Source of the DNA: Octopus bimaculoides
Taxonomy: Eukaryota
Length of the DNA stretch: 64,000 nt
Reading direction: 5' to 3'
Assembly: GCF_001194135.2 (NCBI RefSeq)
Contig: NC_068982.1
Location: forward strand, 128,774,906-128,838,905
Part shown: positions 1 to 64,000 of the stretch, in pieces
Layout: each line of letters starts with the position of its first letter
How positions within the stretch are numbered: the stretch's first letter is position 1
The notes under the pieces: model-generated
The model's database searches: none
Seen by the model: only the letters and a program-made list of their open reading frames with translations
What the model was told of the DNA's origin: nothing
Position numbers and translations under genes: made by a program

Positions 1-219
1 GACGTGGGAAGTTAAACTTGAGGGATTTGGGCCTCTATTACATAGACCAGATAATTCAGGACGAAGTAAAATTGCAGTTTACTATATTGAACAACCATTC
101 AAAGTGATGTTAACATGGAAAATTGATATTAAAGCAATGCTACAAATGATAAATATTGATGTCTTTGATTCATTATGTTACAAAATAGACTTATAAATTC
201 AAAACATTTTGAAACTTAC

Positions 220-519
220 AGTATGGACTCTTGGGAGTAACTGCCTCACTTTCCAAAGGAGGACTTTTTCCAATTTTGTTAACAGCAGTAACTCTGAAGA
301 AATATTCTGTGTTCTCAGTCAGTCTTGGCACATGAAGCTTGGTAATATTTCCCTCAACTTCATCAACAATAGTCCATCGGCCATATTTGTCTTTCTTTTC
401 AACAATGTAACTGGTAATTGGTGAACCACCAGTGTCTTTTGGAGGCTTCCAATCAAGATCCACAGATGTCTTTTGAATATTAGTGACATTAAGTGGACCA
501 AGTGGACTGGATGGAGCAG
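220..519 (-). CDS. e58: FN3 domain
   Basis: tttacag|...|gtaagt, 300 bp, phase 1-1; [37 protein letters not shown]...[10 protein letters not shown]...PKSPY. Confidence 0.93.
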
Positions 520-3500
520 CTGTAAATAAATATAATGTAATTAATTATATGACATACCTATAAATTAAGTTTATTATTCACATCGTTACTTAAACCTTTG
601 CAGTAAATTTTTTTTTAATCCTTAGATTCAGATCATAATAGATTTTTTTTTATATATTCATATGTAAATAGACATTTGTTTAAACTAAACTATTTAACAA
701 ATTCATTCACCCCAGCCATATAAGGTTATTTACTTTAGTATTGAGGCGTACAAACTGATACTTTACAATTAAATTATAAATTGTCATCATTCAGAGGTGT
801 AGTGTTGTAATCTGTTTCTCAGTTTAACACCACTAGCTGGCTCTTGAGTACTGTTAACAGAGTAAATTCAATTGCAATCTTGGGGGCCAGAAAACTTATT
901 TGAGAATAACTTCTTCCTACATGTCAGATCAACTGAATGACCTTTTCTTTCAATTAACATGCAAAATGGCTGAACATTCTGTGCCCTTTATGTAATTCCC
1001 AAGTAGAATCAGTGTGACAAGACTTGACCACTAAATTAAAGGCACAATCCATTCGATGGGCTTTCACACAGTTTCTGTCTTCTTAATTTCACTTACAAGG
1101 CTTGGTTTGACCTGTTTTCATCCAAGTTTTCAGTCTCAAATTAATTGCATCAATACTATTCATTAAACAATAGCTTTCTGATTATTCTTATCCTAAAGAA
1201 TCTATAAAGTCCGTACAAGAATCTATTAAGTCATTAACTCTCAAAACATATTTTAAAATACTTACATGGTGGCCTAGAGGGAACAATTGCATCTCTTGTT
1301 TCACAAGGTTCACTGACCCCAACTGCATTTTGTGCAGAAACAGCAAAGTAATAGCCAATATCTTTAAGGTTGTTTACTCGGTAAGTGAGATTGAATGCTT
1401 TTGTTGTGCCAATCTTCTCAAAAACATCAGATTTTTCTTCGCATAATTCCAGAACATAGTTAGTCAAAGGACTGCCACCATCTTTCAATGGTGGTTCCCA
1501 TGATAATACAACATAATCAATACCAACATCTGTTCCTTTAAGGTTGACTGGTGGATCAGGTGGATCTGAAATGCATATTAATGTTTATAGAATCAATGAA
1601 AGATTGATGATCATATAAAGGTATATTAACTAACATATGTGTAATTAGTCATAATATAAATACATTTATCATAAGTGAGGTAACGAAATACATCTCAATC
1701 AAAAACATTATTTCTTAATGAACATGAGTACCTAAAGAAATATGTCAGACTTACAAAGTCCTTAAAATGTTCATAATATTGCCATTAAAATATTAGCATT
1801 AAATTGATGTATAATAATATCTATAAATAACTTTCTATCTTTTGTGCTCTTGCACATCTATACTATCAACAAAAAGTGTACTCACTCATCTTTTTCATAG
1901 GTTTGATTGTTGCTTCAGCTTCCAAAGGTGGACTTTGCCCTTGATCATTAACAGCTATAACCCGGAATAAGTATTCAGTTCCTTCAATGAGATCTAAAGC
2001 TGTAAATGTTGTAGTGTTACCATTTACACTTCCAGCTTTACTCCAAGTAGTCCTAGTAACTGGCTTATACTCAATCAAGTATTTGGTGATGGGACATCCG
2101 CCATCATCCTTAGGTGGTTTCCATTCTAAATCAGCAGAATTTTGTGTAACATTGGTAATAATCAGTGGTCCCAAAGGAGCTGAAGGTTTGCCTAGGAGAA
2201 AAGAAAGATTAAAATGTCATTATACAATATATAAAGTACAGAAAATATGAATAATGTTTAAAATGATATAAAAATACAAAGAATATAAAAAGTAATATCA
2301 AAAATATAAATTATTTAAATAAATAAGCTCTATAAAAATATAAATGTTATGAAAATTAATTTTCTATAATGATATTAATTTATGTAAAGTATTAAATATT
2401 CAGGAATATATAAAATAATACTTCATTAAAAGCCTCTTAATGAGTTACTCAAAAAGGTAATCATTATCTTCAATTAATAGAAATTTACAAATATCCATTA
2501 TTCTGAAAAAGAAAATTATAGTTATATGTAAGTTATGAGAATTAAAGTAAGGTATACATTAGGAACACAATTATAATAAACATATATTTTAAACAAGATC
2601 ACACACTTACTTGTAAGGATTCAGTCGTTTCCAAACTCTTTGAATGTAAAGCAAGTGAACATGCTACAAATATTACTTCTAACTAGCAAATGGAAAATGA
2701 AGTACAATGATATTTGACGTGAAATCCATGCAAAAAAAGTGCTACTTACCAATTTTATATATCATGCATGAGTGTCGTGAATGGTTAGTGTGAAAAATTC
2801 AACTAAAAGGTTCAACATTATTAAATAAATACTTTTTTCTTTCTTAAAAATATAAAATATACAATGTTAAAAGGTAGCTTGATGTTCATTCAATCAATTA
2901 TCAGAATACTATCCTGCACAAATATATTTTACACTGTCAACATAATAAACAGTACCTTCTTAAGTCAGCAATGCAATCTTACCAATTTTATAATGTATGT
3001 ATATGTGTGTGTGTGTTCATGTATGTCTATTTGTGAAATTATAAGTATAAAATTGAATACCAAAAATATATATCTCCTGGAAGCACCTTAAGCTCTTTAT
3101 AAAAAGACAATGTTAAAATATATCATATATTAAATATCAATAGTAAACCACTTAATTGGAACAGACAATTATATAACTTTTTAAATAATCCTTTAAGTAA
3201 TGATTTCATACCAAGGCACAAAGCTAATATTGTTGTAGGGATAAGTACAGTTGATATCATTAAATCCATTATTTCACTGGTATTTATTTTATTAATGCTG
3301 GAAGGATAACATTTAAAGTTAGATATGAACTCAACATTTAAATTTAGTTCAGTATTCTATACTTTTTAACGATTTTACTGTCTTATAATCATTTAAATTA
3401 ATGGTAGGGGGATTAAATTCAGAACAGTAAAGCAGTAACAAAATAATGTTATATAATTATCAAACTTGTTAGCAGCTTATATTTTTCTATAGCACAAAAA

Positions 3501-5841
3501 AAAATGTCTAATAAACAAAAATACAAGAAAATACATATAATATTCAATAACAGGAAATATAACTGCAAACATTCATCTAAACATTACAATAAAACAATTC
3601 TTTACAGTATTTTTCCATTTAAAATCATCAAACCCTTCAAATTTAAACTTGTCAATTTAATATCATATAATGAAAGTTGAGACAGAAAATAGGTGAAGGA
3701 GACAAGGAAATATTAATTACATTAGCAACTGCTAATGATTAAACTACAAAAGCTTAACTGTTCTTATAAATACTTTTAAAACAAAAGGAATGGTAGTGGT
3801 TTTGAAATTATATATACTAATGTTGAAATATTGTTTTAACTAATTAACAGCAAGTTTTTATATGAAGGGTATGAGAGTCAACAGCATGCAGACACTGAAA
3901 ATAAATATATAGGAAGGGATAATTTTATACAGCTAGATTATTATAACAAGGCAACAGTAAATTCAATTGTCATACTTGAATAATCACATCACTCATGCAT
4001 AAATATGTATTTTATAAATCTTAATTACCGAAAGGACTTTTTGCAGTAACTGTCTTGTCCATTTCATTGGGTTCTGATATACCAACTTCATTTTCAGCTG
4101 AAACACGGAAGTAATATTCATTGCCTTCATGCAATTTAGTGTCTGTAAAGCTGGTTTTCCCACCAGCAACACTACCAACTTTAGTCCACATATTTCTTCC
4201 AGCATCTCGTCGTTCAATGATATAGCTAGTAATATCAGCTCCACCATCATCCTTTGGTGGGTTCCAGTGAATAGTTGCTCTGTCATGGTCAACATCTGTT
4301 ACTGTGATAGGAGAAGTTGGTGGACTAGGGATATCTAAATAATTGAAAATAAAATTATTTTAATAGATATACACTAATTGAATTATTTTTCCAAACATTT
4401 CTGTCATAAAAAAAATTATATAAGCAACATTGTATCTTAGTACAGATGATAATAGGAGATGAGTGATTTGAGAGGGCCTGAGCGTAGATGACAAAAGGTT
4501 GATAAGCTCCAGTGGAGCTCATCTGAAAACAGAATGAGGGAAGAAACAACTTATAGAAAGTTAATATGCTTACCAATAACTTCAACATCAAATGTTGCTG
4601 AATCTTCACCTACATCATTGATAGCTTTCAATGTGAACATTCCATCATCTTCCCGAGTAACTTTCTTAATTAAAAGTGTTGTAACATTCTCAAGGGTTTC
4701 TAATGTACATCTACCTTGTGATTTCATAGGTTTGTTTTCTTTAGCCCAAGTTGGTACTGGTTTTGGAATGCCTGTCACTTTAACAGGGATTCGTAAGTTT
4801 GTACCAACATGAAGACGAATCAAGTCTCTGAATTTGTTATCATACTCTAGCTTAGGAGTTTCTAAAAATAGAAAGAATATTATTTTCTCAGGAGTAACTG
4901 AAAACAATATTGCATCAGAAATTGATAAAGAAGCAAATTAAAAATCAATAAAGTTACTAATAAAAGATTTAATGGTATATAGAGCTAATACACGAAATAT
5001 ATATGATTATTATATCACAATCAAGCAAAAATGAAAAATAACTTAATCTCCAAGGAAAAAAAAAAAAGGAAAAATTTTGCTACTATTACAAAAATTGCCA
5101 ATTTTTCATTATCATATTATTATTTATATTTCATTATATTTTTTATAGCTCATTTTCTTCTTCATCATCTTCTTATTATTATTTTTATATTTTACATTCA
5201 GTAACATTCATGTAGTAAGAACATTTATAGATTCATTGTCATCATTTTAAAAAATTTGTTTTCAATATGAAACTCACGTTGAATAGTGAGGTTGCATGAT
5301 GTTGAAGCCTCTCCAAGAGCATTCTTTGCTTGGCATGTATAGGTACCAGCATCTTTGTCTGACATGTCCCTGACTGTGAGATTAGCAAATGAATCTTTGT
5401 AGAAGAAATCAAATTTCTTAGATTCAGATATCTCCCTCTTCTCTTTGATCCTGAAATATTAAAAAATATGTGAATTAATTTTTATCCTAAAAATCATCTA
5501 ATAGTAATCATATCAAAATATTTCTTTATATGAATTTAACAAGCATTCTAATTATATAACATAAAAACTGTTGTTTATTTGTTCATGTGTTGATTTATTC
5601 TAACATTTGTCTTTTGATACAAGCATAGATTGGATAGGGTTCATTTGCAGTAGGATTTCATTGCTGAATGTTCTTCCTGTCATCAACTCTAACCTATTTT
5701 TCATAGTGATTTTTTTTTAATCCCACAGACCTTTGGAAGCACAGAGCAACTAGTTATAAAGGAAAATATCTAATCATTGCTTTTCTCGAGCAGTGACAAG
5801 TGAGACTGTCACTACCAGCAGTTTTATTATACATATTTATT

Positions 5842-5917
<76 letters not shown>

Positions 5918-8900
5918 AACAGACTTTGCCAACCAAATTCACTTACAAGTCATTTGTCAACATGAGGCTATAGTAGAAGACACATGCTCAGATTGCTAAG
6001 CAGAAAGGCAGAACCTTAAAGCAGACTTTCCAAACACACAGCTATACCAGCACCTACTATTATTAGGTATTAATTATAAGATTATATGTAAGACAGGATT
6101 ATACTGTGTTTTTTCCAGCCTTTTTGTGATGATTATTTTATTCAATAAAGTATTTTATAAATACAATTAATAGTGGTAATTTATGCATCTTGAAAACTGT
6201 AGATACAGCATACTTAATATGAAATAAATACATACCAAATGATGTTTGGTGTAGGTTCACCAGTAATTTTACATTCCAGTACAGTTGTTTCTCCAACAAA
6301 TACTGCAGTGTCTTTTAATGGTTCCACAACCAATGGAGGATCTCCAACTAAACAAGGAAAGACATATGCTTGTTAAATTTTCTATTGAACAGACTCATTG
6401 GTAAATAAATATCATCTGTTAACTTTTCAAAAACATTTTTAGCATTAATAATATCTTATTCATTTTTATATGAAGAATGAAATTAGATAAAGATAAAAAA
6501 AACCCAATCCCACTAACTAATAATTAGCACTCAGAAGTGATGAATTTAATTGAAAAAATAAAAAGAAAAGTAATGATTCAGTTTATGTTGCAGTAAAATT
6601 AATCAGAACCTACAGCATGAAGTCATTCATTAAAATAATGATAACCTTAATGTAAAGTAAGTTATCAAGTTTATAGGAATATATAAGTATAAATGTGTTC
6701 TTACTGATAGGATCTCTTGCAACAACACTCTTGGAAGGTTGTGATGGTGGACTTGGGCCGGCCTTATTTTCAGCAATAATACGATATTCATATTCCAACC
6801 CTTCTGTTAGGCCTTTAACAACAAAGCTTGTATCTGGTATATGTACATTTTGTGAAGCACACATCCATTTAGCAGACCCTGCTACCCTCATTTCAACAAT
6901 GTAGTTAGTTATAGGACTTCCGCCATTGCTGTCAGGAGGCAGCCATTTTAATGTCATTGAGTCACGAGTTACATCAATGATCTCAGGTTTGCCAGGAGCT
7001 GATGGTTTACCTGGAAATAAGATTACAGAAGATAATTTAGTATTTGAATATAATACATGCAATATAATGCATGTCATATTAAATTGAATACAAAATATCT
7101 AATGATTCATTTGCAATTAGCAAGCAAATTTTAATGAGCATTTATTATGCATATAGTTATTTAAATAATCATGTATTTATGCACTTATTAGTATCATACT
7201 TAAAGTAAATAAAGATTCATAAATCAGTACTAAATTATTTTCTCTAGAAAACATTATTTGATTGTTTAATAACTTATAGAATTATCTGAATTATTTTAAA
7301 CATCAGTTCATCTTTTTTAATATTGGCTAAAATGATATGGAGTGATCATTACATGTTGATTTCCACAAAGGAAACTTACCAAATGGAAATTTAACAGTAA
7401 TAGGTGGAGTTGGTTTAGATGGTTTTCCAACACCTGCAAGGTTTTCAGCAGATACTCTGAATTCATAAGTATCATTTTCTACCAAATCTGTAACTGTGTA
7501 GTTTAGTTCTGGCACAGCAGTTTTATTAGCTTTAATCCATCTGTTACTTGATGGCTGCTTACGTTCAATTATGTAACCTATAATAGGTGAACCACCATCA
7601 CTCTTTGGAGGTTCCCAGGCCAAGCTGACTGAGCAGTTTGTCACTTCAGTCATGCGGACATTGATAGGAGCATCAGGAACAGCTGTAAAATATTTTGAAA
7701 TGAATGATAATAATATTAATAATAATAATAATATGGAATATTCTCAAACTTAAAATATATCTTACAGGTTAAAAGATAAAAAGGTATACAACTGACAATA
7801 AGTATTTTCAGCTTCATATATATTGCTCAATTATTTTTTTTATATTTATAAATCTCTAATTCTATTCTGTAAATACTAGAATGCTATAAATTGCAGCAGA
7901 ACATGAAGATTTAAAATACCCAACATTTAAGAATTCAGAACTAGCATATAATCAAGTTAATCACTGCACAGACACAAGGTGTAGCACAATGAACAATTTA
8001 AGGAAGTATTTAAGTTGTATGGTTATCTCAATAAGCAGGAAGAAACTAGAAAGAAACACTAATAAATTATTGCTGATTATTAAAAGTATTTAACAACATA
8101 TTGATAAATTTAAAATGATTACTTACAGAATGGCAGTTTGGGTACCGTTGGTTCTTCAGTTTCAGCAAAATCGCTTTGTCCAATTTTATTTTCGGCAGCA
8201 ACTCTAAAGAAGTATTCTACTCCTTCAGTGAGTTTGTTAATTTCGAGTGACAATGTAGTTCCATCTACAGTGCTTACAGGTGTCCATGTAGAACGCTTAG
8301 CATCACGTTTCTCAATGATGTATTTAGTGATTTCACTTCCACCATCAGAACTTGGTGCTTCCCATGAAAATGTAACAGAAGTTTTCTGCACGTCACTAAC
8401 CTTGAGGTTTTGTGGTTTTGATGGTTTACCTAATGTGTGAAAAGAAGTTATAGAATATTATACAAAAAAAGAATTATAAATATAGAAGAACATTTCCCAC
8501 ACAATGTCTTTTATTAGGTAATTGACAGTACTTTCAAACAAACATTAAAAAATTAGAAAATTTTAAACTTTTCCCTTTATTTTTATTTGTATAAAGGCAT
8601 GCAAAAATAGAATTAGGTTGTGTGGTAAAAGATAGAAAATTTGTGTAAAAGATCTACAGCTTTAGAGAGGAAGAAAGCATTGACTTGAATAGTGATTGAA
8701 AATAGTTAAAAAAGTAATGATGTGTAGTTATGAATGGAAAATTTTAGAGAGTTATAAGTGAAATGAAATTTAGCAAGACTGACTTCTCTCTAATAAGTTT
8801 CCACTACCTAATTTAACTAATTCTAGGTCAGACTATAGGCCATCAAGAGTGTTAAACTAAGTGAGCTACTTTATATATTGTAAACTAAATGAACTACTTT

Positions 8901-11900
8901 ATATATTGTAAAGGACTACTTCACACTTCGAGACAAACCCACATAGTTAGTTGAAGCATTGTAATATAACTTTGACTAGTGTATTTGATGTTGAGGTCTT
9001 ATACTTGTTATTTTTTTATATAATTAAAAAATGTCACAAATAAGAAGGAGATTACTGAAGAAAAAAGTTATAAGAAAGAAGGATTCGGTAAAAGTTTAAT
9101 CCTGAATCTGAGAGGTGTGTTGAAGTGAGAATAAGGAGAAATCATCCAGTCAGTTGTTTTAGCACAGATTAAATAACTTGGAAGTGGCATGTAAAAAGCA
9201 CTATTCGAGCATGGTCAATGCCAGTACTGCTTGACTGGCCCCCATGCCAATGGCATGTAAAAAGCACCACTACACTCTCGGAGTGGTTGGTGTTAGGAAG
9301 GGCATCCAGCTGTAGAAACCTTGCCAGATCAGACTGGAGCCTGGTGCAGCCTTTTGGCTTGCCAGTCCTCAATCAAACTGTCCAACTCATGCCAGCATGG
9401 AAAGCAGAGAAGAAGCTTGTGGAATGGAAACTTAGCATTCAGCAATAATTTAAACAAATATGGATTGTATAAGTGGGATATAGATTTTTATCTGTAATAA
9501 TAATTGATGAAGGAAACAGAAGATAGATTTTTATCTGAATATATATCATTTATGTGCACTTGTTTATGTATGTTTGAATACAGTGGACACATTAAATAAA
9601 AATAAGGAATATTCTAATGCACAGTGAATTTGTGCTTCATAAAGTGTTAACAGGAGCTGTTAGATACTAAGTTCTCTTTGTTTCGACAAATGCCAGAATT
9701 GGTCATGTAGAGAATATGAGGTTGAAGAAATTGTGATTCTTGTTGCTGTATGTTATTACTGTTGTACTGAATGAACTTGTAAATAATAAGAGTATAAGGG
9801 AGTTAGTGACAAAGGTGAGATATTTATGCAAGAACAATTCAATTCATAATTTTTGTTACCTTTAACAAGAATTTCAAAATCTGCAGCAGCTTTTCCAACT
9901 GAATTTTCAGCCACAATGGTGTATACTCCACCATCTTTAGTGTCTGCATTTTTAATAGTTACTCGAGAGAATTTTTCTGTTGTTTCGATATTAAGAGAGT
10001 AAGATGTTTCAATCTCTTTTTCATTCAACAACCATTTGATAGTGGGAGTTGGAATACCGGAAACATTAACTAAGATAACTATTGAAGATCCAACCTTGAA
10101 GTTTTGAGTACTTTGCAGACGGTTGTCATATTCAAGCTGTGGATGAGCTGTAAAATAAAGAAATTTTGTATAATAAATAAGAAAATAAGAAATATGATGC
10201 AGTAAAATAATTAAAATGATAATAATAATTTTTTCTGATTTAGGCATAAAGCCAGCAAATTTTAAGTGGAGGGATTTAGTCAAAACCATTGATTGCAGTA
10301 CTTATACTTTATTTTATCAAATCTGAAAGGACGAAAAGTAAAGTTGACCTAGGCAGAAATTGAATCCAGAACATAAAGAGCTGGAAGAAATATTGCAAGG
10401 TATTTTCTAACAATACTCTAACTATTCTATTTTTGTTTTACTACTGGTGAGTTACAGCACATATTGTTTGCAGAAAACATAAAAATGCCACTACTTTGCT
10501 TAAACATTATAAATGTAAAGACATGCTGAAACAGCATTCATAAACACACATACACTAGGCTTCTGCATAATTTCTGGTTACCAATTCCACTCATAAGGGA
10601 TTGATCAGCTATAGACTATAGCAGGAGACACTTGCTCAAGGTATCAAGCAGGACTAAGCCCCAAACCATTTAGCTGTGGATTCAATACAGTCAATATAAA
10701 TAAATTGTATATATGTATACAAATGTATACATTTCAGTCTTTGCTTTCTTTCTGTTTACATGTATACATGTATCTTCACTGAAACATATTATTTGTTACA
10801 TGATGTCAAAATTTGATCATGAAAACTGACCTCGTCACTGACAAGATTACACTACAACTATATTTCACCCATCATCCTCACATCTATTTTGGATATTTGC
10901 ACTTCAACGAAGTATAATGTATTTTATAAAATCATGGATTTACTTACTGTGAATGGTTAGTTTTCCTTTAGTCTCACATTTTCCAAGAGCATTAGAAAAT
11001 TTGCATGAATAGACAGCAGTATCAGATGGTTCGGTTTTATGAATAGTAAGAGTAGCAATACCATCTTCATAATTCATCTCATATTTAGAATTCTTTTTGA
11101 TGGCAGTATCACCTTTAAACCTGTTTAAAGAAAAATTAGTTTTAAATATTTATTAACACAAATGTTTGAAAAATTTTTATTTTTTATTTAAAATTATACC
11201 AAATAATTCTTCTAATATCTAAACAGAATATTTACCATTTTATTTCAGCCTTAGGTTCTCCAAGATCAACAGTACATTCTAATGAAGCATCATTTGGTGA
11301 AACAAATGTGACATCAGTCAAAGGTTCCAGAATTTTGGGTGGTTTTCCAACTGTAAACAAAAATTTACAAGGATTGAATTCATTAATTTGTGTGAATGCC
11401 TTATCTCTCCACACACACACACACACACATATATGCATATATATATATATATATATNNNNNNNNNNNNNNNNNNNNNNNNNNNNNNNNNNNNNNNNNNNN
11501 NNNNNNNNNNNNNNNNNNNNNNNNNNNNNNNNNATATATGTGTGTGTGTGTGTGTATGTATACACACACACACACACACACACACTCTCGTGTCCAGCCC
11601 ATCAAGGTAAGCAGCACTCCTCAGTATGTGTTGACTCTGACCATGGTGATCTATCCAACCCATGCCAGTATGGAAAGTGGATGTAAAACAATAATGATAA
11701 CGATATAAATACACACAGCATATATACAAACATGCTATTGGTGCTGGGAGCTAGCAACATAAAAAAAATATATTTCTATGGCAGCATCAAATGGTAAATA
11801 TCCTCAACATCTGTTTTTATCATTTGGAAAGATAATTGCCCAAGTCTCGAAGTAAGAAATATGTTACATTTCTTGGTGTTAGAGTATCTTTGCTCAATGA

Positions 11901-14900
11901 AAGTATTTGATGCTACATACAATTTATCCTCTTTTCTCAAGCAATTTCTTTTAGAATTAGTTGATGGATTTCATAAAACAACCACATGTGTAAGTCATGC
12001 TACAACAATTTCTAAGGAATGAAATTTGATTCAATATGTTAGTCATATATAAATATGTGCTTAAATCCTATAATTAAAATTTATTTATGGGATATGCTTA
12101 TGCGAAAATCATATAATTTAAAACAATCAATAATTACCAATTGGTTTTTCAATTTTGGTCAGTTCTGTTGGTGGTGAAAATTCACTAACACCAGCACGAT
12201 TTTCAGCAGCAATTCTGAATTCATATTCTGAACCTTTTTTCAACTTCTGTACTCTATAGGTGAGTTCTGGAACCTTTTTATCGATATTAGCTTGGGTCCA
12301 TTTCACTGAGCCAGCAAGACGATATTCAATGACATAATTAAATATAGGACTACCACCATCATCAGTAGGTGGTGAGTATTTCAACAGAGCAGATGTATCA
12401 TCTGTTTCCACAACCAGAGGTGTATCAGGTCTAGAAGGTTTATCTGAAAGAAAGAATGTACAGATTTGAAATATATCTTACTATTAATAAAGATATCTTT
12501 TCTGGAATGGAGATGGCTAATTTTGATGTTGGTTAGGTCTATTGAATACATTCTCAATTATATTATTTGCTGTTTATTTTACCAGTCTTTGTGGGATAAT
12601 GGGTAGAATAGTTGGATTTGAAGTTGAATCTGTACATTGAAATTGAAAACCATGAACTATAATAAACTTAAAATTCTAACAATTCAATGTATATCAAACT
12701 TAATTTGTCATACATTTTTTAAACTAAATATCTTTCTAATTTTTACTTTCTTCTATTTAATTAACATCTCTATCTTAATAACATCAATTGTTCTACATAT
12801 TCAAACTGGATACTTTAATTTTGAAATTGCTATTGCCTGCATCCAAGGTCACATCTTCTCTCTTTTAATTACCTTATATTCCGATAATCATTAATTGATA
12901 TTTAAAACTTGCTATCTTAATTTTTCTATCACAAATATTGACTGGAAAATATTATATGTAATATAAATATTTTAAATTTAAGATCCTATGATATTAATAT
13001 CGATAATGAAATATTGTGTTCCTCTTTGCATCCCTTTCATGATATAATCTTTTCTACTCTAGGCACAAGGCCCAAAATTTTTGGGGAGGAGGCCAATTGA
13101 TTAGACTGACCCCAGAACACAAGTGGTACTTAATTTATCGACCCCGAAAAGATGAAAGGCAAAATCGGCCTCAGAACGTAAAGACAGACGAAATACTGCT
13201 GAGCATTTCACCTGGCATGTTAACGTTTCTACCAGCTCGCCTCGCCTTTCATGATATATTAGCCTTTCATGATAAATGAGCAACTTTATTGTAAAATACT
13301 AGAAAATCCATCTAGTTCCATTCAAAAAATATTTTTTAAAAAAGCAAATAATATGCTACAAATACTATTTCAATTCTAATTTTACTTGAGAAATATCAAA
13401 TTTGGACATTAATTTCCTAATGTTTACCATATTTCTGTTGCAATATGCTGCTTTTACTTCAATTAATTTTGTAAACAAAAAAGAGTTTACCAAAATAATT
13501 TTGTTCATTATTAGGCTGATTTTTAGAACAATTATTACCATAAAAATTTGAGGAATGATTTAAGTGAGATCATTTTAAAAGGGAGGGGTACCATTGAACC
13601 AGGAGTAGCCTTTGCCAGGCTGGTAAAAAAATGGTTTATATCATATTTGAGAAAAATATGCAATTTATTTCTTTTTTACTCACGCCAAGGATCTTGCATC
13701 TTAACAGGACTGGATGGTTTGCTGGGTTCACTTTCACCAGCCTTATTGACAGCAACTACCCTAAATTGATATGAAGAATCTTCTACCAGATCATTCAAAA
13801 GCATATCAAGATTTGAAGTTGGTTCTTTGTTAATACGAATCCACCTTGGGCTAAGATCTGACATTTTCTCCAAATGATATCCAATTATAGGTGATCCACC
13901 ATCCTCCTTTGGAGGGGTCCAGCTTACTTTTGCAGATGTTTTAAATACATCTGTAACAGTTGGTGCATCAGGTGCATCAGGACGATCTGAAGAATTTTAG
14001 AAAACATGTTATGACATCTATCATTGAAAAGTTTTTAAGTATACAAAATAACTTGATCATCTGGACTGTAATTTATTCAAAATATAATACATTTATCTGA
14101 CAGTTATAAGAACCAAAATATAACTTTAAAAACACTCATTATTATTATCATTATTATTATAATTATCATTATTATTACTATTATTATTTACATGATTATT
14201 ATTATTATTTATAATTATCATTATTATCAATATTATAATTTATATATTTTATATAACATGTACACTTTTATCTCCATTCCCCTTCTCTCCCTTTCTTCCC
14301 ATCATCTTTTATGTAGATCCCCACACAAATTGTAGTGTCCTTTTAATGTCCCCATCCAATGTCCCTGTGGCAAATGAAATAATAATCATCATCATTATCA
14401 TTATTATTATTATTGTATCATCATCATTTTTATTAAACAGTTACTATTATTATTATTATTATTATGATTATTATTATTATTATTAATATTATTGCTGTTG
14501 ATGTTATTTCCTTACTACATCTACTACTACTACTACTACCACTATTATTATCATTATTATTATTATTATTTTTATTATTATAACTGCTTGTAATTATTTA
14601 TTTTTTGTAGTAATATTGTTAGAGTTGCAGCTGGCTGAGTCAGTATGCTGTTGAAATATTACTCTAAAGATCAACAATTCTTATTTCATGACAGACACTG
14701 TACTGTGGTAGTCATAAGAGATTGACAAACATTTGATCCTCACTACAGTTGGTTCATATTTAATCAAAATGAGCATCACAGATAAGTATGGCTTAATGCT
14801 ATAAAGAATATGAGTAGTGTTATAATTAACGATGTATTTCATTATTTTGCAGTATTAAGTATTATTATTGATCACTTGAAAATAATCATGCAAAGCTTCT

Positions 14901-17900
14901 CCTGTACTCAGCTTTTAAATGCATCTCAGGCAAGAGCTTTTAAATGCATCTGTCAAATCTACCATTGTACTGAGGTGCAGATTCTAAAACTAGCTGCATG
15001 TAATAACACTTGTGAAGCTAGTTTTTGAATAAGATTTTTAAATTAGAAACGATTAAAATATCCCTGTTGTAGTCTTAAATGAAAAGCATTTTATATTAAA
15101 GACATAAAATAACATAGAATAACAAGAAAAAATATAATTTGCAAATTTAAATAATATCTACATTTTCATTACAAATTTTGTTTTTGTAATTGGTTTTTAA
15201 GATTCTTCTTGTGAATTTGTGTTGAAACAAATTTTGTTGTGTCTTGAGAGAGTAATTACATCAATAATAACACATGCACAGGTCCAATACCACTTCTTTA
15301 TTGTTAGTCAATTAGTTAAATATTTTAATGACCATTTGTTTAATGTGCAGGTAAAACAATCTGTTGGCTGTTTGTTAATCAAAGTTCTGCTGTTGCAATC
15401 TTAGAACAAGAGGGGAAGTCACTAAGTCACTGAAAAGGTCATGAACAGCAACAAAAGAACCTTGACTAATGAACAATTAGTTAGCTGCTTAAATATTTAC
15501 CTAGTTGACGAACAATAAAGAAGTGGAATCGAACCTATGCATGTGTTATTATTATTGGCATAATGACTTACCCAAGACACAACAAAATTCATTACAAGTA
15601 TTTTATTTTTAAATAGCAATAATTTTCTTCCTTTTCTTTTACTATTATTAGTCATTGGACAATGTCCATTCTGGCACAGCATGTTCAATGAATATTTGTG
15701 GATATATCAACACTAGTACTTTGACTCATGCAGTGTATATATATATATATATATATGCGTGCAAGCACACACACATATATCCATTCACACACAACAATCT
15801 TCTGCAGAGTCTCCATTTATTAAGTTTTATTCATCAGGTGTTGATTAACTTGGGACTGTCATAGAAGACATTAGCCCAAAGTGTCACACAGTGGCATAAA
15901 ATTGAAAACTGCATAGGTGTAAACTTCTGAACCATAGAGCTATATCCAATTGTGTTTTGATATTTAACACATTCTAATTTAATAATGACTTAAGCTACAT
16001 AATTTTCAGTAATTTAAATCCAGTAGATCAAAGTAAATGTTTTTTCTTTATAAATTGAATTGAATGCTCCTTGCAAATCACACAGAAATTTGCATAAACA
16101 CATTCATACACATGTTTATATACACATAAGTTTTAGAGTAATTAGTGAAGCAGATTGTTAAAGAAGCGAGCATATCAAAGCAAATTAGAAAATATATTTG
16201 AGATAATAATGATAAAATTTTATCTATATATTTGATCTACATACCAAATGGATGCCTTGCAAGAACAGGCTCAGGAATTTCGACGAAATCTCCAATACCA
16301 TACTTATTTTTAGCAGCAACTTGAAAGAGATATTTGTTTCCTTCTCGAAGATTTTCTACAACATGTTCCAATATTACTGATTCACCTGCTTCTTGCCACA
16401 TTCGTCGATTTTCTTCTCTCTTTTCAACAATATAAGCAGTGATTGAACTACCTCCATTATCTTCAGGAACTTGCCATGTTAGTGTCATGTATTCAGCCAA
16501 CACATCTTTGACTTGAAGGTCACGGACTGGACCTGGCTTGTCTAAAATATAGACCAATTATCTAACTAATGTCTAAATTCTAAATTCAGTCATATAACCT
16601 TCTGTGTAAAATAGCTAATATGATACAAGTTAAATAATAAACCAAATCCATGCAAGATAATTTGTTAATGTTGCAAAGCTTTTCTTAATGAATTATTTTT
16701 TTTTAATCAATGACTTGAATATTGATACATTTTGATGAAAGTAAATATTTCTTAATTCATTTTGTTATAAAATAATAGGTGATCAAAAACGTTCTTAGGT
16801 GTAATAAAATTGTTGTAAATAAGTGAAAATAAGCAGTAAGACATGCAATAAATTGCCCAATATCATTACAAAGTCATTAGTTAAGTAAAAGCAAAGAAAT
16901 AAAATGTATTTGTATTTTGTGTTGCCTATAGTAATGTATTATAATTGCAATTGTTTTCAATGTATATAAGCCATTAAATCACTTCAAAATATTAAGTTTT
17001 ATCAACATATTGAATGAATATACTTCTTAATGTTAAAGGCAATAAAAGTGCTTTTCAAACAAAATATGATGAAGCTCCAAAGTATGAACACACAATTTAG
17101 AAATTCAAATGTCACTGTATATATCAAGAATGTCAAAGTTAAAGCATTGATTGCAGTTAAATCAGTATTTGAAGCATTAAACTTTAAGCATTAAAAGACA
17201 TTTTTTATATTTAAGTAAATAAATATAAATGTCTTGTTGCCAAACTTTGTCACAAACAACAATAAATATTGTAAATAATATGTTAGATAGTTACCTAGAA
17301 CCTTTAATGTAATAGTGACATCAACTTTTCCAGCAGAATTCTCTAAGCAGAGTTTGTATTCACCAGAATCTGACCTTTTAACATTTTTGAAATTTATCTT
17401 GGTAACATCTGCAGAAGAGTCAACCAGTATCCTTGTTTTATCAAGTTCACTATCATTATGGAGCCAAGTGGCTTTCGGAATAGGAAAGCCAGAAAATGGT
17501 ATTGAGACAGATGTATTTTCACCAGCTTTAATAGTAATAACTTCCTTGTATTTATCAGCCAAAGTGTACTCAGGAGCAACTAGAAGCAGAAGAAATACAT
17601 TATTATTTTTCCATCAACATAGGGAAAAATATCATTTAAGTGTATTTTACATGAAATATGGTTTTATTAAATTTGATAATATCAATTTTACCTTCAACAG
17701 ATAGAGCAGCTTTTGTAGTTTTGTCTTTAACAGTCATGCTATAGTCAGCAACATCTTCAGGTTTCACACCCTTTATGATTAATTTGTGCACACAGCCTTC
17801 AACAACAATTTCATATTTTTTATTTGGTGTAATAGGTTTGCCCTTACAGAACCATTGAGCTTTCAAATTAGGACGATTTATCTCACATGTGAAAGTGGCT

Positions 17901-20900
17901 TCACCAGGAATCTTTTCAACGGTTTGATCTTCAAGTTCTTTGATGAATTTGACTTCACCCTCTGTAAAATAATGAAGAATTTGTTACAGACTTATCAGAT
18001 CTTGTTTACTTTGTTTATTTTGCAAAATTAGATTATGAGAAAATGCATCTCTAAGTTTATTGGGGTTATTTTTTATATGGTTTTATATGTGCATGATACA
18101 TACTTTATATGTGCAATACATATAAAATATGTATCATATATGTTTTATATATGTAATACATATTTCCAAATTCTTCTCCAACAAAATATGTATTCTATAA
18201 TTCAATTTACAAATAAAGTTAATGTAAAAATTAGGAGTACCAGGAAAGTGGAAAGGTACTAAATAGCAGTTTGTGGAAACTAATTAAACAATAATAAACC
18301 ACTAGATTGAAATAAAATATTACTTATCATAAAAATAGAAAAATTAATTATGATAGCATATTTATGTCCAATTTCTATATGTAATTATTTACTTATAGAT
18401 TCTTAATCATCCTCTAATAAAACAACAAATACACTATTAGGAATTTTGCATTAGAAACAACATAGAAAATTGTAAGAATGAATCAGCTAAGTTTAACAAT
18501 ACTAAATCAAAAAGAAGTCTCAATCTGTATTTTGAAATGCTTCAACTAAGAGGCATTCTATTTACTTGGCTATGATCTAACCCTTTTGCTATCAACCTGC
18601 CTTTGGTTCTATGACATAAAATTCTTGTTTCAAAATTAAATTATAATCTTCTGGTAGGATTTCATAGTTTATGATCCAAATACTAGCTTAATAATGATAA
18701 AGTTATTTTACTAAATTCTCCAGTATTTTCAAAATTAATTGAAACAAAGGCAGAATATTTCGACAGAAATATAACAATCAAAGGTGTTGTAGAAAAATCA
18801 AACCTAATTAATAAGTTACTGTGACTTACCTTTCACTTTTACAAAAGCTTTTGTGGATTTATTCATTATTTTGAATTCATAATTTGCTTCATCATCAAGC
18901 TGTGCTTTTTGCACAATTAAAGTATGTTTCTTTTCTTCAACTGTGAAGTTGAAATGCGAGTCCTTTTCAATAACTTTTCCTGCTTTCATCCAACAACCAG
19001 TCACATTTGGTTTGGATACCTCGCATACCAAGAGAATGTCATCATTTTCCATAACCTCTTGGTCTTTTAGAGGACTCAAAAATTCTAATGGCTCTTCTGG
19101 AAAATAAAATTGCAATTTATATTTAGAAAGTTTAATGGAAAGTTGTAGTTAATACTTAGTCTATATAGTAGGAATCTAATTTTAATGCTTAAAAATAAAA
19201 ATATAAATTAATAATTTTATTAAACTTATTCAAATATTTATCTTCAGACTAGAAAAAAAAGTCTAGTTGAATTAATAGAATCATAAAGATAATGAACTTG
19301 GTGATAAAATAAATGACAGTATGACAACAAAATAATTCTAAAGCATAATCAAAGTAATTAATAATATAAATCACTAGAAACATGCGTAATATTAAGTTTT
19401 AAGAACTAATGTAGTTCCTAAAGCAAGAGAGAGGGACAAAATTAGAGAGAAGAATGAGTGTGTGTGTGTATGAGGGAGACAGCAAGACAATGTTAGAGAG
19501 GGAAAAGAGTAGAGGGAAGAAGGAATGAGAGAAAAGAGTGAGAAAGGAAAAGACAGGGTAAAAGAGCAACAGAGAGAAAGACTAATTCTATAGATCAATG
19601 TAAGCATAATTCCTTACATTCAATTGATTATTTCATTCCTTTTATTTAGTGTCAAAATAATTATTGAGGAAGTTTATATAATTGAAGAATGGGAATCTCT
19701 AAATATATACCAGCATGCACATCTACCAGAATATTACTAAAACATTGATGATTTTATATTTCAGTCTTAGGATATTCGTGGGATCAGTTGTATTAATAAT
19801 ACACAAGTATATACATTTCCTTATTTTCATTATCTCATAAATTCCATGATTTATAATGAGGATAGCTACATGATAGTTATGAATACAGCTTCTAGAAATT
19901 AACCAAAATCAGATAACAAGAATAAATTTCAATTGACAGGACTAACAAAAATGAATTAAACAACAAATCAGAAATTAAAGAAAAAGAATTGCTGGTACAA
20001 TAACTGCTCTTCTTTACAGACATTTATACCAAACTACTCGGATCATACATTAGTCTATTATAGCATATTATATATTCTATTATATCAGAGTTTATTGATA
20101 TATTTTTATTTTAATACAATAATTATTTGAATTTAATGCTTTCTTGTGTTTTGAGGATTTGGAAGAAAACTTAAAGAAAATTCAGTTGAAAAACAAAGGA
20201 AACTACTTCTGTGTTTAGCGATGATAAAAAAAATCTTTCCTTGAAATATGCCAAATAGGGAACAACTGTGTGTGTGTATATATATATATATNNNNNNNNN
20301 NNNNNNNNNNNNNNNNNNNNNNNNNNNNNNNNNNNNNNNNNNNNNNNNNNNNNNNNNNNNNNNNNNNNNNNNNNNNNNNNNNNNNNNNNNNNNNNNNNNN
20401 NNNNNNNNNNNNNNNNNNNNNNNNNNNNNNNNNNNNNNNNNNNNNNNNNNNNNNNNNNNNNNNNNNNNNNNNNNNNNNNNNNNNNNNNNNNNNNNNNNNN
20501 NNNNNNNNNNNNNNNNNNNNNNNNNNNNNNNNNNNNNNNNNNNNNNNNNNNNNNNNNNNNNNNNNNNNNNNNNNNNNNNNNNNNNNNNNNNNNNNNNNNN
20601 NNNNNNNNNNNNNNNNNNNNNNNNNNNNNNNNNNNNNNNNNNNNNNNNNNNNNNNNNNNNNNNNNNNNNNNNNNNNNNNNNNNNNNNNNNNNNNNNNNNN
20701 NNNNNNNNNNNNNNNNNNNNNNNNNNNNNNNNNNNNNNNNNNNNNNNNNNNNNNNNNNNNNNNNNNNNNNNNNNNNNNNNNNNNNNNNNNNNNNNNNNNN
20801 NNNNNNNNNNNNNNNNNNNNNNNNNNNNNNNNNNNNNNNNNNNNNNNNNNNNNNNNNNNNNNNNNNNNNNNNNNNNNNNNNNNNNNNNNNNNNNNNNNNN

Positions 20901-23900
20901 NNNNNNNNNNNNNNNNNNNNNNNNNNNNNNNNNNNNNNNNNNNNNNNNNNNNNNNNNNNNNNNNNNNNNNNNNNNNNNNNNNNNNNNNNNNNNNNNNNNN
21001 NNNNNNNNNNNNNNNNNNNNNNNNNNNNNNNNNNNNNNNNNNNNNNNNNNNNNNNNNNNNNNNNNNNNNNNNNNNNNNNNNNNNNNNNNNNNNNNNNNNN
21101 NNNNNNNNNNNNNNNNNNNNNNNNNNNNNNNNNNNNNNNNNNNNNNNNNNNNNNNNNNNNNNNNNNNNNNNNNNNNNNNNNNNNNNNNNNNNNNNNNNNN
21201 NNNNNNNNNNNNNNNNNNNNNNNNNNNNNNNNNNNNNNNNNNNNNNNNAAGAATTTGTTAAATCTGAAACTAGTTCCTGTTTAATAATGCTTTTTTAGGT
21301 GATTTTAAATGTCTTGCCCACTCACGTTTTTGGTATGCTGCTATATTTCATGTTGAGAACAATTTAGGTCTTAATAGACACAAGATGTGATCTATTTCTA
21401 GCGCATTAATTGTCCACGTTAGTGGTCGACGTTATTTTTTGAAAAATGTACCTTAATCCCCTGAGATTGCAGATAATATTTCTGAATCTCTTTGATTCTT
21501 TAGATGTGCTGGCCTCCTGATAATTAATCGATATTAATTAATATATGACTAATTACCAGATTTTATAATTATATATCAGTAATATATATATATATATCAG
21601 TAATATATTTAATATATGCTATAGGTTCAAAATTATATTAATAATGGTGATTGACAAGAACACTTTTAGGTAATGATGAGATGAGTAAAGTTAAATATGT
21701 GTATTAACAGTTGTTGAAAATAATACAGTTTAGCTGTATACGTTTAGACAATAATTAAAGTAGTTTATCTTTCTCCTCCTAATTCACATGTAACTAATTA
21801 ACTATACAAATATGAAGAAAAGATATTTCATGAGATGGAATTATGAAACAATGCAATGTGATATTTAAATACAGTGTTAAAATGTTATCAAAATGCATGA
21901 AGGTTAGTATCTACATATTATTTCATTAATAAAGATACTTAATACTAATTATTTCTGAAATTCAAATACAAAACAGTGGAAGTTAATGTAAAAATAACAG
22001 AAAATAATACTTTTGTCAATCCATTGTAAGCCATGTTTGGCATCTTGATTACTGTTTTGGCCATATCCTGCTCTTTGGCCATATTCTGCACTTTGGCCAT
22101 ATTCTGCACTTTGGCCATATTCTGCACTTTGGCCATATCCTGCTCTTTGGCCATATTCTGCACTTTGGCCATATTCTGCACTTTGGCCAATGTAATGATC
22201 ATTAAATTGATCAATTTTAATGTCATGGCTAATATGTTGCTCAACTGCTTGTTTAGCTTTATTGTCAACTGGCCAGTCATCCCCTTGATCAAGTTTATTA
22301 GTATCTTTTAAACTATAGTCTCTTTCATTTGCTTTTCGTATTTTCCGATCTAATTTGTCGTCTAGATTTTCACCATCTCTTAAAATAGCTTTATTACCAG
22401 ATTCAAAATATTCTTTAGGTCTTCCTTCAGAACTCAAGTGATAACTAGCTTTGCTACCTTCTATTTGATAAAAATCAGATTCTGTAACATCATTAGCTTT
22501 ATGACAAATCCTAGTTTTATTTGATTTAAGTTTATGATCAACCTCATCTGAATCAATATTCAGCATTTCATTCTCTTCAGATCTTCTAACAAAATCACAA
22601 GGAGCATCAACATTTCTACTTGTATCTTTTGAGAGTTCTGACAGACCTGTTTGGTTGATGTCAAGATGGTCTTTTTTATTGTAACCTTTAGACATCTTTT
22701 GATCAACCAAATTAGTAACTTGATCAATTTCAGGGATGACCTTTTTGTCAACATCCTGATCAAAGTTCTGGTCAGTTGTGAGACTAATTTCTCTATCTGT
22801 AGCATTTGCAATTTCAGCCTCAGAACTGGCCTTTTGATCAGAGTCTTTCTTGACTTTGAATCTGATCTTTTGGTCAACTTCTCTACTAATTTTTTGTTGA
22901 GCCTCAAGATTAGACTCCAAGTCAGTGGATTTGCTTATTTGTTGATCAACGTGATAGCCACTATGATTTAGATCAAACTCATTGACATTATCTTTGCTAT
23001 GGCCTTTCCTTTGTTGAATATCATCTTTAACTGGATAGTCAATATTTTGGTGCCTATTATGGCCAACATCTTGACCATCTTCTGAAAAAATAACAATTGA
23101 TATTTGTGGCAAAGTGATTTGTATTTCTTTGTATGTTGCTGTGTTTAGAAAATAAAACTGGTAAGAAATAAACTAATGAAGCAATGATCAACAAAAAATA
23201 TGATTAGAGTTTAAATAATTTGAAGAAAACCAAATAAAATTATAATCCTCAATTGCAAGAGCGTGTGAGTGAAAGACATCTTTCATTATCTGTTACTGGT
23301 TTCAGTCAGTAAGCTGATACCATAACGGGGTACTAAAACCCTTGAAGAGTTTTAGTCAATCAAATTGACCTCAGTACTTGTTTTTTTTTTTTTTTTAAGT
23401 CTGGTATTTATTCTGTCAGTCTCCTTTTCTGAACCACTAATTTACAGGGATGTAAGTAAACCAACACTGGTTATCAAGAGGTGGGAAGGTCAAACACAGA
23501 CAGAAAACACTGATATACACACATACATATGTATGTATACATATATATGATGGGCTTCCATATAGTTTCTGTCTATAAAATTTCCACAGCATTGGTTGGC
23601 CTGGGGCTAAGGCAGAAGACAATTGCCCAAGGTGTTGTGCAATGAGACTGAAGTTGATACTATAAGACTGCAAAGCAAGCTTCCTATCACACAGCCATGC
23701 CTGTTGCACCTGATATCAAAGATATTGGATTTTTGCATTTGTTCAGCAAGGTTCTTGATACTCGTTACCCAACCAATGTAAATCTAAATTAAACTGCACA
23801 TAGTTTAATTTCAAAAATATTTAAAGAAAATTAAACTAATTAAATTGCTGATATTACAAATGTTATTCACAAATTATAACATTATTTTAAGGTGTGTTGA

Positions 23901-26900
23901 ATTAAAATCATTACATTTTTCTAAATGTAAAAATGACAAATAAATCTCATTTGAAAGCATTTATAACCTCAACATTAATTTTTAAAAAAACAAATTCAGC
24001 TTACAGTATATAACTATTTCTATACACCTTCCTTTTCTGAACTAATCAACTAGTGTTAAGAAAGCCAATCTGACCATAGTAGCATGAATTGTTAAAATAG
24101 TGGTGCTGGTACTGATGATGATGGTGGTGGTAATGACAGTGGTGGTGATGGTGGTGATGAAGGTAGTAAAGATGATAGTAGTGAAGTGACTGGTTGATTC
24201 ATAACAATAATATTAATGTCAATGATGAGAAAGAAACAGTTTTCATAATGTTTATCTGTTATGAAACAATACACAACAAAATATTTTCAATGAAAGAATT
24301 TTCTTTGCAATCTTACTACTAACAATTATCAAAACTGTGCTGTAAGCCAAAAATACATAATATAAAGCGAAATAATCAATACACAATAAAAAAAAGAATG
24401 AATAATTTGTTTAGATATGTAACAAGTTAGGTAACAAAAATAATATAAATATGAATAACCTACCATCAACCGTTAGAATTGCAGAGCTTTTTACACCATC
24501 CACCACAATAGTATACTCCCCTTCATCATCAAGTTCAGAGGGTTCAATGATCATTCTGTGAACACAACCATCCACAACAAGTTCAACTCGTTCACTACCA
24601 CTAAAGATTTCTTTTTCAAACTTCCAAACTGCCTTTTTATTTGGTTTGTTAATTTCACATTCCATGACAGCTTTCTCTTTCTCCATAATTTTGATATCTT
24701 TAAGTGGTTTCAGGAACTGAACTGGTTCTTCTGCAAAATTTTTAAAAGAACTCACTATTATCAAAGAACAAATTTTATTTTTAAAAACTTCACTTTTTAA
24801 AAAAATATATATTGAGAAATGTTAGGAAAATGTATAATAGAGCCAACAACAACTAATAAAACAAAATAAACCATGTCAAAATAAGAATAATATTTGAATG
24901 ATTAAAGACAAACTTGATTTCTGATAATTAGTGTTACCCATAACATAATACTTCATTTTGATGCACAAATATAGATAAATTGTAACCTATTTGTAATATA
25001 ATTTCATATTGCACAATCATGGACCACTAGAACAAAAATGTACTTATTGATTTTTTCTGGGTATTGTTTATGGAAGAGGCTATGAGATAGTTATATGAGA
25101 AATTTGAAAATAAAAATAGTGTAACAGCAGTCATTGGATGAACTAAGCGATTGACTGTTCAGAACAATATGGTTAGTGTAGAAGAATAAGGTGATGTATG
25201 CTAGCTTAAGATGTTAATGTATTATGTATATTGTACATTCATAACACATACAAACACACAGACATTCATACAAATATCCTATAGATATAAATATTACAAA
25301 AAAAATAGTTTCTTATTAAATATTAGCAATATTTTGATATCTTCTAATATTTAAGAAGCTAGGAAAATATTTGCAATTTTAGATCAAATGAAATTACCAT
25401 CCACAAAGAGAGTGGCTGTAGTCTCCACATCCCCAATACAACAAGAATAATCAGCTTCATCCATTAGAGCTGCTTCAGTAAAAATAATTTGGCGAGTAGA
25501 ACCATCAGAGACAAATTTGATTTTGTCACTAGGTTTAATCTCTTTGCCATCTTTTTTCCATATAATGGTGGCATTTGGTTTTGTAACCTGGCACTCTAAT
25601 ATAGCTTCTTGTTTTTCAGTCACATGAACATCATTCAACGGTTTCTTGAATGCAGCAGGAAGTTCTAAAAATAAGAAAAGCATCAAATTGTAAAAGTTGC
25701 AAACATTGAAACTACTGAGAATGATTATTTCAGGCAGAAATAGATGTCTTAATTGCAGGACAAGATATGATAGAATCATAACTGATGGTTTACTATACAT
25801 GATGAATGATAAATGATAGTTTTAACCTGAGTTACTCGTTGGTTTCAGATGTTTATTAAGATAACATCGTTCTAAACTTTATTCTTCAGAGTAAATATAT
25901 TAATGCAACTACATGAATGTTAAGACTATGATTGCTTTAAGAACTTATATATAAATTTTATATATATATATATTTTATAAGGAAAACTATTCAACTTTCA
26001 CCTAACATAAGCAATAAAAATTATTTGTATTTCCTTCTAACTCAATGCTATTAGCTTTCAGAGAAATTATTATTATATCATGTTTGCGTTAAAATATTCC
26101 ATACAACAAATCCCTTTAAATAATAGAGATGGTTTTAAATATTAGGGCTTTTGTTATATTTTAACACTTATGAAATTGCATATTAAACGTAATCTATAGA
26201 ACAATTTTTCACATAGTTTTTAATGTTTTCAACTTCTAAAATCATCATTAAATAATACAATTAATAGTACCTTCAATAGTCAAGGTAGCTTTAGTTGAAA
26301 CATCCCCACAAACACAGGTATATTCTGCTTTGTCATCTAGTGTGGTATCATGTATTATAAGCTTCTGTTGGAAACCATCAGTGATAATTTCAAAATGATC
26401 ACTCGGTGTGATTTCTTTTCCATTCTTCAACCATTTAACAGTTGCATTTTCCTTTGTTAATTCGCATTTCAAGGTAGCAGTTTGCTTTTCTTTCACAGTT
26501 ACATCCTTCAGATTTGTTTTAAATGTTGCTGGAAGTTCTGCAAAAAAATAATATTTTTTAATGAATAGAGAAAAATTATGCTTATTTTAAAATAAGAATA
26601 TTAAAATGCATCTACAAGAAAGAAATACAAATAAGATTAAGGCATCATTATATGGTATGTTCAAAAGAAAATGAATGTTGAGGTACAAAAAATTTAATTA
26701 TATAATGTAAAAAATGTACTTCAATATTAAAAGAATTCAATTATCAAATTTTTATCATAGCTATCTAAATTTACCTATGACTGTCAATTTAGCAGACACT
26801 TCATTTCCATTTGGTAAGACACATGTATATTCTTCTTGATCATCCATAACAGCATCTGTAATAGTTAATTTCTGGATGCACTTGTCTGTAGACATAGTAA

Positions 26901-29900
26901 TACGGTGACTTGATTTAAGAGTCTTCTTATTCTTCATCCATTGAACCTTTTTGTTAGGTTTGTTTAACTCACAAGTAAACTCAGCTGACTCAGTTTCTTT
27001 GATTGTCTTATCCTCCATGTCAGTGGTGAATACAAGTTCTTCTTCTGCACAAAAAAATTTGAATACAAAAAGAAATATTAGAAATGTATTTATTGTATAT
27101 ATTTCAAAGAACTCATAAACTTAATTGTATATACACTATAATCTTTCTCATTACAGTTTATATATATTTTCAGAAAATGAAATTACTATTCTTGTGCAAA
27201 TACAGAGAATGAAATAAAATATTCAAATATATTTTGAAATTTGCTATAATAAAAATTATAGTTAAATAAATGAATAGCATTATTAATGTCATAGTAGACT
27301 CTATTTTAGGAATTCAACAAATTAATGATTTTATTTATAACTAGACACTTAACTGATGACTATTATAAGGTTTATTACATGAAATTCTAAATTCAAAGAT
27401 TTAATATTATTATGTTTTCAATGAAAGAGTACTTCTTTCTAATTAAAAAAATGTACAAATAAAACAAAATCACACATTTTGATAAACTACTGCAAATAGA
27501 TATAAAAATATTATTTATACATTATACATTATGATAGGAGACCATGCATCAACATTTATAGTAAAACTCAAGTGGTGACAGGGGAATGTGCCATTGGATT
27601 CACATGGCACCTTTCATTAAAGTAAAACACACTAATTGGTAAGACAGGAATGGAAAATATTGGAAATTGTGAATTGTTTTGTAAGTAAACTTATAGGATT
27701 TGAGAGATAAGTTTGAATATTTGTGACAATTTTGTGCAAAGGGTAGAGATATACGTGAAATTTGGAAAGAAAATATATTTAGCTTGAGAATTTTCTGCTG
27801 AAAATTAGTACTGCAGAAGCATGCATTCATGATATATAAAATGATACAGATGGGAAAATGAAATTTAGAAATTTAGTTAGGAAAATTAGCATGCTTCACA
27901 ATATCAGCTATCAGTGCAAGGCATACATCATATTTAAGGTATTTATCATCACCCTTGGAAAACATTTAATATTACCCTTAACAGTAACAACTCCTTGTGT
28001 TGATAATTTGCCAGCCTTGCAACTATATAATCCATCATCAGAAAGTTCAACATTGTAAATAACGAGTTCAAAAGCAGTTTTCTCTTTATTCGTGCACTTA
28101 ATTTCATGTCTCTTATCATTCATGATTTCTTTATTTTTAAAATACCATGTCACTTTGGGTTGAGGCTTAGATATTGTAACATCAAGAGTAAACAATTCTT
28201 GTTTCTCATAGACAACCACATTATTCAATTCTTTAATGAATACCAAAGGTGTGTCTGGAATAAATTGATGTTAGTATAATTGAAAAAGAGGTACAGATCC
28301 TCAGATATGTGCATTTGATAAAAGCTTTATGCATTAGTTAAATAAATCAAATAATAAAATACAATCAATTTTGCTGATTGAAAAATGCCCTAAAATAATT
28401 TCTTACTATTTAGCAGCAATTAAGAAAAGCAGTTGAATATTATAAAAATATTTGGGGAAAAGTTATATTGATCAATGTAACAAATATTTCTCTCCATATT
28501 TAATTGCCTTTAGATGTAATTATAGGTTCTATTCTATTAAATCTCCTAAGCTCATGAAAGGCTTTAATAATAGGTATAACAAATTTTTAGCCCACAATGT
28601 TGATTTCATACACATGGCTGGAAGGAGGAAGAGTGTGAAGAGAGCCAACACATGTACTGCACAGGTACTTCATTTACCACTTCCAAAAGGACAGAAGATG
28701 ATATTGACTTTAGTAAGATTTGAAACCAAAGCATAGAAAGCCAAAATGAATATCTCAAGGTATTCTATCTGGTGTGCCAACAATTCAGCCTTATACACAC
28801 ACTTTTAGATAAAAATGTAAATGTACATTTATTTTCATACTTATAATCCTGTTTATAAAATATAAATAACCTATAGGGAAATATTTGTTTTAATATTAAA
28901 ACACAAAAGAAGAGGGGATTAAGTATTCATTAATTCAATGTTTTTAAAATTAATAGAATAATGCTTTATAATTCATGAAATTATTCAAACTAGGGATAGA
29001 CTATGAGTGAGATGGTTGGATAATATCCATAGTCACAATTGGTCACACCTGGGAATCCACCAGGAAAGTTTGATTATAGGCGCTTCTGATAGGGCCCTAT
29101 GGAGGAGGTGCCTGGGAACTGCAGCCCTCTGATCTTTCCAGGAATAGAACGCATAGAAAATGGATAGATGGATGGACTCTTGTAATGTTTTTAAGCAAAA
29201 TATTACACACTCTTTAGGTTTGGTTAGATACTTATTCTAATTATCCTTAAGGTATAACAACAATGATATTTTATATAATAAATTTAATATTTGTACATTA
29301 TTGTGTTATTTTTTTTCATTCTATAGAAGATAAAACCAAGAAAAGCCTAATCTAGATTTTGATAGTATATTATCTAAAATTCAGGTCCAAATAAAGAAAT
29401 CAAGTATCATTATTTTTCTCCTCAATTAGCTATTCTTGAAACAATTTTTTCTATTATGAAATTTAGATTTAAGTAATGGTTATATGTTCTTTTCTTATTT
29501 AGTGATGACAGTATTTAAGATTTTTAAATTAATGTTCAGTTACTTTCAATGGTCGCAACAGGTTTGATTTAACTAACACTAAGATAAACTAACATGACTG
29601 AAAGCTTCTCTTTTAATCCTTGAACTTTGCATTTTAATTATGAATTTTAATTTTTTAATATTTAACTGCTTTTCTTAAATATTAGTATTAGCATTAACTT
29701 TCAATACATAAATGCACAAACTTAATGAATGATTTTCAATAAGTTCAACAATGTATGTATTAAAACTATAACAATTTACAAATACAAAAGAAAAAAAACA
29801 TTCAAAATTCTTGAAAGATAAAAAAAAAGCTCTAAAAACATTGAAATGAAACAGGCATTGACATATTAAAATCATTTAATTTTCTGAATATTACTTTTAT

Positions 29901-32126
29901 TGCTATTGTGTTGATAAAAGCACAAAGAAAAGAAAATAGTTCTTTGAAATATCTTAATACTTTAAAGAGAACAAAGGGAACATTGATTTATCTCTGTCAT
30001 ATAAACTATTGATATTAAAATCATAAATGATATATACTGCAAAATAACTGAACAGAAAGAAATGATTTCAGAAAAAGCTAAGGCAGATTTATGAGTGGTT
30101 TTCTTAAGCTTAAATTTATCATCAGGTATGAGGAAAACAGAAATACCTCAGCTTTATCAAAATATATATATATATGTGGATACAGAATGTACAGAACTTA
30201 AGACACATTTAGTGAATGCTTAATTAGTGAGAAAACCTTGTGTTACACAATCAGAAGTTGTGCTAACTCTGTTCAGTTGAAAAATATATCTTGATGCAGC
30301 ATTTAAATATATTAAATGTATTAATTGGAAATCATAATGAAATACTATTGTGAAAACAAATTCTAATCGATGATTTATAATAATGAGACAAAGCCCTCAC
30401 TAATATTCCAGAGAAATACAATAATATAAGGTCACTTAATACGACACTTTTTCTAAAGAAAACTTTCTCTGTTAAAATGCTATATGAAGGATGCCTGGTT
30501 GATGAAAACTTTAATGTCTACTCCTGTATCTATTGAATACTCTTTGCTTTGATCAATACGCAAAATAAATGTATGTGGGAAAAGTCACATCAAATGTTAA
30601 GACCTAAATGATTGTAATATGTCAAACACAATACATATGTAAAATGCAAAAGCATAATTCAAGCTAAAATATATTAGAGCAATATAATTTTTCCATCTTT
30701 AAAGTATCAACAAATGCCATATTTATAAATTTCATTTTGATGTTTGCAAAACTATTTTAATACCTAGTTTTCATAAAGAAAAGTAAATCTTGATAGCTAA
30801 ATATGTTTTGCGAAGAATTGAATGAGCTAAATAAATGTTTATTTAAAAATTGTTTTACTATACTTTCTTTATTTATTCGGATATAAAAATAGAAATATAA
30901 GTTATTTACATCATCATTAACTTTAATATTTTACTTCTCATATCCATATAATGATATTTTTGTAGAACATGTAAGAGCTATAGTGAAAACTAAAACAGTA
31001 GTGATTTTAACAAATACATAAGCCAAATCAATTCAGTAAATTTTAATTTACTATAAATCACAATTAATTGTGAAGTAAAAGCAAGAAAATCATAAAATGT
31101 CATTTAACGTCCGTTGTCAATGCTGGCATGAGTTGGACAATTTGACTGGGCTGGCACGATGGAAGGCTGTGCCAGGATCCAGTCTGATTTGGCCTGGTTT
31201 TATATGGTTGGACACCCTTCCTACTGCCAACTACTCTGAGAGTGTAATGGGTGTTTTTACATGCCACCAGCACCGGTGCCAGATGCATGACACCAGTATC
31301 TGCCATGGCTGGGATTTTGCTTGGCTTGATGAGTCTTCTTCTCAAGCATGACATAAAGCCAAAGGTCTTGGTCATTGCCTCCATGAGGCCCAACACTTGA
31401 AAGGACCTTGGCCACTTTGCCTCCATGAGACCCAATGCTCAAAAGGAACTCAGCCACCTCACCTCCATGAGGACCACTCAAAAGGAACTCAATTACCTTG
31501 CTTCCCAACACTCAAAAGGAACTCAGCCACTTTGCCTCCATGAGGCCCAAAGCTTGAAAGGAACTCAGGCACCTCATTTCTGTGAGGCCCATTAATTTAA
31601 GAAATACCTTTGTAGTAGATAATTATTAAATAATGTGGATAAACATTTTCATCACTGTCATAGTATTACTAAATTAAAATAAAAATTTAATAACATACAT
31701 TGTAACTAACTTTAAGGACAATGTAATTGCTTGATATTGAATGTATTGAATATGAAATTATATCGTTGCTATTATGCAAAAGTATCATAAGTCCAAAACG
31801 TTGCTTTTTCAGAAAATGAAAAAATAGTTTTACCATTCCATTTCTTTTTATATTAGCAACTGTTTCAGCTTACAATAATACTTCATTGGGTGCATAAAAG
31901 TGTAATTCCATGCATGTCTGATATTTTCAGTCAGAAATATTTTTGCAAAACTGTCATATGTGGGATTTACTACATGTTTAAAAAATACTAAACTGTTGCA
32001 CTACACTTTGACAATTTTCGTATCTTGGCATCTGAAGCAGCTGGAGATACGATAGTTTGACCAAAAGAACTTGCTATTGCAAGAAAAATTAAATATTGAA
32101 CATACAAGTTTAACATAATAGCAACG

Positions 32127-32169
<43 letters not shown>

Positions 32170-35100
32170 AATTTTTAACAGTATATTTAATATCATTACT
32201 ATGAAATATACAATATAGACATATACATTTTCAGTAGTGTATTTTATATCATTACTATAAATTAATTGTGAAAAATATAAAAATATTCATAATCTCTCAC
32301 TGAAGAGAAACTAAACCTGAAATGACCATAAGTCAGTCCAAAGTTTTGTGCTTTAAGTTTCACTTGAAAGTCTGTAATGACTATGATGTCTAATAATATT
32401 AAAAAAAGTATAGTTGACCAGAAGAGTTTGATCATAATATTACTATAACTTTAAAAAATATATAAATATACACTCAGATTGTATATTGTTATAAGCAAAT
32501 AATACCTGTCAATAGTGTATTATATATAGTGATACTTTTACTTTCATAACAAGAATATGTTATGATTAGCTTTAACTTTCTGAATGTTACCACCGCAAAA
32601 CAGTGATGGCAGAAAAACTTGCTTTTTATTTTTTTAATTTGACATTTTACTTTTAGACATTGCACAATAATTATTCTTTAGAATTATTATCATAAAGTTA
32701 TATGAAAATATTTTTAATTAACAAATCTAAAATTAAAGAGTCAGTTATATTGAAATGGTCACAGATAATTGCTCTGTTTTCCTGCACCCACACTATTCTC
32801 ACATATTATATGAAGCAAGTAAAACTAATTCATACTTATTAATTATTTACATTATGGTTTTATATTGATTAAAAGAAAAACAATATATTTCATTCATCTT
32901 TAAGAAATACTTGAGTTAATGTATCAAAATATATAATATATATACAATATAAAGATACAGATAAGGAAATAATTTATTCTCAAATGCAGAACATTGCTAA
33001 CAGAATAGCAGGAACAGGATAAAATATCCATGTTTTGCTATCTGTGTCTTTCAATACATCTCAATACTTCCAAAGCAAACTTTGTTTACTTTCATCGTAG
33101 TTTGAATATATAATATAGTTTTTGTCAATAATGTTAACATCAACAGTGTTTCAATCAAATATGATAAAAATTATGGAATAAGACAGATTTCTTCCAATTA
33201 TTTCTTTATATTCCTTTGCAGTAAAGGAAATTTGAACTATTATATGTAAATTTAAATGCAAAGAAGAAAATGAAAAATATGGTTACTTCTCTCTATTATT
33301 GTAAAGTAAACTGGCTAAGTGAAAACAAAAACCAACAGAACTTTTGGTTTATAAAGGAAAAAATGCATTAAATTTAAGTGAAGCAAATTATTATATAGCA
33401 AATTTAGTACAATAGCAAAGTGCAAATTCCTTCTTCCTAATTAGCATATATGCAAAAAAAAAATATCTAAAAAAATAAATTAAGTATCTAAGCAAGTATT
33501 TTATGACAATCATAAAAGCACCTTCGTTTTATGGTAATAAAAATATAAACACATAAATTAGTACATACTAATTTGAACAACAGAAAATAGTAACTTGATA
33601 TTTTTGAAAAGATATAAAGTGGTATAGAAAAATAGAAACATGCAATTAGATATATTTTGTTCCTCACCTTCGACTTTCAATTTAGCAGATGTCTTATCAT
33701 TATCAACACATGCCAATACTGTACCAGCATCACTGAACTTTGCTTCTTTTATGATCAATTTATGAATTGTTCCCTTTGCAACTATTTCATAACGATCATC
33801 ATCGCTGCTGATTTCCTTTCCACCTATAAACCATTTGACAGGAGCTCCAGGTCTAGATACTTCACATGAAAACTCTGTTCTGCCAAGTTCTTTAACACTT
33901 TTATCTCGAATCTTCTGAACAAACTTAGCAGGTAATGCTGGGAAGATTTAAAATTATTGTTAATAAACTGCTGAATTATCAGAACATTGAAAAGAGGGTA
34001 CATATAGAAAATGAATTGGATTCAATATTTTGGGCATGAAAATATTTTAAGTTGATTTGAAATTTTTTTTTTTTTTCATAATTTTTATAGTAAAAATTTA
34101 CTATAAAAATTTTTCAACAATCTGACTGAAACAATGTTTCTAATGATACCAATATACTGAATCCATTTCATTTTTTGCCACAGGAAGGAATAAAAAAATA
34201 TGAAATAATAATATAAATGATATTTACAATAAGTATATTCATTTCTAAACATAAATATATAATCATGAATATAAATTACATAGAAATGAAACACTTATTA
34301 ATATTTCCTTCCAGTGGACTTTGAATATGAAAATGTAATGATAACCCTCGGTTCCCTGACAGTCTTTCCAGCTGACACCTGATTGGTCCTGAGGTTCAAT
34401 AACCTTAAACTTCGATGTTTATGGCTTTTAGATATCGATATTAGTAAAATAATTAGTAAATAATAAACTAATGATGTTAAAAGTGGTTATGCAACATTCA
34501 TTCTTGCATATCAGTAAACCATTGCAAGTAATGGTTTAATTGACAGCACGGATGAATGTTGCATTTGATGAAAGTAGGTTAGTATTGTAAAGGAGATCAC
34601 ATAAAATCTATATTACTCACCTGTATCAACAACTTTATTACACAATATAAAATAAATTGTTTTTCAGCCTACCTCATTGTGTTGTGTAAATGAAGCAGAT
34701 TCATAAAGCTATTTCTAATATATTTCTGTCTTAAAGTGAACTGTATTAAAACAAATACTTGATAAACTAAAAAAAATTTTTTCACAATACATTTTATTTG
34801 CATTGAAAAATTTGATTGTAACCAAATCAAAATCTAAATGACTTCTATAAAATTGTAATTTGTCATTCTAGCTCAAACTTGCAGTCTGAAAATAAGTTTT
34901 ATATGACATTCTATAGAGATGTTTATTGAAAGAAACCTGAAATTATATTTCTTACCTGTAACTGTTAACTTAGCTCGGCATTCTTTTTCAAGCAATTTTG
35001 CAGTTACTTCACACTCATCAGTTGGAACGACGTTCTTAATGGTAAGGGTATGAGTGAAACGATTCCACTCAATTTTATACCTAGTGTTCTTAGATACAGG

Positions 35101-35339
35101 TTTACCATCTAAGAACCATTCAATTTCAGCTTCATCGTCATTTGTTTTGCATTGGAAAACAGCTTCACCTTTTTCAGGAACAGTTAAATCTTTAATGACA
35201 TCAACAAAATCAGGAGGAACAGCTGCAAAAGAAGAATTAAGGCATAAATTAAAACTGTTTTAAAAGAATTTTATTCAGATTATTTCAATGCATAAATTGT
35301 TATCAAACATACAGTATCTCTCTAGAATGAATGTATATA

Positions 35340-35387
<48 letters not shown>

Positions 35388-38229
35388 TGTGTGTGTGAGT
35401 GTGTGTGTATATAATATATATGTGGAGGGGCAATATGGCCCAGTGGTTAGGGCAGCAGACTAATGGTCATAGGACTGTGGTTTCAATTCCCAGGCCGGTT
35501 ATTGTGAGTGTTTATTGAGTGAGAATACCTAAATCTCTCACTCTTTCTTCCTGTTTCTGCTGTACCTATATTTCAAAGGGCCAGACTTGTCACACTCTAT
35601 TTCACGCTGAATCTCCCCAAGAACTACATTAAGGGTACACATGTCTGTGGAGTGCTCAGCCACTTACATGTTAATTTCACAAGCAGGCCGTTCTGTTGAT
35701 CTGTTCAACTGGAACTCCCGTCATCGTAACCAATGGAGTGGCACATATATATATACTCACACACACAAACATTTTTGTTTATCAAATCTATGAATAAGCA
35801 AATACATATAATGAGCACTTATCTTTTGTTTGTGTACCCATACATGAACACAAACACAGACATACAAATACACACACAGATTCCCAAACTCACATCATAC
35901 AAATGTGTGTGTGTGTGTATGTGTGTTCAAAGTCATATTACAGTTTAGTTCAAACTATATTACAGTGAATGACCCAATTCTTTGGATAAGACATATTTCT
36001 ACAGCAGAGTAGCTGGCTATAAAAAATGAATACAATCGAAAAATATATATTTCAAAATCTCATGTATCTACACCTGCTTTAAAATATGATTATATATTAA
36101 GTCAACTTGAATTGAGAAAGATAAGTAATTTAAATATCTCTACTTACGTTCTACGGACAATTTGGCTTCAGTCTTAATACTGCCATAGGCGCAAGACACA
36201 GCACCTTCATCTTTTGGACGGCATTTGGAAATAACCATAGTATGAACTTTTCCATTAGCTTTGAAGTTATATTTAGGACTAGCCTCAATTTCTTCATCAT
36301 GTATTTTCCAAGACACAATTACATCAGCAACAAATAGTTCGCATTCGAATGTTGCGCATTCTCGTTCTTTTACTTCCACATTTTCTAATGGTCTCACCCA
36401 TTTCCACTGAATTTGAAATAAATATGTAAATGCAATCACAATGTTTGATAAGAATATCAATTTCAATCATCACACCAATAAATTATAATAATACATAATA
36501 AAAGATTGAACAATTTTTACACTTATGTTACTCATCTATCTAACATTATTTTCTTCCAAATAGAATTAATTTATAATCAAACATTTTTTTCTACACCTTC
36601 AAACCTTTATAGCATTATTCATTACTTTATAAGAAACATGGTTTTCATAATTTATGGAAAATCTCCCAGAGGAAATAAGTAAAACGTGTATGAATTTGAT
36701 GAAGTTCTTGTATGTTTTAGATATTTTACATTTATGATAATGGTAAGAAAGTTTCAAATATTGCTAATATTTTTGATGTTTCCACTAAAAAATTCTCAAT
36801 TACTCTTTCTAACAAATTTATCATTTTTCTCACCGTTTTCTTGACAGTCTTGAAACCACCCTCTTCTATGGTAGCAGCATCTTTTTCTTTTGGTTTCTTT
36901 GCATATTTGTCTTCAGGTTTCTTTTTATCTTTCTCTTTTTCATCCTTTCCAGGTTTCTTATCTACTTTAGCTAACTCAATGTCTTCACGTTTTTCAATAT
37001 CATATGTTTTGTCTTTGAATTCATCCAACTAAAAACAAAAATACATAAACATAATGAAAATAAAAGCGTAAAAACATGTATTTAAAATTTAAATCTTAAA
37101 ATTAAAATGTAAAAACCTTAATCATAATATTAACATCTTGTTATTATAAACAAAAAATAACATCCAGAAACTAAATAATCATTTCAATATTAATTTCAAA
37201 GATAATATTTTAATGGGCTTAATGATATTTTATACTTTGATATCACCTTGATATTATAAAATTTAACTATGTATGTAGTATTAAATATGCTTCATTTATA
37301 TACTGATTTTTAGAGTTAGCACATCTAACAAAAAATATAAATAGACATCCTTCAATAAATAAAATACAATCTTCACTCAGTAAGATATATAAAAATTCTA
37401 CTTACTTCAGGCATATCTCTCTTCTTTAGATCATATGTTACTTCATCTGCTTCAATTTCCATAGTACGTTTGGTGGTATCAGTTTTAGTCAGCTCTTGTT
37501 CTTCCAGTTCAACCTTACGAAGGTTAATATCAAAGCCAGCATCTTCTTCAATTTCTCGTTCTTCTTGCTCCCTACATAAAACAGGTTTTAATATTATAAA
37601 TTTTTATGAAATATTTATTCTCTATGCTAGTTAGTTTCTATGATCATCAAACTTAATTCTATAAATGTTTTTCTCAGATTCAGTAATAAATTTTGAATTT
37701 TTAATGATTATGTAAATAAATAAATAAATATGTGTGTGTGTGTGTGTGTGTGTGTTAAATGAAATAAGATAACAAAGCCAAGGCCATGTGGAATTTTTAG
37801 GACATTCATAAAGAGAAAGTTAGTCTTACAGCTGTTTCTGGGATATTAGGGATATCCCTTTATCAGAGATGATATGAGAGAGTTAAATAGAGGGAAATAG
37901 TAGAGTTCAATATAAGGAATTATTTTGGTAAAAGATAGATATAGGAAGTATAAAGGGAAATAAGAGAATAAAAGTAAAAATATATGTAGGATGTTACAGT
38001 TGCAATTCCATTGTCCAAGGAAAGTGCTGTATAGAAAGTGCTGTGTAAAATTCCACACAGCCTTGATTTTGTTGTCTCATTTTATTTAGCATATACATGC
38101 TCACACAAGACCCACATTAAGCTCCTCATTCGTATTACTATCAAACCAAGAGTCTAACTACGGTCCTTCCGTAGCACTTACATAGCCTTACCTGCCATCT
38201 TGGGTCTTCTGGATACCAATACCTCTTAT

Positions 38230-38313
<84 letters not shown>

Positions 38314-41300
38314 ATAAATAGATAGATAGATAGATAAATACATGTATGTATATATGCATATAGATGCATGTATGTGTGTGGGGGCATGTGTGTAAATGTA
38401 CATGCACAGAGCAGTTCTATTTCCTATTATGAAAGAAAAACCATACAAAGAAATAAATATTTACAGCTTCAATAATTTTACCTGTGTTTTAAGCCGGCCT
38501 TCCAATCTGTTTCCTCCTCTTCCTTGTCTGTTACAATAAGAGTTGCTGGTGCAGATTCTGTTCCATGCTCATTGGTTAATGTTACAGTGTAAGTACCTGC
38601 ATCTCCAGTTTTGGTTTTTTCCATCTTCATAACCTCTTCTCCTGTTTTTTCATCATAATAGATTTTAATACGTCCACCATCTTGAAGTTTCATCCATTTT
38701 CCTTTAGACCACTCAATTGTTGGTTTAGGTTCACCAGCAATCTTGCAACGGAATTCTGTGGTACCATCTTAAATTAAGAAATTTATAGAATATAAAATAT
38801 ACATGTAATTCTAAAGTAGAAACAGTTGTAATAAATTTGAATTTATGAGAATAAATATTTGCCTTTTCTTCGTTTTAATCAATAAATTTATTTCAAATAC
38901 AAATAAGGTTTCTCTTTACTAATATGTAAACAGTTGTCTAACTTCTCTACAACAAGAAACATGTTCTTCCCTGATCCTTTCTTTCATACTTTTACCTCTT
39001 ATCTGCAAGCATATGGGTTTATTGTCTTGCAAAATGCATGATGACCTCACTAGGTTTGGTTGCATGAAAGAAGCACCCAGTGTACATTGTGAAATAGTTG
39101 GCATTAGGAAGGCATCCAGCCATAGAAACCATGCCAAAGAAGACACTGTTCTTGAGCCCATCAAATCCTGTCAAACTGTTCAACCCTTCCCAGCATGAAA
39201 CATTGATATTAAATGATGTTAATAATGATTACCTTCCAAAATTGTACATTTCTGAGGTACTTCAATGAACTCTGGTGCTCTGCCTCTAATATCAATCTTG
39301 GCTTCAGCAGAAGCATCTCCTCCTCTATTGGTTGCAACAGCTTTCAGTTTTCCTTTCAATTCAGGGCTAGCTTTATCAATGGTAAGAGTATATTCATCTT
39401 TCTTTGGAGAATCAAAATGAATAATGTCACTTTCTTTGAGTTCCATATCATTGATGTACCTAAAGATAACATAATTATACATTAGTACCATAAAAAATAA
39501 ATGAATAAATGAAGAGAATGCTTTTATTTAAAAATATATTTTCATGCAAAACTTGATAACAAATACATTTATATAAATTCTAAAATGGTTAGAAATATTT
39601 TCAAATATATTATATACTAACCAAGTAACAGTAGGCGATGGTTGTCCACTGACTTTACATTCAAATGTAACTGAACCATTTTCAGGTACCAATTTATCAA
39701 CTGGTTTCTTGACAAAGGATGGCTTCTTAACAGCTGTTAATATAAATTTATTATATAGAAATAATTGACAAAATTATACTAAAGTAATGTATACTTTTTC
39801 AAAACTAAATCACAGCCAAAAGAGCAACTATATATGCAGAAAAGAAACAGTTATACAGAATACAATGTATTGTAAAAGTAAACCATAATCTGAACATATA
39901 TTCAGATATTTATTTAATGATTCAATAATCTTTTAAACTGAATGTCTTTTAGTTACTATTGTTTTTGATAAACTATTGTTTTGGTGTTAAAGTTAAGTTT
40001 TTCCTCAAACCTAAAATAATTTGAATTTGAAAAATATGCCAACTCCACAAATTAAGCAAGATATGTTCAGATATTCTCTTCTTTATTCACATTATCTTTA
40101 TTCATTAGGCAACATGTTAAGTTTTGTATTACTTGATACAAGGAAATCTTCCAAAATATTATAAAATCAAAAAACAAAATCTTACGGATAACTTTCAAAC
40201 GGCCATTACAAGCCATTTGACCAGCAGAATTTACAGCTCGAGCAGTAAACAGTCCGGCATCATCTGTAGAAACATACTTAAATTGCAATGTATGCTTATC
40301 ATCTTCAACCAAAAACTTTATGTTGTCATCTTCAGTCAATTCTTTATTGCCTTTGAGCCTTTAATGTAAGAAAACATCATAAATATTAAAATTTTACATT
40401 AAGCCAATGAAAATAAAATTTTAATTTGACATTTAGATAATAATTATTATTTTAAATTTCTAATTACAAATAAATTGTTTATTTGTTGAATGATAATATG
40501 TACCTGTAATACATTCTAATGGCAACTAAAATGTACAAAATTCTTCAGGAAGTAGAAAGGAAAAATTATAAAGTTAATTCTAACTCGGAATACACTGCCT
40601 CTGTTTCAATTAATTTTGAAAATAAGGAAACATTTAGCAAAATATTTTTGGCGTTATTAAGCAGGTGTCTGGGATCCAAATTAACATAAAATTTTGATGC
40701 AATATTTTAACTTAGATCACTTTAAAACAGGAAGTTTGTATCATATAACAGTCAGTCTCAGGTGGATTTAGTTATCAAGGGGGTTAAAGTGTTATTTAAA
40801 TATTGATTTCTAAAATTAGAACAAGTCTACAAATTTGGAGGAGATACAAGCAACTAAAACAACCCTAGCATTTAACTGGAACTCTTGCATTTGAATATTA
40901 AAACAGAAACATGTTATGCCAATTGATATCTGTAGCATGAACAATATAATTCATCAGCAATAAGGATTTCTAACTTTGGCATTAAGTTACAAATTCTGAG
41001 TTAGTGATGAAGCCATTGTAATCAACTTCAATGGTGGGAGAGAGAAAGGCAATGTGGATTGCAAAAGAATGTGAACTTGGAATATAAAAGGATTAGAATC
41101 ACATCGTCAAGGCATATAAAACTGGTGACATACTGGTCTTGTCTCTCCACTACAAATTTTATGTTTTACTTGTTTCAGTCATTAGACGGTAGCCATGCTG
41201 GGGCACTACCTTGAATGGTTTTAGTCAACCAAATCAACTGCAGTACTTATGCTTTTTTAAAGTCTCGTACTTATTCTATTAATTTCCTTAGCTGAACTTC

Positions 41301-44300
41301 TAAGTTATAGGAACAGAGACAAACCAACATCGGTTGCTAAGCAAGAAGGCAGGGACAAACACAGGCACAAAGGTACATAAAGTTTTCATCTACCAAATTC
41401 ACTCACAAAGCACTGGTTGCCCCAGGACTATAGTAGAAGACCCTTGCCCACATAGTTTCAGTGCAAGGCAAGCTTCTAAACCACACAGCCACGCTGGTAC
41501 TTATGATCAAATTATATATGCATCAATTTCATTTAGATTAAATTATATATATTAAGTAAAGAGACCAGAGATGAAGAAAAAAAGAGAAACATAAAGTAAA
41601 CACATGGTTTTCTATTTTTGCCTCTTCTTTTTAAATATTATATCTTAATTATATAACCATTATATAAATATGCAATAATCAAAGCAAAAGGAATAATATT
41701 TACTACTAACCAGACAACATTAGGCTTAGGTTTGCCGCTTACAATAACTTCCATGCTGAAAGTTTCTAATTCATCAATTTCATAATTTTCAAGCTTTTTG
41801 ATAAACTTGGGTGTTTCTTTCTTTTCTGAAATGTCCAAAAGAAAAGAATCTATTGAAAAAAAGTCTTACCTAGTCTATAAAAAAGTAAAGAATTATCAAA
41901 TATCGCTTTGAAAAATAAATTTCTAGGCAACTTGTATCATCAGCCTTATCATCATCATCATTATTATCATCATAAACATTGTCAATATCATTGCTATCAC
42001 AACCATCATTGTTATCATCGTTATCTTTGTTTTAATGTCCATAGTTTTGCTTGAGTCAGAATTAATTTACTGAAGTAGACTCTCTACAGCTGGGTGCTCT
42101 TCCTGTCACCAACCCTCACTTGTTTCCAAGCAAGGTAATATTTCTTTATGACAAGACATGTTTCCATGGAAGATTGGAAATGAATGATCCATTTGTATGA
42201 TGGTGACACTCATTCACAACTATCATGTGATGTCAAGATAAGGAGATACAAACACACATGCACAGAGTTTCTATCTACCAAATCCATTCACAAGGCTTTG
42301 GTTGACCTGAAGTGATAACAAAACGCTCTTGCTTGTGGTGCTACACATTGAAATGGAACACAAAGCAACATGATTAAGAACTGAACTTCCTAATCATGCA
42401 CAGTCGTACCTGCACCTATACAGCTATACTTGTATGTCAGAATTAAGTTTATCTGCCATTAATTCATAAATATCAAAAACAAAATATAGAGGTTTTATTT
42501 TGTTTCACTTTTGCATAGAACTAGATTTAGTTACCTTCTACAATAAATTCTCCTTCAGTTTCTGCTTCACCAGCAATATTTTTGGCAACAGCTTTAATAA
42601 TGCCTGCATCTTCAAGTTCAACTGCATCAATCCTTAGTGTATGCTGAATGTCTGAGAAAGCTTTTTTAGTTTCAAGTTTGAACCTTTCATTAGATTCAAT
42701 AAGCTTTTGATTTATATACCAGGTAACCTCAGGCAAAGGTATACCTTTAACACCAACATCGACGGAAAATGGCCGCCCTTCCCTGCAGTCTTTCTTTGTG
42801 AGTTTCCTTGTAAAAACTGGTGCCTCTGTTTTTTCTAGAAGAAATAAAAAAGACAACAATTAACATTATTAAAGGAATTCTTATGAAAATATGAAGTTCA
42901 AAAACAAACATGATTTGCAAGCATTATAATATACTATGGTAAAATATTTTGATTAAATTTCTTATAATTTGACTTATTACTCAAAAAATAATTACCTTCA
43001 ACAGTAACTGTGCATGTACATTCTGCAGTTCCAACAGCATTTGTGGCAACACATTTATATGTTCCACTTTGATCTTTCTTTGTTTTGGGAAGTTTTATAA
43101 TGCAAGTAGTGCCATCTTGAGATATTTTGATGTCAGCAGTTGATGTAATTGGTTTATCATCCCTAAATAACAAATTTAAATATGGTTAGTATTTATAATG
43201 AAGCCATTTATGTGTTCAGTTACACTCATCAAAATTCTTTAACTCTAGTCCATGGAAAGGCTGGTGTTTCTTTCTCTTATATCATTACTATCACTGTAAT
43301 CTGTTGCTTCTAAAATCTATTCTTTGAGTATTTCTTCTAATAAGATGGTAAATTTTCCATCAAATTGAGATTCTAAAGATAGAAGGCTCACTTATTAAGT
43401 AGGCCTAGTGAATACATATAACTTTTATAATGTATTTTAAAAAGATAGTTCCTATTTTTAAAATAATAAAAAAAATAGTAGCTATTTATGAAATACTTAC
43501 TTAAACCATTTGATTGTGGGTTTCGGATCACCAGTTACTTTACATTTTATTTCAAAAGGTTGATCTTCCATAATTTTCTAAAATGAAATGACAGTATATA
43601 TATGTAAAAACTCTTCAAATTTAAACATTATAAAGAATATCTAAATCCCAAAGCAATAAATAACAGTGGAGTTTAAAAAATGAAAAATGGCTTACAATTA
43701 ATGTAAATGACATTTTATCTTCTGATGTAGTACAAAAATGAAATATATAATAATTCCTTGGGTATACATTACAATTATAGATTTCAAAGTTTTAGGTATT
43801 TTTGTGTCAGGTACACTTTGATATTATTGTATTCTATGTATTTCTATATTCTCATATACTAGGAATATATTTATTGCCTGTTGTGATATACATGTAGAAA
43901 TACTGTTTTATTTGTTCATTATATAATAAAAGAACTTTGAATTGTGAAAAGATGAGATGGGACTGCAGCTATCATAGGATAATAGCAACCTCACTACTAT
44001 TTAATACTATATTTGTGTGCACCATTGCAGCAGAGCCTGTTGTTTACAACTTGGGTTTAGCTACAACAAAATCTCATCCACACCAAAATTACACCCCTTT
44101 GATTTATTATTTCACAAATCGGACATCAATTGTGAAATCGAACTTTCTAAACAAATCAAAGATCAATTGTGCAATTGAACTTTCTGAACAAACTTGATTA
44201 TCTAAGAATGTAATATGTTCCAGTTGTATTTATTTATAATTTAATTAAGAATATGTATGTGATTTAATCAATTTTCACAGACTACATTTACTACTATTAA

Positions 44301-47300
44301 TATTTAATGATATCAGCTTCAATATCGAAATCAAATGGAAATTGTAGCTGTGAACCCCGTGCCAGTGGCATGTAAAAAGCACCATCCAAACGTGGCCAAT
44401 ACCAGTTCCTCTGGCCCCTGTGTCTGTGGCACATAAAAAGCACCCACTACACTCTCGGAGTGGTTGGCATTAGGAAGGGCATCCAGCTGTAGAAACACTG
44501 CCAGATCAGATTGGGGCCTGGTGCAGCCTCCTGGCTTTCCAGACCCCAGTCAAACCATCCAACCCATGCCAGCATGGAAAATTGACGTTAAACAATGATG
44601 CTGATGCTGATAATGATGATGTAAAAGCTTAATAACCATTCTAATAATAAAGTTGCTTGATTTTTCATAGTATTAATGTTTGAAGCCTTTTAATTTTACT
44701 ATTCCTCATTGTCACTAAAGAACAGAGCTAAATTTATTCAAATCGGTTGCCACTTGTATAAAAAATACAAATTTCAGAAATAATGTAATATCAAATATTG
44801 ATACTCATGAAGCAATTATAATGAATGGATGTTTTTTCACTTACTTTCAAAATCTACATAGCAATGATATTCTCATTGCTCATGTAGTAAATGAAATTAA
44901 AGTGAAATTTATTAATCTATAACTGAATGCTTCCTTTATATTCTGATGTGTTATTTCATATAATATGATAGGATGATTAAGAGAAAAAGATTTCCAAAAC
45001 AAACAAAAATATATCTTACAGTAGATTCTGTGACATCTTCAAACTTAGGTGGAATTTTAGCTTTTTCAACTGGTTCCTTCTTCTCATCTTTTGGTTTTTC
45101 TAAAATAATGATATGATACAGATATTATTATCATTATTAAATGATAATAAAGTTTCACGATTTGTCATAGTTTGAATCACTTTAATTCTAATGCATATTT
45201 TTAAATCTCAGAATTAAGTTTTAAGCAAATTTTCACTTACATTTGAAATATGAAAAACCAAATTGAATTTACTTTTATCATACAACACATGAATCTATAA
45301 CTTATTAAACAACAATATATTCTATAGGATTTAAAAAGAGAAATTAAACTAGTAGATGTTATGGGGAAACATAATTGTCATCATTGTCATAACCATTGCA
45401 AAAAATTAAAAATAATAAACTTTTGAGAGTTAATGTTTGTTCTCCATCTTTTATATAATTGGTATATTACTAATTTTTATTATTCTTATTTACTCTACTA
45501 ATCAAAATGATAAATGTATGCTAAGGATATCCCAAATACTGTTTATCAACTTACTACTAATTTATTATCTCAGTCTTTTGTTAATTTATTTATTTATTTT
45601 ACTGAAGGTTAGTGTTATTTTACAATTAAAGGCAAGTTTCTACAATAACTTTGAAATTATTGGATTCATCCCTAATTTACATCAAAGAATTCTTTATACC
45701 TGTCTTTCAACTTGTTATTTGTTATCTTTCACTAACCAAAACATTCAATGCACTGCTATGATTCAGCACATTTTTTTCGCAGTTTTTTTTCTATTCATTC
45801 ATTTCCATCAACTTTTAATATGAGGAGTGAAAGGTTAATAATCACAATGGTTATGATTTCAATAATTCTACTCTAGATCATGAAGTAAATAACTATAAAA
45901 CTTAGATAAATAGGAAGAGAAGAAAAATGTTTTGTCAAAGATAGATTTGTATATCATGGGTATTGTTCTCATCTCCCTATGATATAGACAGTTATCTGAA
46001 TTTCCCCCTAAAAAGATAACCATTAATTTCCTTGGACTGAGGTGTTTATTTTTATTTAAAGAACACTATTCATGCTCAAAACTCCTCAGGCATATGAATT
46101 TCTAGGAATCTGAAAACTAAAAGCTTATTGTCTTTGTTAAATAGACAACTGAATAAAATACCAATAAAGTTGTTATTGTTTTTTAAACGCAACTTTAATT
46201 TTGGAAATAATATAACATCATCCCTTTAGTAATAATCCTACACTACATGTACTATGCATAAGATCTCTAAAGTTATTATGCAATGTAAGTATGTTCTAGA
46301 CTTTGATAGTATTGGTAATTTTGAATCTTTGTTTACTCAAATATCGTCATAGAACACATTTCTAAACCATTTAAAATGCAAAAAGTGATTCTGAAAGGGA
46401 ACAGATCATTATTAACAACAATTTTGACAAGATTAAGATTTGAGGGATTTCTACTGACCTTCAAGTGAAACGGTGGCTTCACATTCTGCAGAACCAGCAG
46501 GATTTGTGGCAACACATTTGTAAACACCAACTTCATTCTTGGAGAATTTGCTGGTTTTTAGTACACATACAGGGCCATCTTGTGTGAGCTTGGTAAGTGA
46601 TGTTGGTTTAATTTCTTTGTTGTCTTTAAACCACTTAATAGTAGGTTTTGGTTCACCAGTTACCTTGCATTTCAGTTCCAAAACGTCATTAGGTTTAAGG
46701 GATACTGATTGGAAGATCTCTTCAAATTCTGGTTTCTTTTGCTCTGGCTTCTTTTCTTTTGGTTTTTCTTCCTCAAGTGTTATAGTAGCTTCACACTCAG
46801 CAGATCCAGCAGGGTTTGTAGCAACACATTTGTAAACACCAACATCATTCTTTGTGCATTTACTGGTTTTTAATATGCACACTTGGCCGTCTTGAGTAAG
46901 TTTGGTAATAGATGTTGGCTTAATTTCTTTGTTATCTTTAAACCACTTGATGGTAGGTTTCGGTTCACCAGTTACCTTACATTTCAATTCCAAAATGTCG
47001 TTCACCTTGATGGTTGTTGAACTGAAGATCTCTTCAAATACAGGTTTCTTCTGCTCTGGTTTCTTTTCTTCTGGTTTCTTTTCCTCTGGTTTCTTTTCTG
47101 CTGGTTTTTCTTCTTCAAGTGAAACAGGAGCTTCACATTCAGCAGATCCAGCAGGGTTTGTTGCAACACATTTGTAAAGACCAATATCTGTCTTTGAAAT
47201 CTTTGGTATTTTCAGAGTGCACTGTTGCCCATCTTGAGTTATAACACTCTTAGATGTGTTTCTTATTTCTTTGCCATCCCTGATTATGAAACAAATAAAA

Positions 47301-50300
47301 ATTAGATTAATAAAAATTTATCAGTACAAACTTATCATAGGACTAATAAGCTCATAAAAAGCAGCAAGCAAGTGCTATAAGAAAGCACTGTGTATACTGT
47401 TGAGTGGTTGGCATTAGGAAACGCATCCAGCCATAGAAACCAAGCCAAAACAGACATTGGAGCATGATGCAGTCCTCCAACCTGTCAGATCCTGTCAAAC
47501 CATCCATCCAATGTCAGCAACAGACATTAAGTGATGATGATGATGGTGGCAGTGGTGAGTAAATAGGTGTTAAAAGGGTTACATATACTTACTTGAACCA
47601 TTTCACAGTAGGCTTAGGTTCACCAGTAACTTTGCTTTCCAACACTAACTCTTCATTAACCTTCAGCACCTGAATCGTTAAAAGAAATTATTGATATTTA
47701 TAAATTATTTTGAAGAAATTGTTAGAATGCTTTCTTCTAATTAACTACTAGACTAATTGATAGTAGACATAATCACTAATTTGTGACAGAAAAGATCAAT
47801 GGTGCCATTGATGTAATTGTTGTTCTTTTCTGCTTTAAGTTGCTGCTCCTAATGTCTAATATAATTTGTACTGAAACGTTTCAGCAGGTAATTAATAGGT
47901 TCAAGTTGGAAGATATATATTCTAAAAAAAGTGGATAACAACAGATATTTTAAGACATAATTATACTACAATTATTTTAATTGATATATATATTGACAGA
48001 AACTATTAATTGAAATATATGTTAACATTTTAACTTAGTGTTAAAATTGCCAATATAATGGATACTTACGGAAGGTTGAATGACTTCTTCGAATTCTGGT
48101 TTTACTTCTGTTAAGATTGAAAATAGAAGTTTAATTACATATTATTATTCCATTTTTTCATAATTTAACTTAAGCAAATCTAAAAGCTAATTGAATTTAA
48201 CATATAAAATTTAAATAGTAGATTACATTCAAGCTTATAAACCTTCTTTAAACCAGGAAACACTTTATAACTCTGGATATGTAAAATGTAATAAAGAAAC
48301 ATCATTTTTGTGTACATATATAATTGATACTAAGAACACAAATAATGTTCTTAATTATAATTTTATTTGAATTTTTTGAAACATTTATTCTACTCTCTTT
48401 GAGCCAAAAATTTTCTATCTTGTGCAACATATTTAAGATGGAATCTATGTAATATGCAAGATAAATCATGATATGACATATTCAATTAAAACCATATAAT
48501 TATAGTACATGTTACTGTATTGTTTAACTCCAGGTCAGCCCCAATTAATCAGGCCTATGATTAAAGACAATCCAGCATCAAGAAATTTTTTGTTGGGGGT
48601 AGGCAGTAGACTACATTATTCAATGTAATTTTCTTTAAGACAGTAGGATTTAAATTGAGGGATATTTGGCTGCTATTCCCAGCAAGATGAGCAATCACAC
48701 GAAGTTCCCTTATTGGCTTGCAATGTACTACTATTTTTTATAAATAGTATGGAATATGTGAAATATAATAATATTAATATAATACCAATATGATACTACA
48801 GACCTGCATTTCTAGAATATGGCCACATATACTCTCAAGCCTTATTCTGTAGTATATAATTGAAAATAAAACTTCAAATAAAATACAGCAAGATGTAATC
48901 ATTACAGTATATTGTAACTTACCATAGATATTAACAGGTGCTTCACATTCTGCTGAACCAGCGGAATTAGTTGCAACACATTTGTATACACCACTATCAG
49001 GTTTTGCAAATTTTAGTATTTTCAAAATGCAAACATCTTCCTCTGTTGAGATTTTATATTTGGAAGAAGTCTTTATTTCTTTGCCATCCCTATAAATAAA
49101 AATAAAGCCATTATATGAAAATATGTTATATTTCTTGTAGATTATGTTTGTATCATATATTAATTAAATCTGCATTTTTTATCACTAGGAAGCTGAAAAC
49201 TTCAATGGTAAAATAATTTATCATTCTTCCTTATACTCGTAAATTTTGTTTCATGCATTACAACTGATAAAGGTATATTAAATAAATAAACATGTGATTT
49301 TATACATATCTTATATAAATGATGTACCTTTTGTTTTACAACCGTTGTTCAAAACTAATAACCATTTCTAACAATTTTGATTTAAAGATTTGTTTTTTCA
49401 TAGACTAGTCAGGGAAAGAACGTTAACGACTATGACTTTTACAAGCCTTCCATGGCTGGTCACATTTATGTGGTTGATTTATCTCTTCAGTAAAATTATT
49501 GCTGGGATAATAATTTTAGAGAGCTGAGATTCTGGGCATGATGCAGAGGACAAAGTGTTTTGTATAAGTCCTAGAAAGTGATATACATTAAGGCTGATAA
49601 GAAGAATAATGAGAAGGTGGAGAGGCTATGCAGATAGCTTGTTTAGAAGAATGTATAGGATGTTTGTGTGCAGTAGCCTCACAGTCTCATGCATATGAGC
49701 AATACTCTGCTGTAGGTCTTAGTTGAGCCTTGAAGAGTATGAGTGATTAATCAGGGCTGAAACATTTTCTGACCCTAAAAAAGAAACTGATTCTTTATGA
49801 CACAATTCTGGCAAAGCTTATATGTGGGTTTACTATGAATGATGATCAGGGACTGTGAAGCTTAGCACTTGAAACAACTTTGTAAATTTTGTAAAAGATT
49901 GTTCATAATTAATAAGAGTGAAAAATAAACTTGTTTCCTGTTATGCATGACAGAGATGAATATAGTTACACCTTTCTATAGCCCTTATACATTTGGGACT
50001 CTTATATTGAATTATCTTACTCCTGTTTTTGTACTTATTAAAGCATGTAAAAACTATAAACGTTGTTGACTTACTTGAACCATTTCACTGTAGGTTTGGG
50101 TTCACCAGTTACTTTACATCTCATTTCTACCTCTTCATCAGCTTTCTTTGTCTAAATTTCAAGCAAATATAAATTCCATGTATTATAAAATTCATAATAT
50201 TAGTAGAATACAACAAATGTTAAAAAAATTACTGAAATAATGTATTCCTTAAAGAAATTTAAATATAAATGCAAATAAGAATTATTTCAGTGAAACTCTT

Positions 50301-53300
50301 GTTAAGTTTTTAATGGTGATATAAATCATTTTTAGCATGCACTAAATATATAAATATATGTCATTAATGATAATTATCAAAGGAATTTCACTTACCACTG
50401 GCTGCAATACTTCTTCAAATTCTGGCTTGCGTTCTGCAAATAATATTATTTAAATAAATAGATTGAATGGATTGTCATTGCTGAAACACTTCTTTAAGAT
50501 TAGTATCTCAATATTTCATCACCATATATGCTCTGAAAATGCATCTATACTACCTACCAATCAATAGCTTTGAAATTGAGGCATATAAGATTTCAAAGTG
50601 GGCTCATGTTTAATTGCCATGCAATTAATCTAAGTAATAATAATCTTTAAAATTTCTTCAAATAAAATTATGTTTAATTGGTTTTAAATTTGGGTTTTAA
50701 ATTTTGGTACAAGGCCATATATTTAATTAAATATCAACAAATATATTAATTACAAAATTCATTATAAAATTAATCAAATATTAACAAATATATTAATTAT
50801 AAAATGAACTAACCATAGAGAACAACAGATGCCTCACACTCAGCAGTGCCAGCTGAGTTTGTAGCAACACATTTGTATATTCCAGCCTCTGCTTTGGTAA
50901 ACTTAGGTACTTTCATGTGGCATACTTTATCATCCATGGTAATTTTATTCTTGGAAGTATTCTTAATTTCTTTGTTATCTCTGGAAAAAATTATTAAAAA
51001 TTAGAAGTTAGTAATTATTAATTTTTATTGAATAATCGAAATATATATTTCTTACTTGTAAGAAGCATTCCTGTAAATAAAGCAACTGCATTTGCTCCTA
51101 ATCTTGCTTGCAGATTTACTCTGCACACATACAACTAAACTCTTGAATAAATTTCCTGAATACTTGTTCTCCTATGTCTCGATTGAGTGTTGTCTTATTT
51201 TTGAGAACTTTGGTGAAAACAATGTGCTTTACCTTGACATTAGTAAGACATTTTACTATATCTTCCATGAAAATCTCCAAGTCAAGTTACTAGCCTACAT
51301 GCTCCATCAAACTATCATCTCTTGAATCAAATGTTTTCTGTTAGACTCCATTACAGCAGTCAACTCTATAATTATGGTATACTTCAAGACTCTGTTATGT
51401 CTTCAAATCTCTTCTTTTTATACATTAATAAACAATTCCCTGCTACGTGTAGAAACATACACACATTTACATACAAGATGGTACTGAGCCCCTCACTCTT
51501 CCTTAAGCTTTAGTACATTGGTACTATCAACATCAACCCTAGAACCTTACATTAAACTGCCACTTCATTCATAAGCAGCAACTTTGAAATCAACTTGCAA
51601 TGGAAATATGATGACAGTCTGTATCAACAGCAAGTAAGCATAAATACTACATGTATGAAGGAAAGAAACATGCAGAACACTCTCCTTGTACGTAAATACT
51701 ACACAGCTAAACAAATGTTCAGCTGACCCATGAGAGAGCATCTACATGCCCACTCTGTCTGCTAGAAATTGTAGCTAATTTTTCTATTACTCTTGCACTA
51801 ACATCATTTAAAAAGACAACATTGCTGGGCTGATGCTGCAATGACTTACTCACCTACATGCTGCTTCTTTTATCTAGGCTTTTACTGCTGCTACAAAAAT
51901 TTCTGCTCCTATAATGTTTCAAGATGTAGCACATTCACACAAGTCCTCACTCAAAGAATTTTCCCATCTGTTCCTAAATATATCCTATGTCTCATTACAA
52001 TTATATTTTTGTTACTTTAGAGAACAATGGAATGTTTGCACATAACTTCAATCCCCAGTTAAGGCTTTCAAATAAATAACTATAGAATTATCTAAATTAT
52101 TTATGTTTCAGATACTCTGAATCACATTGTGCTTTATACACATGTGTCTTATTTACTATTACACCTTGGAATGTTATGAATCTAAATGCTGCATAGACCA
52201 ACTAAATAATAATTCAAAAAAATAAATGCATACATATCTATCATTTATACATACGTTCATACATATATTGATAAAAAGTGTATATACTTACTTAAACCAT
52301 TTAACAGTTGGTTTGGGTTCACCAATTACTGTGCACTTAAGCTCCAATGGTTCATCAGCCTTCAGAGTCTGAAAAATTTAGATATGAATGTATTACTTTA
52401 TATTTACACATATTTAAATAGGTTAACATTGACAAAGAATGGTGCCCTTTTAATAAAGTTCTGTGTGAACAAAATTATTTGCACCAAGGTAGAAATGGTC
52501 TCTTATTATTCTTACTATCAGTTACAAATCATTTATTAATATGTACCCAAAGTGTAATAGTAACAAGATATTAAACTGACAGAAAAAAATCTGTAACCTA
52601 CCACAGGTTGAAGAATTTCTTCAAATTCTGGCTTTTGCTCTAGAAAAATTAAAAAATTAAATACATTAATTACACACATTTACATAATCTGGCATGCTTT
52701 AAATCCACAGGATAATATTCAATCCAGAATAATCTAAAACTTAGAAACACTGTATTCTGTAGTTCTGTTATCCTTTTACATTACTAACAAATATCTCCCC
52801 ATTATATACATGGCAAAATTTCAAGAGATATCAGAAAAAACATATACCTAAAAAAACCATAAAGATTTATTTTAATGTAACTATTACATAAATCACATAT
52901 ACACACATGCCCATGTGAATTAACTGCTAAAACATTATGTAAATTTCAAAATTTCCCTAAAGATATCTAACTATATTTTTATACAGAAACATTCCTCCCC
53001 CAACCTTTTTTTTTTTTAAGAGGAAGAATCATATATCTTACATATGTTCATATGGTAAGAGGAGATCTATATTTTACATGTTATATATATAAAATTCTTT
53101 CCACTTTTTAAAAAATTGTATGACATATATATCTTAATAATAGAGTGGATAGATGGATTTTCGAAATTTTAATTTTTGGAGACAAACTTCTCAAGTGTTT
53201 TCAAAGGTCCATCCATCTAAAAGACTCATGTAAAAGAATTTAGCAAGACATATAGAAATTCTTTTGGTGTTTTTCCTTTATTTTATGTTTTCTCAGCCCT

Positions 53301-56300
53301 GAGGCTAATAATTCTTTAATCTTACCATTTAAAAAGAACATTGTAATTCAAGAAAACATCTTTGTTTACAATATATACTAACCAAATAGATTGATTGTAG
53401 CTTCACATTCTGCTGAGCCAGCTGAATTAGTAGCAACACATTTGTATATACCAGCTTCTGGTTTTGTAAATGTAGGTATTTTCAAGGTGCAAACATTTTC
53501 TTGGCGAGTAATTGGAGATTTGGAAGTGTTTTTAATCTCCTTATCATTTCTGTAATATAAGAAAAAAAAATCACAAGATATATTAAAATGAAATAAATAA
53601 AATTTTACAAAATTAATTATATGAAACCCCACATTCATTTATCTTGCTCACATTTAAAGAATCTTTACATCTGGAATACCAATGCATTATTGATATTTAT
53701 TTAAATTTACATTATTACATGGTAATGAATTTTAGCTTATATATGAGAAATATTCTTTTGACAATGTTAACTCCAGTTGTTACTGGTAAAGAGTAGTTAT
53801 TAACTATTATGGTAAAACTTTAGCTATGCAGCCCATAGTATACTAGCAAACTTGGTTCTTCTTTCTGTTTTTTTTTATGCTATTTGATATTCGACTGACT
53901 GAAACAGATATAATTTCAAGAACATATAGGGAGAACTGTTCAATTCTACTAGTTCTATTTATATAAAAAGGTAATAAATCAAGCAGAAAAGCCTTAAGTT
54001 TGTAACAAAGGAAATATCAGATGTTGTAATCACTGTATGGTTTATATAACAGTACAATTTCTTTTAAGAAGGAACAGTGTAATGGCATTTGCAGGCCCTA
54101 TGAAACTGGTGAGATTGATATGGTTAACTTTCTTTATCTTTCATCTTTAGCTTGTTTCAGTCATTAGACTGCAGCCATGCTGGAGCACTGCCCTGAAGAA
54201 TGTTTAGTCAAAGATATGAAACCCAGTACTTATTTTTATTTTCTGAGTGTGGTACTTATTTTATTAGTCTCCTTTTGCTAAACTGCTAAGTTATGGTGAC
54301 ATAAACACACCAGCATCAGCTGTTATGTGGTGCAGGGACAAACACAGACACAAAGATACACACACACATATACACAGTGGGCTTCTTTAAGTTTCCATCT
54401 ACTAAATTGACTCACAAGGCTTTGGTTGGCCCAAGACTATAGCAGAAGACACTTGCCCAAGTTGCCATGCAGTGAGATTGAACCTAGAACTACGTGGCTG
54501 GAAGAAAGCTTCTTACCACACAGCCATGCCTGCACCTACTGAAAGAAAAACATGTTCAGGGATTTCAATCTAGATAAGAATGTCTGACTTACTTAAACCA
54601 TTTAATTGTTGGTTTAGGTTCACCAGTGACTTCACATGTCAGTTCTACAACTTCATTTGTCTTCACAGTCTAAAATGTAAAATATTAAGACAATTTAAAT
54701 ATAATTCAAATAAATAATAAATTTTATCATATTAAGAATAATTTGAATAAATATAGACAAAATATTCTACTTACAGCTGGTTCAAGGACTTTAACAAATT
54801 CTGGAGCTTGTTCTAAGAATTCAATTAAAAGAGTATCATATTAGGTTTTTAAATATACATATGCATCAATCTGAATTAAACTTTATAAATAAATATGAAT
54901 TTTATGTAATTTTTTAGAATATTACTTTCTTGACTGGAATATTATTTTACCTGAATATCATTAATATGAATGATACACTTATGAATATACTTATAATACA
55001 CTTTACTGTCATGTATAGAGCAATTATGCCAAAGCAAAAATGTATACAAGATAGTCGTAATTCAAAATGCAATTTTTAAAATGAACATGTTTTGTTTCTA
55101 TTTTAGAAAATAGAATTAACCATTAGACTTTTTTTTAAAAACCCACTTTTTTACCGAAAAAAAAGACCCAAGATTTTACATACCAAATAAGGTAACTGAA
55201 GCTTCACAACTTGTTGTTCCTGCAGGATTAGTTGCAACACATTTATAAAGGCCTGCTTCTGCTTTAGTAAATTTAGCCATTTTCAAAGTGCATACATCTC
55301 CCTCTTGTGACATCTTATATTTAATAGTTGGCTTAATTTCAACATTGTCTCTGTAATGAAATATAAAGAGATATTTCTTTTAATATTTATCTCAATCTTA
55401 TGGTGAGCTCTAAATGCAAAAAAAATTACAAAATATGAAATTAAATTTCATCCAGTTTTCTGAGAATACAAGTAGACATTTTACTTCAACATAAGATAAA
55501 ATTTAAAGAATCTAAAATAACAAAAGCACAAAAATCACAATTTTCCTCTATTATGTTCTAATATTGTCATGTATTGCAAAATCATTTTCTTGCAAACACA
55601 AATATTTTATATATAGTTCAGCCTCTTAAAATCCATTTAATCCTTTCTTTTTAATAAGTGATCCAAATTTAAAGAAAGTAAGAAGATTATTACTAACTGA
55701 AAAATATAAGCAGATTACATAACTGAACAGAATTGCTTTTGTTGTGTTTCTGAGCAGAGCAATTTATTCAGTTCATCTGGAAATGCTATCAGTGATAGGT
55801 TAGCATCCTATCCAAGGAGTAATGTCCTAACTTAAATTGGATGGTCATCTTCATTGGGATCAAATCATGATGCTTAACCAAACCAACATATCACAAATAT
55901 TGTCCTGAAACTATATAAGGGTGCTGGAACAATAGCTTGTTCCTTGCATTTGACTGGCCACTTTCATGGCAGAGATTTGTTTTAAATAGCTGACTGAGCT
56001 ATTCAATATCAACATTCCTTAAAAAGTTAAATATAAGATATGTGCACCATAGATATTAACCAGAATTTTTTTAAATGTTGTATATTATTTGCAATCAATT
56101 TCTCAATAGAGATAATAGTAAAGTGTTTCTAGCATTAAACTTTTTTTAAATATCTTAATGTAATGGAATTTTAAATAAATATATCCTAATAATTACCATT
56201 ATGCACATAAATATTTTAAGAAACAAAAAACTTACTTGAACCATTTGATGGTCGGTTTGGGTTCACCAGTAACTTTGCACACCAAATTCAAACTTTCTTC

Positions 56301-59300
56301 ATTTTTGATGCTCTGAAATGAAAATTAAAAATCAATGAATAAGCGTCTAACTATAAAAAGCAAAACTCAGATTTTACCAACATGTAAAAAAAATAATAAA
56401 AGGAAAAAAAAATTCATGATTCGGAATGAAATACTTACAGTTGGTTGAAGAACTTCTACAAATTCAGGTTTCTTCTGTTCTGGTTTGGCTTCCTTTGGTT
56501 TGTCTTCCCCAAGTGTGATAGTAGCTTCGCATTCAACTGAACCAGTGGAATTTGTAGCAACACACTTATAAACACCGACATCATTCTTAGTGAATTTAGT
56601 TGTTTTTAATACACATATAGTACCATCTTGAGTGATTTTGGTAAGTGTTGTTGGCTTAATTTCTTTGTTGTCTTTAAACCACTTAATGGTAGGCTTTGGT
56701 TCGCCTGTTACCTTACATTTCAGTTCCAATGGTTCATTCAATTTGATAGTGGCTGATGTGAAGATTTCTTCAAATTCAGGTTTGCGTGTCTTAGGCTTTT
56801 CTTCCTCAAGTGTAATAGTAGCTTCGCATTCAACTGAACCAGTGGAATTTGTAGCAATACACTTGTAAACACCCACATCATTCTTAGTGAATTTACTGGT
56901 TTTTAGAGTACATATAGTGCCATCTTGAGCAATCTTGGTAAGTGATGTTGGCTTAATTTCTTTGTTGTCTTTAAACCACTTAATGGTAGGCTTTGGTTCG
57001 CCTGTTACCTTACATTTCAGTTCCAATGGTTCATTCAATTTGATATTGGCTGATGTGAAGATTTCTTCAAATTCAGGTTTGCGTTCCTTAGGCTTTTCTT
57101 CATCAAGTGTTATTGTTGCTTCACATTCAACAGAACCAGTGGAGTTTGTAGCAATACACTTGTAAACACCCACATCATTCTTAGTGAATTTGTTAGTTTT
57201 CAGAGTGTATACTGAGCCATCTTGAATAATTTTGGTGAGAGAGGTTTGTTTGATTTCCTTGTTGTCTTTAAACCACTTAATGGTAGGCTTTGGTTCACCT
57301 GTTACCTTACATTTCAGTTCCAATGGTTCGTTCAATTTGATATTGGCTGATGTAAAGATTTCTTCAAATTCAGGTTTGCGTTCCTTAGGCTTTTCTTCAT
57401 CAAGTGTAATAGTAGCTTCGCATTCAACAGAACCAGCAGTGTTTGTGACAACACACTTGTAAACACCAACATCATTCTTTGTGAATTTATTGGTTTTTAA
57501 AGTACACACTTCACCATCTTGAATAATTTTGGTAAGTGTGGTTGGCCTGATTTCTTTTCCATTCCTAAAAAAATATATAATTTTCTTGTATAACTACATA
57601 AACTATAATTTTCTTACATAACTACATAAGATATAGGAATATAAAGACTATATATCTATAATAAATATTAATTTATTTCAAATGGTAAGCAAATGAGTTT
57701 TGTTTTCCCATTATTAAATTTTTAAGAGAATATATGTCAATTCTAATATAATTATTAGTCATTTTCTCAGGGCTATTCATCACTGAGGAGGCTAAATCAG
57801 GCCAAAACACCAATGTCTGATGATCCCCTGATGTCATTTTTAAGACTCAAATTCCCTTAAGAGAAGTTTCTCTGAAACAAAATATTACAGCTAGAACTGT
57901 TCTATACTTGTATAAACACAGTAACTGTCACACACACCATTATTTTAATCTAATGCTGTTTCAAGTGTGTATATTTAATTTAAACTTGTCCAGCTTCAGC
58001 ACAAATCAATAACTGTTTTGTTTCTGATTTCTATATTGGAACTGGCATCTGATGATTTGCTGATAAGGAGTCTCTCTAAGATAGCTAGTGCCATTCTCTT
58101 TTTCTATGCACATTTTGTTATACATATAGTTATTTTAATTTAATACTGTTTCAAGTATGTATGCTGAGAGAAGTTATAGCCTTAAAACAATTATCAGGTT
58201 TTATGAAACTTTGAATGATGAAACTGGACTAGATTACAAACAGAAGACTTTTATAACCAAATGTATTCATAGGGTCGGAATGAAAATACATTTTAAGAAA
58301 AAACATGAATGACAACAGACACTAACCATGAAAATAAATTATAAGTTGATTATATTTGAAGAAAAAACCTTCCTATTTCATTCATTATCATAATTCTCTT
58401 TAAATAAGTGTTGGTTGTGTTTATTCTTTATATCTTAATATTTCTATTCTTTCAAGTCAGAATTGAGATTGAAACTTTAATTTAAATTCTTGTAAAAAGC
58501 TACATTAATAAGATGATACTCACTTAAACCACTTGACAGTTGGCTTTGGTTCACCACTGAATTTGCACTTCAATTCCATACTGTCACTAACTTTGAAAGA
58601 CTAAAAAAAAAAATAGACATAATATATAAATACAAATATAACATAATGATAATACAATAAATATAATCAATAAAGAAATTATTAAATTGTGAAGAAGTTT
58701 TAAAATGTTTATAATGTTACTTACGGCTGAGTTAAATACCTCTTCAAGGACTGGTTTCTTCTTTAGGTCCTTTTTCTCTGTAAATTTACAAAGTGTATAA
58801 GTGTGAGAAAGCAATTGCAAAGCTATGAAAGAAATTAACATCAAATTGTTCATCATAAAATACAGAAAATTTATAATAATGGAAGTTTTTGCTGCTTCCC
58901 AATTCAGAGTCAAACAAAAGCATTCATACTTGTTTGGAAATAGATGAAACATACCTGTGACTTTGACTTTACATGAAGTTGAAGACGAACCAACATTGTT
59001 AGTTGCTTTACATGTATATTCAGCAGTGTCTTGTTTTGTAACTTTATGGATGGTCATTGTATGAGTGGTTTCAGAACTTTCAATTGTGAAATGTTCAGAT
59101 GGTTTAATTTGAACACCATTTTTGTACCTAGAAAGAAAGATGTTTAAACAGTTAATTTTTGTACGGGGTTATGAGTATCCACATTACTAAAAATATTATT
59201 AACATGAATGATTAAAGAATAAAAATGAAAACAAGAAAATATTTCACATTTATTTTACAATTTGAAATGCTTTATACAAAATCACCAACATAACAATTAA

Positions 59301-60300
59301 GATAATATTGGTTGGTTTAAGAAGTAAACCTATAAGTTTTTCCCAGAGCCAACTATTTACAATATAGACAAGAAACTTAGACAAAGCTAACTAAAAAATA
59401 TTATTTATAGCAACATAGACCTTGAAAACTTCCTCCAGCTTATTATCATCCAATATCAAAATATAGCCACTATACATACAAAAGAAACACACAGTATTTC
59501 ACTTACAATAGTATCTAACAATATACAGCTAAATAACCATCAAATTCTGATTAACTTTCATGGGGTAAATGCTTGTATAATATAGTAAACAAGATCCCAA
59601 AAATTAGGCATTATATTTTGGTCCAGAAACAACTTTCCCTCTGAGCAATTGCTGATTCACTACAAAGTAAAAATGAACCCCACATTGAACAATGCCATCA
59701 TGTCTTAGACACAACAGCTGTGACAGAACTATTTGAGATGAAACAGGTGGGAAAGTTTTCAGTTCAACAATTTTACATAGTTACTACCTCACTGATGTTT
59801 TGTGTCATCTCCTTATGTACCTTCTACAGTAACTATAATGGTCTCCCTTCTTCTGAAACAACAAACTGTAGAAAAATAGTGCACATACCTATTCCCATTC
59901 CCTCTGACTTACTGCCCTACATTAGATATAATATCTAATCTTCAGGAATTGCATTTGTTTGAATCTCCCTCCCTGTCCATATTTTTTCTACAGACATCAA
60001 TTGATGGTATATAAACTGATTACCAATAGTATTGTAAAACTGATTACAGAAGTATATACAAGAATACAGAATAAATAATCATATTAAAAAGACTGATAAC
60101 TTGATACTATATATACTAACATGATTTTATTCTAAGCTTATAAGGAAAACAACTTACCATGTTATTTCAGGACTTGGAGCTCCTTCAGTCATGACAGTAA
60201 ACTGAACATCAGTTCCTTCATCTGGTTGTTTATCATCCAATTTTTTGGTGAATGAAGGAGCAATTGTAAATTCAGCAGTAACATCTTGTAGATCTTGTTC
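220..60300 (-). CDS. Giant Ig/FN3 muscle protein, titin/connectin-like (titin-twitchin family); 58 exons, 32 Ig + 10 FN3 domains, partial at both ends
   Basis: Hand-traced GT-AG exons with compatible phases; core exons total 12,643 nt (phase 0 in, phase 1 out). Translations show Ig motifs (W..G, D.G.Y.C) and FN3 motifs (W.PP..DGG..I..Y, Y.FRV.A.N..G). Family assignment is from domain content; exact ortholog not established. Confidence 0.93.
900..1050 (-). mobile_element. Decayed SINE fragment related to the 35423-35735 element
   Basis: Reverse complement resembles the 35423 element body (cttgtcacact...tacat.aaggg.aca...tgtt/gctcagcca...catgttaa). Confidence 0.5.
1266..1565 (-). CDS. e57: FN3 domain
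   Basis: ttcag|...|gtaag, 300 bp, phase 1-1; [36 protein letters not shown]...[10 protein letters not shown]. Confidence 0.93.
1886..2191 (-). CDS. e56: FN3 domain
   Basis: ctcctag|...|gtgag, 306 bp; [31 protein letters not shown]...[10 protein letters not shown]. Confidence 0.93.
4029..4334 (-). CDS. e55: FN3 domain
   Basis: atttag|...|gtaatt, 306 bp; [37 protein letters not shown]...[10 protein letters not shown] (correct frame absent from the ORF track). Confidence 0.92.
4574..4861 (-). CDS. e54: Ig domain
   Basis: 288 bp, phase 1-1; [38 protein letters not shown]...[14 protein letters not shown]. Confidence 0.93.
5278..5450 (-). CDS. e53: Ig domain, C-terminal half
   Basis: tttcag|...|gtgagt, 173 bp, phase 2-1; (W)[46 protein letters not shown]. 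Confidence 0.92.
5843..5915. repeat. (CA)n(TA)n microsatellite
   Basis: Direct reading. Confidence 0.95.
5918..6050 (-). mobile_element. SINE family B, partial head
   Basis: Shares accaaattcact.acaag...ctatagtagaagacac with the 23293, 41168 and 54151 copies. Confidence 0.6.
6236..6347 (-). CDS. e52: Ig domain, N-terminal half
   Basis: 112 bp, phase 1-2; [37 protein letters not shown], split in the Trp codon TG|G. Confidence 0.92.
6705..7010 (-). CDS. e51: FN3 domain
   Basis: 306 bp; [30 protein letters not shown]...[12 protein letters not shown]. Confidence 0.93.
7380..7682 (-). CDS. e50: FN3 domain
   Basis: 303 bp; [30 protein letters not shown]...[12 protein letters not shown]. Confidence 0.93.
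8127..8429 (-). CDS. e49: FN3 domain
   Basis: 303 bp; [30 protein letters not shown]...[10 protein letters not shown]. Confidence 0.93.
9184..9408 (+). mobile_element. SINE family A (3' portion)
   Basis: ggcatgtaaaaagcac...ggagtggttggtgttaggaagggcatccagctgtagaaac...ccaactcatgccagcatggaaagc, repeated elsewhere in the window. Confidence 0.85.
9860..10147 (-). CDS. e48: Ig domain
   Basis: 288 bp; [38 protein letters not shown]...[14 protein letters not shown]. Confidence 0.93.
10297..10430 (-). mobile_element. SINE family C, decayed fragment
   Basis: Similar to the 13055 copy (gtactt..attt.atc.a..cgaaa.g..gaaa.g.aaa). Confidence 0.55.
10555..10680 (-). mobile_element. SINE family B, decayed head
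   Basis: ccaattccactcataagg...gactatagcaggagacacttgctcaagg, matching the other family B copies. Confidence 0.6.
10948..11120 (-). CDS. e47: Ig domain, C-terminal half
   Basis: 173 bp, phase 2-1; (W)[46 protein letters not shown]. Confidence 0.92.
11236..11350 (-). CDS. e46: Ig domain, N-terminal half
   Basis: 115 bp, phase 1-2; [38 protein letters not shown]. Confidence 0.92.
11457..11533. other. Assembly gap (77 N) inside a TA/CA microsatellite
   Basis: Run of N. Confidence 0.99.
11590..11705 (+). mobile_element. SINE family A, 3' fragment
   Basis: tccaacccatgccagtatggaaagtggatgtaaaac followed by an (atg/ata)n tail. Confidence 0.65.
12138..12443 (-). CDS. e45: FN3 domain
   Basis: 306 bp; [30 protein letters not shown]...[12 protein letters not shown]. 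Confidence 0.93.
13055..13247 (-). mobile_element. tRNA-derived SINE family C, well-preserved copy
   Basis: Minus strand begins ggcgagctggtagaaacgttaac (A-box-like) and ends gggccttgtgcctagagtagaaaag; decayed paralogs at 10297, 62085 and 62305. Confidence 0.8.
13684..13986 (-). CDS. e44: FN3 domain
   Basis: 303 bp; [30 protein letters not shown]...[12 protein letters not shown]. Confidence 0.93.
14135..14610. repeat. (ATT)n/(ACT)n low-complexity cluster
   Basis: Direct reading. Confidence 0.9.
15369..15475. mobile_element. Small fold-back (MITE-like) element
   Basis: 28-bp inverted arms 15369-15396 and 15448-15475, 22/28 complementary. Confidence 0.5.
16245..16541 (-). CDS. e43: FN3 domain (first FN3 of the protein in this window)
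   Basis: 297 bp; [30 protein letters not shown]...[12 protein letters not shown]. Confidence 0.93.
17295..17579 (-). CDS. e42: Ig domain preceding the first FN3
   Basis: 285 bp; [38 protein letters not shown]...[14 protein letters not shown]. Confidence 0.93.
17692..17961 (-). CDS. e41: Ig domain (distal tandem)
   Basis: 270 bp; [36 protein letters not shown]...[10 protein letters not shown]. Confidence 0.92.
18830..19096 (-). CDS. e40: Ig domain (distal tandem)
   Basis: 267 bp; [35 protein letters not shown]...DDEANYEF. Confidence 0.93.
20292..21248. other. Assembly gap (957 N)
   Basis: Run of N after a (TA)n tract. Confidence 0.99.
22011..23081 (-). CDS. e39: putative large unique (non-Ig) exon, 357 aa, D/Q/K/N-rich with YGQ hexapeptide repeats; alternatively a terminal exon reading to the stop at 21949
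   Basis: 387-aa stop-free frame in AT-rich DNA; strong phase-1 acceptor ttattttttcag| at 23081 in the same frame; weak phase-1 donor A|GTATTA at 22011 gives 1,071 bp (multiple of 3). Confidence 0.68.
22057..22188 (-). repeat. 18-bp coding tandem repeat, 7 full units plus partial, encoding (S/R)A(E/G)YGQ
   Basis: Plus-strand units ttggccatattctgcact and ttggccatatcctgctct. Confidence 0.95.
23293..23710 (-). mobile_element. tRNA-derived SINE family B
   Basis: Minus-strand head ggcatggctgtgtgatagg (A-box-like), internal CA/TA tract; paralogs at 41168 and 54151. Confidence 0.8.
24464..24730 (-). CDS. e38: Ig domain (distal tandem)
   Basis: 267 bp; [35 protein letters not shown]...[10 protein letters not shown]. 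Confidence 0.93.
25398..25664 (-). CDS. e37: Ig domain (distal tandem)
   Basis: 267 bp; [35 protein letters not shown]...MDEADYSC. Confidence 0.93.
26271..26537 (-). CDS. e36: Ig domain (distal tandem)
   Basis: 267 bp; [35 protein letters not shown]...DDKAEYTC. Confidence 0.93.
26775..27044 (-). CDS. e35: Ig domain (distal tandem)
   Basis: 270 bp; [35 protein letters not shown]...DDQEEYTC. Confidence 0.93.
27976..28254 (-). CDS. e34: Ig domain (distal tandem)
   Basis: 279 bp; [36 protein letters not shown]...SDDGLYSC. Confidence 0.92.
31097..31325 (-). mobile_element. SINE family A (3' portion), inverted relative to the other copies
   Basis: Reverse complement of ccaactcatgccagcat...acggacgttaaatgac and aggaagggtgtccaacc. 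Confidence 0.82.
31355..31590. repeat. Degenerate ~42-bp minisatellite, ~5-6 units
   Basis: Unit ctccatgaggcccaa.rct.raaaggaactcagccactttgc, some units truncated. Confidence 0.85.
33668..33937 (-). CDS. e33: Ig domain (distal tandem)
   Basis: 270 bp; [35 protein letters not shown]...SDAGTVLAC. Confidence 0.92.
34956..35222 (-). CDS. e32: Ig domain (distal tandem)
   Basis: 267 bp; [35 protein letters not shown]...TDECEVTA (correct frame absent from the ORF track). Confidence 0.91.
35343..35408. repeat. (TG)n microsatellite
   Basis: Direct reading. Confidence 0.95.
35423..35735 (+). mobile_element. tRNA-derived SINE family D
   Basis: Pol III A box TGGCCCAGTGG (35436-35446) and B box GGTTTCAATTCC (35479-35490), followed by ~240 bp of non-tRNA body. 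Confidence 0.8.
36148..36406 (-). CDS. e31: Ig domain (first after the charged insert)
   Basis: 259 bp, phase 0-1; [33 protein letters not shown]...KDEGAVSC. Confidence 0.9.
36834..37028 (-). CDS. e30: K/E/D-rich charged insert
   Basis: tttttag|...|gtgag, 195 bp, phase 0-0; [40 protein letters not shown]...KTVKKT. Confidence 0.88.
37406..37571 (-). CDS. e29: E-rich charged insert
   Basis: tatgtag|...|gtaag, 166 bp, phase 2-0; [55 protein letters not shown] (absent from the ORF track). Confidence 0.87.
37756..38088. mobile_element. Element with 42-bp inverted repeats (MITE-like or fold-back)
   Basis: Arms 37756-37797 and 38047-38088, 35/42 complementary, all seven differences are transitions. 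Confidence 0.6.
38231..38340. repeat. (GATA)n tetranucleotide microsatellite
   Basis: Direct reading. Confidence 0.97.
38482..38767 (-). CDS. e28: Ig domain with WSKGKW motif plus start of the insert
   Basis: ttaag|...|gtaaa, 286 bp, phase 1-2; [39 protein letters not shown]...TNEHG...DWKAGLKH. Confidence 0.91.
39060..39218 (+). mobile_element. SINE family A, 3' fragment
   Basis: gttggcattaggaaggcatccagccatagaaacc...caacccttcccagcatgaaa. Confidence 0.75.
39233..39459 (-). CDS. e27: Ig C-terminal half plus start of the next Ig
   Basis: 227 bp, phase 2-1; (W)[15 protein letters not shown]...[33 protein letters not shown]. Confidence 0.91.
39622..39733 (-). CDS. e26: Ig N-terminal half
   Basis: 112 bp, phase 1-2; [37 protein letters not shown]. 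Confidence 0.91.
40186..40358 (-). CDS. e25: Ig C-terminal half
   Basis: 173 bp, phase 2-1, AAG acceptor; (W)[15 protein letters not shown]...[15 protein letters not shown]. Confidence 0.9.
41168..41498 (-). mobile_element. tRNA-derived SINE family B
   Basis: tgtttcagtcattagac...ctatagtagaagaccc...ccacacagccac. Confidence 0.8.
41711..41825 (-). CDS. e24: Ig N-terminal half
   Basis: 115 bp; [38 protein letters not shown]. Confidence 0.91.
42020..42420 (-). mobile_element. Composite decayed SINE with a family B head
   Basis: ctaccaaatccattcacaaggctttggttgacc at ~42275-42310 matches family B; the rest is diverged. Confidence 0.55.
42535..42834 (-). CDS. e23: Ig domain
   Basis: 300 bp; [38 protein letters not shown]...[15 protein letters not shown]. 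Confidence 0.93.
42996..43162 (-). CDS. e22: Ig C-terminal half (167-bp class)
   Basis: phase 2-1; [26 protein letters not shown]...[10 protein letters not shown]. Confidence 0.92.
43501..43577 (-). CDS. e21: Ig middle exon (77-bp class)
   Basis: phase 0-2; [25 protein letters not shown]. Confidence 0.9.
44358..44620 (+). mobile_element. SINE family A (3' portion) with (GAT)n tail
   Basis: gtggcatgtaaaaagcacc...ccaacccatgccagcatggaaaattgacgttaaac then gatgctgatg. Confidence 0.87.
45020..45099 (-). CDS. e20: linker plus Ig A-strand
   Basis: 80 bp, phase 1-0; [26 protein letters not shown]. Confidence 0.87.
46459..47279 (-). CDS. e19: 821-bp exon with one half and two full Ig domains
   Basis: phase 2-1; [10 protein letters not shown]...[27 protein letters not shown]...; repeat spacing 312 bp. 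Confidence 0.93.
47375..47545 (+). mobile_element. SINE family A, 3' fragment
   Basis: gagtggttggcattaggaaacgcatccagccatagaaacc...gacattaagtgatgatgatg. Confidence 0.78.
47593..47669 (-). CDS. e18: Ig middle exon (77-bp class)
   Basis: [25 protein letters not shown]. Confidence 0.9.
48070..48107 (-). CDS. e17: 38-bp micro-exon (Ig A-strand)
   Basis: ttaacag|...|gtaag, phase 1-0; [12 protein letters not shown]. Confidence 0.88.
48923..49089 (-). CDS. e16: Ig C-terminal half (167-bp class)
   Basis: [26 protein letters not shown]...[10 protein letters not shown]. Confidence 0.92.
49440..49800 (-). mobile_element. Decayed LINE ORF2 fragment (CR1/L2/Jockey group, region downstream of RT)
   Basis: Minus frame [27 protein letters not shown] resembles the LYK..IRP.LEYCS..W motif; in-frame stops. 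Confidence 0.7.
50075..50151 (-). CDS. e15: Ig middle exon (77-bp class)
   Basis: [25 protein letters not shown]. Confidence 0.9.
50396..50433 (-). CDS. e14: 38-bp micro-exon
   Basis: [12 protein letters not shown], phase 1-0. Confidence 0.88.
50814..50980 (-). CDS. e13: Ig C-terminal half (167-bp class)
   Basis: [26 protein letters not shown]...[10 protein letters not shown]. Confidence 0.92.
51090..52080 (+). mobile_element. Decayed LINE ORF2 with a reverse transcriptase remnant (CR1/L2/Jockey group)
   Basis: [25 protein letters not shown]...IS*IKCFL (cf. LDISKAFD.V.H..LL.KL..Y) and [19 protein letters not shown] (cf. GVPQGSVL.P.LF..YIND); frameshifts and stops. Confidence 0.8.
52292..52368 (-). 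CDS. e12: Ig middle exon (77-bp class)
   Basis: [25 protein letters not shown]. Confidence 0.9.
52602..52639 (-). CDS. e11: 38-bp micro-exon
   Basis: [12 protein letters not shown], phase 1-0. Confidence 0.88.
53383..53549 (-). CDS. e10: Ig C-terminal half (167-bp class)
   Basis: [25 protein letters not shown]...[10 protein letters not shown]. Confidence 0.92.
54151..54539 (-). mobile_element. tRNA-derived SINE family B
   Basis: Minus-strand head aggtgcaggcatggctgtgtggtaag...ggttcaatctc (A- and B-box-like). Confidence 0.85.
54593..54669 (-). CDS. e9: Ig middle exon (77-bp class)
   Basis: [25 protein letters not shown]. Confidence 0.9.
54775..54812 (-). CDS. e8: 38-bp micro-exon
   Basis: [12 protein letters not shown], phase 1-0. 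Confidence 0.88.
55184..55350 (-). CDS. e7: Ig C-terminal half (167-bp class)
   Basis: [26 protein letters not shown]...[10 protein letters not shown]. Confidence 0.92.
56236..56312 (-). CDS. e6: Ig middle exon (77-bp class)
   Basis: [25 protein letters not shown]. Confidence 0.9.
56439..57564 (-). CDS. e5: 1,126-bp exon with one half and three full near-identical Ig domains
   Basis: phase 2-0; 297-bp (99-aa) tandem units [50 protein letters not shown]... Confidence 0.94.
58524..58600 (-). CDS. e4: Ig middle exon (77-bp class)
   Basis: [25 protein letters not shown]. Confidence 0.9.
58725..58777 (-). CDS. e3: linker plus Ig A-strand
   Basis: 53 bp, phase 1-0; [17 protein letters not shown]. 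Confidence 0.88.
58955..59127 (-). CDS. e2: Ig C-terminal half
   Basis: 173 bp, phase 2-1; (W)[46 protein letters not shown]. Confidence 0.92.
59450..60010 (+). mobile_element. Decayed LINE ORF2 C-terminal fragment
   Basis: [30 protein letters not shown] and [12 protein letters not shown] resemble the post-RT region of CR1/L2-type ORF2. Confidence 0.65.
60158..60300 (-). CDS. e1 (first traced in the window): linker plus Ig N-terminal half
   Basis: tgtatag|...|gtaag, 143 bp, phase 0-2; [48 protein letters not shown]; upstream exon not found within the window. Confidence 0.9.
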
Positions 60301-61889
60301 CTATACAAAATATTTAATTATAGTTGTTTAAATTGCATAAAAGGAAGTATGAAAATTAAAATCATCAAATGTGAACCAAATTATTTTGCTGTTCAAGAAA
60401 TAAGATATGGTAAAATATAATTGTAAATCTAAAGATAAAATGAAACGTTATTACAATTTCACTTGAATTCAGTAAAGAAATCATTATATAGATTTGTATT
60501 ATGAATTATAATGTAGTCTGAGATGAAGAGATGAAAAACCTTTGAGTATAGGTTTAACTAATCAAGAGTGACCTGGGTCTAAAGAATTTCAATAAAGGGT
60601 GAATTTGTAACATCCTTAAGAAGACCTAAACATGAAACCATGAAATTCAATAAAACTGTCCAACAATTTTGGGTGTCATACTTAACTTCATGCATGTATT
60701 TTACTAATTACTATGAAAAATAAATGCATGAATTTTGAAAACTCAGTTGACTGATGTATTGAAGATGACTTAAATAGCATTGTTTTTTGCCTTTTTTTTA
60801 CTGGGTTGGCTAGAGAACAGGGTTGTGCTCATAACCCCTTTGGGTACTCTGAGGCCCAAAGAGGCCAGTAAGATTAATTTGATAGAATCGTTGCAAGCTA
60901 TATTTACAAATATTAATTAGTTAAACGTTAGAGGTAAAGAGCCATTATCATTTTCTAGTTTGTGGCAATTACATTAAGGATTCCTTGACTGACAGTATAA
61001 TGAAATCCCAACAGCAAAATATGATACTATATATCACTGAAATAAAGTAAATGTAAAGGGGATTAATTTTAAATAATTCAGTAATTAATACTTATTCTAG
61101 AAACAACCTAAACCATACCAAATGAAAAAGTTGTTATAATACTGACAATTTATAACAACCTGAATAAGTTAAAATTTGAAGCACTGAATGATTCTCATAA
61201 ATAAATTCTCAAATAACTGAAATTTACCTCTTAGTTGTAGAAGGAAAGCAAAAGTCTAGCAGTTATGGTTAGTTATTCTAAACAGGAAGAAAATTGTAAT
61301 AAATTAAGTTTGCTCTTTGTTTGCAGGCAAGTGGACAATTGCAGACATGTTTTTGTTTATATAGTCTACACAAGCATACTTTGATCAGTTGATAGAAGTT
61401 TCTGTATAAAGAAATGTGTTTTTAATGTTTTTAATGATATATTTTGCATATATCATTCAGTACACCACACCTTAACTTTTTTAACTAAATTCATGTCATT
61501 AGCCCACTTAAGTTATCTCTTTTTATTCATTTTATTTTATTTTAAATTTTTATGAAACTGGCTAAATTACGAGTAGAGTTTCTGTTAAATATCACTGGGT
61601 ACTAAACAGACCTAATGCTTAAAAAAGAAAAAGGATTTTAGTAGAATTATAGATGTATTGTTTATTTCTTTCTTGGAGTCTGTAATGCAAAAACAGTTGA
61701 ATATCAATTGCAGAATATGCTATGAACTTCATATAGAAGATGCATAGGGATAATGAAAATGTTAGATATTGAGCTCAAGCATTGTCAAAGCAACTGAGTG
61801 AAACAAGTGTCAAATATAACAGTGTGAACTTCATGTTGACAGAAAGAAAATGAGGACAGAAGAAAAATCTGAGGTATAGATAGGCAACA

Positions 61890-61975
61890 GATGACGATGA
61901 TGATGATGAGGAGGATGAAGCAGAAGAAGAAGAAGAAGAAGAAGAAAAAGAAGAAGAAGAAGAAGAAGAAGAATG
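61890..61975. repeat. (GAT)n/(GAA)n microsatellite
   Basis: Direct reading. Confidence 0.95.
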
Positions 61976-62084
61976 AGATAATGAAATATGAATTTTAAAA
62001 ATTATGGCAAAATATTTTTTTTTAAATTAAAAGTAAAATGACTAAATAAAAAGACAGAATAATATTAATATGATTTTTCACATA

Positions 62085-62495
62085 AGTACAAGGCTTCTTA
62101 TTTGCGAGTAAGGGATAGTTGATTAAATACATCCCAATATTTGACTGACACTTATTTTATCAATTTTAAATGGATGAAAGGGAAAAAAATCAACCCTACT
62201 GTGGTTTGAACTCACAGGATAAAGGACAAGAAGCAAATATGGCAAGGCCTTTTGTCCATTTTGATTCTGTTAACCTCTGCCTCATGATGATGATGATGAT
62301 GATACTTGCTTCTGATTTAGGCAGAAGACCAGCAATTTTGAGGTAGTTGATACCATCAACCATAGTACTTGACTGATATTTTATTTTGTTTATTAACCCC
62401 AGAAGGATGAAAGGCAAAATTGACCTTAAAGATATTTGAACTCAGAATATAAAGAGCTGGAACAAATACCACAAAGTATTTTTTTCCAGTATTCC
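62085..62495 (-). mobile_element. Two adjacent decayed SINE family C copies
   Basis: Each has ggatgaaagg.aaa...tttgaactca.a.ata/gtaaag; separated by a (GAT)n tract. Confidence 0.6.
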
Positions 62496-62542
62496 AAAAG
62501 AGACAGTGAAAGAGGAAGAGAAAGAGGGAGTAGAGAGGACAA

Positions 62543-62675
62543 AGGAGAAGACTGGAGAGAAGAAGGAGAAGACTGGAGAGAAGAAGGAGAAGACTGGAGA
62601 GAAGAAGGAGAAGACTGGAGAGAAGAAGGAGAAGACTGGAGAGAAGAAGGAGAAGACTGGAGAGAAGAAGGAGGA
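62543..62675. repeat. Perfect 21-bp minisatellite, 6 copies
   Basis: Unit gactggagagaagaaggagaa starting at 62550, 62571, 62592, 62613, 62634, 62655. Confidence 0.95.
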
Positions 62676-63584
62676 GGAGAGTTACGGTGAACAATGATAA
62701 TGATGATGGCAACAATGACAACCATGATGAAGACAATATCAACAATGATGATGAGGAGGAGGAGGAGGAGGAAGAGTGGGGGGACAGCATACAGCAACTG
62801 TTTTTCTTTGAAGAGTTGCAGAAAAAAACTGATGAACTGCAAAAGATACAATCAAGATATTCATGATTGCATAAGAAAATATCTTGTTCAATAAATAGAT
62901 GAGTTCAGTTTGATTTTTAAGTTTGAAGTGGATCAAGTCCTCTCCTAAAAAAATATAAAAAAGCTTTGTTAAAGAGATTATCATTTTTCAGATTATTAAC
63001 CACTTATTTTAAAGATGAAAATAGTATTTTACAATATTTACATCAGTTTCATCTCTGATCATCACCATAATGTGCACTCCAAGATTCAATTTGAATCTTT
63101 TTATAATTAATTTAGAAATAACAGCTGCTTTTTAGAATCCAGTCGAAGATGATGTACACAATTAGAGATATGATACCTGATGGCAGAGACCAAACCAATC
63201 ACAGCAATGAGAATGCAAATATTACTGAAAATCATATTTAATCTCTAAAGATGTGGTTAATAGTCTAAAAAATAATAATTATATTAACTATTAATCTTAG
63301 AAATTTAGTAATTTAATCAAATATTTAGCAAAATTTGTTTGAAATTATTAGAACCAATATTAAAAAAAGAAAAATATAATCATTTATAGAAAGCTGTCCA
63401 TTTGTAATAAAAACTAAATCATAATATTCCTCCCGCTCTCTCTCTTTCTCTATCTTGAGCTTATGATCTCATTATCCCAGAGATTACATGGGTTTCTGAA
63501 GTGTTTAGTTGTCTGAGAGTACAAGACTACCTTCCTTTGAATGAGTTTCCAGTTCATTTGCGGGTTAATCCCTAGTATCTGCCC

Positions 63585-63706
63585 TAGTAGAGCAACAGAA
63601 AATGAAGTGCCTTGCTCAATGATACATGTCCACTGGTTTGGGAATAAAACTCATGATTTAATGAATGTGAGGCTAATTCCCTAACCACCAAAGCACTTTC
63701 CTTCAC
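63585..63706 (-). mobile_element. tRNA-headed SINE fragment
   Basis: Minus strand: ggtggttaggg (A-box-like)...gagttttattccc (B-box-like)...ttgagcaaggcactt. Confidence 0.55.
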
Positions 63707-63767
63707 CTGTGATAATATAGTCAGGAAAATAGAAGATAAACAAACTATCGCGAAAGTGAAATCATGA

Positions 63768-63917
63768 TGGCACCACTGTCCGAGCGTGATCGTTACCAGC
63801 ACTTCCTGGCACTTGTGCCGCAGCGTCACGTTCCTGGCATCTAGTTTTCCAGTCCTCAGTCAAATCGTCCAACCCATGCTGGCATGGAAAGCGGACGTTA
63901 AACGATGACGATGATGA
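63768..63917 (+). mobile_element. SINE family A, CpG-rich copy lacking the central segment
   Basis: caccactgtccgagcgtgatcg joined directly to cagtcaaatcgtccaacccatgctggcatggaaagcggacgttaaacgatgacgatg. Confidence 0.8.
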
Positions 63918-64000
63918 TTTGTGAACTGCTGAAGTTTAATCCTGATAAGTTTTTCTTATACATATTATAAATCAATTAATTCATTACTATAGGAAAAAGA

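Follow-up and report, generated by a model that had tools for sequence, protein, structure and literature searches.

The window, by which we mean the whole stretch of 64,000 nucleotides analysed here, has a G+C content of 29.7% and contains two runs of N (11457-11533 and 20292-21248), and nearly all of its long protein-like stop-free segments lie on the minus strand. Exons were located from stop-free segments and by tblastn with the window's own repeat units, a procedure that also recovered short exons, and GT/AG junctions were scored between successive coding anchors with a continuous frame required. Splice-junction scoring from 60300 to 220 yielded a single minus-strand gene fragment, its gene order running from high to low coordinates, with 57 exons, exclusively GT-AG introns and 4,224 codons uninterrupted by a stop. 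A sequence-only reading made earlier had placed the gene at 220-60300, which is correct, with the gene on the minus strand; the stop-free translation it described could also be assembled, at a length of 4,224 codons instead of 4,214 residues. No recognisable exon was seen between 60300 and 64000, and the window begins within the gene. The fragment is internal: it reaches neither end of the gene, includes neither a Z-disc part nor a kinase, and runs off the window in phase 1.

The encoded protein comprises 32 immunoglobulin (Ig) and 10 fibronectin type III (FN3) domains in the order Ig17 - insert - Ig10 - Ig - FFF - II - FFF - II - FFFF, where I and F denote Ig and FN3. Pfam assigned 17 I-set domains to the first 1,696 residues, ahead of a charged insert, 10 I-set domains to the 891 residues after the insert, and five I-set and 10 fn3 domains to the last 1,488 residues. 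When HMMs were trained on domains of the window itself, the order came out as I17 - insert (147) - I11 - FFF - II - FFF - II - FFFF; Ig and FN3 HMMs run on both strands produced 54 exon matches, all of them on the minus strand, a bias far beyond chance. A permissive Ig/FN3 scan of both strands of the window found no additional Ig or FN3 exon. The succession described in the sequence-only reading (16 Ig, an Ig with WSKGKW, a charged insert, 10 short Ig, a longer Ig and then FN3/Ig repeats) was thus reproduced in full by Pfam and the HMMs. The features are listed below in gene order.

42996-60300, minus strand: 13 type-A I-set Ig in tandem, exons 1-22 (tblastn, splice scoring, Pfam I-set, HMMs, tandem repeats)
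42834-38482, minus strand: four divergent Ig (Ig14-17), exons 23-28 (splice scoring, Pfam)
36804-38520, minus strand: charged insert of 146 residues, formed by the tail of exon 28 with exons 29 (37571-37406) and 30 (37028-36804) (composition; no Pfam or PDB match)
17692-36406, minus strand: 10 type-B Ig, exons 31-40, one exon each, 259-279 nt (tblastn, splice scoring, Pfam)
21952-23172, minus strand: orphan stop-free ORF of 407 codons, in the same intron as gap 2 (stop-free segment)
20292-21248, no strand: assembly gap 2, within the intron between the Ig exons 24730-24464 and 19096-18830 (N run)
17295-17579, minus strand: the 'longer' Ig, of thick-filament-region type, exon 41 (splice scoring, domain scores)
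12138-16541, minus strand: first FN3 triplet, with the muscle-type motif W.PP.DDGGS.I..Y, exons 42-44 (tblastn, Pfam, domain scores)
11457-11533, no strand: assembly gap 1, within the intron 12137->11351 (N run)
9860-11350, minus strand: first Ig pair, exons 45-47, the first member a classical I-set Ig split after KW, the second of thick-filament type (splice scoring, domain scores)
6705-8429, minus strand: second FN3 triplet, exons 48-50 (tblastn, Pfam, domain scores)
4574-6347, minus strand: second Ig pair, exons 51-53 (splice scoring, domain scores)
220-4334, minus strand: four consecutive FN3, exons 54-57 (tblastn, splice scoring, Pfam)

The type-A Ig, with the sequence ...KDNKEI...YKCVATN, are joined by short K/E/P-rich linkers, and most are interrupted by a phase-2 intron that follows KWF; two large exons (57564-56439 and 47279-46459) merge several units, and tandem repeats of 297 bp and 312 bp were found in this region. 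In each later pair the leading Ig is interrupted in the same way as the type-A Ig, by a phase-2 intron after the conserved KW. From exon 32 onward almost all whole-domain exons are symmetric (phase 1-1), with one domain apiece. Nine of the 10 type-B exons have this symmetry, exon 31 being entered in phase 0.

Gap 1 is purely intronic and no coding sequence is missing there, because the flanking exons are both in phase 1 (donor of the third FN3 at 12137, acceptor of the next Ig half-exon at 11351) and the protein joined across it, which reads TKIEKPI up to the junction and was set against VKVVKSIVGVAPILLEPL, aligns to both gastropod orthologs without an indel. The gap is flanked by (CA)n, (AT)n and (AC)n microsatellites. 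Gap 2 lies in a 5.4 kb intron (24463->19097) whose flanking Ig exons are likewise both in phase 1 and join in frame. In a three-way alignment across this junction, one relative (P0009) has exactly one extra Ig and Bulinus has none; the gap could hide one Ig exon (270 nt), and the count of 10 short type-B Ig is consequently a lower bound.

The same intron holds the orphan ORF, which was absent from the earlier description. Its phase-1 acceptor at 23082 is good, its phase-1 donors (22646, 22397 and 22052) are all weak, and its end consists of (GQSAEY)n repeats. We dropped the idea of a conserved exon, since no Pfam family matched, the 14 weak matches among 1.84 billion representative proteins were all to the GQSAEY repeat, and the equivalent place in Bulinus offers no room for a counterpart of 407 codons. 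The ORF may be a lineage-specific cassette or an alternative terminal exon.

The insert is rich in lysine (20%), glutamate (20%) and aspartate (12%), with charged residues making up 57% of the total; P, E, V and K together account for 46%, and proline is scarce. Neither a Pfam family (149-residue query spanning the insert) nor a PDB chain matched it, and we therefore abandoned its interpretation as a homologue of the N2A or PEVK elements of titin. The insert is shared with relatives. A protein annotated as 'titin' of Elysia marginata (P0121) has an insert of 139 aa at the same position, and a second protein (P0123) has a matching insert after the same Ig that extends to the end of the fragment. 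The start of the insert (TDWKxxLKHRE) and the preceding WSKGKW Ig are common to the window and both of these proteins. The WSKGKW Ig (Ig17, 38767-38482), whose motif is kept in gastropod orthologs, had its best PDB matches in titin I65-I70, Robo and DCC; with Robo and DCC among them the domain is not N2A-specific, and its use as an N2A marker was dropped. Type-B Ig matched cardiac MyBP-C, titin I9-I11, I81-I83 and I65-I70, and obscurin, matches that mark them as sarcomeric Ig, though not as titin Ig in particular. Upstream of the thick-filament-type Ig there are 27 tandem Ig, with Ig linkers of 10-35 residues.

The obscurin matches of the type-B Ig, together with hemicentin and Robo among the weaker Ig matches, raise the possibility of an obscurin/UNC-89-type protein or an extracellular Ig/FN3 protein of the hemicentin, Robo or sidekick kind. 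These similarities amount to 24-28% identity over part of the query, against 46-50% in colinear alignment for the titin-class orthologs described below. The FN3 domains carry the intracellular muscle motif and match those of titin and twitchin, and the Pfam step found no SH3, DH, PH, signal peptide or transmembrane segment in the window. Obscurin has very few FN3, whereas there are 10 in the window and runs of 14-31 in its orthologs. We regard an obscurin-type or extracellular identity as extremely unlikely.

All relatives retrieved from the protein database are ~2,550 residues or shorter, and the comparisons are of fragments of giant genes. For the FN3/Ig part of the window (1,464 residues) the closest colinear matches were P0009, which is mollusc-like, at 50% identity and Bulinus truncatus Btru_006488 (P0010) at 49%, the next being fish titin, UNC-22-like proteins and a Saccoglossus 'titin-like' protein at 28-33%. 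For the Ig-insert-Ig part, to which the Elysia 'titin' is confined, that protein matched at 46% over 98% of the query and all others at 33% or less. These gastropod identities of 46-50% indicate molluscan affinity and no more, which leaves the cephalopod source proposed earlier a possibility; exact-sequence look-ups of two long ORFs of the window gave no match. Public labels of the relatives include 'titin', 'twitchin-like' and 'hypothetical protein', those from Lottia being LOTGIDRAFT_176120/141638. Domain by domain, the 10 FN3 and five late Ig found their best matches at each position in the lophotrochozoan relatives and in P0001, P0003 and P0040 at 100-145 bits, while the scores of the same domains against titin and against twitchin were lower and approximately equal, at 70-100 bits.

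The order of domains, the most telling of the comparisons, is also shared. Both P0009 and the Bulinus protein read as an Ig run followed by FFF-II-FFF-II-F, where the fragments end, an order identical to that of the window. At the Bulinus locus the Ig exons are split as in the window, and the array continues with at least 19 FN3 into a gene model of 4,143 residues composed of FN3. Two proteins from JGI data (P0040 and P0067) read I6, FFF-II-FFF-II, F8, and two from Rotaria (P0021 and P0016) read FF-II-FFF-II, F14. The Lottia locus has at least 31 consecutive FN3 exons before ~8 kb of N. A rotifer-like contig encodes 32 Ig, FFF-II-FFF-II and 14 FN3 and then a stop, after which we saw no kinase motif and only unrelated genes on the opposite strand. 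At the brachiopod Lingula locus (L006) the order is I, FFF-II-FFF-II, ~16 FN3, I-FFF-II-F, kinase, Ig Ig and onward. The number of FFF-II units is two in the window, Bulinus, Lingula and the rotifer-like contig, as against ~16 in a JGI soil contig (Ga0150984_110821280; loci L001 and L005) that has eight Ig ahead of these units and at least 13 FN3 after them. In the window, Bulinus, Lingula and a wasp alike, the first Ig of the pair is split at HMM position 36. By sequence comparison the domain order matches what would be a conserved gene of molluscs, brachiopods and rotifers, and exons 54-57 of the window would be the start of the long FN3 run known in the orthologs. We found no description of an FFF-II plus long-FN3 architecture in the literature searched.

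A structural super-repeat inside the FN3 run was also considered. A period of three is clear in Bulinus only (identity 0.59 at an offset of three), with a weak signal in Lottia and none in the other relatives; the super-repeat was dropped, and the restriction to Bulinus suggests recent duplication instead of a conserved ruler.

Lingula is the only relative in which a kinase was seen. Its locus (L006) is annotated by NCBI as three adjacent models (5,657, 1,498 and 3,271 residues) that form one evenly spaced exon array on the same strand, with FN3 exons also present in a short stretch between two of the gene models, and we read the three as one gene. The kinase was assembled from the exons of this locus and compared with solved structures, leaving out kinase-bearing fragments from the protein search (~2,530 residues, of which 77-159 are kinase residues). 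It scored 329 bits against Aplysia twitchin, 307 against C. elegans twitchin, 292 against MYLK4, ~260 against DAPK and 247 against titin. The kinase had been put forward as a check on titin orthology, and in this respect the outcome (329 bits for twitchin, 247 for titin) goes against a titin-like kinase. The titin kinase of vertebrates is a derived kinase, however, and no TTN-1 kinase chain was among the matches listed for the Lingula kinase, so that the similarity of this kinase does not settle orthology.

The kinase bears on whether the gene is instead a molluscan twitchin, orthologous to projectin and UNC-22, with an unusually long N-terminal Ig region. NCBI names one Lingula piece (P0178) 'twitchin-like', the downstream kinase most resembles twitchin kinases and follows an Ig-Ig-Fn unit as in twitchin, and the window shares with twitchin, projectin and UNC-22 the FN3 and thick-filament-type Ig classes. 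The architecture differs. Twitchin is built of Fn-Fn-Ig repeats after a short N-terminal Ig run, and twitchin-type fragments read FFIFFIFFI; this super-repeat is absent from the window and its orthologs, which have FFF-II units behind a very long Ig run, with at least 28 Ig preceding the first FN3 in the window. Published Mytilus twitchin has 15 FN3 in total, fewer than the run in Lottia alone. Separate fragments of Fn-Fn-Ig type also occur in molluscs (Lottia P0239 and Elysia chlorotica P0242). Finally, the order leading up to the kinase is I-FFF-II-F-kinase in Lingula as opposed to FFF-II-FF-II-F-kinase in twitchin-type fragments. The view that this gene is not twitchin, already suggested on the sequence-only reading's domain layout, is upheld by the missing Fn-Fn-Ig core, the length of the Ig run and the long FN3 run of the orthologs, and a twitchin identity seems to us very unlikely.

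A second possibility is a titin of vertebrate style, with an I-band plan (proximal Ig, N2A-like insert, PEVK and distal Ig) leading through an I/A junction into A-band super-repeats and a titin kinase. The likenesses are general. The window and vertebrate titin share intracellular I-set Ig and FN3 motifs, mostly phase-1 boundaries around whole-domain exons, type-B Ig that match I-band Ig among others, and a broad order in which an Ig run, a unique insert and a further Ig run, the would-be spring, precede an Ig/FN3 part; the Lingula ortholog has a kinase downstream on the same exon array. Identity of the window to vertebrate titin is ~29%, the same as to twitchin, and the per-domain scores likewise place titin and twitchin level. 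Pfam and PDB searches with the insert gave no N2A or PEVK similarity, and the Lingula kinase is closer to that of twitchin.

A further difference lies in the FN3-containing part. The A-band of titin consists of 7-domain super-repeats in the D-zone (Ig-Fn-Fn-Ig-Fn-Fn-Fn) and 11-domain super-repeats in the C-zone (Ig-Fn-Fn-Ig-Fn-Fn-Fn-Ig-Fn-Fn-Fn) (PMC5648799), and the I/A junction has a composition of its own apart from these. Fish titin A-band fragments read IFFFIFFFIFFIFFF..., whereas the window reads Ig-FFF-II-FFF-II-FFFF and its orthologs go on with 14 to at least 31 plain FN3 in place of Ig-Fn super-repeats. Vertebrate 'Titin' fragments do include some with a run of six FN3 (P0216, which reads I-FFFFFF-I-FF-II-FF-I-FF, P0243 and P0258), presumably the I/A junction, but their order is unlike that of the window. 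A domain score matrix of the window against these three fragments showed no colinear diagonal and only class-level matches, and colinearity with the vertebrate I/A junction was dropped. As an example of such class-level matching, the first FN3 after an Ig pairs with the first FN3 after an Ig. The layout of a vertebrate I-band to I/A junction attributed to the window is accordingly reduced to a loose likeness, since FFF-II-FFF-II-polyFN3 corresponds to no titin super-repeat, and we consider a vertebrate-style titin unlikely. Of the earlier suggestion of a titin ortholog there remains a giant sarcomeric Ig/FN3 protein of the titin class, with domains no closer to titin than to twitchin.

In the reading we favour, the window probably contains the central part of a giant sarcomeric filament gene that belongs with the invertebrate titins, comes from a mollusc or a near relative of molluscs, and is distinct from twitchin. 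This class includes Drosophila Sallimus (Sls, or D-titin), crayfish I-connectin and C. elegans TTN-1, and the gene appears to belong there on account of the five-FN3 C-terminus of a wasp relative and its position-equivalent domains. The wasp sls-like protein P0158 (L004) directly follows a model of 11,482 residues and has the order ..I I F [split Ig] I F F F F, after which it ends. Its domains score best or near-best against the position-equivalent domains of the window and its orthologs, with twitchin and titin domains only a few bits behind. In Sls, too, there are five C-terminal FN3, and that end of the protein reaches the myosin filament (PMC9886281). Like Sls and I-connectin, the window has long Ig runs including short-linker Ig, a charged insert where those proteins have charged or elastic inserts between Ig blocks, and type-B-like tandem Ig that lead directly into what may be an equivalent short Ig/FN3 module at the thick-filament end. 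An Ig region of the kind known from invertebrate titins is present, as 13 linker-separated Ig, four divergent Ig, the conserved charged insert and 10 tandem Ig. We think it likely that the gene and Sls are one-to-one orthologs.

The differences within the class are considerable. The PEVK of Sls is of megadalton size, whereas the window has only the 146-residue K/E/D-rich insert and short linkers, with no PEVK-scale segment within its bounds. Sls ends after five FN3, while the mollusc and brachiopod relatives continue from FFF-II-FFF-II into 16 to at least 31 FN3, in Lingula with a kinase. TTN-1 has 11 FN3 together with long PEVT and other repeat regions. Set against this general description of TTN-1, the window shows none of those PEVT and repeat regions. 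With its many Ig, some FN3 and a kinase all encoded by one gene, beside a separate twitchin gene (PMC12198301), TTN-1 is paralleled by the Lingula array.

If titin, Sls and twitchin are a guide, an extensible I-band spring would be made up of the Ig runs together with the charged insert. The symmetric phase 1-1 exons of one domain each would permit exon skipping, which could tune the length of this spring. The FN3-containing part would anchor the molecule on the thick filament, again by analogy, and both muscle expression and the splicing are predicted. With the Lingula array running on to Ig-FFF-II-F-kinase-Ig, the full gene may combine the spring, the thick-filament part and a kinase. A broader proposal, possible but doubtful in our judgement, is that lophotrochozoan titin-class genes share an undescribed thick-filament module of at least two FFF-II units and a long plain FN3 run, as part of an undivided titin in which one gene carries spring, thick-filament part and kinase; the window would cover the transition from spring to FN3 in such a gene.

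The suggestion, made from the window's layout, that the I-band plan predates the protostome-deuterostome split cannot be drawn from this fragment and is not new. Among protostomes, titins with such a plan (D-titin/Sls, Ce-titin and I-connectin) are established already, as is a spiralian titin: the description of D-titin in 2000 made it colinear with the N-terminal half of vertebrate titin, and the titin of the spiralian Platynereis already serves as a marker of striation. Synteny of invertebrate titins places SESTD1-like and CCDC141/zormin-like genes upstream (PMC12198301). Hanashima et al. (2025) set out three scenarios, namely a split in protostomes, a fusion in chordates, or a loss with regained function, between which no choice was possible; Octopus and Crassostrea enter that study solely as leaves of its SEC14 and kinase trees (PMC12198301).

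The window alone adds little to this question: it is an internal fragment of a gene with relatives already annotated, a titin-class gene in spiralians is accepted, and the vertebrate-like order fails. Taken with its relatives, an Ig spring and an FN3-rich part, joined in the brachiopod by a kinase, on one exon array do bear on the origin of titin. An undivided lophotrochozoan titin, if true, would favour a single ancestral gene that was split or reduced in arthropods, and there may be a connection between the FFF-II plus long-FN3 architecture and the thick filaments of these animals, which are long and rich in paramyosin.

Within the Ig exons of the window gene, four Ig-plus-linker units are contained in a single 1,126-nt exon and share 91-100% protein identity with one another. 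Tandem DNA repeats were located in two exonic intervals:

56478-57557, containing 3.6 tandem copies of a 297-bp unit (89% matches)
46476-47086, containing 2 tandem copies of a 312-bp unit (83% matches)

These repeats indicate that units were duplicated in tandem recently, and their number in the assembly may therefore be unreliable. Repetitive DNA was also found outside the exons, including a SINE-like dispersed repeat of ~220 bp, with copies that share 80-85% identity and lie within introns and upstream of exon 1, and several microsatellites:

9183-9403, dispersed SINE-like repeat copy
44364-44580, dispersed SINE-like repeat copy
31117-31266, dispersed SINE-like repeat copy, inverted
63846-63892, dispersed SINE-like repeat copy
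11410-11456 and 11562-11585, microsatellites (CA)10, (AT)10 and (AC)12, either side of the run of N at 11457-11533
38230-38309, intronic microsatellite (ATAG)20
5858-5915, intronic microsatellite (AT)29

The assembly break at 11457-11533 is probably due to the microsatellites that flank it. The intron holding the second gap (20292-21248) also contains a long reading frame:

21952-23172, minus strand, stop-free ORF of 407 codons

Based on a rough estimate from base composition, an ORF of this length has a chance expectation of ~1e-10 in this AT-rich DNA. Its phase-1 acceptor at 23082 is strong and its phase-1 donors (22646, 22397 and 22052) are all weak. The encoded sequence is acidic and polar, ending in (GQSAEY)n repeats. 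No Pfam family was assigned and no real homolog was found among 1.84 billion representative proteins. The equivalent position in Bulinus leaves no space for a counterpart. The ORF may represent a cassette exon specific to this lineage or serve as an alternative terminal exon.

The Lingula anatina locus (LFEI02000584.1, 1-28974) carries three adjacent NCBI gene models (5,657, 1,498 and 3,271 residues), which share one unbroken exon array ordered I-FFF-II-FFF-II-F~16-I-FFF-II-F-kinase-Ig (F, FN3; I, Ig); NCBI names one of these models 'twitchin-like'. FN3 exons at 19046-20670 are absent from all three models, and the annotation probably represents one giant gene divided into three. A 31 kb contig from JGI soil sample 3300012469 (Ga0150984_110821280) encodes >10,000 residues in an array without introns, divided by stop codons into neighbouring ORFs and comprising eight Ig, ~16 FFF-II repeats and then at least 13 FN3 domains. 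This five-domain FFF-II super-repeat is not known from described titin-family proteins.

The FN3 run of the Bulinus truncatus locus (25624-34095) is clearly periodic with a three-domain unit, FN3 identity being 0.59, 0.49 and 0.46 at offsets of 3, 6 and 9, respectively. This periodicity is weak in the Lottia FN3 run and absent from those of Lingula and the rotifer-like contig. It points to recent duplications of three-FN3 units in Bulinus truncatus.

Follow-up and report, generated by a model that had tools for sequence, protein, structure and literature searches.

Giant sarcomeric proteins set muscle stiffness and architecture largely by means of optional unique-sequence exons and truncated isoforms, and to our knowledge nearly everything known about such exons derives from vertebrates and flies. 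The closest described systems for the octopus exon considered here are titin novex-3, kettin and titin N2B. In titin, novex-3 (TTN exon 48) is an optional exon with its own stop codon that gives rise to a short isoform lacking the thick-filament part of the protein (PMC13649281). Located toward the Z-disc end, novex-3 encodes over 2000 amino acids with six Ig domains and possesses a defined polyadenylation signal. Kettin, the short, I-band-only isoform of Drosophila sallimus, is made by alternative termination (PMC11081514), and a parallel between kettin and novex-3 has been drawn (PMC13649281). The N2B unique sequence of titin (TTN exon 49), an internal exon spliced on both sides, is a several-hundred-residue disordered stretch among I-band Ig domains (PMC8553726). 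Arthropods and nematodes split I-band and A-band functions between genes, and a "one gene split into two" scenario for bilaterian titins is still open (PMC12198301).

We analyzed a 64-kb stretch of octopus DNA (hereafter, the window). On its reverse strand it carries a gene that is titin/connectin-like by its I-set Ig and FN3 arrays, its one-domain phase 1-1 exons and its PEVK-like segment (i.e., EEKPxxKKPE linkers and E/K-rich exons). Any C-terminal kinase domain and Z-disc N-terminus would fall beyond the ends of the window. Between two Ig exons of this gene, e38 and e40, and three Ig domains before the first FN3, lies a long open frame that makes a well-supported candidate exon of unique sequence. 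The flanking features are:

24464–24730, reverse strand: upstream Ig exon e38, I-set, titin I-band type, 267 nt, phase 1-1, donor ATG/GTAGGT.
18830–19096, reverse strand: downstream Ig exon e40, 267 nt, phase 1-1, Pfam I-set E = 4e-14.
20292–21248, no strand: assembly gap of 957 N between the unique frame and e40, starting 700 nt after the stop codon.

Exon e38 matches Pfam I-set at E = 4e-9, is closest in the PDB to Ig domains of titin (7ahs at 3.5e-24), and joins e40 in frame if the unique exon is skipped. A search with 16 other exons and alternative ORF frames brought up, among the matches listed, a 3379-aa titin-like model from the clam Tegillarca granosa (KUTeg_001478; predicted protein P0009). 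The window is collinear with this model, from N-terminal Ig domains through a PEVK-like segment and an Ig array to FN3 domains, at 36–60% identity per domain, and the counterpart of e38 is found at residues 2526–2614 with 55% identity. The collinearity supports one transcription unit running across the unique-exon site. The physical link between the open frame and the FN3-bearing part of the gene depends on the scaffold join over the 957-N gap. Between the orthologues of e38 and of the exon at 17961, the predicted clam protein carries three Ig domains without any unique sequence, whereas the octopus has the unique frame, the gap and one Ig exon.

Like novex-3, the candidate octopus exon sits in the tandem-Ig region and brings its own stop, here together with an acceptor and no competent donor; unlike novex-3, it encodes ∼375 amino acids and no Ig domain, has no demonstrable poly(A) signal, and lies close to the FN3 region rather than near the Z-disc end. 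Kettin's gene is devoid of an A-band FN3 part (projectin being separate), whereas in the octopus window FN3 super-repeats follow in the same orientation. The octopus peptide has no sequence homology to novex-3 or to kettin and, as judged from the sequences compared, its likeness to N2B, novex-3 or kettin is one of gene logic only.

The open frame and its upstream boundary are defined by the following features:

21949–23172, reverse strand: whole stop-free frame with its stop, 407 codons (23172 to 21952) and TAA at 21951–21949.
22011–23081, reverse strand: unique-sequence exon as far as the donor proposed originally, 1071 nt, phase 1 to phase 1.
23082–23104, reverse strand: 3′ splice site, T-rich tract and CAG (…caattgttattttttcag), PWM score 12.8 bits.

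The frame exceeds chance expectation. No in-frame stop interrupts its 407 codons, while in 2000 dinucleotide-preserving shuffles no open frame exceeded 191 codons, the longest reached (mean 83), and the three sense frames contain 0, 9 and 75 stops, with ∼26.5 expected per frame. From 23081 to 22011 (357 codons, two split codons counted in), the in-frame codon log-likelihood amounts to +0.31 per codon, compared with −0.24 and −1.45 in the other frames; on the yardsticks of an intron null of −0.85 ± 0.19 per codon and known exons at 0.36–0.75, the exon stands ∼6 SD above the intron null. Its codon-position composition resembles that of the gene's Ig/FN3 exons at positions 1 and 3 (G at position 1 is 0.36 vs 0.34 in known exons, intron G being 0.12). 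Outside the exon the log-likelihood is intron-like, at −0.35 per codon before 23081 and −0.72 after 22011, i.e., in the read-through tail. The coding-like signal starts near the acceptor, a boundary resolved to about 23145–23081 only, and ends in a plateau at 22056–22011, ∼20 codons short of the TAA at a resolution of about ±15 codons. Synonymous codon usage was set aside as a coding test because its correlation with known exons (r = 0.85) is so similar to that with intron trinucleotides (r = 0.87) that it cannot discriminate between them.

The acceptor (...ttgttattttttcag/AAGATGG; first exon base 23081) is in phase 1, the phase common to all neighboring Ig exons. Scored with a PWM trained on 30 curated acceptors of the host gene, it is level with the best of these and, among all 3369 AGs of the window, belongs to the top 0.3%. 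Past the splice consensus, the intron/exon boundary has no homology to those of the neighboring Ig exons. The original prediction, made from the DNA alone, of a ∼1.1-kb stop-free frame entered through a strong in-frame phase-1 acceptor thus holds, and we consider it likely that the titin/connectin-like gene has here a genuine coding exon, one restricted to its lineage.

The encoded peptide, ∼345–375 residues long, is acidic, polar and proline-poor, with D at 12.4%, K 9.6%, S 8.7%, Q 8.4%, E 7.3% and N 6.7%, much as the original prediction described it (D/Q/K/N/S-rich, probably disordered and devoid of an Ig or FN3 signature). Two elements stand out in it:

22798–22926, reverse strand: helix-prone segment, exon-peptide residues 52–94, in an AlphaFold2 single-sequence model.
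22056–22189, reverse strand: in-frame 18-nt tandem repeat, 7.4 copies at 94% identity (Tandem Repeats Finder).

The peptide is predicted to be mostly disordered: the mean pLDDT of the AlphaFold2 model is 46, and the hydropathy of 0.355 falls below the Uversky boundary of 0.433, at an FCR of 0.34. The sole confident element of the model is the helix-prone segment (mean pLDDT of 69–91 in 10-residue blocks over residues 51–90), and the predicted helices, among them residues 52–94, 106–130 and 239–260, span 10–43 residues in length. The 18-nt repeat encodes (YGQSAE)x7 at the C-terminal end of the peptide. With 1.4% proline and helices of this length the peptide is not PEVK-like; valine is at 4.5%, and the composition is dominated by D, K, S, Q, E and N. 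Like N2B, it is several hundred residues long, predicted to be disordered and embedded among I-band-type Ig domains; unlike N2B, it is proline-poor and partly helix-prone, and no homologue of the N2B unique sequence was found for it among 5.8 billion proteins, 1.84 billion representatives and the PDB.

Searches with the peptide for any other relative gave the same picture. Pfam returned nothing, Ig and FN3 included, at E ≤ 0.01, and at E ≤ 10 only a spurious 15.6-bit AAA_lid match. In a word-indexed search, 5.8 billion proteins yielded just two matches of low complexity, both on the YGQSAE repeat, and a full HMMER search of the 296 non-repeat residues against 1.84 billion representatives gave none, as did the PDB and a scan of JGI metagenomes. 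Look-ups of the exact ORF products, with ATG or TTG as start, returned no record, and neither a second copy of the exon nor any ncRNA or tRNA was found in the 64-kb window. The suggestion that the element evolved independently fits with this lack of a detectable homologue, and the search results show no transposon or retrogene match. Derivation from an Ig exon was considered and rejected, there being no similarity to the clam Ig domains of the equivalent site (E = 0.59). The flanking exons matched short genomic Logan contigs of two cephalopod relatives, e38 alone in a close relative (84% identity over the entire contig, exon and introns) and e40 alone in a more distant one; coverage of these fragments is spotty, with one of the two flanking exons in each, and the failure to find an orthologue of the unique exon in them is uninformative because both contigs stop short of the ORF.

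How transcripts would leave the exon depends on the sequence around and beyond the end of the coding-like signal:

22009–22010, reverse strand: donor GT proposed originally, AAA/GTATTA, exon end 22011, −0.5 bits.
22051–22052, reverse strand: alternative in-phase donor GT, ACA/GTAATC, exon end 22053, 3.4 bits, exon of 1029 nt.
21952–22010, reverse strand: read-through tail, 20 residues to the stop, T-rich and of intron-like composition.
21608–21613, reverse strand: ATTAAA hexamer, 336 nt after the TAA, with a second copy at 21280–21285.

The 36 curated donors of the host gene score 2.9–12.2 bits (median 7.5), in a set chosen by eye from Ig/FN3 exons that may under-represent weak donors. The GT at 22010–22009 is present as the original prediction had it, but "weak" is too generous a word: at −0.5 bits it lies under all 36 curated donors and at random-GT level (52% of the GTs in the window score at least as high), and the N2B-like in-frame cassette proposed to end there through A/GTATTA is not sustained. 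Of the in-phase GTs close to where the coding signal stops, the best, ACA/GTAATC, falls inside the plateau and at the bottom of the true-donor range. Between 22053 and 21558 there is no GT above 3 bits, the first strong GT downstream being at 21557. A 56-nt mini-intron (GTATTA...tttcag, 22010–21955) was dropped because its removal would yield K-stop at once. Reading through adds, as originally described, 20 further residues before the TAA at 21951–21949; an open run of 20 codons has a probability of ∼0.2 by chance, as estimated from intron stop-codon frequency. The hexamers were likewise reported correctly, save for an additional ATTAAA at 21285: the sense strand has no AATAAA over the 700 nt from the TAA to the gap at 21248, and ATTAAA occurs at 21613. 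Two copies of ATTAAA in these 700 nt compare with ∼1.9 expected from composition, and sense AATAAA occurs at 1.8 per kb across the window, five copies lying within the ORF, so that at such chance frequencies in AT-rich DNA the hexamers are evidence neither for nor against a poly(A) site. The gap could conceal a poly(A) site or an exon.

For want of a competent 5′ splice site at the end of the coding signal, the most likely role of the exon is that of an alternative last exon, novex-3/kettin-like in logic only; we put the probability of this reading, to be preferred over a cassette, at roughly 0.4. The sequence has what a terminal exon would show, i.e., a normal acceptor, its own in-frame stop and no competent donor downstream, and is to that extent compatible with the novex-3-like exon of the original prediction, although the hexamers, at chance frequency, lend it nothing. 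The candidate exon would be entered from e38 via the phase-1 acceptor at 23081; transcripts using this acceptor would read on for ∼20 codons of intron-like composition as far as the TAA at 21949, and cleavage would take place somewhere downstream, perhaps within the assembly gap. The resulting short product would retain the elastic part, with its Ig and PEVK-like segments, but not the thick-filament part made up of FN3 and Ig domains, whereas skipping of the exon, with e38 joined to e40 in frame, would produce the full-length protein.

Against a terminal exon stands the way in which coding-like composition ends ∼20 codons before the stop and near an in-phase GT, as it would in a spliced internal exon, rather than at the TAA. 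An in-frame cassette, N2B-like in logic and leaving through the weak donor at 22053, through that at 22011 or through a GT in phase further inside (22398, for example), would account for this and would separate two Ig domains by 228–357 residues acting as a disordered linker or an entropic spring. We regard the cassette, and such a role for its peptide, as the main rival and somewhat less probable. Its length to 22011 or 22053 is divisible by 3 and its phase fits e40, its peptide is predicted to be disordered and is highly charged, and weak donors are typical of regulated cassettes; internal unique exons, moreover, outnumber terminal ones in known titins (human TTN), which counts against a terminal exon as well. 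But the donors on offer stand at random-GT level and at the bottom of the true range, and GTs of at least 3.4 bits occur within the ORF at chance density (8 seen vs ∼7.8 expected at 7.3 per kb). An internal donor alone would leave 100-plus open codons beyond it unexplained, and pairing the gene's strongest acceptor with its weakest donor would be unusual; nor does a proline-poor peptide with helices of up to 43 residues look like a PEVK spring.

The poor donors would also be expected of a decaying or rarely used exon, either an ex-cassette that lost its donor by mutation or a sequence exonised recently, which, if used, would lead to read-through or NMD-targeted transcripts and contribute little or nothing to the proteome. 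The absence of a homologue from the databases searched, the Ig domains in place of unique sequence at the equivalent site of the clam model, and the 94% identity of the 18-nt array, a sign of recent turnover, are in line with this. Yet a 357-codon frame in ∼65% A+T DNA, where ∼26 stops are expected per frame, decays fast unless selected, its codon-position composition is still exon-like and its acceptor matches the gene's best, and both the decay and the negligible protein output seem unlikely to us. It is improbable, too, that the gene is an I-band-only one of the sallimus/I-connectin kind with the ORF as its constitutive last exon, and equally so that the FN3-bearing part past the gap belongs to a separate gene of the twitchin/projectin kind. 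The exon's own stop and missing donor, the splitting of these functions between genes in arthropods and nematodes and the gap that interrupts the link to e40 would suit a gene boundary, but e40 and the next Ig exon share the Ig subtype of e38 and have phase-1 acceptors and no start codon, a promoter and first exons would have to fit into ∼2.9 kb, gap included, and the clam gene model continues through the equivalent point. Least probable of all is a foreign intronic ORF, be it a transposon fragment, a retrogene or a nested same-strand gene. The intron is indeed repeat-rich, with a SINE-like copy at 23278–23703, 200 nt upstream; against this, there is no mobile-element Pfam domain, no homologue among the 1.84 billion representatives and no other copy in the window. 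In frame, ATG first appears at codon 129 of the exon, which would leave 128 exon codons and 31 open codons before the acceptor unexplained, and the coding signal sets in earlier than that ATG, close to the in-phase acceptor.

If validated, an orphan exon placed where the I-band and A-band parts of a cephalopod titin-like gene meet would offer a handle on sarcomere tuning in muscular hydrostats. If terminal, it would also bear on whether protostome sallimus-type and projectin-type genes originated by fission of one titin-like gene. It is a tentative and somewhat doubtful proposal that the octopus has a protostome titin-like gene with both I-band and FN3 A-band parts, in which a lineage-specific terminal exon at the junction releases a sallimus/kettin-like, I-band-only protein; were both the two-part gene and its terminal exon real, it would be a living intermediate for the gene-split scenario of bilaterian titins.

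Internal repeats other than the 18-nt array were sought in the exon and not found. A φ-D-Q-K motif recurs in the peptide and corresponds in the DNA to the palindrome TTGATCAA; five of its seven sites in the window lie inside the ORF.

The AT-rich window (G+C ~30%) carries on its minus strand ~45 exons of a single giant muscle-protein gene, arranged as follows:

High-coordinate start of the gene in the window, minus strand: Ig domains joined by EEKPxxKKPE linkers
37.6-36.8 kb, minus strand: two E/K-rich unique exons (37406-37563 and 36834-37028), between Ig domains
36.4-24.5 kb, minus strand: eight one-domain Ig exons, 237-279 nt each
After this Ig run, minus strand: the unique open reading frame (ORF), a 957-N gap, three Ig exons, then FN3-FN3-FN3-Ig repeats ending at coordinate 194
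20292-21248: assembly gap of 957 N, between the unique ORF and the downstream exons of the gene
11457-11533: assembly gap of 77 N

The entire window is collinear with P0009, a predicted titin-like protein of 3379 aa from the clam Tegillarca granosa that likewise runs from an Ig/PEVK-like part to FN3 domains, and the Ig exon directly upstream of the ORF (e38, 24730-24464) has titin I-band Ig domains as its top structural matches (7ahs, E = 3.5e-24). Taken together, the Ig/FN3 layout, the e38 match and the clam collinearity identify the host, at the level of sequence, as a titin/connectin-like gene. The tandem Ig array in which the original prediction had placed the ORF is thus correct, with the eight-exon Ig run upstream and Ig exons downstream of the gap.

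The coordinates and sequence statements first made for the ORF were all borne out on re-checking. The stop-free frame (23172..21952, minus strand) spans 407 codons and closes on a TAA at 21951-21949. When this DNA was shuffled 2000 times with its dinucleotides preserved and read in all six frames, the longest open run had a mean of 83 codons and a maximum of 191. Counting stops over the exon gives 0, 9 and 75 for its sense frames, where ~26.5 would be expected in each, a pattern of strong three-base periodicity. Codon positions 1 and 3 resemble those of the Ig/FN3 exons of the gene (G1, 0.36 versus 0.34; T1, 0.13 versus 0.16; T3, 0.44 versus 0.40; compare an intron G of 0.12), and position 2 departs from them because the amino-acid content is hydrophilic. 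A codon model trained on 2069 codons from the other exons of the gene versus its introns gives the ORF +0.31 bits per codon in frame and -0.24 and -1.45 in the other frames (equal-length intron windows, -0.85±0.19; known exons, 0.36-0.75). The signal is intron-like on both sides, at -0.35 upstream of 23081 and -0.72 past 22011, and it ends as a plateau from ~22056 to 22011, so that the 3' boundary is resolved to only ~±15 codons. That the ORF is part of the titin-like gene and is translated now, or was until very recently, is well supported.

The encoded peptide, which as a cassette with split codons is predicted to read ...TVD-E-DGQDVG...LQWIDK-K-EPLEF..., is rich in D (12.4%), K (9.6%), S (8.7%), Q (8.4%), E (7.3%) and N (6.7%) and contains 1.4% P; it is not PEVK-like. 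It has a net charge of -20, a charged-residue fraction of 0.34 and a mean hydropathy of 0.355, below the Uversky boundary of 0.433 (domain exons average 0.449). AlphaFold2 run without an alignment returns a mean pLDDT of 46, with one confident element, a helix spanning residues 52-94 in which block-mean values rise to 91; weaker helices are predicted at 106-130, 239-260 and 273-282. A φ-D-Q/K/N/H motif, mostly φ-D-Q (V/I/L-D-Q), recurs 11 times; at the DNA level φ-D-Q corresponds to the palindrome TTGATCAA, and five of its seven sites in the window fall inside the 1.1-kb ORF, between 22207 and 22949. The C-terminal end of the peptide is encoded by 7.4 copies of an 18-nt unit repeated in frame at 94% identity, giving a (YGQSAE)x7 array.

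Searching 5.8 billion proteins with the peptide returned only two unrelated proteins carrying YGQ-type low-complexity repeats, and the 296 non-repeat residues had no match at E ≤ 0.001 among 1.84 billion cluster representatives; no relative was found in the PDB, Pfam or a JGI metagenome scan. The earlier suggestion of independent evolution fits this total absence of homologues in the searched databases. In P0009, the e38 orthologue (residues 2526-2614) directly precedes three Ig domains and then the orthologue of the exon at 17961, with no unique sequence, where the corresponding interval of the window (24464-17692; P0009 residues 2526-2968) holds a single Ig domain along with the ORF and the gap. 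On this comparison with a clam protein that is itself an unverified prediction, the unique exon is not an old molluscan feature. The ORF has no residual similarity to the clam Ig domains at the equivalent site, and its intron/exon boundary shows none to neighboring Ig exons past the splice consensus. In the array preceding e38, the Ig domains of the clam outnumber those of the window roughly two to one, three near-identical copies among them. For two cephalopod relatives the databases offer only short genomic contigs, both of which stop short of the ORF: one carries e38 (84% identity over the full contig, exon plus introns), the other the downstream Ig exon e40 (78% exon identity).

Since the ORF lacks homologues and has no second copy within the window, it is unlikely to be a transposon, a retrogene or a nested gene, and we consider a foreign ORF lying in an intron highly improbable. 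An independent gene would have its first in-frame ATG only at exon codon 129, which would account neither for the 128 exon codons before it nor for the 31 further open codons that lie upstream of the acceptor. A SINE-like repeat interspersed in the introns (23278-23703, 54136-54532 and 41159-41371; 65-70% identity), with no tRNA or Rfam match, has one copy (23278-23703) that stops 200 nt upstream of the acceptor at 23081 and does not overlap the ORF.

Splice sites were scored with weight matrices based on 30 acceptors and 36 donors curated from the domain exons of the gene. At 23081 the acceptor (ttgttattttttcag/AAG) reaches 12.8 bits, which ties it with the highest-scoring true acceptor and places it within the top 0.3% of AGs in the window, and it is in phase 1, as are all neighboring exons. 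An N2B-like cassette leaving through the proposed donor, AAA/GTATTA (exon end 22011), finds no support in the donor scores: the site has -0.5 bits, equaled or exceeded by 52% of the 3186 GTs in the window, against 2.9-12.2 bits (leave-one-out; median 7.5) for true donors. The best in-phase GT close to the end of the coding signal, ACA/GTAATC (exon end 22053, exon of 1029 nt), scores 3.4 bits; GTs of at least 3.4 bits are expected by chance at 7.3 per kb, which is just their density in the ORF. Higher-scoring in-phase GTs lie within the ORF (22398, 6.5 bits; 22686, 5.3; 22458 and 22374, 5.0), and any of these as the sole exit would leave the long open frame beyond it without explanation. Past the stop codon, the first GT to exceed 3 bits is at 21557. 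The reported lack of AATAAA between stop and gap was confirmed, with ATTAAA at 21613 (previously ~21610) and also at 21285, but these hexamers weigh neither way because sense-strand AATAAA is common across the window (1.8 per kb) and occurs five times within the ORF. The gap itself (20292-21248) is long enough that a poly(A) site or a single Ig exon could lie hidden in it. The T-rich read-through tail (21955-22010, minus strand) closes on a good acceptor-like site right before the stop (ttaac...tttgaatttcag/AAATAA; 7.5 bits); as entry to a coding exon it was rejected, all three following frames stopping within nine codons.

The acceptor matches the strongest in the gene and none of the candidate donors stands out from random GTs, which is how an alternative last exon is built. 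Among the unique exons of titins, internal ones are commoner than terminal ones, and weighing this against that architecture we put a terminal exon at roughly 40%; this option of the original prediction, with its acceptor and stop, is favored but unproven. An in-frame cassette with a weak donor, N2B-like in logic (PMC8553726), is possible but somewhat less likely. We regard a decaying or seldom-used exon as unlikely, and a true gene boundary, at a site across which the clam protein is collinear, as less likely still. The likeness of the terminal exon to known systems is one of logic only, both to novex-3, whose exon carries both a stop and a poly(A) signal of its own (PMC13649281), and to kettin, a short isoform of sls (PMC11081514). 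If terminal, the exon would yield a product that retains the elastic Ig/PEVK-like part and lacks the FN3 thick-filament part. Arthropods and nematodes split these elastic and thick-filament roles over two genes, an arrangement for which origins by fission and by fusion are both debated (PMC12198301), and the short product would mirror that division of labor. We regard the ORF as a candidate for the known class of optional exons with unique sequence that occur in giant sarcomeric proteins.

In contrast to the orphan ORF, the gene seems to hold an older unique/elastic segment in its two E/K-rich exons: by eye, 37406-37563 and 36834-37028 match in position an E/K-rich PEVK-like stretch in the clam and Elysia titin-like proteins, and tblastn mapping of the two gave no match. 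Two long multi-Ig exons (56478-57557 and 46476-47086) are recent tandem duplications of an Ig-plus-EEKPxxKKPE-linker module, one with a period of 297 nt (3.6 copies, 89% identity) and the other of 312 nt (2 copies, 83%), and look like a PEVK-like/Ig spring segment extending through unit duplication. Upstream of the mapped Ig exons, a perfect 21-nt tandem array (62542-62673; 6.3 copies, 100% identity) lies within a low-complexity S/L/E-rich region and is open in several frames on both strands.

Follow-up and report, generated by a model that had tools for sequence, protein, structure and literature searches.

The N2A element of titin and the C1-M region of MyBP-C are disease-relevant regulatory sites, and N2A is discussed as a vertebrate feature. 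The DNA analysed here, a stretch of 64,000 nt that we call the window, encodes an Ig domain that carries the W-x-KGKW signature of titin I80 and MyBP-C C1. A sequence-only reading of the window proposed that the N2A signalling hub therefore has a homolog in a protostome. We asked whether this domain marks such a hub, whether it is the ordinary junction Ig of a twitchin, or whether it belongs to something that these proteins share. Our analysis favors, with a probability of about 0.6, an ancient cassette of an Ig domain and DFRxxL-like motifs that is common to titin, MyBP-C and twitchin/projectin, and not a conserved N2A hub.

The gene and its KGKW Ig domain

A giant muscle gene of the titin/twitchin family lies on the minus strand and spans the whole window. 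From N- to C-terminus it encodes Ig and PEVK-like modules, plain Igs, the KGKW Ig, a 120-residue charged insert, about 11 I-band-type Igs and finally Ig/Fn3 repeats. The repeats form Fn3-Fn3-Fn3-Ig-Ig units between 17613 and 194, a region where a few small exons could have escaped detection. An Fn3 query returned no match above ~53% identity, and an Rfam search gave no match. A 407-codon open stretch lies at 21952-23172. The features around the KGKW Ig are as follows.

39229..39459, minus strand: upstream exon, C-terminal half of the preceding Ig and A/A' strands of the KGKW Ig
38482..38767, minus strand: main exon of the KGKW Ig, strands B-G and post-domain tail (DGTTEFRCK...)
38747-38718, minus strand: 10-residue peptide quoted in the sequence-only reading, upstream of WSKGKW in the same exon
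38694..38711, minus strand: WSKGKW, C-strand signature (compare W[TM]KGKW in titin I80 and WFKGKW in MyBP-C C1)
38562..38573, minus strand: NEHG, F-G turn (NxxG), identical in turtle titin I80
38534-38511, minus strand: VTDKEEEE, in the main exon
38484..38507, minus strand: DWKAGLKH, DFRxxL-like motif directly after the last Ig strand
38501-38481, minus strand: KAGLKHR, in the post-domain tail
37406..37571, minus strand: insert exon B, acidic linker and second motif; starts in a split codon (R)
37508-37534, minus strand: FDINLRKVE, second motif, in insert exon B
36834..37028, minus strand: insert exon C, E/K/P-rich, PEVK-like stretch
36148..36406, minus strand: first Ig after the insert, I-band/obscurin type

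The span flagged originally, 38482-39260, comprises the last 32 nt of the upstream exon, a 461-nt intron and exon 38482-38767. The upstream exon is collinear with P0002 and P0159 and ends at 39229 with the donor GAAG/gtaatc, in phase 1 (GAA G/gtaatc); the main exon has the acceptor tttaag/AT and the donor CACAG/gtaaaa. When spliced, the two exons encode one complete Ig (Pfam I-set, E=9.2e-19, profile positions 1-90 of 90), and every peptide quoted in the sequence-only reading is encoded on this strand. The Ig domain with WSKGKW, GGR and NEHG is real. The domain is kept in five other sequences (P0001-4 and P0159) with 46-63% identity, and across these five orthologs the D[WL]K..LK tail is invariant or nearly so. 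Conservation extends over the Ig, its tail and the beginning of the insert, both in these sequences and in the orthologous locus L001.

The tail and insert compared with twitchin and projectin

Across all frames of the window, DWKAGLKH is the sole DFRxxL-like motif. Its counterparts are DLRAMLKK in titin, DFRSLLKH and DFRAMLKK in twitchin, and DFSSLLKK in MyBP-C. Orthologs of the window gene read D-[WL]-K-x-x-L and the window itself D-W-K-A-G-L; both window motifs, DWKAGL and DINLRK, deviate from strict DFRxxL.

The unique insert that the sequence-only reading had noted after the domain is present. It consists of 120 non-Ig residues, encoded by exons 37406-37571 and 36834-37028, between the KGKW Ig and the next Ig exon. 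Exon B has canonical ag/gt sites and a phase compatible with that of the main KGKW exon. The intron ahead of it is in phase 2 and interrupts the codon that follows ..LKH; in L001 it comes after ..LKK. The insert is 57% charged and contains no Ser, and thus it holds none of the PKA-target serine sites of MyBP-C and twitchin. Exon B is conserved in L001 and P0159 and exon C is loosely conserved in both; in the ortholog P0159 the tail runs straight into PEVK-like sequence. A single-sequence AlphaFold model places a helix over residues 100-153, with a mean pLDDT of 49.7 that makes it unreliable. In a MAFFT alignment the first ~30 post-domain residues are collinear with the start of titin UN2A, which has D[LF]RxxLKK, an acidic run and IDI.ELL. 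They are also collinear with a portion of the MyBP-C M-domain, and the alignment of the module is collinear across the window, twitchins, titin and MyBP-C.

We scored these relations with a profile of the extension only, made from seven members that include the window's own sequence and no titin or MyBP-C sequence. The L001 extension entered this profile lacking 12 residues (AVEEEELDWGKL). Titin I80 tails matched at the expected position with 15.8 bits (iE 3e-4, range to 3e-3), a short and modest match, and the MyBP-C M-domain matched, also at the expected position, with 10.9 bits (iE 0.01). Insert exon B gave 40 bits, a score that is not independent because the window sequence is among the profile members. 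Twitchin-like extensions scored 65-72 bits, against 10-16 for titin.

The closeness to twitchin-like extensions would suit a gene that is simply the animal's twitchin/projectin, with the domain as the standard junction Ig before a D1-type linker and the locus displaying known anatomy only. At a junction of this kind, the twitchin-like proteins of mosquito, acanthocephalans, a crinoid and a hemichordate carry an equivalent Ig; in the mosquito 'twitchin' no other Ig stands between it and the PEVK region. As in the window gene, this Ig bears KG..L.DGGR and N.[HN]G, and after it come D[FL]R..LK[KH]R, a linker of 10-14 residues and a D-W/I-..-L-K-.-[VI]-E motif. The two motifs are set practically equally far apart, twitchin having DFRSLLKHR, 11 residues and PDWGKLKHIE, and the window DWKAGLKHR, 12 residues and FDINLRKVE. 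L001 even carries the twitchin-type LDWGKLKK. Furthermore, the cassette of twitchins stands, as here, between the spring part and the run of Igs that leads to the Fn3 region, and projectin, too, runs from PEVK through the cassette Ig and further Igs to the Fn3 region.

Other features set the window gene apart from twitchin, and we regard this reading as rather unlikely. The sequence-only reading had raised the question of whether a KGKW domain is standard in twitchin/projectin, and the answer is divided: the equivalent Ig and the closer extension are found there, but literal KGKW is absent from all six of the twitchin-like proteins examined, whereas every ortholog of the window gene has it. 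About 11 Igs stand between the cassette and the first Fn3 of the window gene, compared with five or six in twitchin-like proteins. The latter have (Fn3)2-Ig repeats, and the (Fn3)3-(Ig)2 pattern of the window was found in none of the scanned fetched proteins of at least 900 residues. The kinase end of the gene falls outside the window. Several twitchins also have PKA-type sites in the linker (KRRSS, RRES, RRRSS), and the window gene has none. The Mytilus twitchin D1 peptide, which we take to be like RRPSLVDVIPDWPTL, would match the acanthocephalan RKNSLSNVIPNWPSLRK. The linker of Mytilus twitchin that runs from Ig7 through the D1 site to Ig8 has a position comparable to that of the window insert, the D1 PKA site lying between Ig7 and Ig8 (PMC12040844).

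Titin I80, MyBP-C C1 and the N2A hub

The titin I80 sequence that the sequence-only reading cited is correct, since turtle and fish titin fragments agree with it. These N2A fragments were retrieved with an N2A query sequence, which the matches confirmed at 96-100% identity. The MyBP-C sequence was verified likewise against PDB 8G4L. Cardiac MyBP-C C1 reads VVKWFKGKWVDL, and PDB chains of cardiac, slow and fast MyBP-C confirmed KGKW in C1.

The turtle and fish titin fragments share KGKW, GGR, NEHG and D[LF]RxxLKK with the window Ig, and their I80 tail is EGDLRAKLK. The likeness to titin N2A includes the setting, a spring region of a giant muscle protein with unique sequence after the Ig, and the order of elements beyond the fold, with D[LF]RxxLKK directly after it, ~12 charged residues and then [IF]DI..L.K.V. 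When turtle I80 was used as the query, the top match in the window was the KGKW exon with 61 bits, and the next Ig had 48. With the window domain as the query, I80 reached 55-58 bits and was the top vertebrate Ig among the fragments and PDB chains scored, by a narrow margin; another titin Ig had 52 bits, a lamprey protein of MLCK-like architecture 49.5 and the best single PDB domain 39.8. The protein-library ranking sums the score over all Igs of a protein, and domains were therefore re-scored individually. Together these comparisons support a specific relationship of the window Ig to titin I80 at the level of sequence.

The relation to C1 is more limited. The KGKW stretch of slow MyBP-C matches a 14-residue stretch of the window, and DFSSLLKKR...EEDVWEILR of the M-domain aligns with DWKAGLKHR and the motif that follows it. 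In contrast, the rest of C1 is divergent, its host protein is a different one, and over the whole domain the match is weak (34 bits). A whole-domain PDB search returned Robo Ig3 and titin I65-70 as the best single domains, and its sole MyBP-C match fell at the C10 position (residues 1179-1262), with none at C1; C1 surfaced only when the KGKW core was the query.

On the Ig core alone the I80 link is not exclusive, because a vertebrate I80 profile that gives the window domain 59.4 bits gives unrelated Igs 57-60. A phylogeny of KGKW-type Ig domains had been suggested as a check; our NJ bootstrap tree of the Ig core gave no support joining the window clade to either and was uninformative above ortholog groups. 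These results, like the PDB matches to Robo Ig3 and titin I65-70, would fit a generic I-set Ig whose KGKW, GGR and NEHG match I80 and C1 by chance or convergence. We consider this highly improbable, since the three signature positions match I80 separately, and tail, linker and second motif, all outside the fold, are collinear and were detected by an independent profile. The motif is also confined to one group. In a survey of 500 sequences (0.72 M residues, >3000 Ig hits), W-x-KGK[W/F] was restricted to titin I80, MyBP-C C1, orthologs of the window gene and a pair of invertebrate proteins in which the N2A/M-domain three-helix motif is present as well. The closest non-orthologs, P0196 (77 bits) and the amphioxus protein P0150 (65 bits), both pair KGK[W/F] with the three-helix motif. 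P0196/P0042 and amphioxus XP_078700411 bear the complete cassette, three-helix motif included.

The original proposal went further and saw here a true homolog of the N2A hub, with an insert that would, like the vertebrate one, recruit calpain and ankyrin-repeat (MARP) proteins. The I80-type Ig with its collinear tail and the insert placed after it argue for such a hub, and calpain-3 has been reported to associate with I80-N2Aus. However, searches by regex, tblastn and profile found no match to the UN2A three-helix core in the six frames of the window or of L001. The profile was made from 26 core sequences, and its best E was 1.1, at unrelated coordinates; a search for a hidden UN2A-core exon in the window found none. 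The core, which we saw only in vertebrate titin, MyBP-C, an amphioxus protein and one marine eukaryote, belongs to the UN2A-I81 region, to which MARP binding maps. The likeness of UN2A to the MyBP-C three-helix bundle has already been published, and neither this bundle nor the PKA serines of the M-domain have a counterpart in the window.

Downstream of the insert we recognised no clear I81-I83 block and no equivalents of I81 or I82; the calpain-3 site of titin is at I82-I83. The first Ig after the insert (36148-36406) had a titin I83-type fragment as its best match among the first 195 fetched proteins (62.8 bits), which would favor a hub. In the reverse search its score was 55.8 bits and that of the next Ig 51.6, a small margin of 4 bits, and in the NJ tree it joined I81 with 54% bootstrap. 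Its likeness to I83 is weak and not common to L001. Moreover, PEVK-like modules lie downstream of N2A in titin, whereas in the window gene they are N-terminal to the cassette. The missing three-helix core and the serine-free linker argue that this is not a conserved N2A signalling hub, and we judge the hub very unlikely. What stands of the proposed homology is the I80-type Ig and a tail like the start of UN2A.

A probable shared cassette and its possible role

We return to the cassette common to titin, MyBP-C and twitchin/projectin, whose homology and anatomy are established at the level of sequence comparison. Its Ig would be of the I-set type and carry W-x-KGKW, GGR and N-x-HG; immediately behind the fold would come one to three D-hydrophobic-[R/K]-x-x-L-K motifs, with a charged linker between them. 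In vertebrate titin the cassette would be I80 and the disordered stretch that opens UN2A, in MyBP-C it would be C1 and the M-domain, and in twitchin/projectin the junction Ig and its linker. The window copy appears to combine the KGKW signature of I80 and C1 with a twitchin-like extension. On this view, giant muscle proteins of invertebrates, among them twitchin/projectin, share with N2A and C1-M a cassette made up of the Ig and the first part of the linker.

Thin-filament contacts are made by titin N2A, by the MyBP-C M-domain and by twitchin, and the cassette motifs resemble the DFRxxL of MLCK. By this analogy, the cassette most likely serves as a thin-filament docking point or hinge at the junction of the spring segment and the Ig and Ig/Fn3 part, which in the window gene would work free of phosphorylation control. 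As in MLCK, short D-aromatic-basic-x-x-L motifs stand right after an Ig in one to several copies; the window has W/K where MLCK has F/R, and actin binding by the window variant is only putative. MLCK of smooth muscle binds F-actin through DFRXXL (PMC2196421), and our literature search returned no paper connecting DFRxxL motifs to titin, twitchin or MyBP-C. Actin binding by titin N2A is itself disputed in the literature: the constructs I80-I83 and I80-I81 bind actin, and I80-I82 was reported not to (PMC8553726).

A bolder version, which we advance tentatively and at somewhat less than even odds, takes the cassette as one ancient bilaterian thin-filament docking switch from which I80-UN2A, C1-M and the twitchin D1 linker all derive. 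The components of this switch would be a KGKW-type Ig, DFRxxL-like motifs, a charged or phospho-regulated linker and a first helix. The window gene would be an intermediate form that joins a twitchin-type extension to a retained I80/C1 signature. If so, it would link the N-terminal junction of twitchin/projectin-like proteins with the middle of vertebrate I-band titin, and thereby bear on which of the giant proteins of invertebrates is the counterpart of titin.

The cassette would also separate an old part of these regulatory sites, possibly for thin-filament docking, from a lineage-restricted signalling part. The relation of vertebrate titin to projectin/twitchin and to Sls-type proteins is unresolved (PMC12198301), and the cassette may provide a positional marker for it. 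Among the proteins compared, echinoderm MLCK-like proteins also bear DFRxxL-like motifs directly after an Ig.

The KGKW Ig domain and its gene

The window is AT-rich (29% G+C, many microsatellites) and clearly eukaryotic. It carries one giant minus-strand gene, built from Ig and Fn3 modules and read towards lower coordinates. Every peptide quoted by the sequence-only reading was recovered on this strand at its reported place. Splicing the two exons of the flagged KGKW Ig yields one complete I-set domain that covers the whole of Pfam profile PF07679 (E=9.2e-19), showing that the Ig domain is real. The unique insert that had been proposed after it is present as well: two exons with canonical splice sites and matching phases encode 120 non-Ig residues, 57% of them charged and none of them serine.

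Parts of the gene, N- to C-terminal (all minus strand)
57593-46454: repeated Ig + PEVK-like modules, partly 297-bp tandem repeats within long exons
43185-39222: about four plain Igs, the first as its C-terminal half-exon only
Between these plain Igs and the 36406-17194 Ig run: KGKW Ig + insert, as follows
39229-39459: upstream exon of the KGKW Ig, donor G/gtaatc; its final 32 nt lie inside the originally flagged span
Intron of 461 nt, inside that span
38482-38767: main exon of the KGKW Ig, acceptor tttaag/, donor CACAG/gtaaaa
37406-37571 and 36834-37028: insert exons
36148-36406: next Ig exon after the insert
36406-17194: about eleven single-exon Igs of titin I-band/obscurin type
17613-194: Ig/Fn3 part, apparently Fn3-Fn3-Fn3-Ig-Ig units; small exons possibly missed

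The Fn3-Fn3-Fn3-Ig-Ig pattern differs from the Fn3-Fn3-Ig of twitchin/projectin and from chordate titin, whose super-repeats comprise 7 or 11 domains, and it was absent from every fetched protein of at least 900 residues that we scanned. A search with one of the gene's Fn3 domains gave no match above about 53% identity. The window stops before the gene's 3' end, the place for any kinase domain.

Signature and extension compared with titin, MyBP-C and twitchin

Using an N2A sequence as query, we collected vertebrate titin fragments with up to 96-100% identity. The I80 sequence given in the sequence-only reading is borne out by the turtle titin fragment P0010. Likewise, PDB chains of slow, fast and cardiac MyBP-C confirmed KGKW in C1: the cardiac domain reads VVKWFKGKWVDL, and the 14-residue KGKW stretches of the slow and fast forms were aligned with their window counterpart. 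Searching the window with turtle I80 returned the KGKW Ig exon as best match (61 bits; 91 aligned residues, 36% of them identical), against 48 bits for the second-best Ig. We then used the window domain as phmmer query against the fetched vertebrate sequences and the PDB.

phmmer scores of the window KGKW Ig
Complete I80 domains: 55-58 bits
Another titin Ig: 52 bits
Ig of a lamprey protein with MLCK-like architecture: 49.5 bits
Robo1 Ig3, best single domain of the whole PDB: 39.8 bits

I80 is therefore the best vertebrate match among these sequences, by a margin of only a few bits. The whole C1 domain matches weakly (34 bits). Against a vertebrate I80-core profile the window domain scored 59.4 bits and several unrelated Igs also reached 57-60, so that the link of the Ig core alone to I80 is not exclusive. 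In a neighbor-joining tree of the core (81 columns, 200 bootstraps) the orthologs group together at 93% and the I80 domains at 100%, with no supported deeper join.

The signature, in contrast to the core, is group-specific. Among 500 sequences (0.72 million residues), in which a KGKW-domain profile matched Igs over 3000 times, W-x-KGK[W/F] was confined to the gene's orthologs, vertebrate I80, cardiac MyBP-C C1, P0042/P0196 and the amphioxus protein XP_078700411 (P0150). This signature is the specific element of the link to I80 and C1. The closest non-orthologs were P0042/P0196 (77 bits) and P0150 (65 bits), and both have the N2A/M-domain three-helix motif directly after the Ig. The sources of P0196/P0042 are a catalogue of transcripts from marine eukaryotes and an ENA contig. 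In these proteins and in P0150 a low-complexity linker is followed by the KGK[W/F] Ig, the full three-helix motif and an Ig, making them candidate invertebrate counterparts of MyBP-C C1-M-C2 or titin I80-UN2A-I81.

The residues after the fold are collinear between the window gene, twitchin/projectin-type proteins, titin and MyBP-C.

Extension after the Ig fold (first motif, linker, second motif)
Window: DWKAGLKHR, 12-residue linker, FDINLRKVE
Ortholog P0159: DLKSQLKKR, EHTQFKKQDDDAP, FQVNLKKVE
Hemichordate twitchin-like: DFRSLLKHR, EFKRRSSKDEG, PDWGKLKHIE
Mosquito twitchin: DFRAMLKKR, KYAKWGNQEKD, PDWGDLKEVE
Turtle titin: DLRAKLKST, 12-residue linker, 10-residue second motif
Cardiac MyBP-C: DFSSLLKKR, DSFRTPRDSKLEAPAEE, DVWEILRQ

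A profile built from invertebrate extensions only, with no titin or MyBP-C, independently matched vertebrate I80 tails (10-16 bits, best iE 3e-4) and the MyBP-C M-domain (10.9 bits, iE 0.01), all at the expected position; its twitchin-like members P0073, P0081 and P0053 score 65-72 bits, which is circular and gives the scale only. Scanning all six reading frames of the window gives one occurrence of this motif type. Three D-x-x-x-x-L-K motifs in total (DWAKSLKK, LDWGKLKK, LDIKLKKV) are encoded at L001, an orthologous locus, and LDWGKLKK is of the same type as twitchin PDWGKLK. L001 (10001-11040 of an ENA ERZ25069296 contig, 40% G+C) has the KGKW Ig and the Ig before it in a single exon, the next exon carrying the motifs. 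In echinoderm MLCK-like proteins, too, an Ig is followed by one or several motifs of this type.

Proteins named as twitchin/projectin types have an equivalent Ig + extension at the junction, followed by an Ig run and then Fn3 repeats. We found it in Anopheles 'twitchin' (projectin-type architecture; the first Ig after a 282-residue gap), in twitchin-like proteins of Ptychodera and Anneissia, and in two acanthocephalan proteins. Their junction Ig shows KG...L.DGGRY and N.[HN]G but lacks the literal KGKW. The sequence-only reading had named an equivalent twitchin/projectin domain as counting against an N2A homolog, and this objection holds in part: such a domain is standard in twitchin/projectin and has the best-matching extension, whereas KGKW itself is common to the window domain, I80 and C1 and not to the twitchins. 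Common descent of the titin, MyBP-C, twitchin/projectin and window cassettes is likely.

Differences from N2A and a possible role

At its ordered centre UN2A forms a three-helix bundle, whose similarity to the MyBP-C bundle has been published (PMC7093598, PMC11687307). The window gene has no counterpart of it: neither regex nor relaxed tblastn nor a profile made from 26 core sequences found a UN2A three-helix core in any of the six frames of the window or L001 (best E 1.1, unrelated coordinates), and in the cDNA-like ortholog P0159 the tail passes directly into PEVK-like sequence. A single-sequence AlphaFold model drew a long helix over the extension, at a confidence too low to count.

The linkers differ too. 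Several twitchin-like proteins carry PKA-type sites (KRRSS, RRES, RRRSS/RKNS), whereas the window linker is acidic, serine-free and so devoid of serine sites for PKA. These sites lie between the two extension motifs in P0148 (Pomphorhynchus, 515-590), P0073 (1471-1500) and P0081 (997-1030). Because their position is comparable to that of Ser302 of cardiac MyBP-C (KKRDSF), they suggest a shared phospho-switch position. In Mytilus twitchin, the D1 PKA site is reported to lie between Ig7 and Ig8 (PMC12040844).

With neither three-helix core nor serine sites for PKA, the protostome N2A signalling hub envisaged by the sequence-only reading is not borne out. The cassette would most likely serve to dock thin filaments, or as a hinge, where the spring meets the Ig run, because its motifs resemble DFRXXL, the F-actin-binding motif of MLCK (PMC2196421), and because some I80-containing N2A constructs (PMC8553726), the MyBP-C M-domain and twitchin contact thin filaments. 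N2A actin binding is disputed in the literature. Such docking would most likely be constitutive, not phosphorylation-switched.

It is already known that UN2A resembles the MyBP-C bundle and that twitchin has a regulated linker. An I80/C1-type Ig with a DFRxxL-like tail, as one cassette common to twitchin/projectin and a further invertebrate giant gene, was not found in the literature searched. The finding is relevant to identifying the invertebrate counterpart of vertebrate titin (PMC12198301).

Further observations on the gene

The Ig after the insert (36148-36406, minus) has ATFECE, SPKYNF and DEG in common with titin I83-type fragments, one of which was its best match among the first 195 fetched proteins (62.8 bits). 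We treat this likeness as a lead only, because the reverse-search margin is small (4 bits) and L001 does not have it.

In the long exons 56466-57557 and 46461-47317 (minus), each tandem 297-bp unit comprises one Ig and a PEVK-like linker. Identity among units, whether from one block or from different blocks, is 78-89%, suggesting that the spring modules were duplicated recently or evolve in concert. No RNA families were found in the whole window (Rfam).

Between Ig exons, 21952-23172 (minus) is stop-free for 407 codons and rich in D/K/Q/S, with repeats at its end; next to it is an assembly gap (N run 20292-21248). This stretch could be a second large exon of unique sequence in the same gene, or else non-coding. 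A second gap within the gene, 11457-11533, is flanked by CA/TA microsatellites. Intronic copies of a dispersed element of ~220 bp (9183-9403, 44364-44580, 31117-31283 inverted, 47402-47519; 77-84% identity) look SINE-like.
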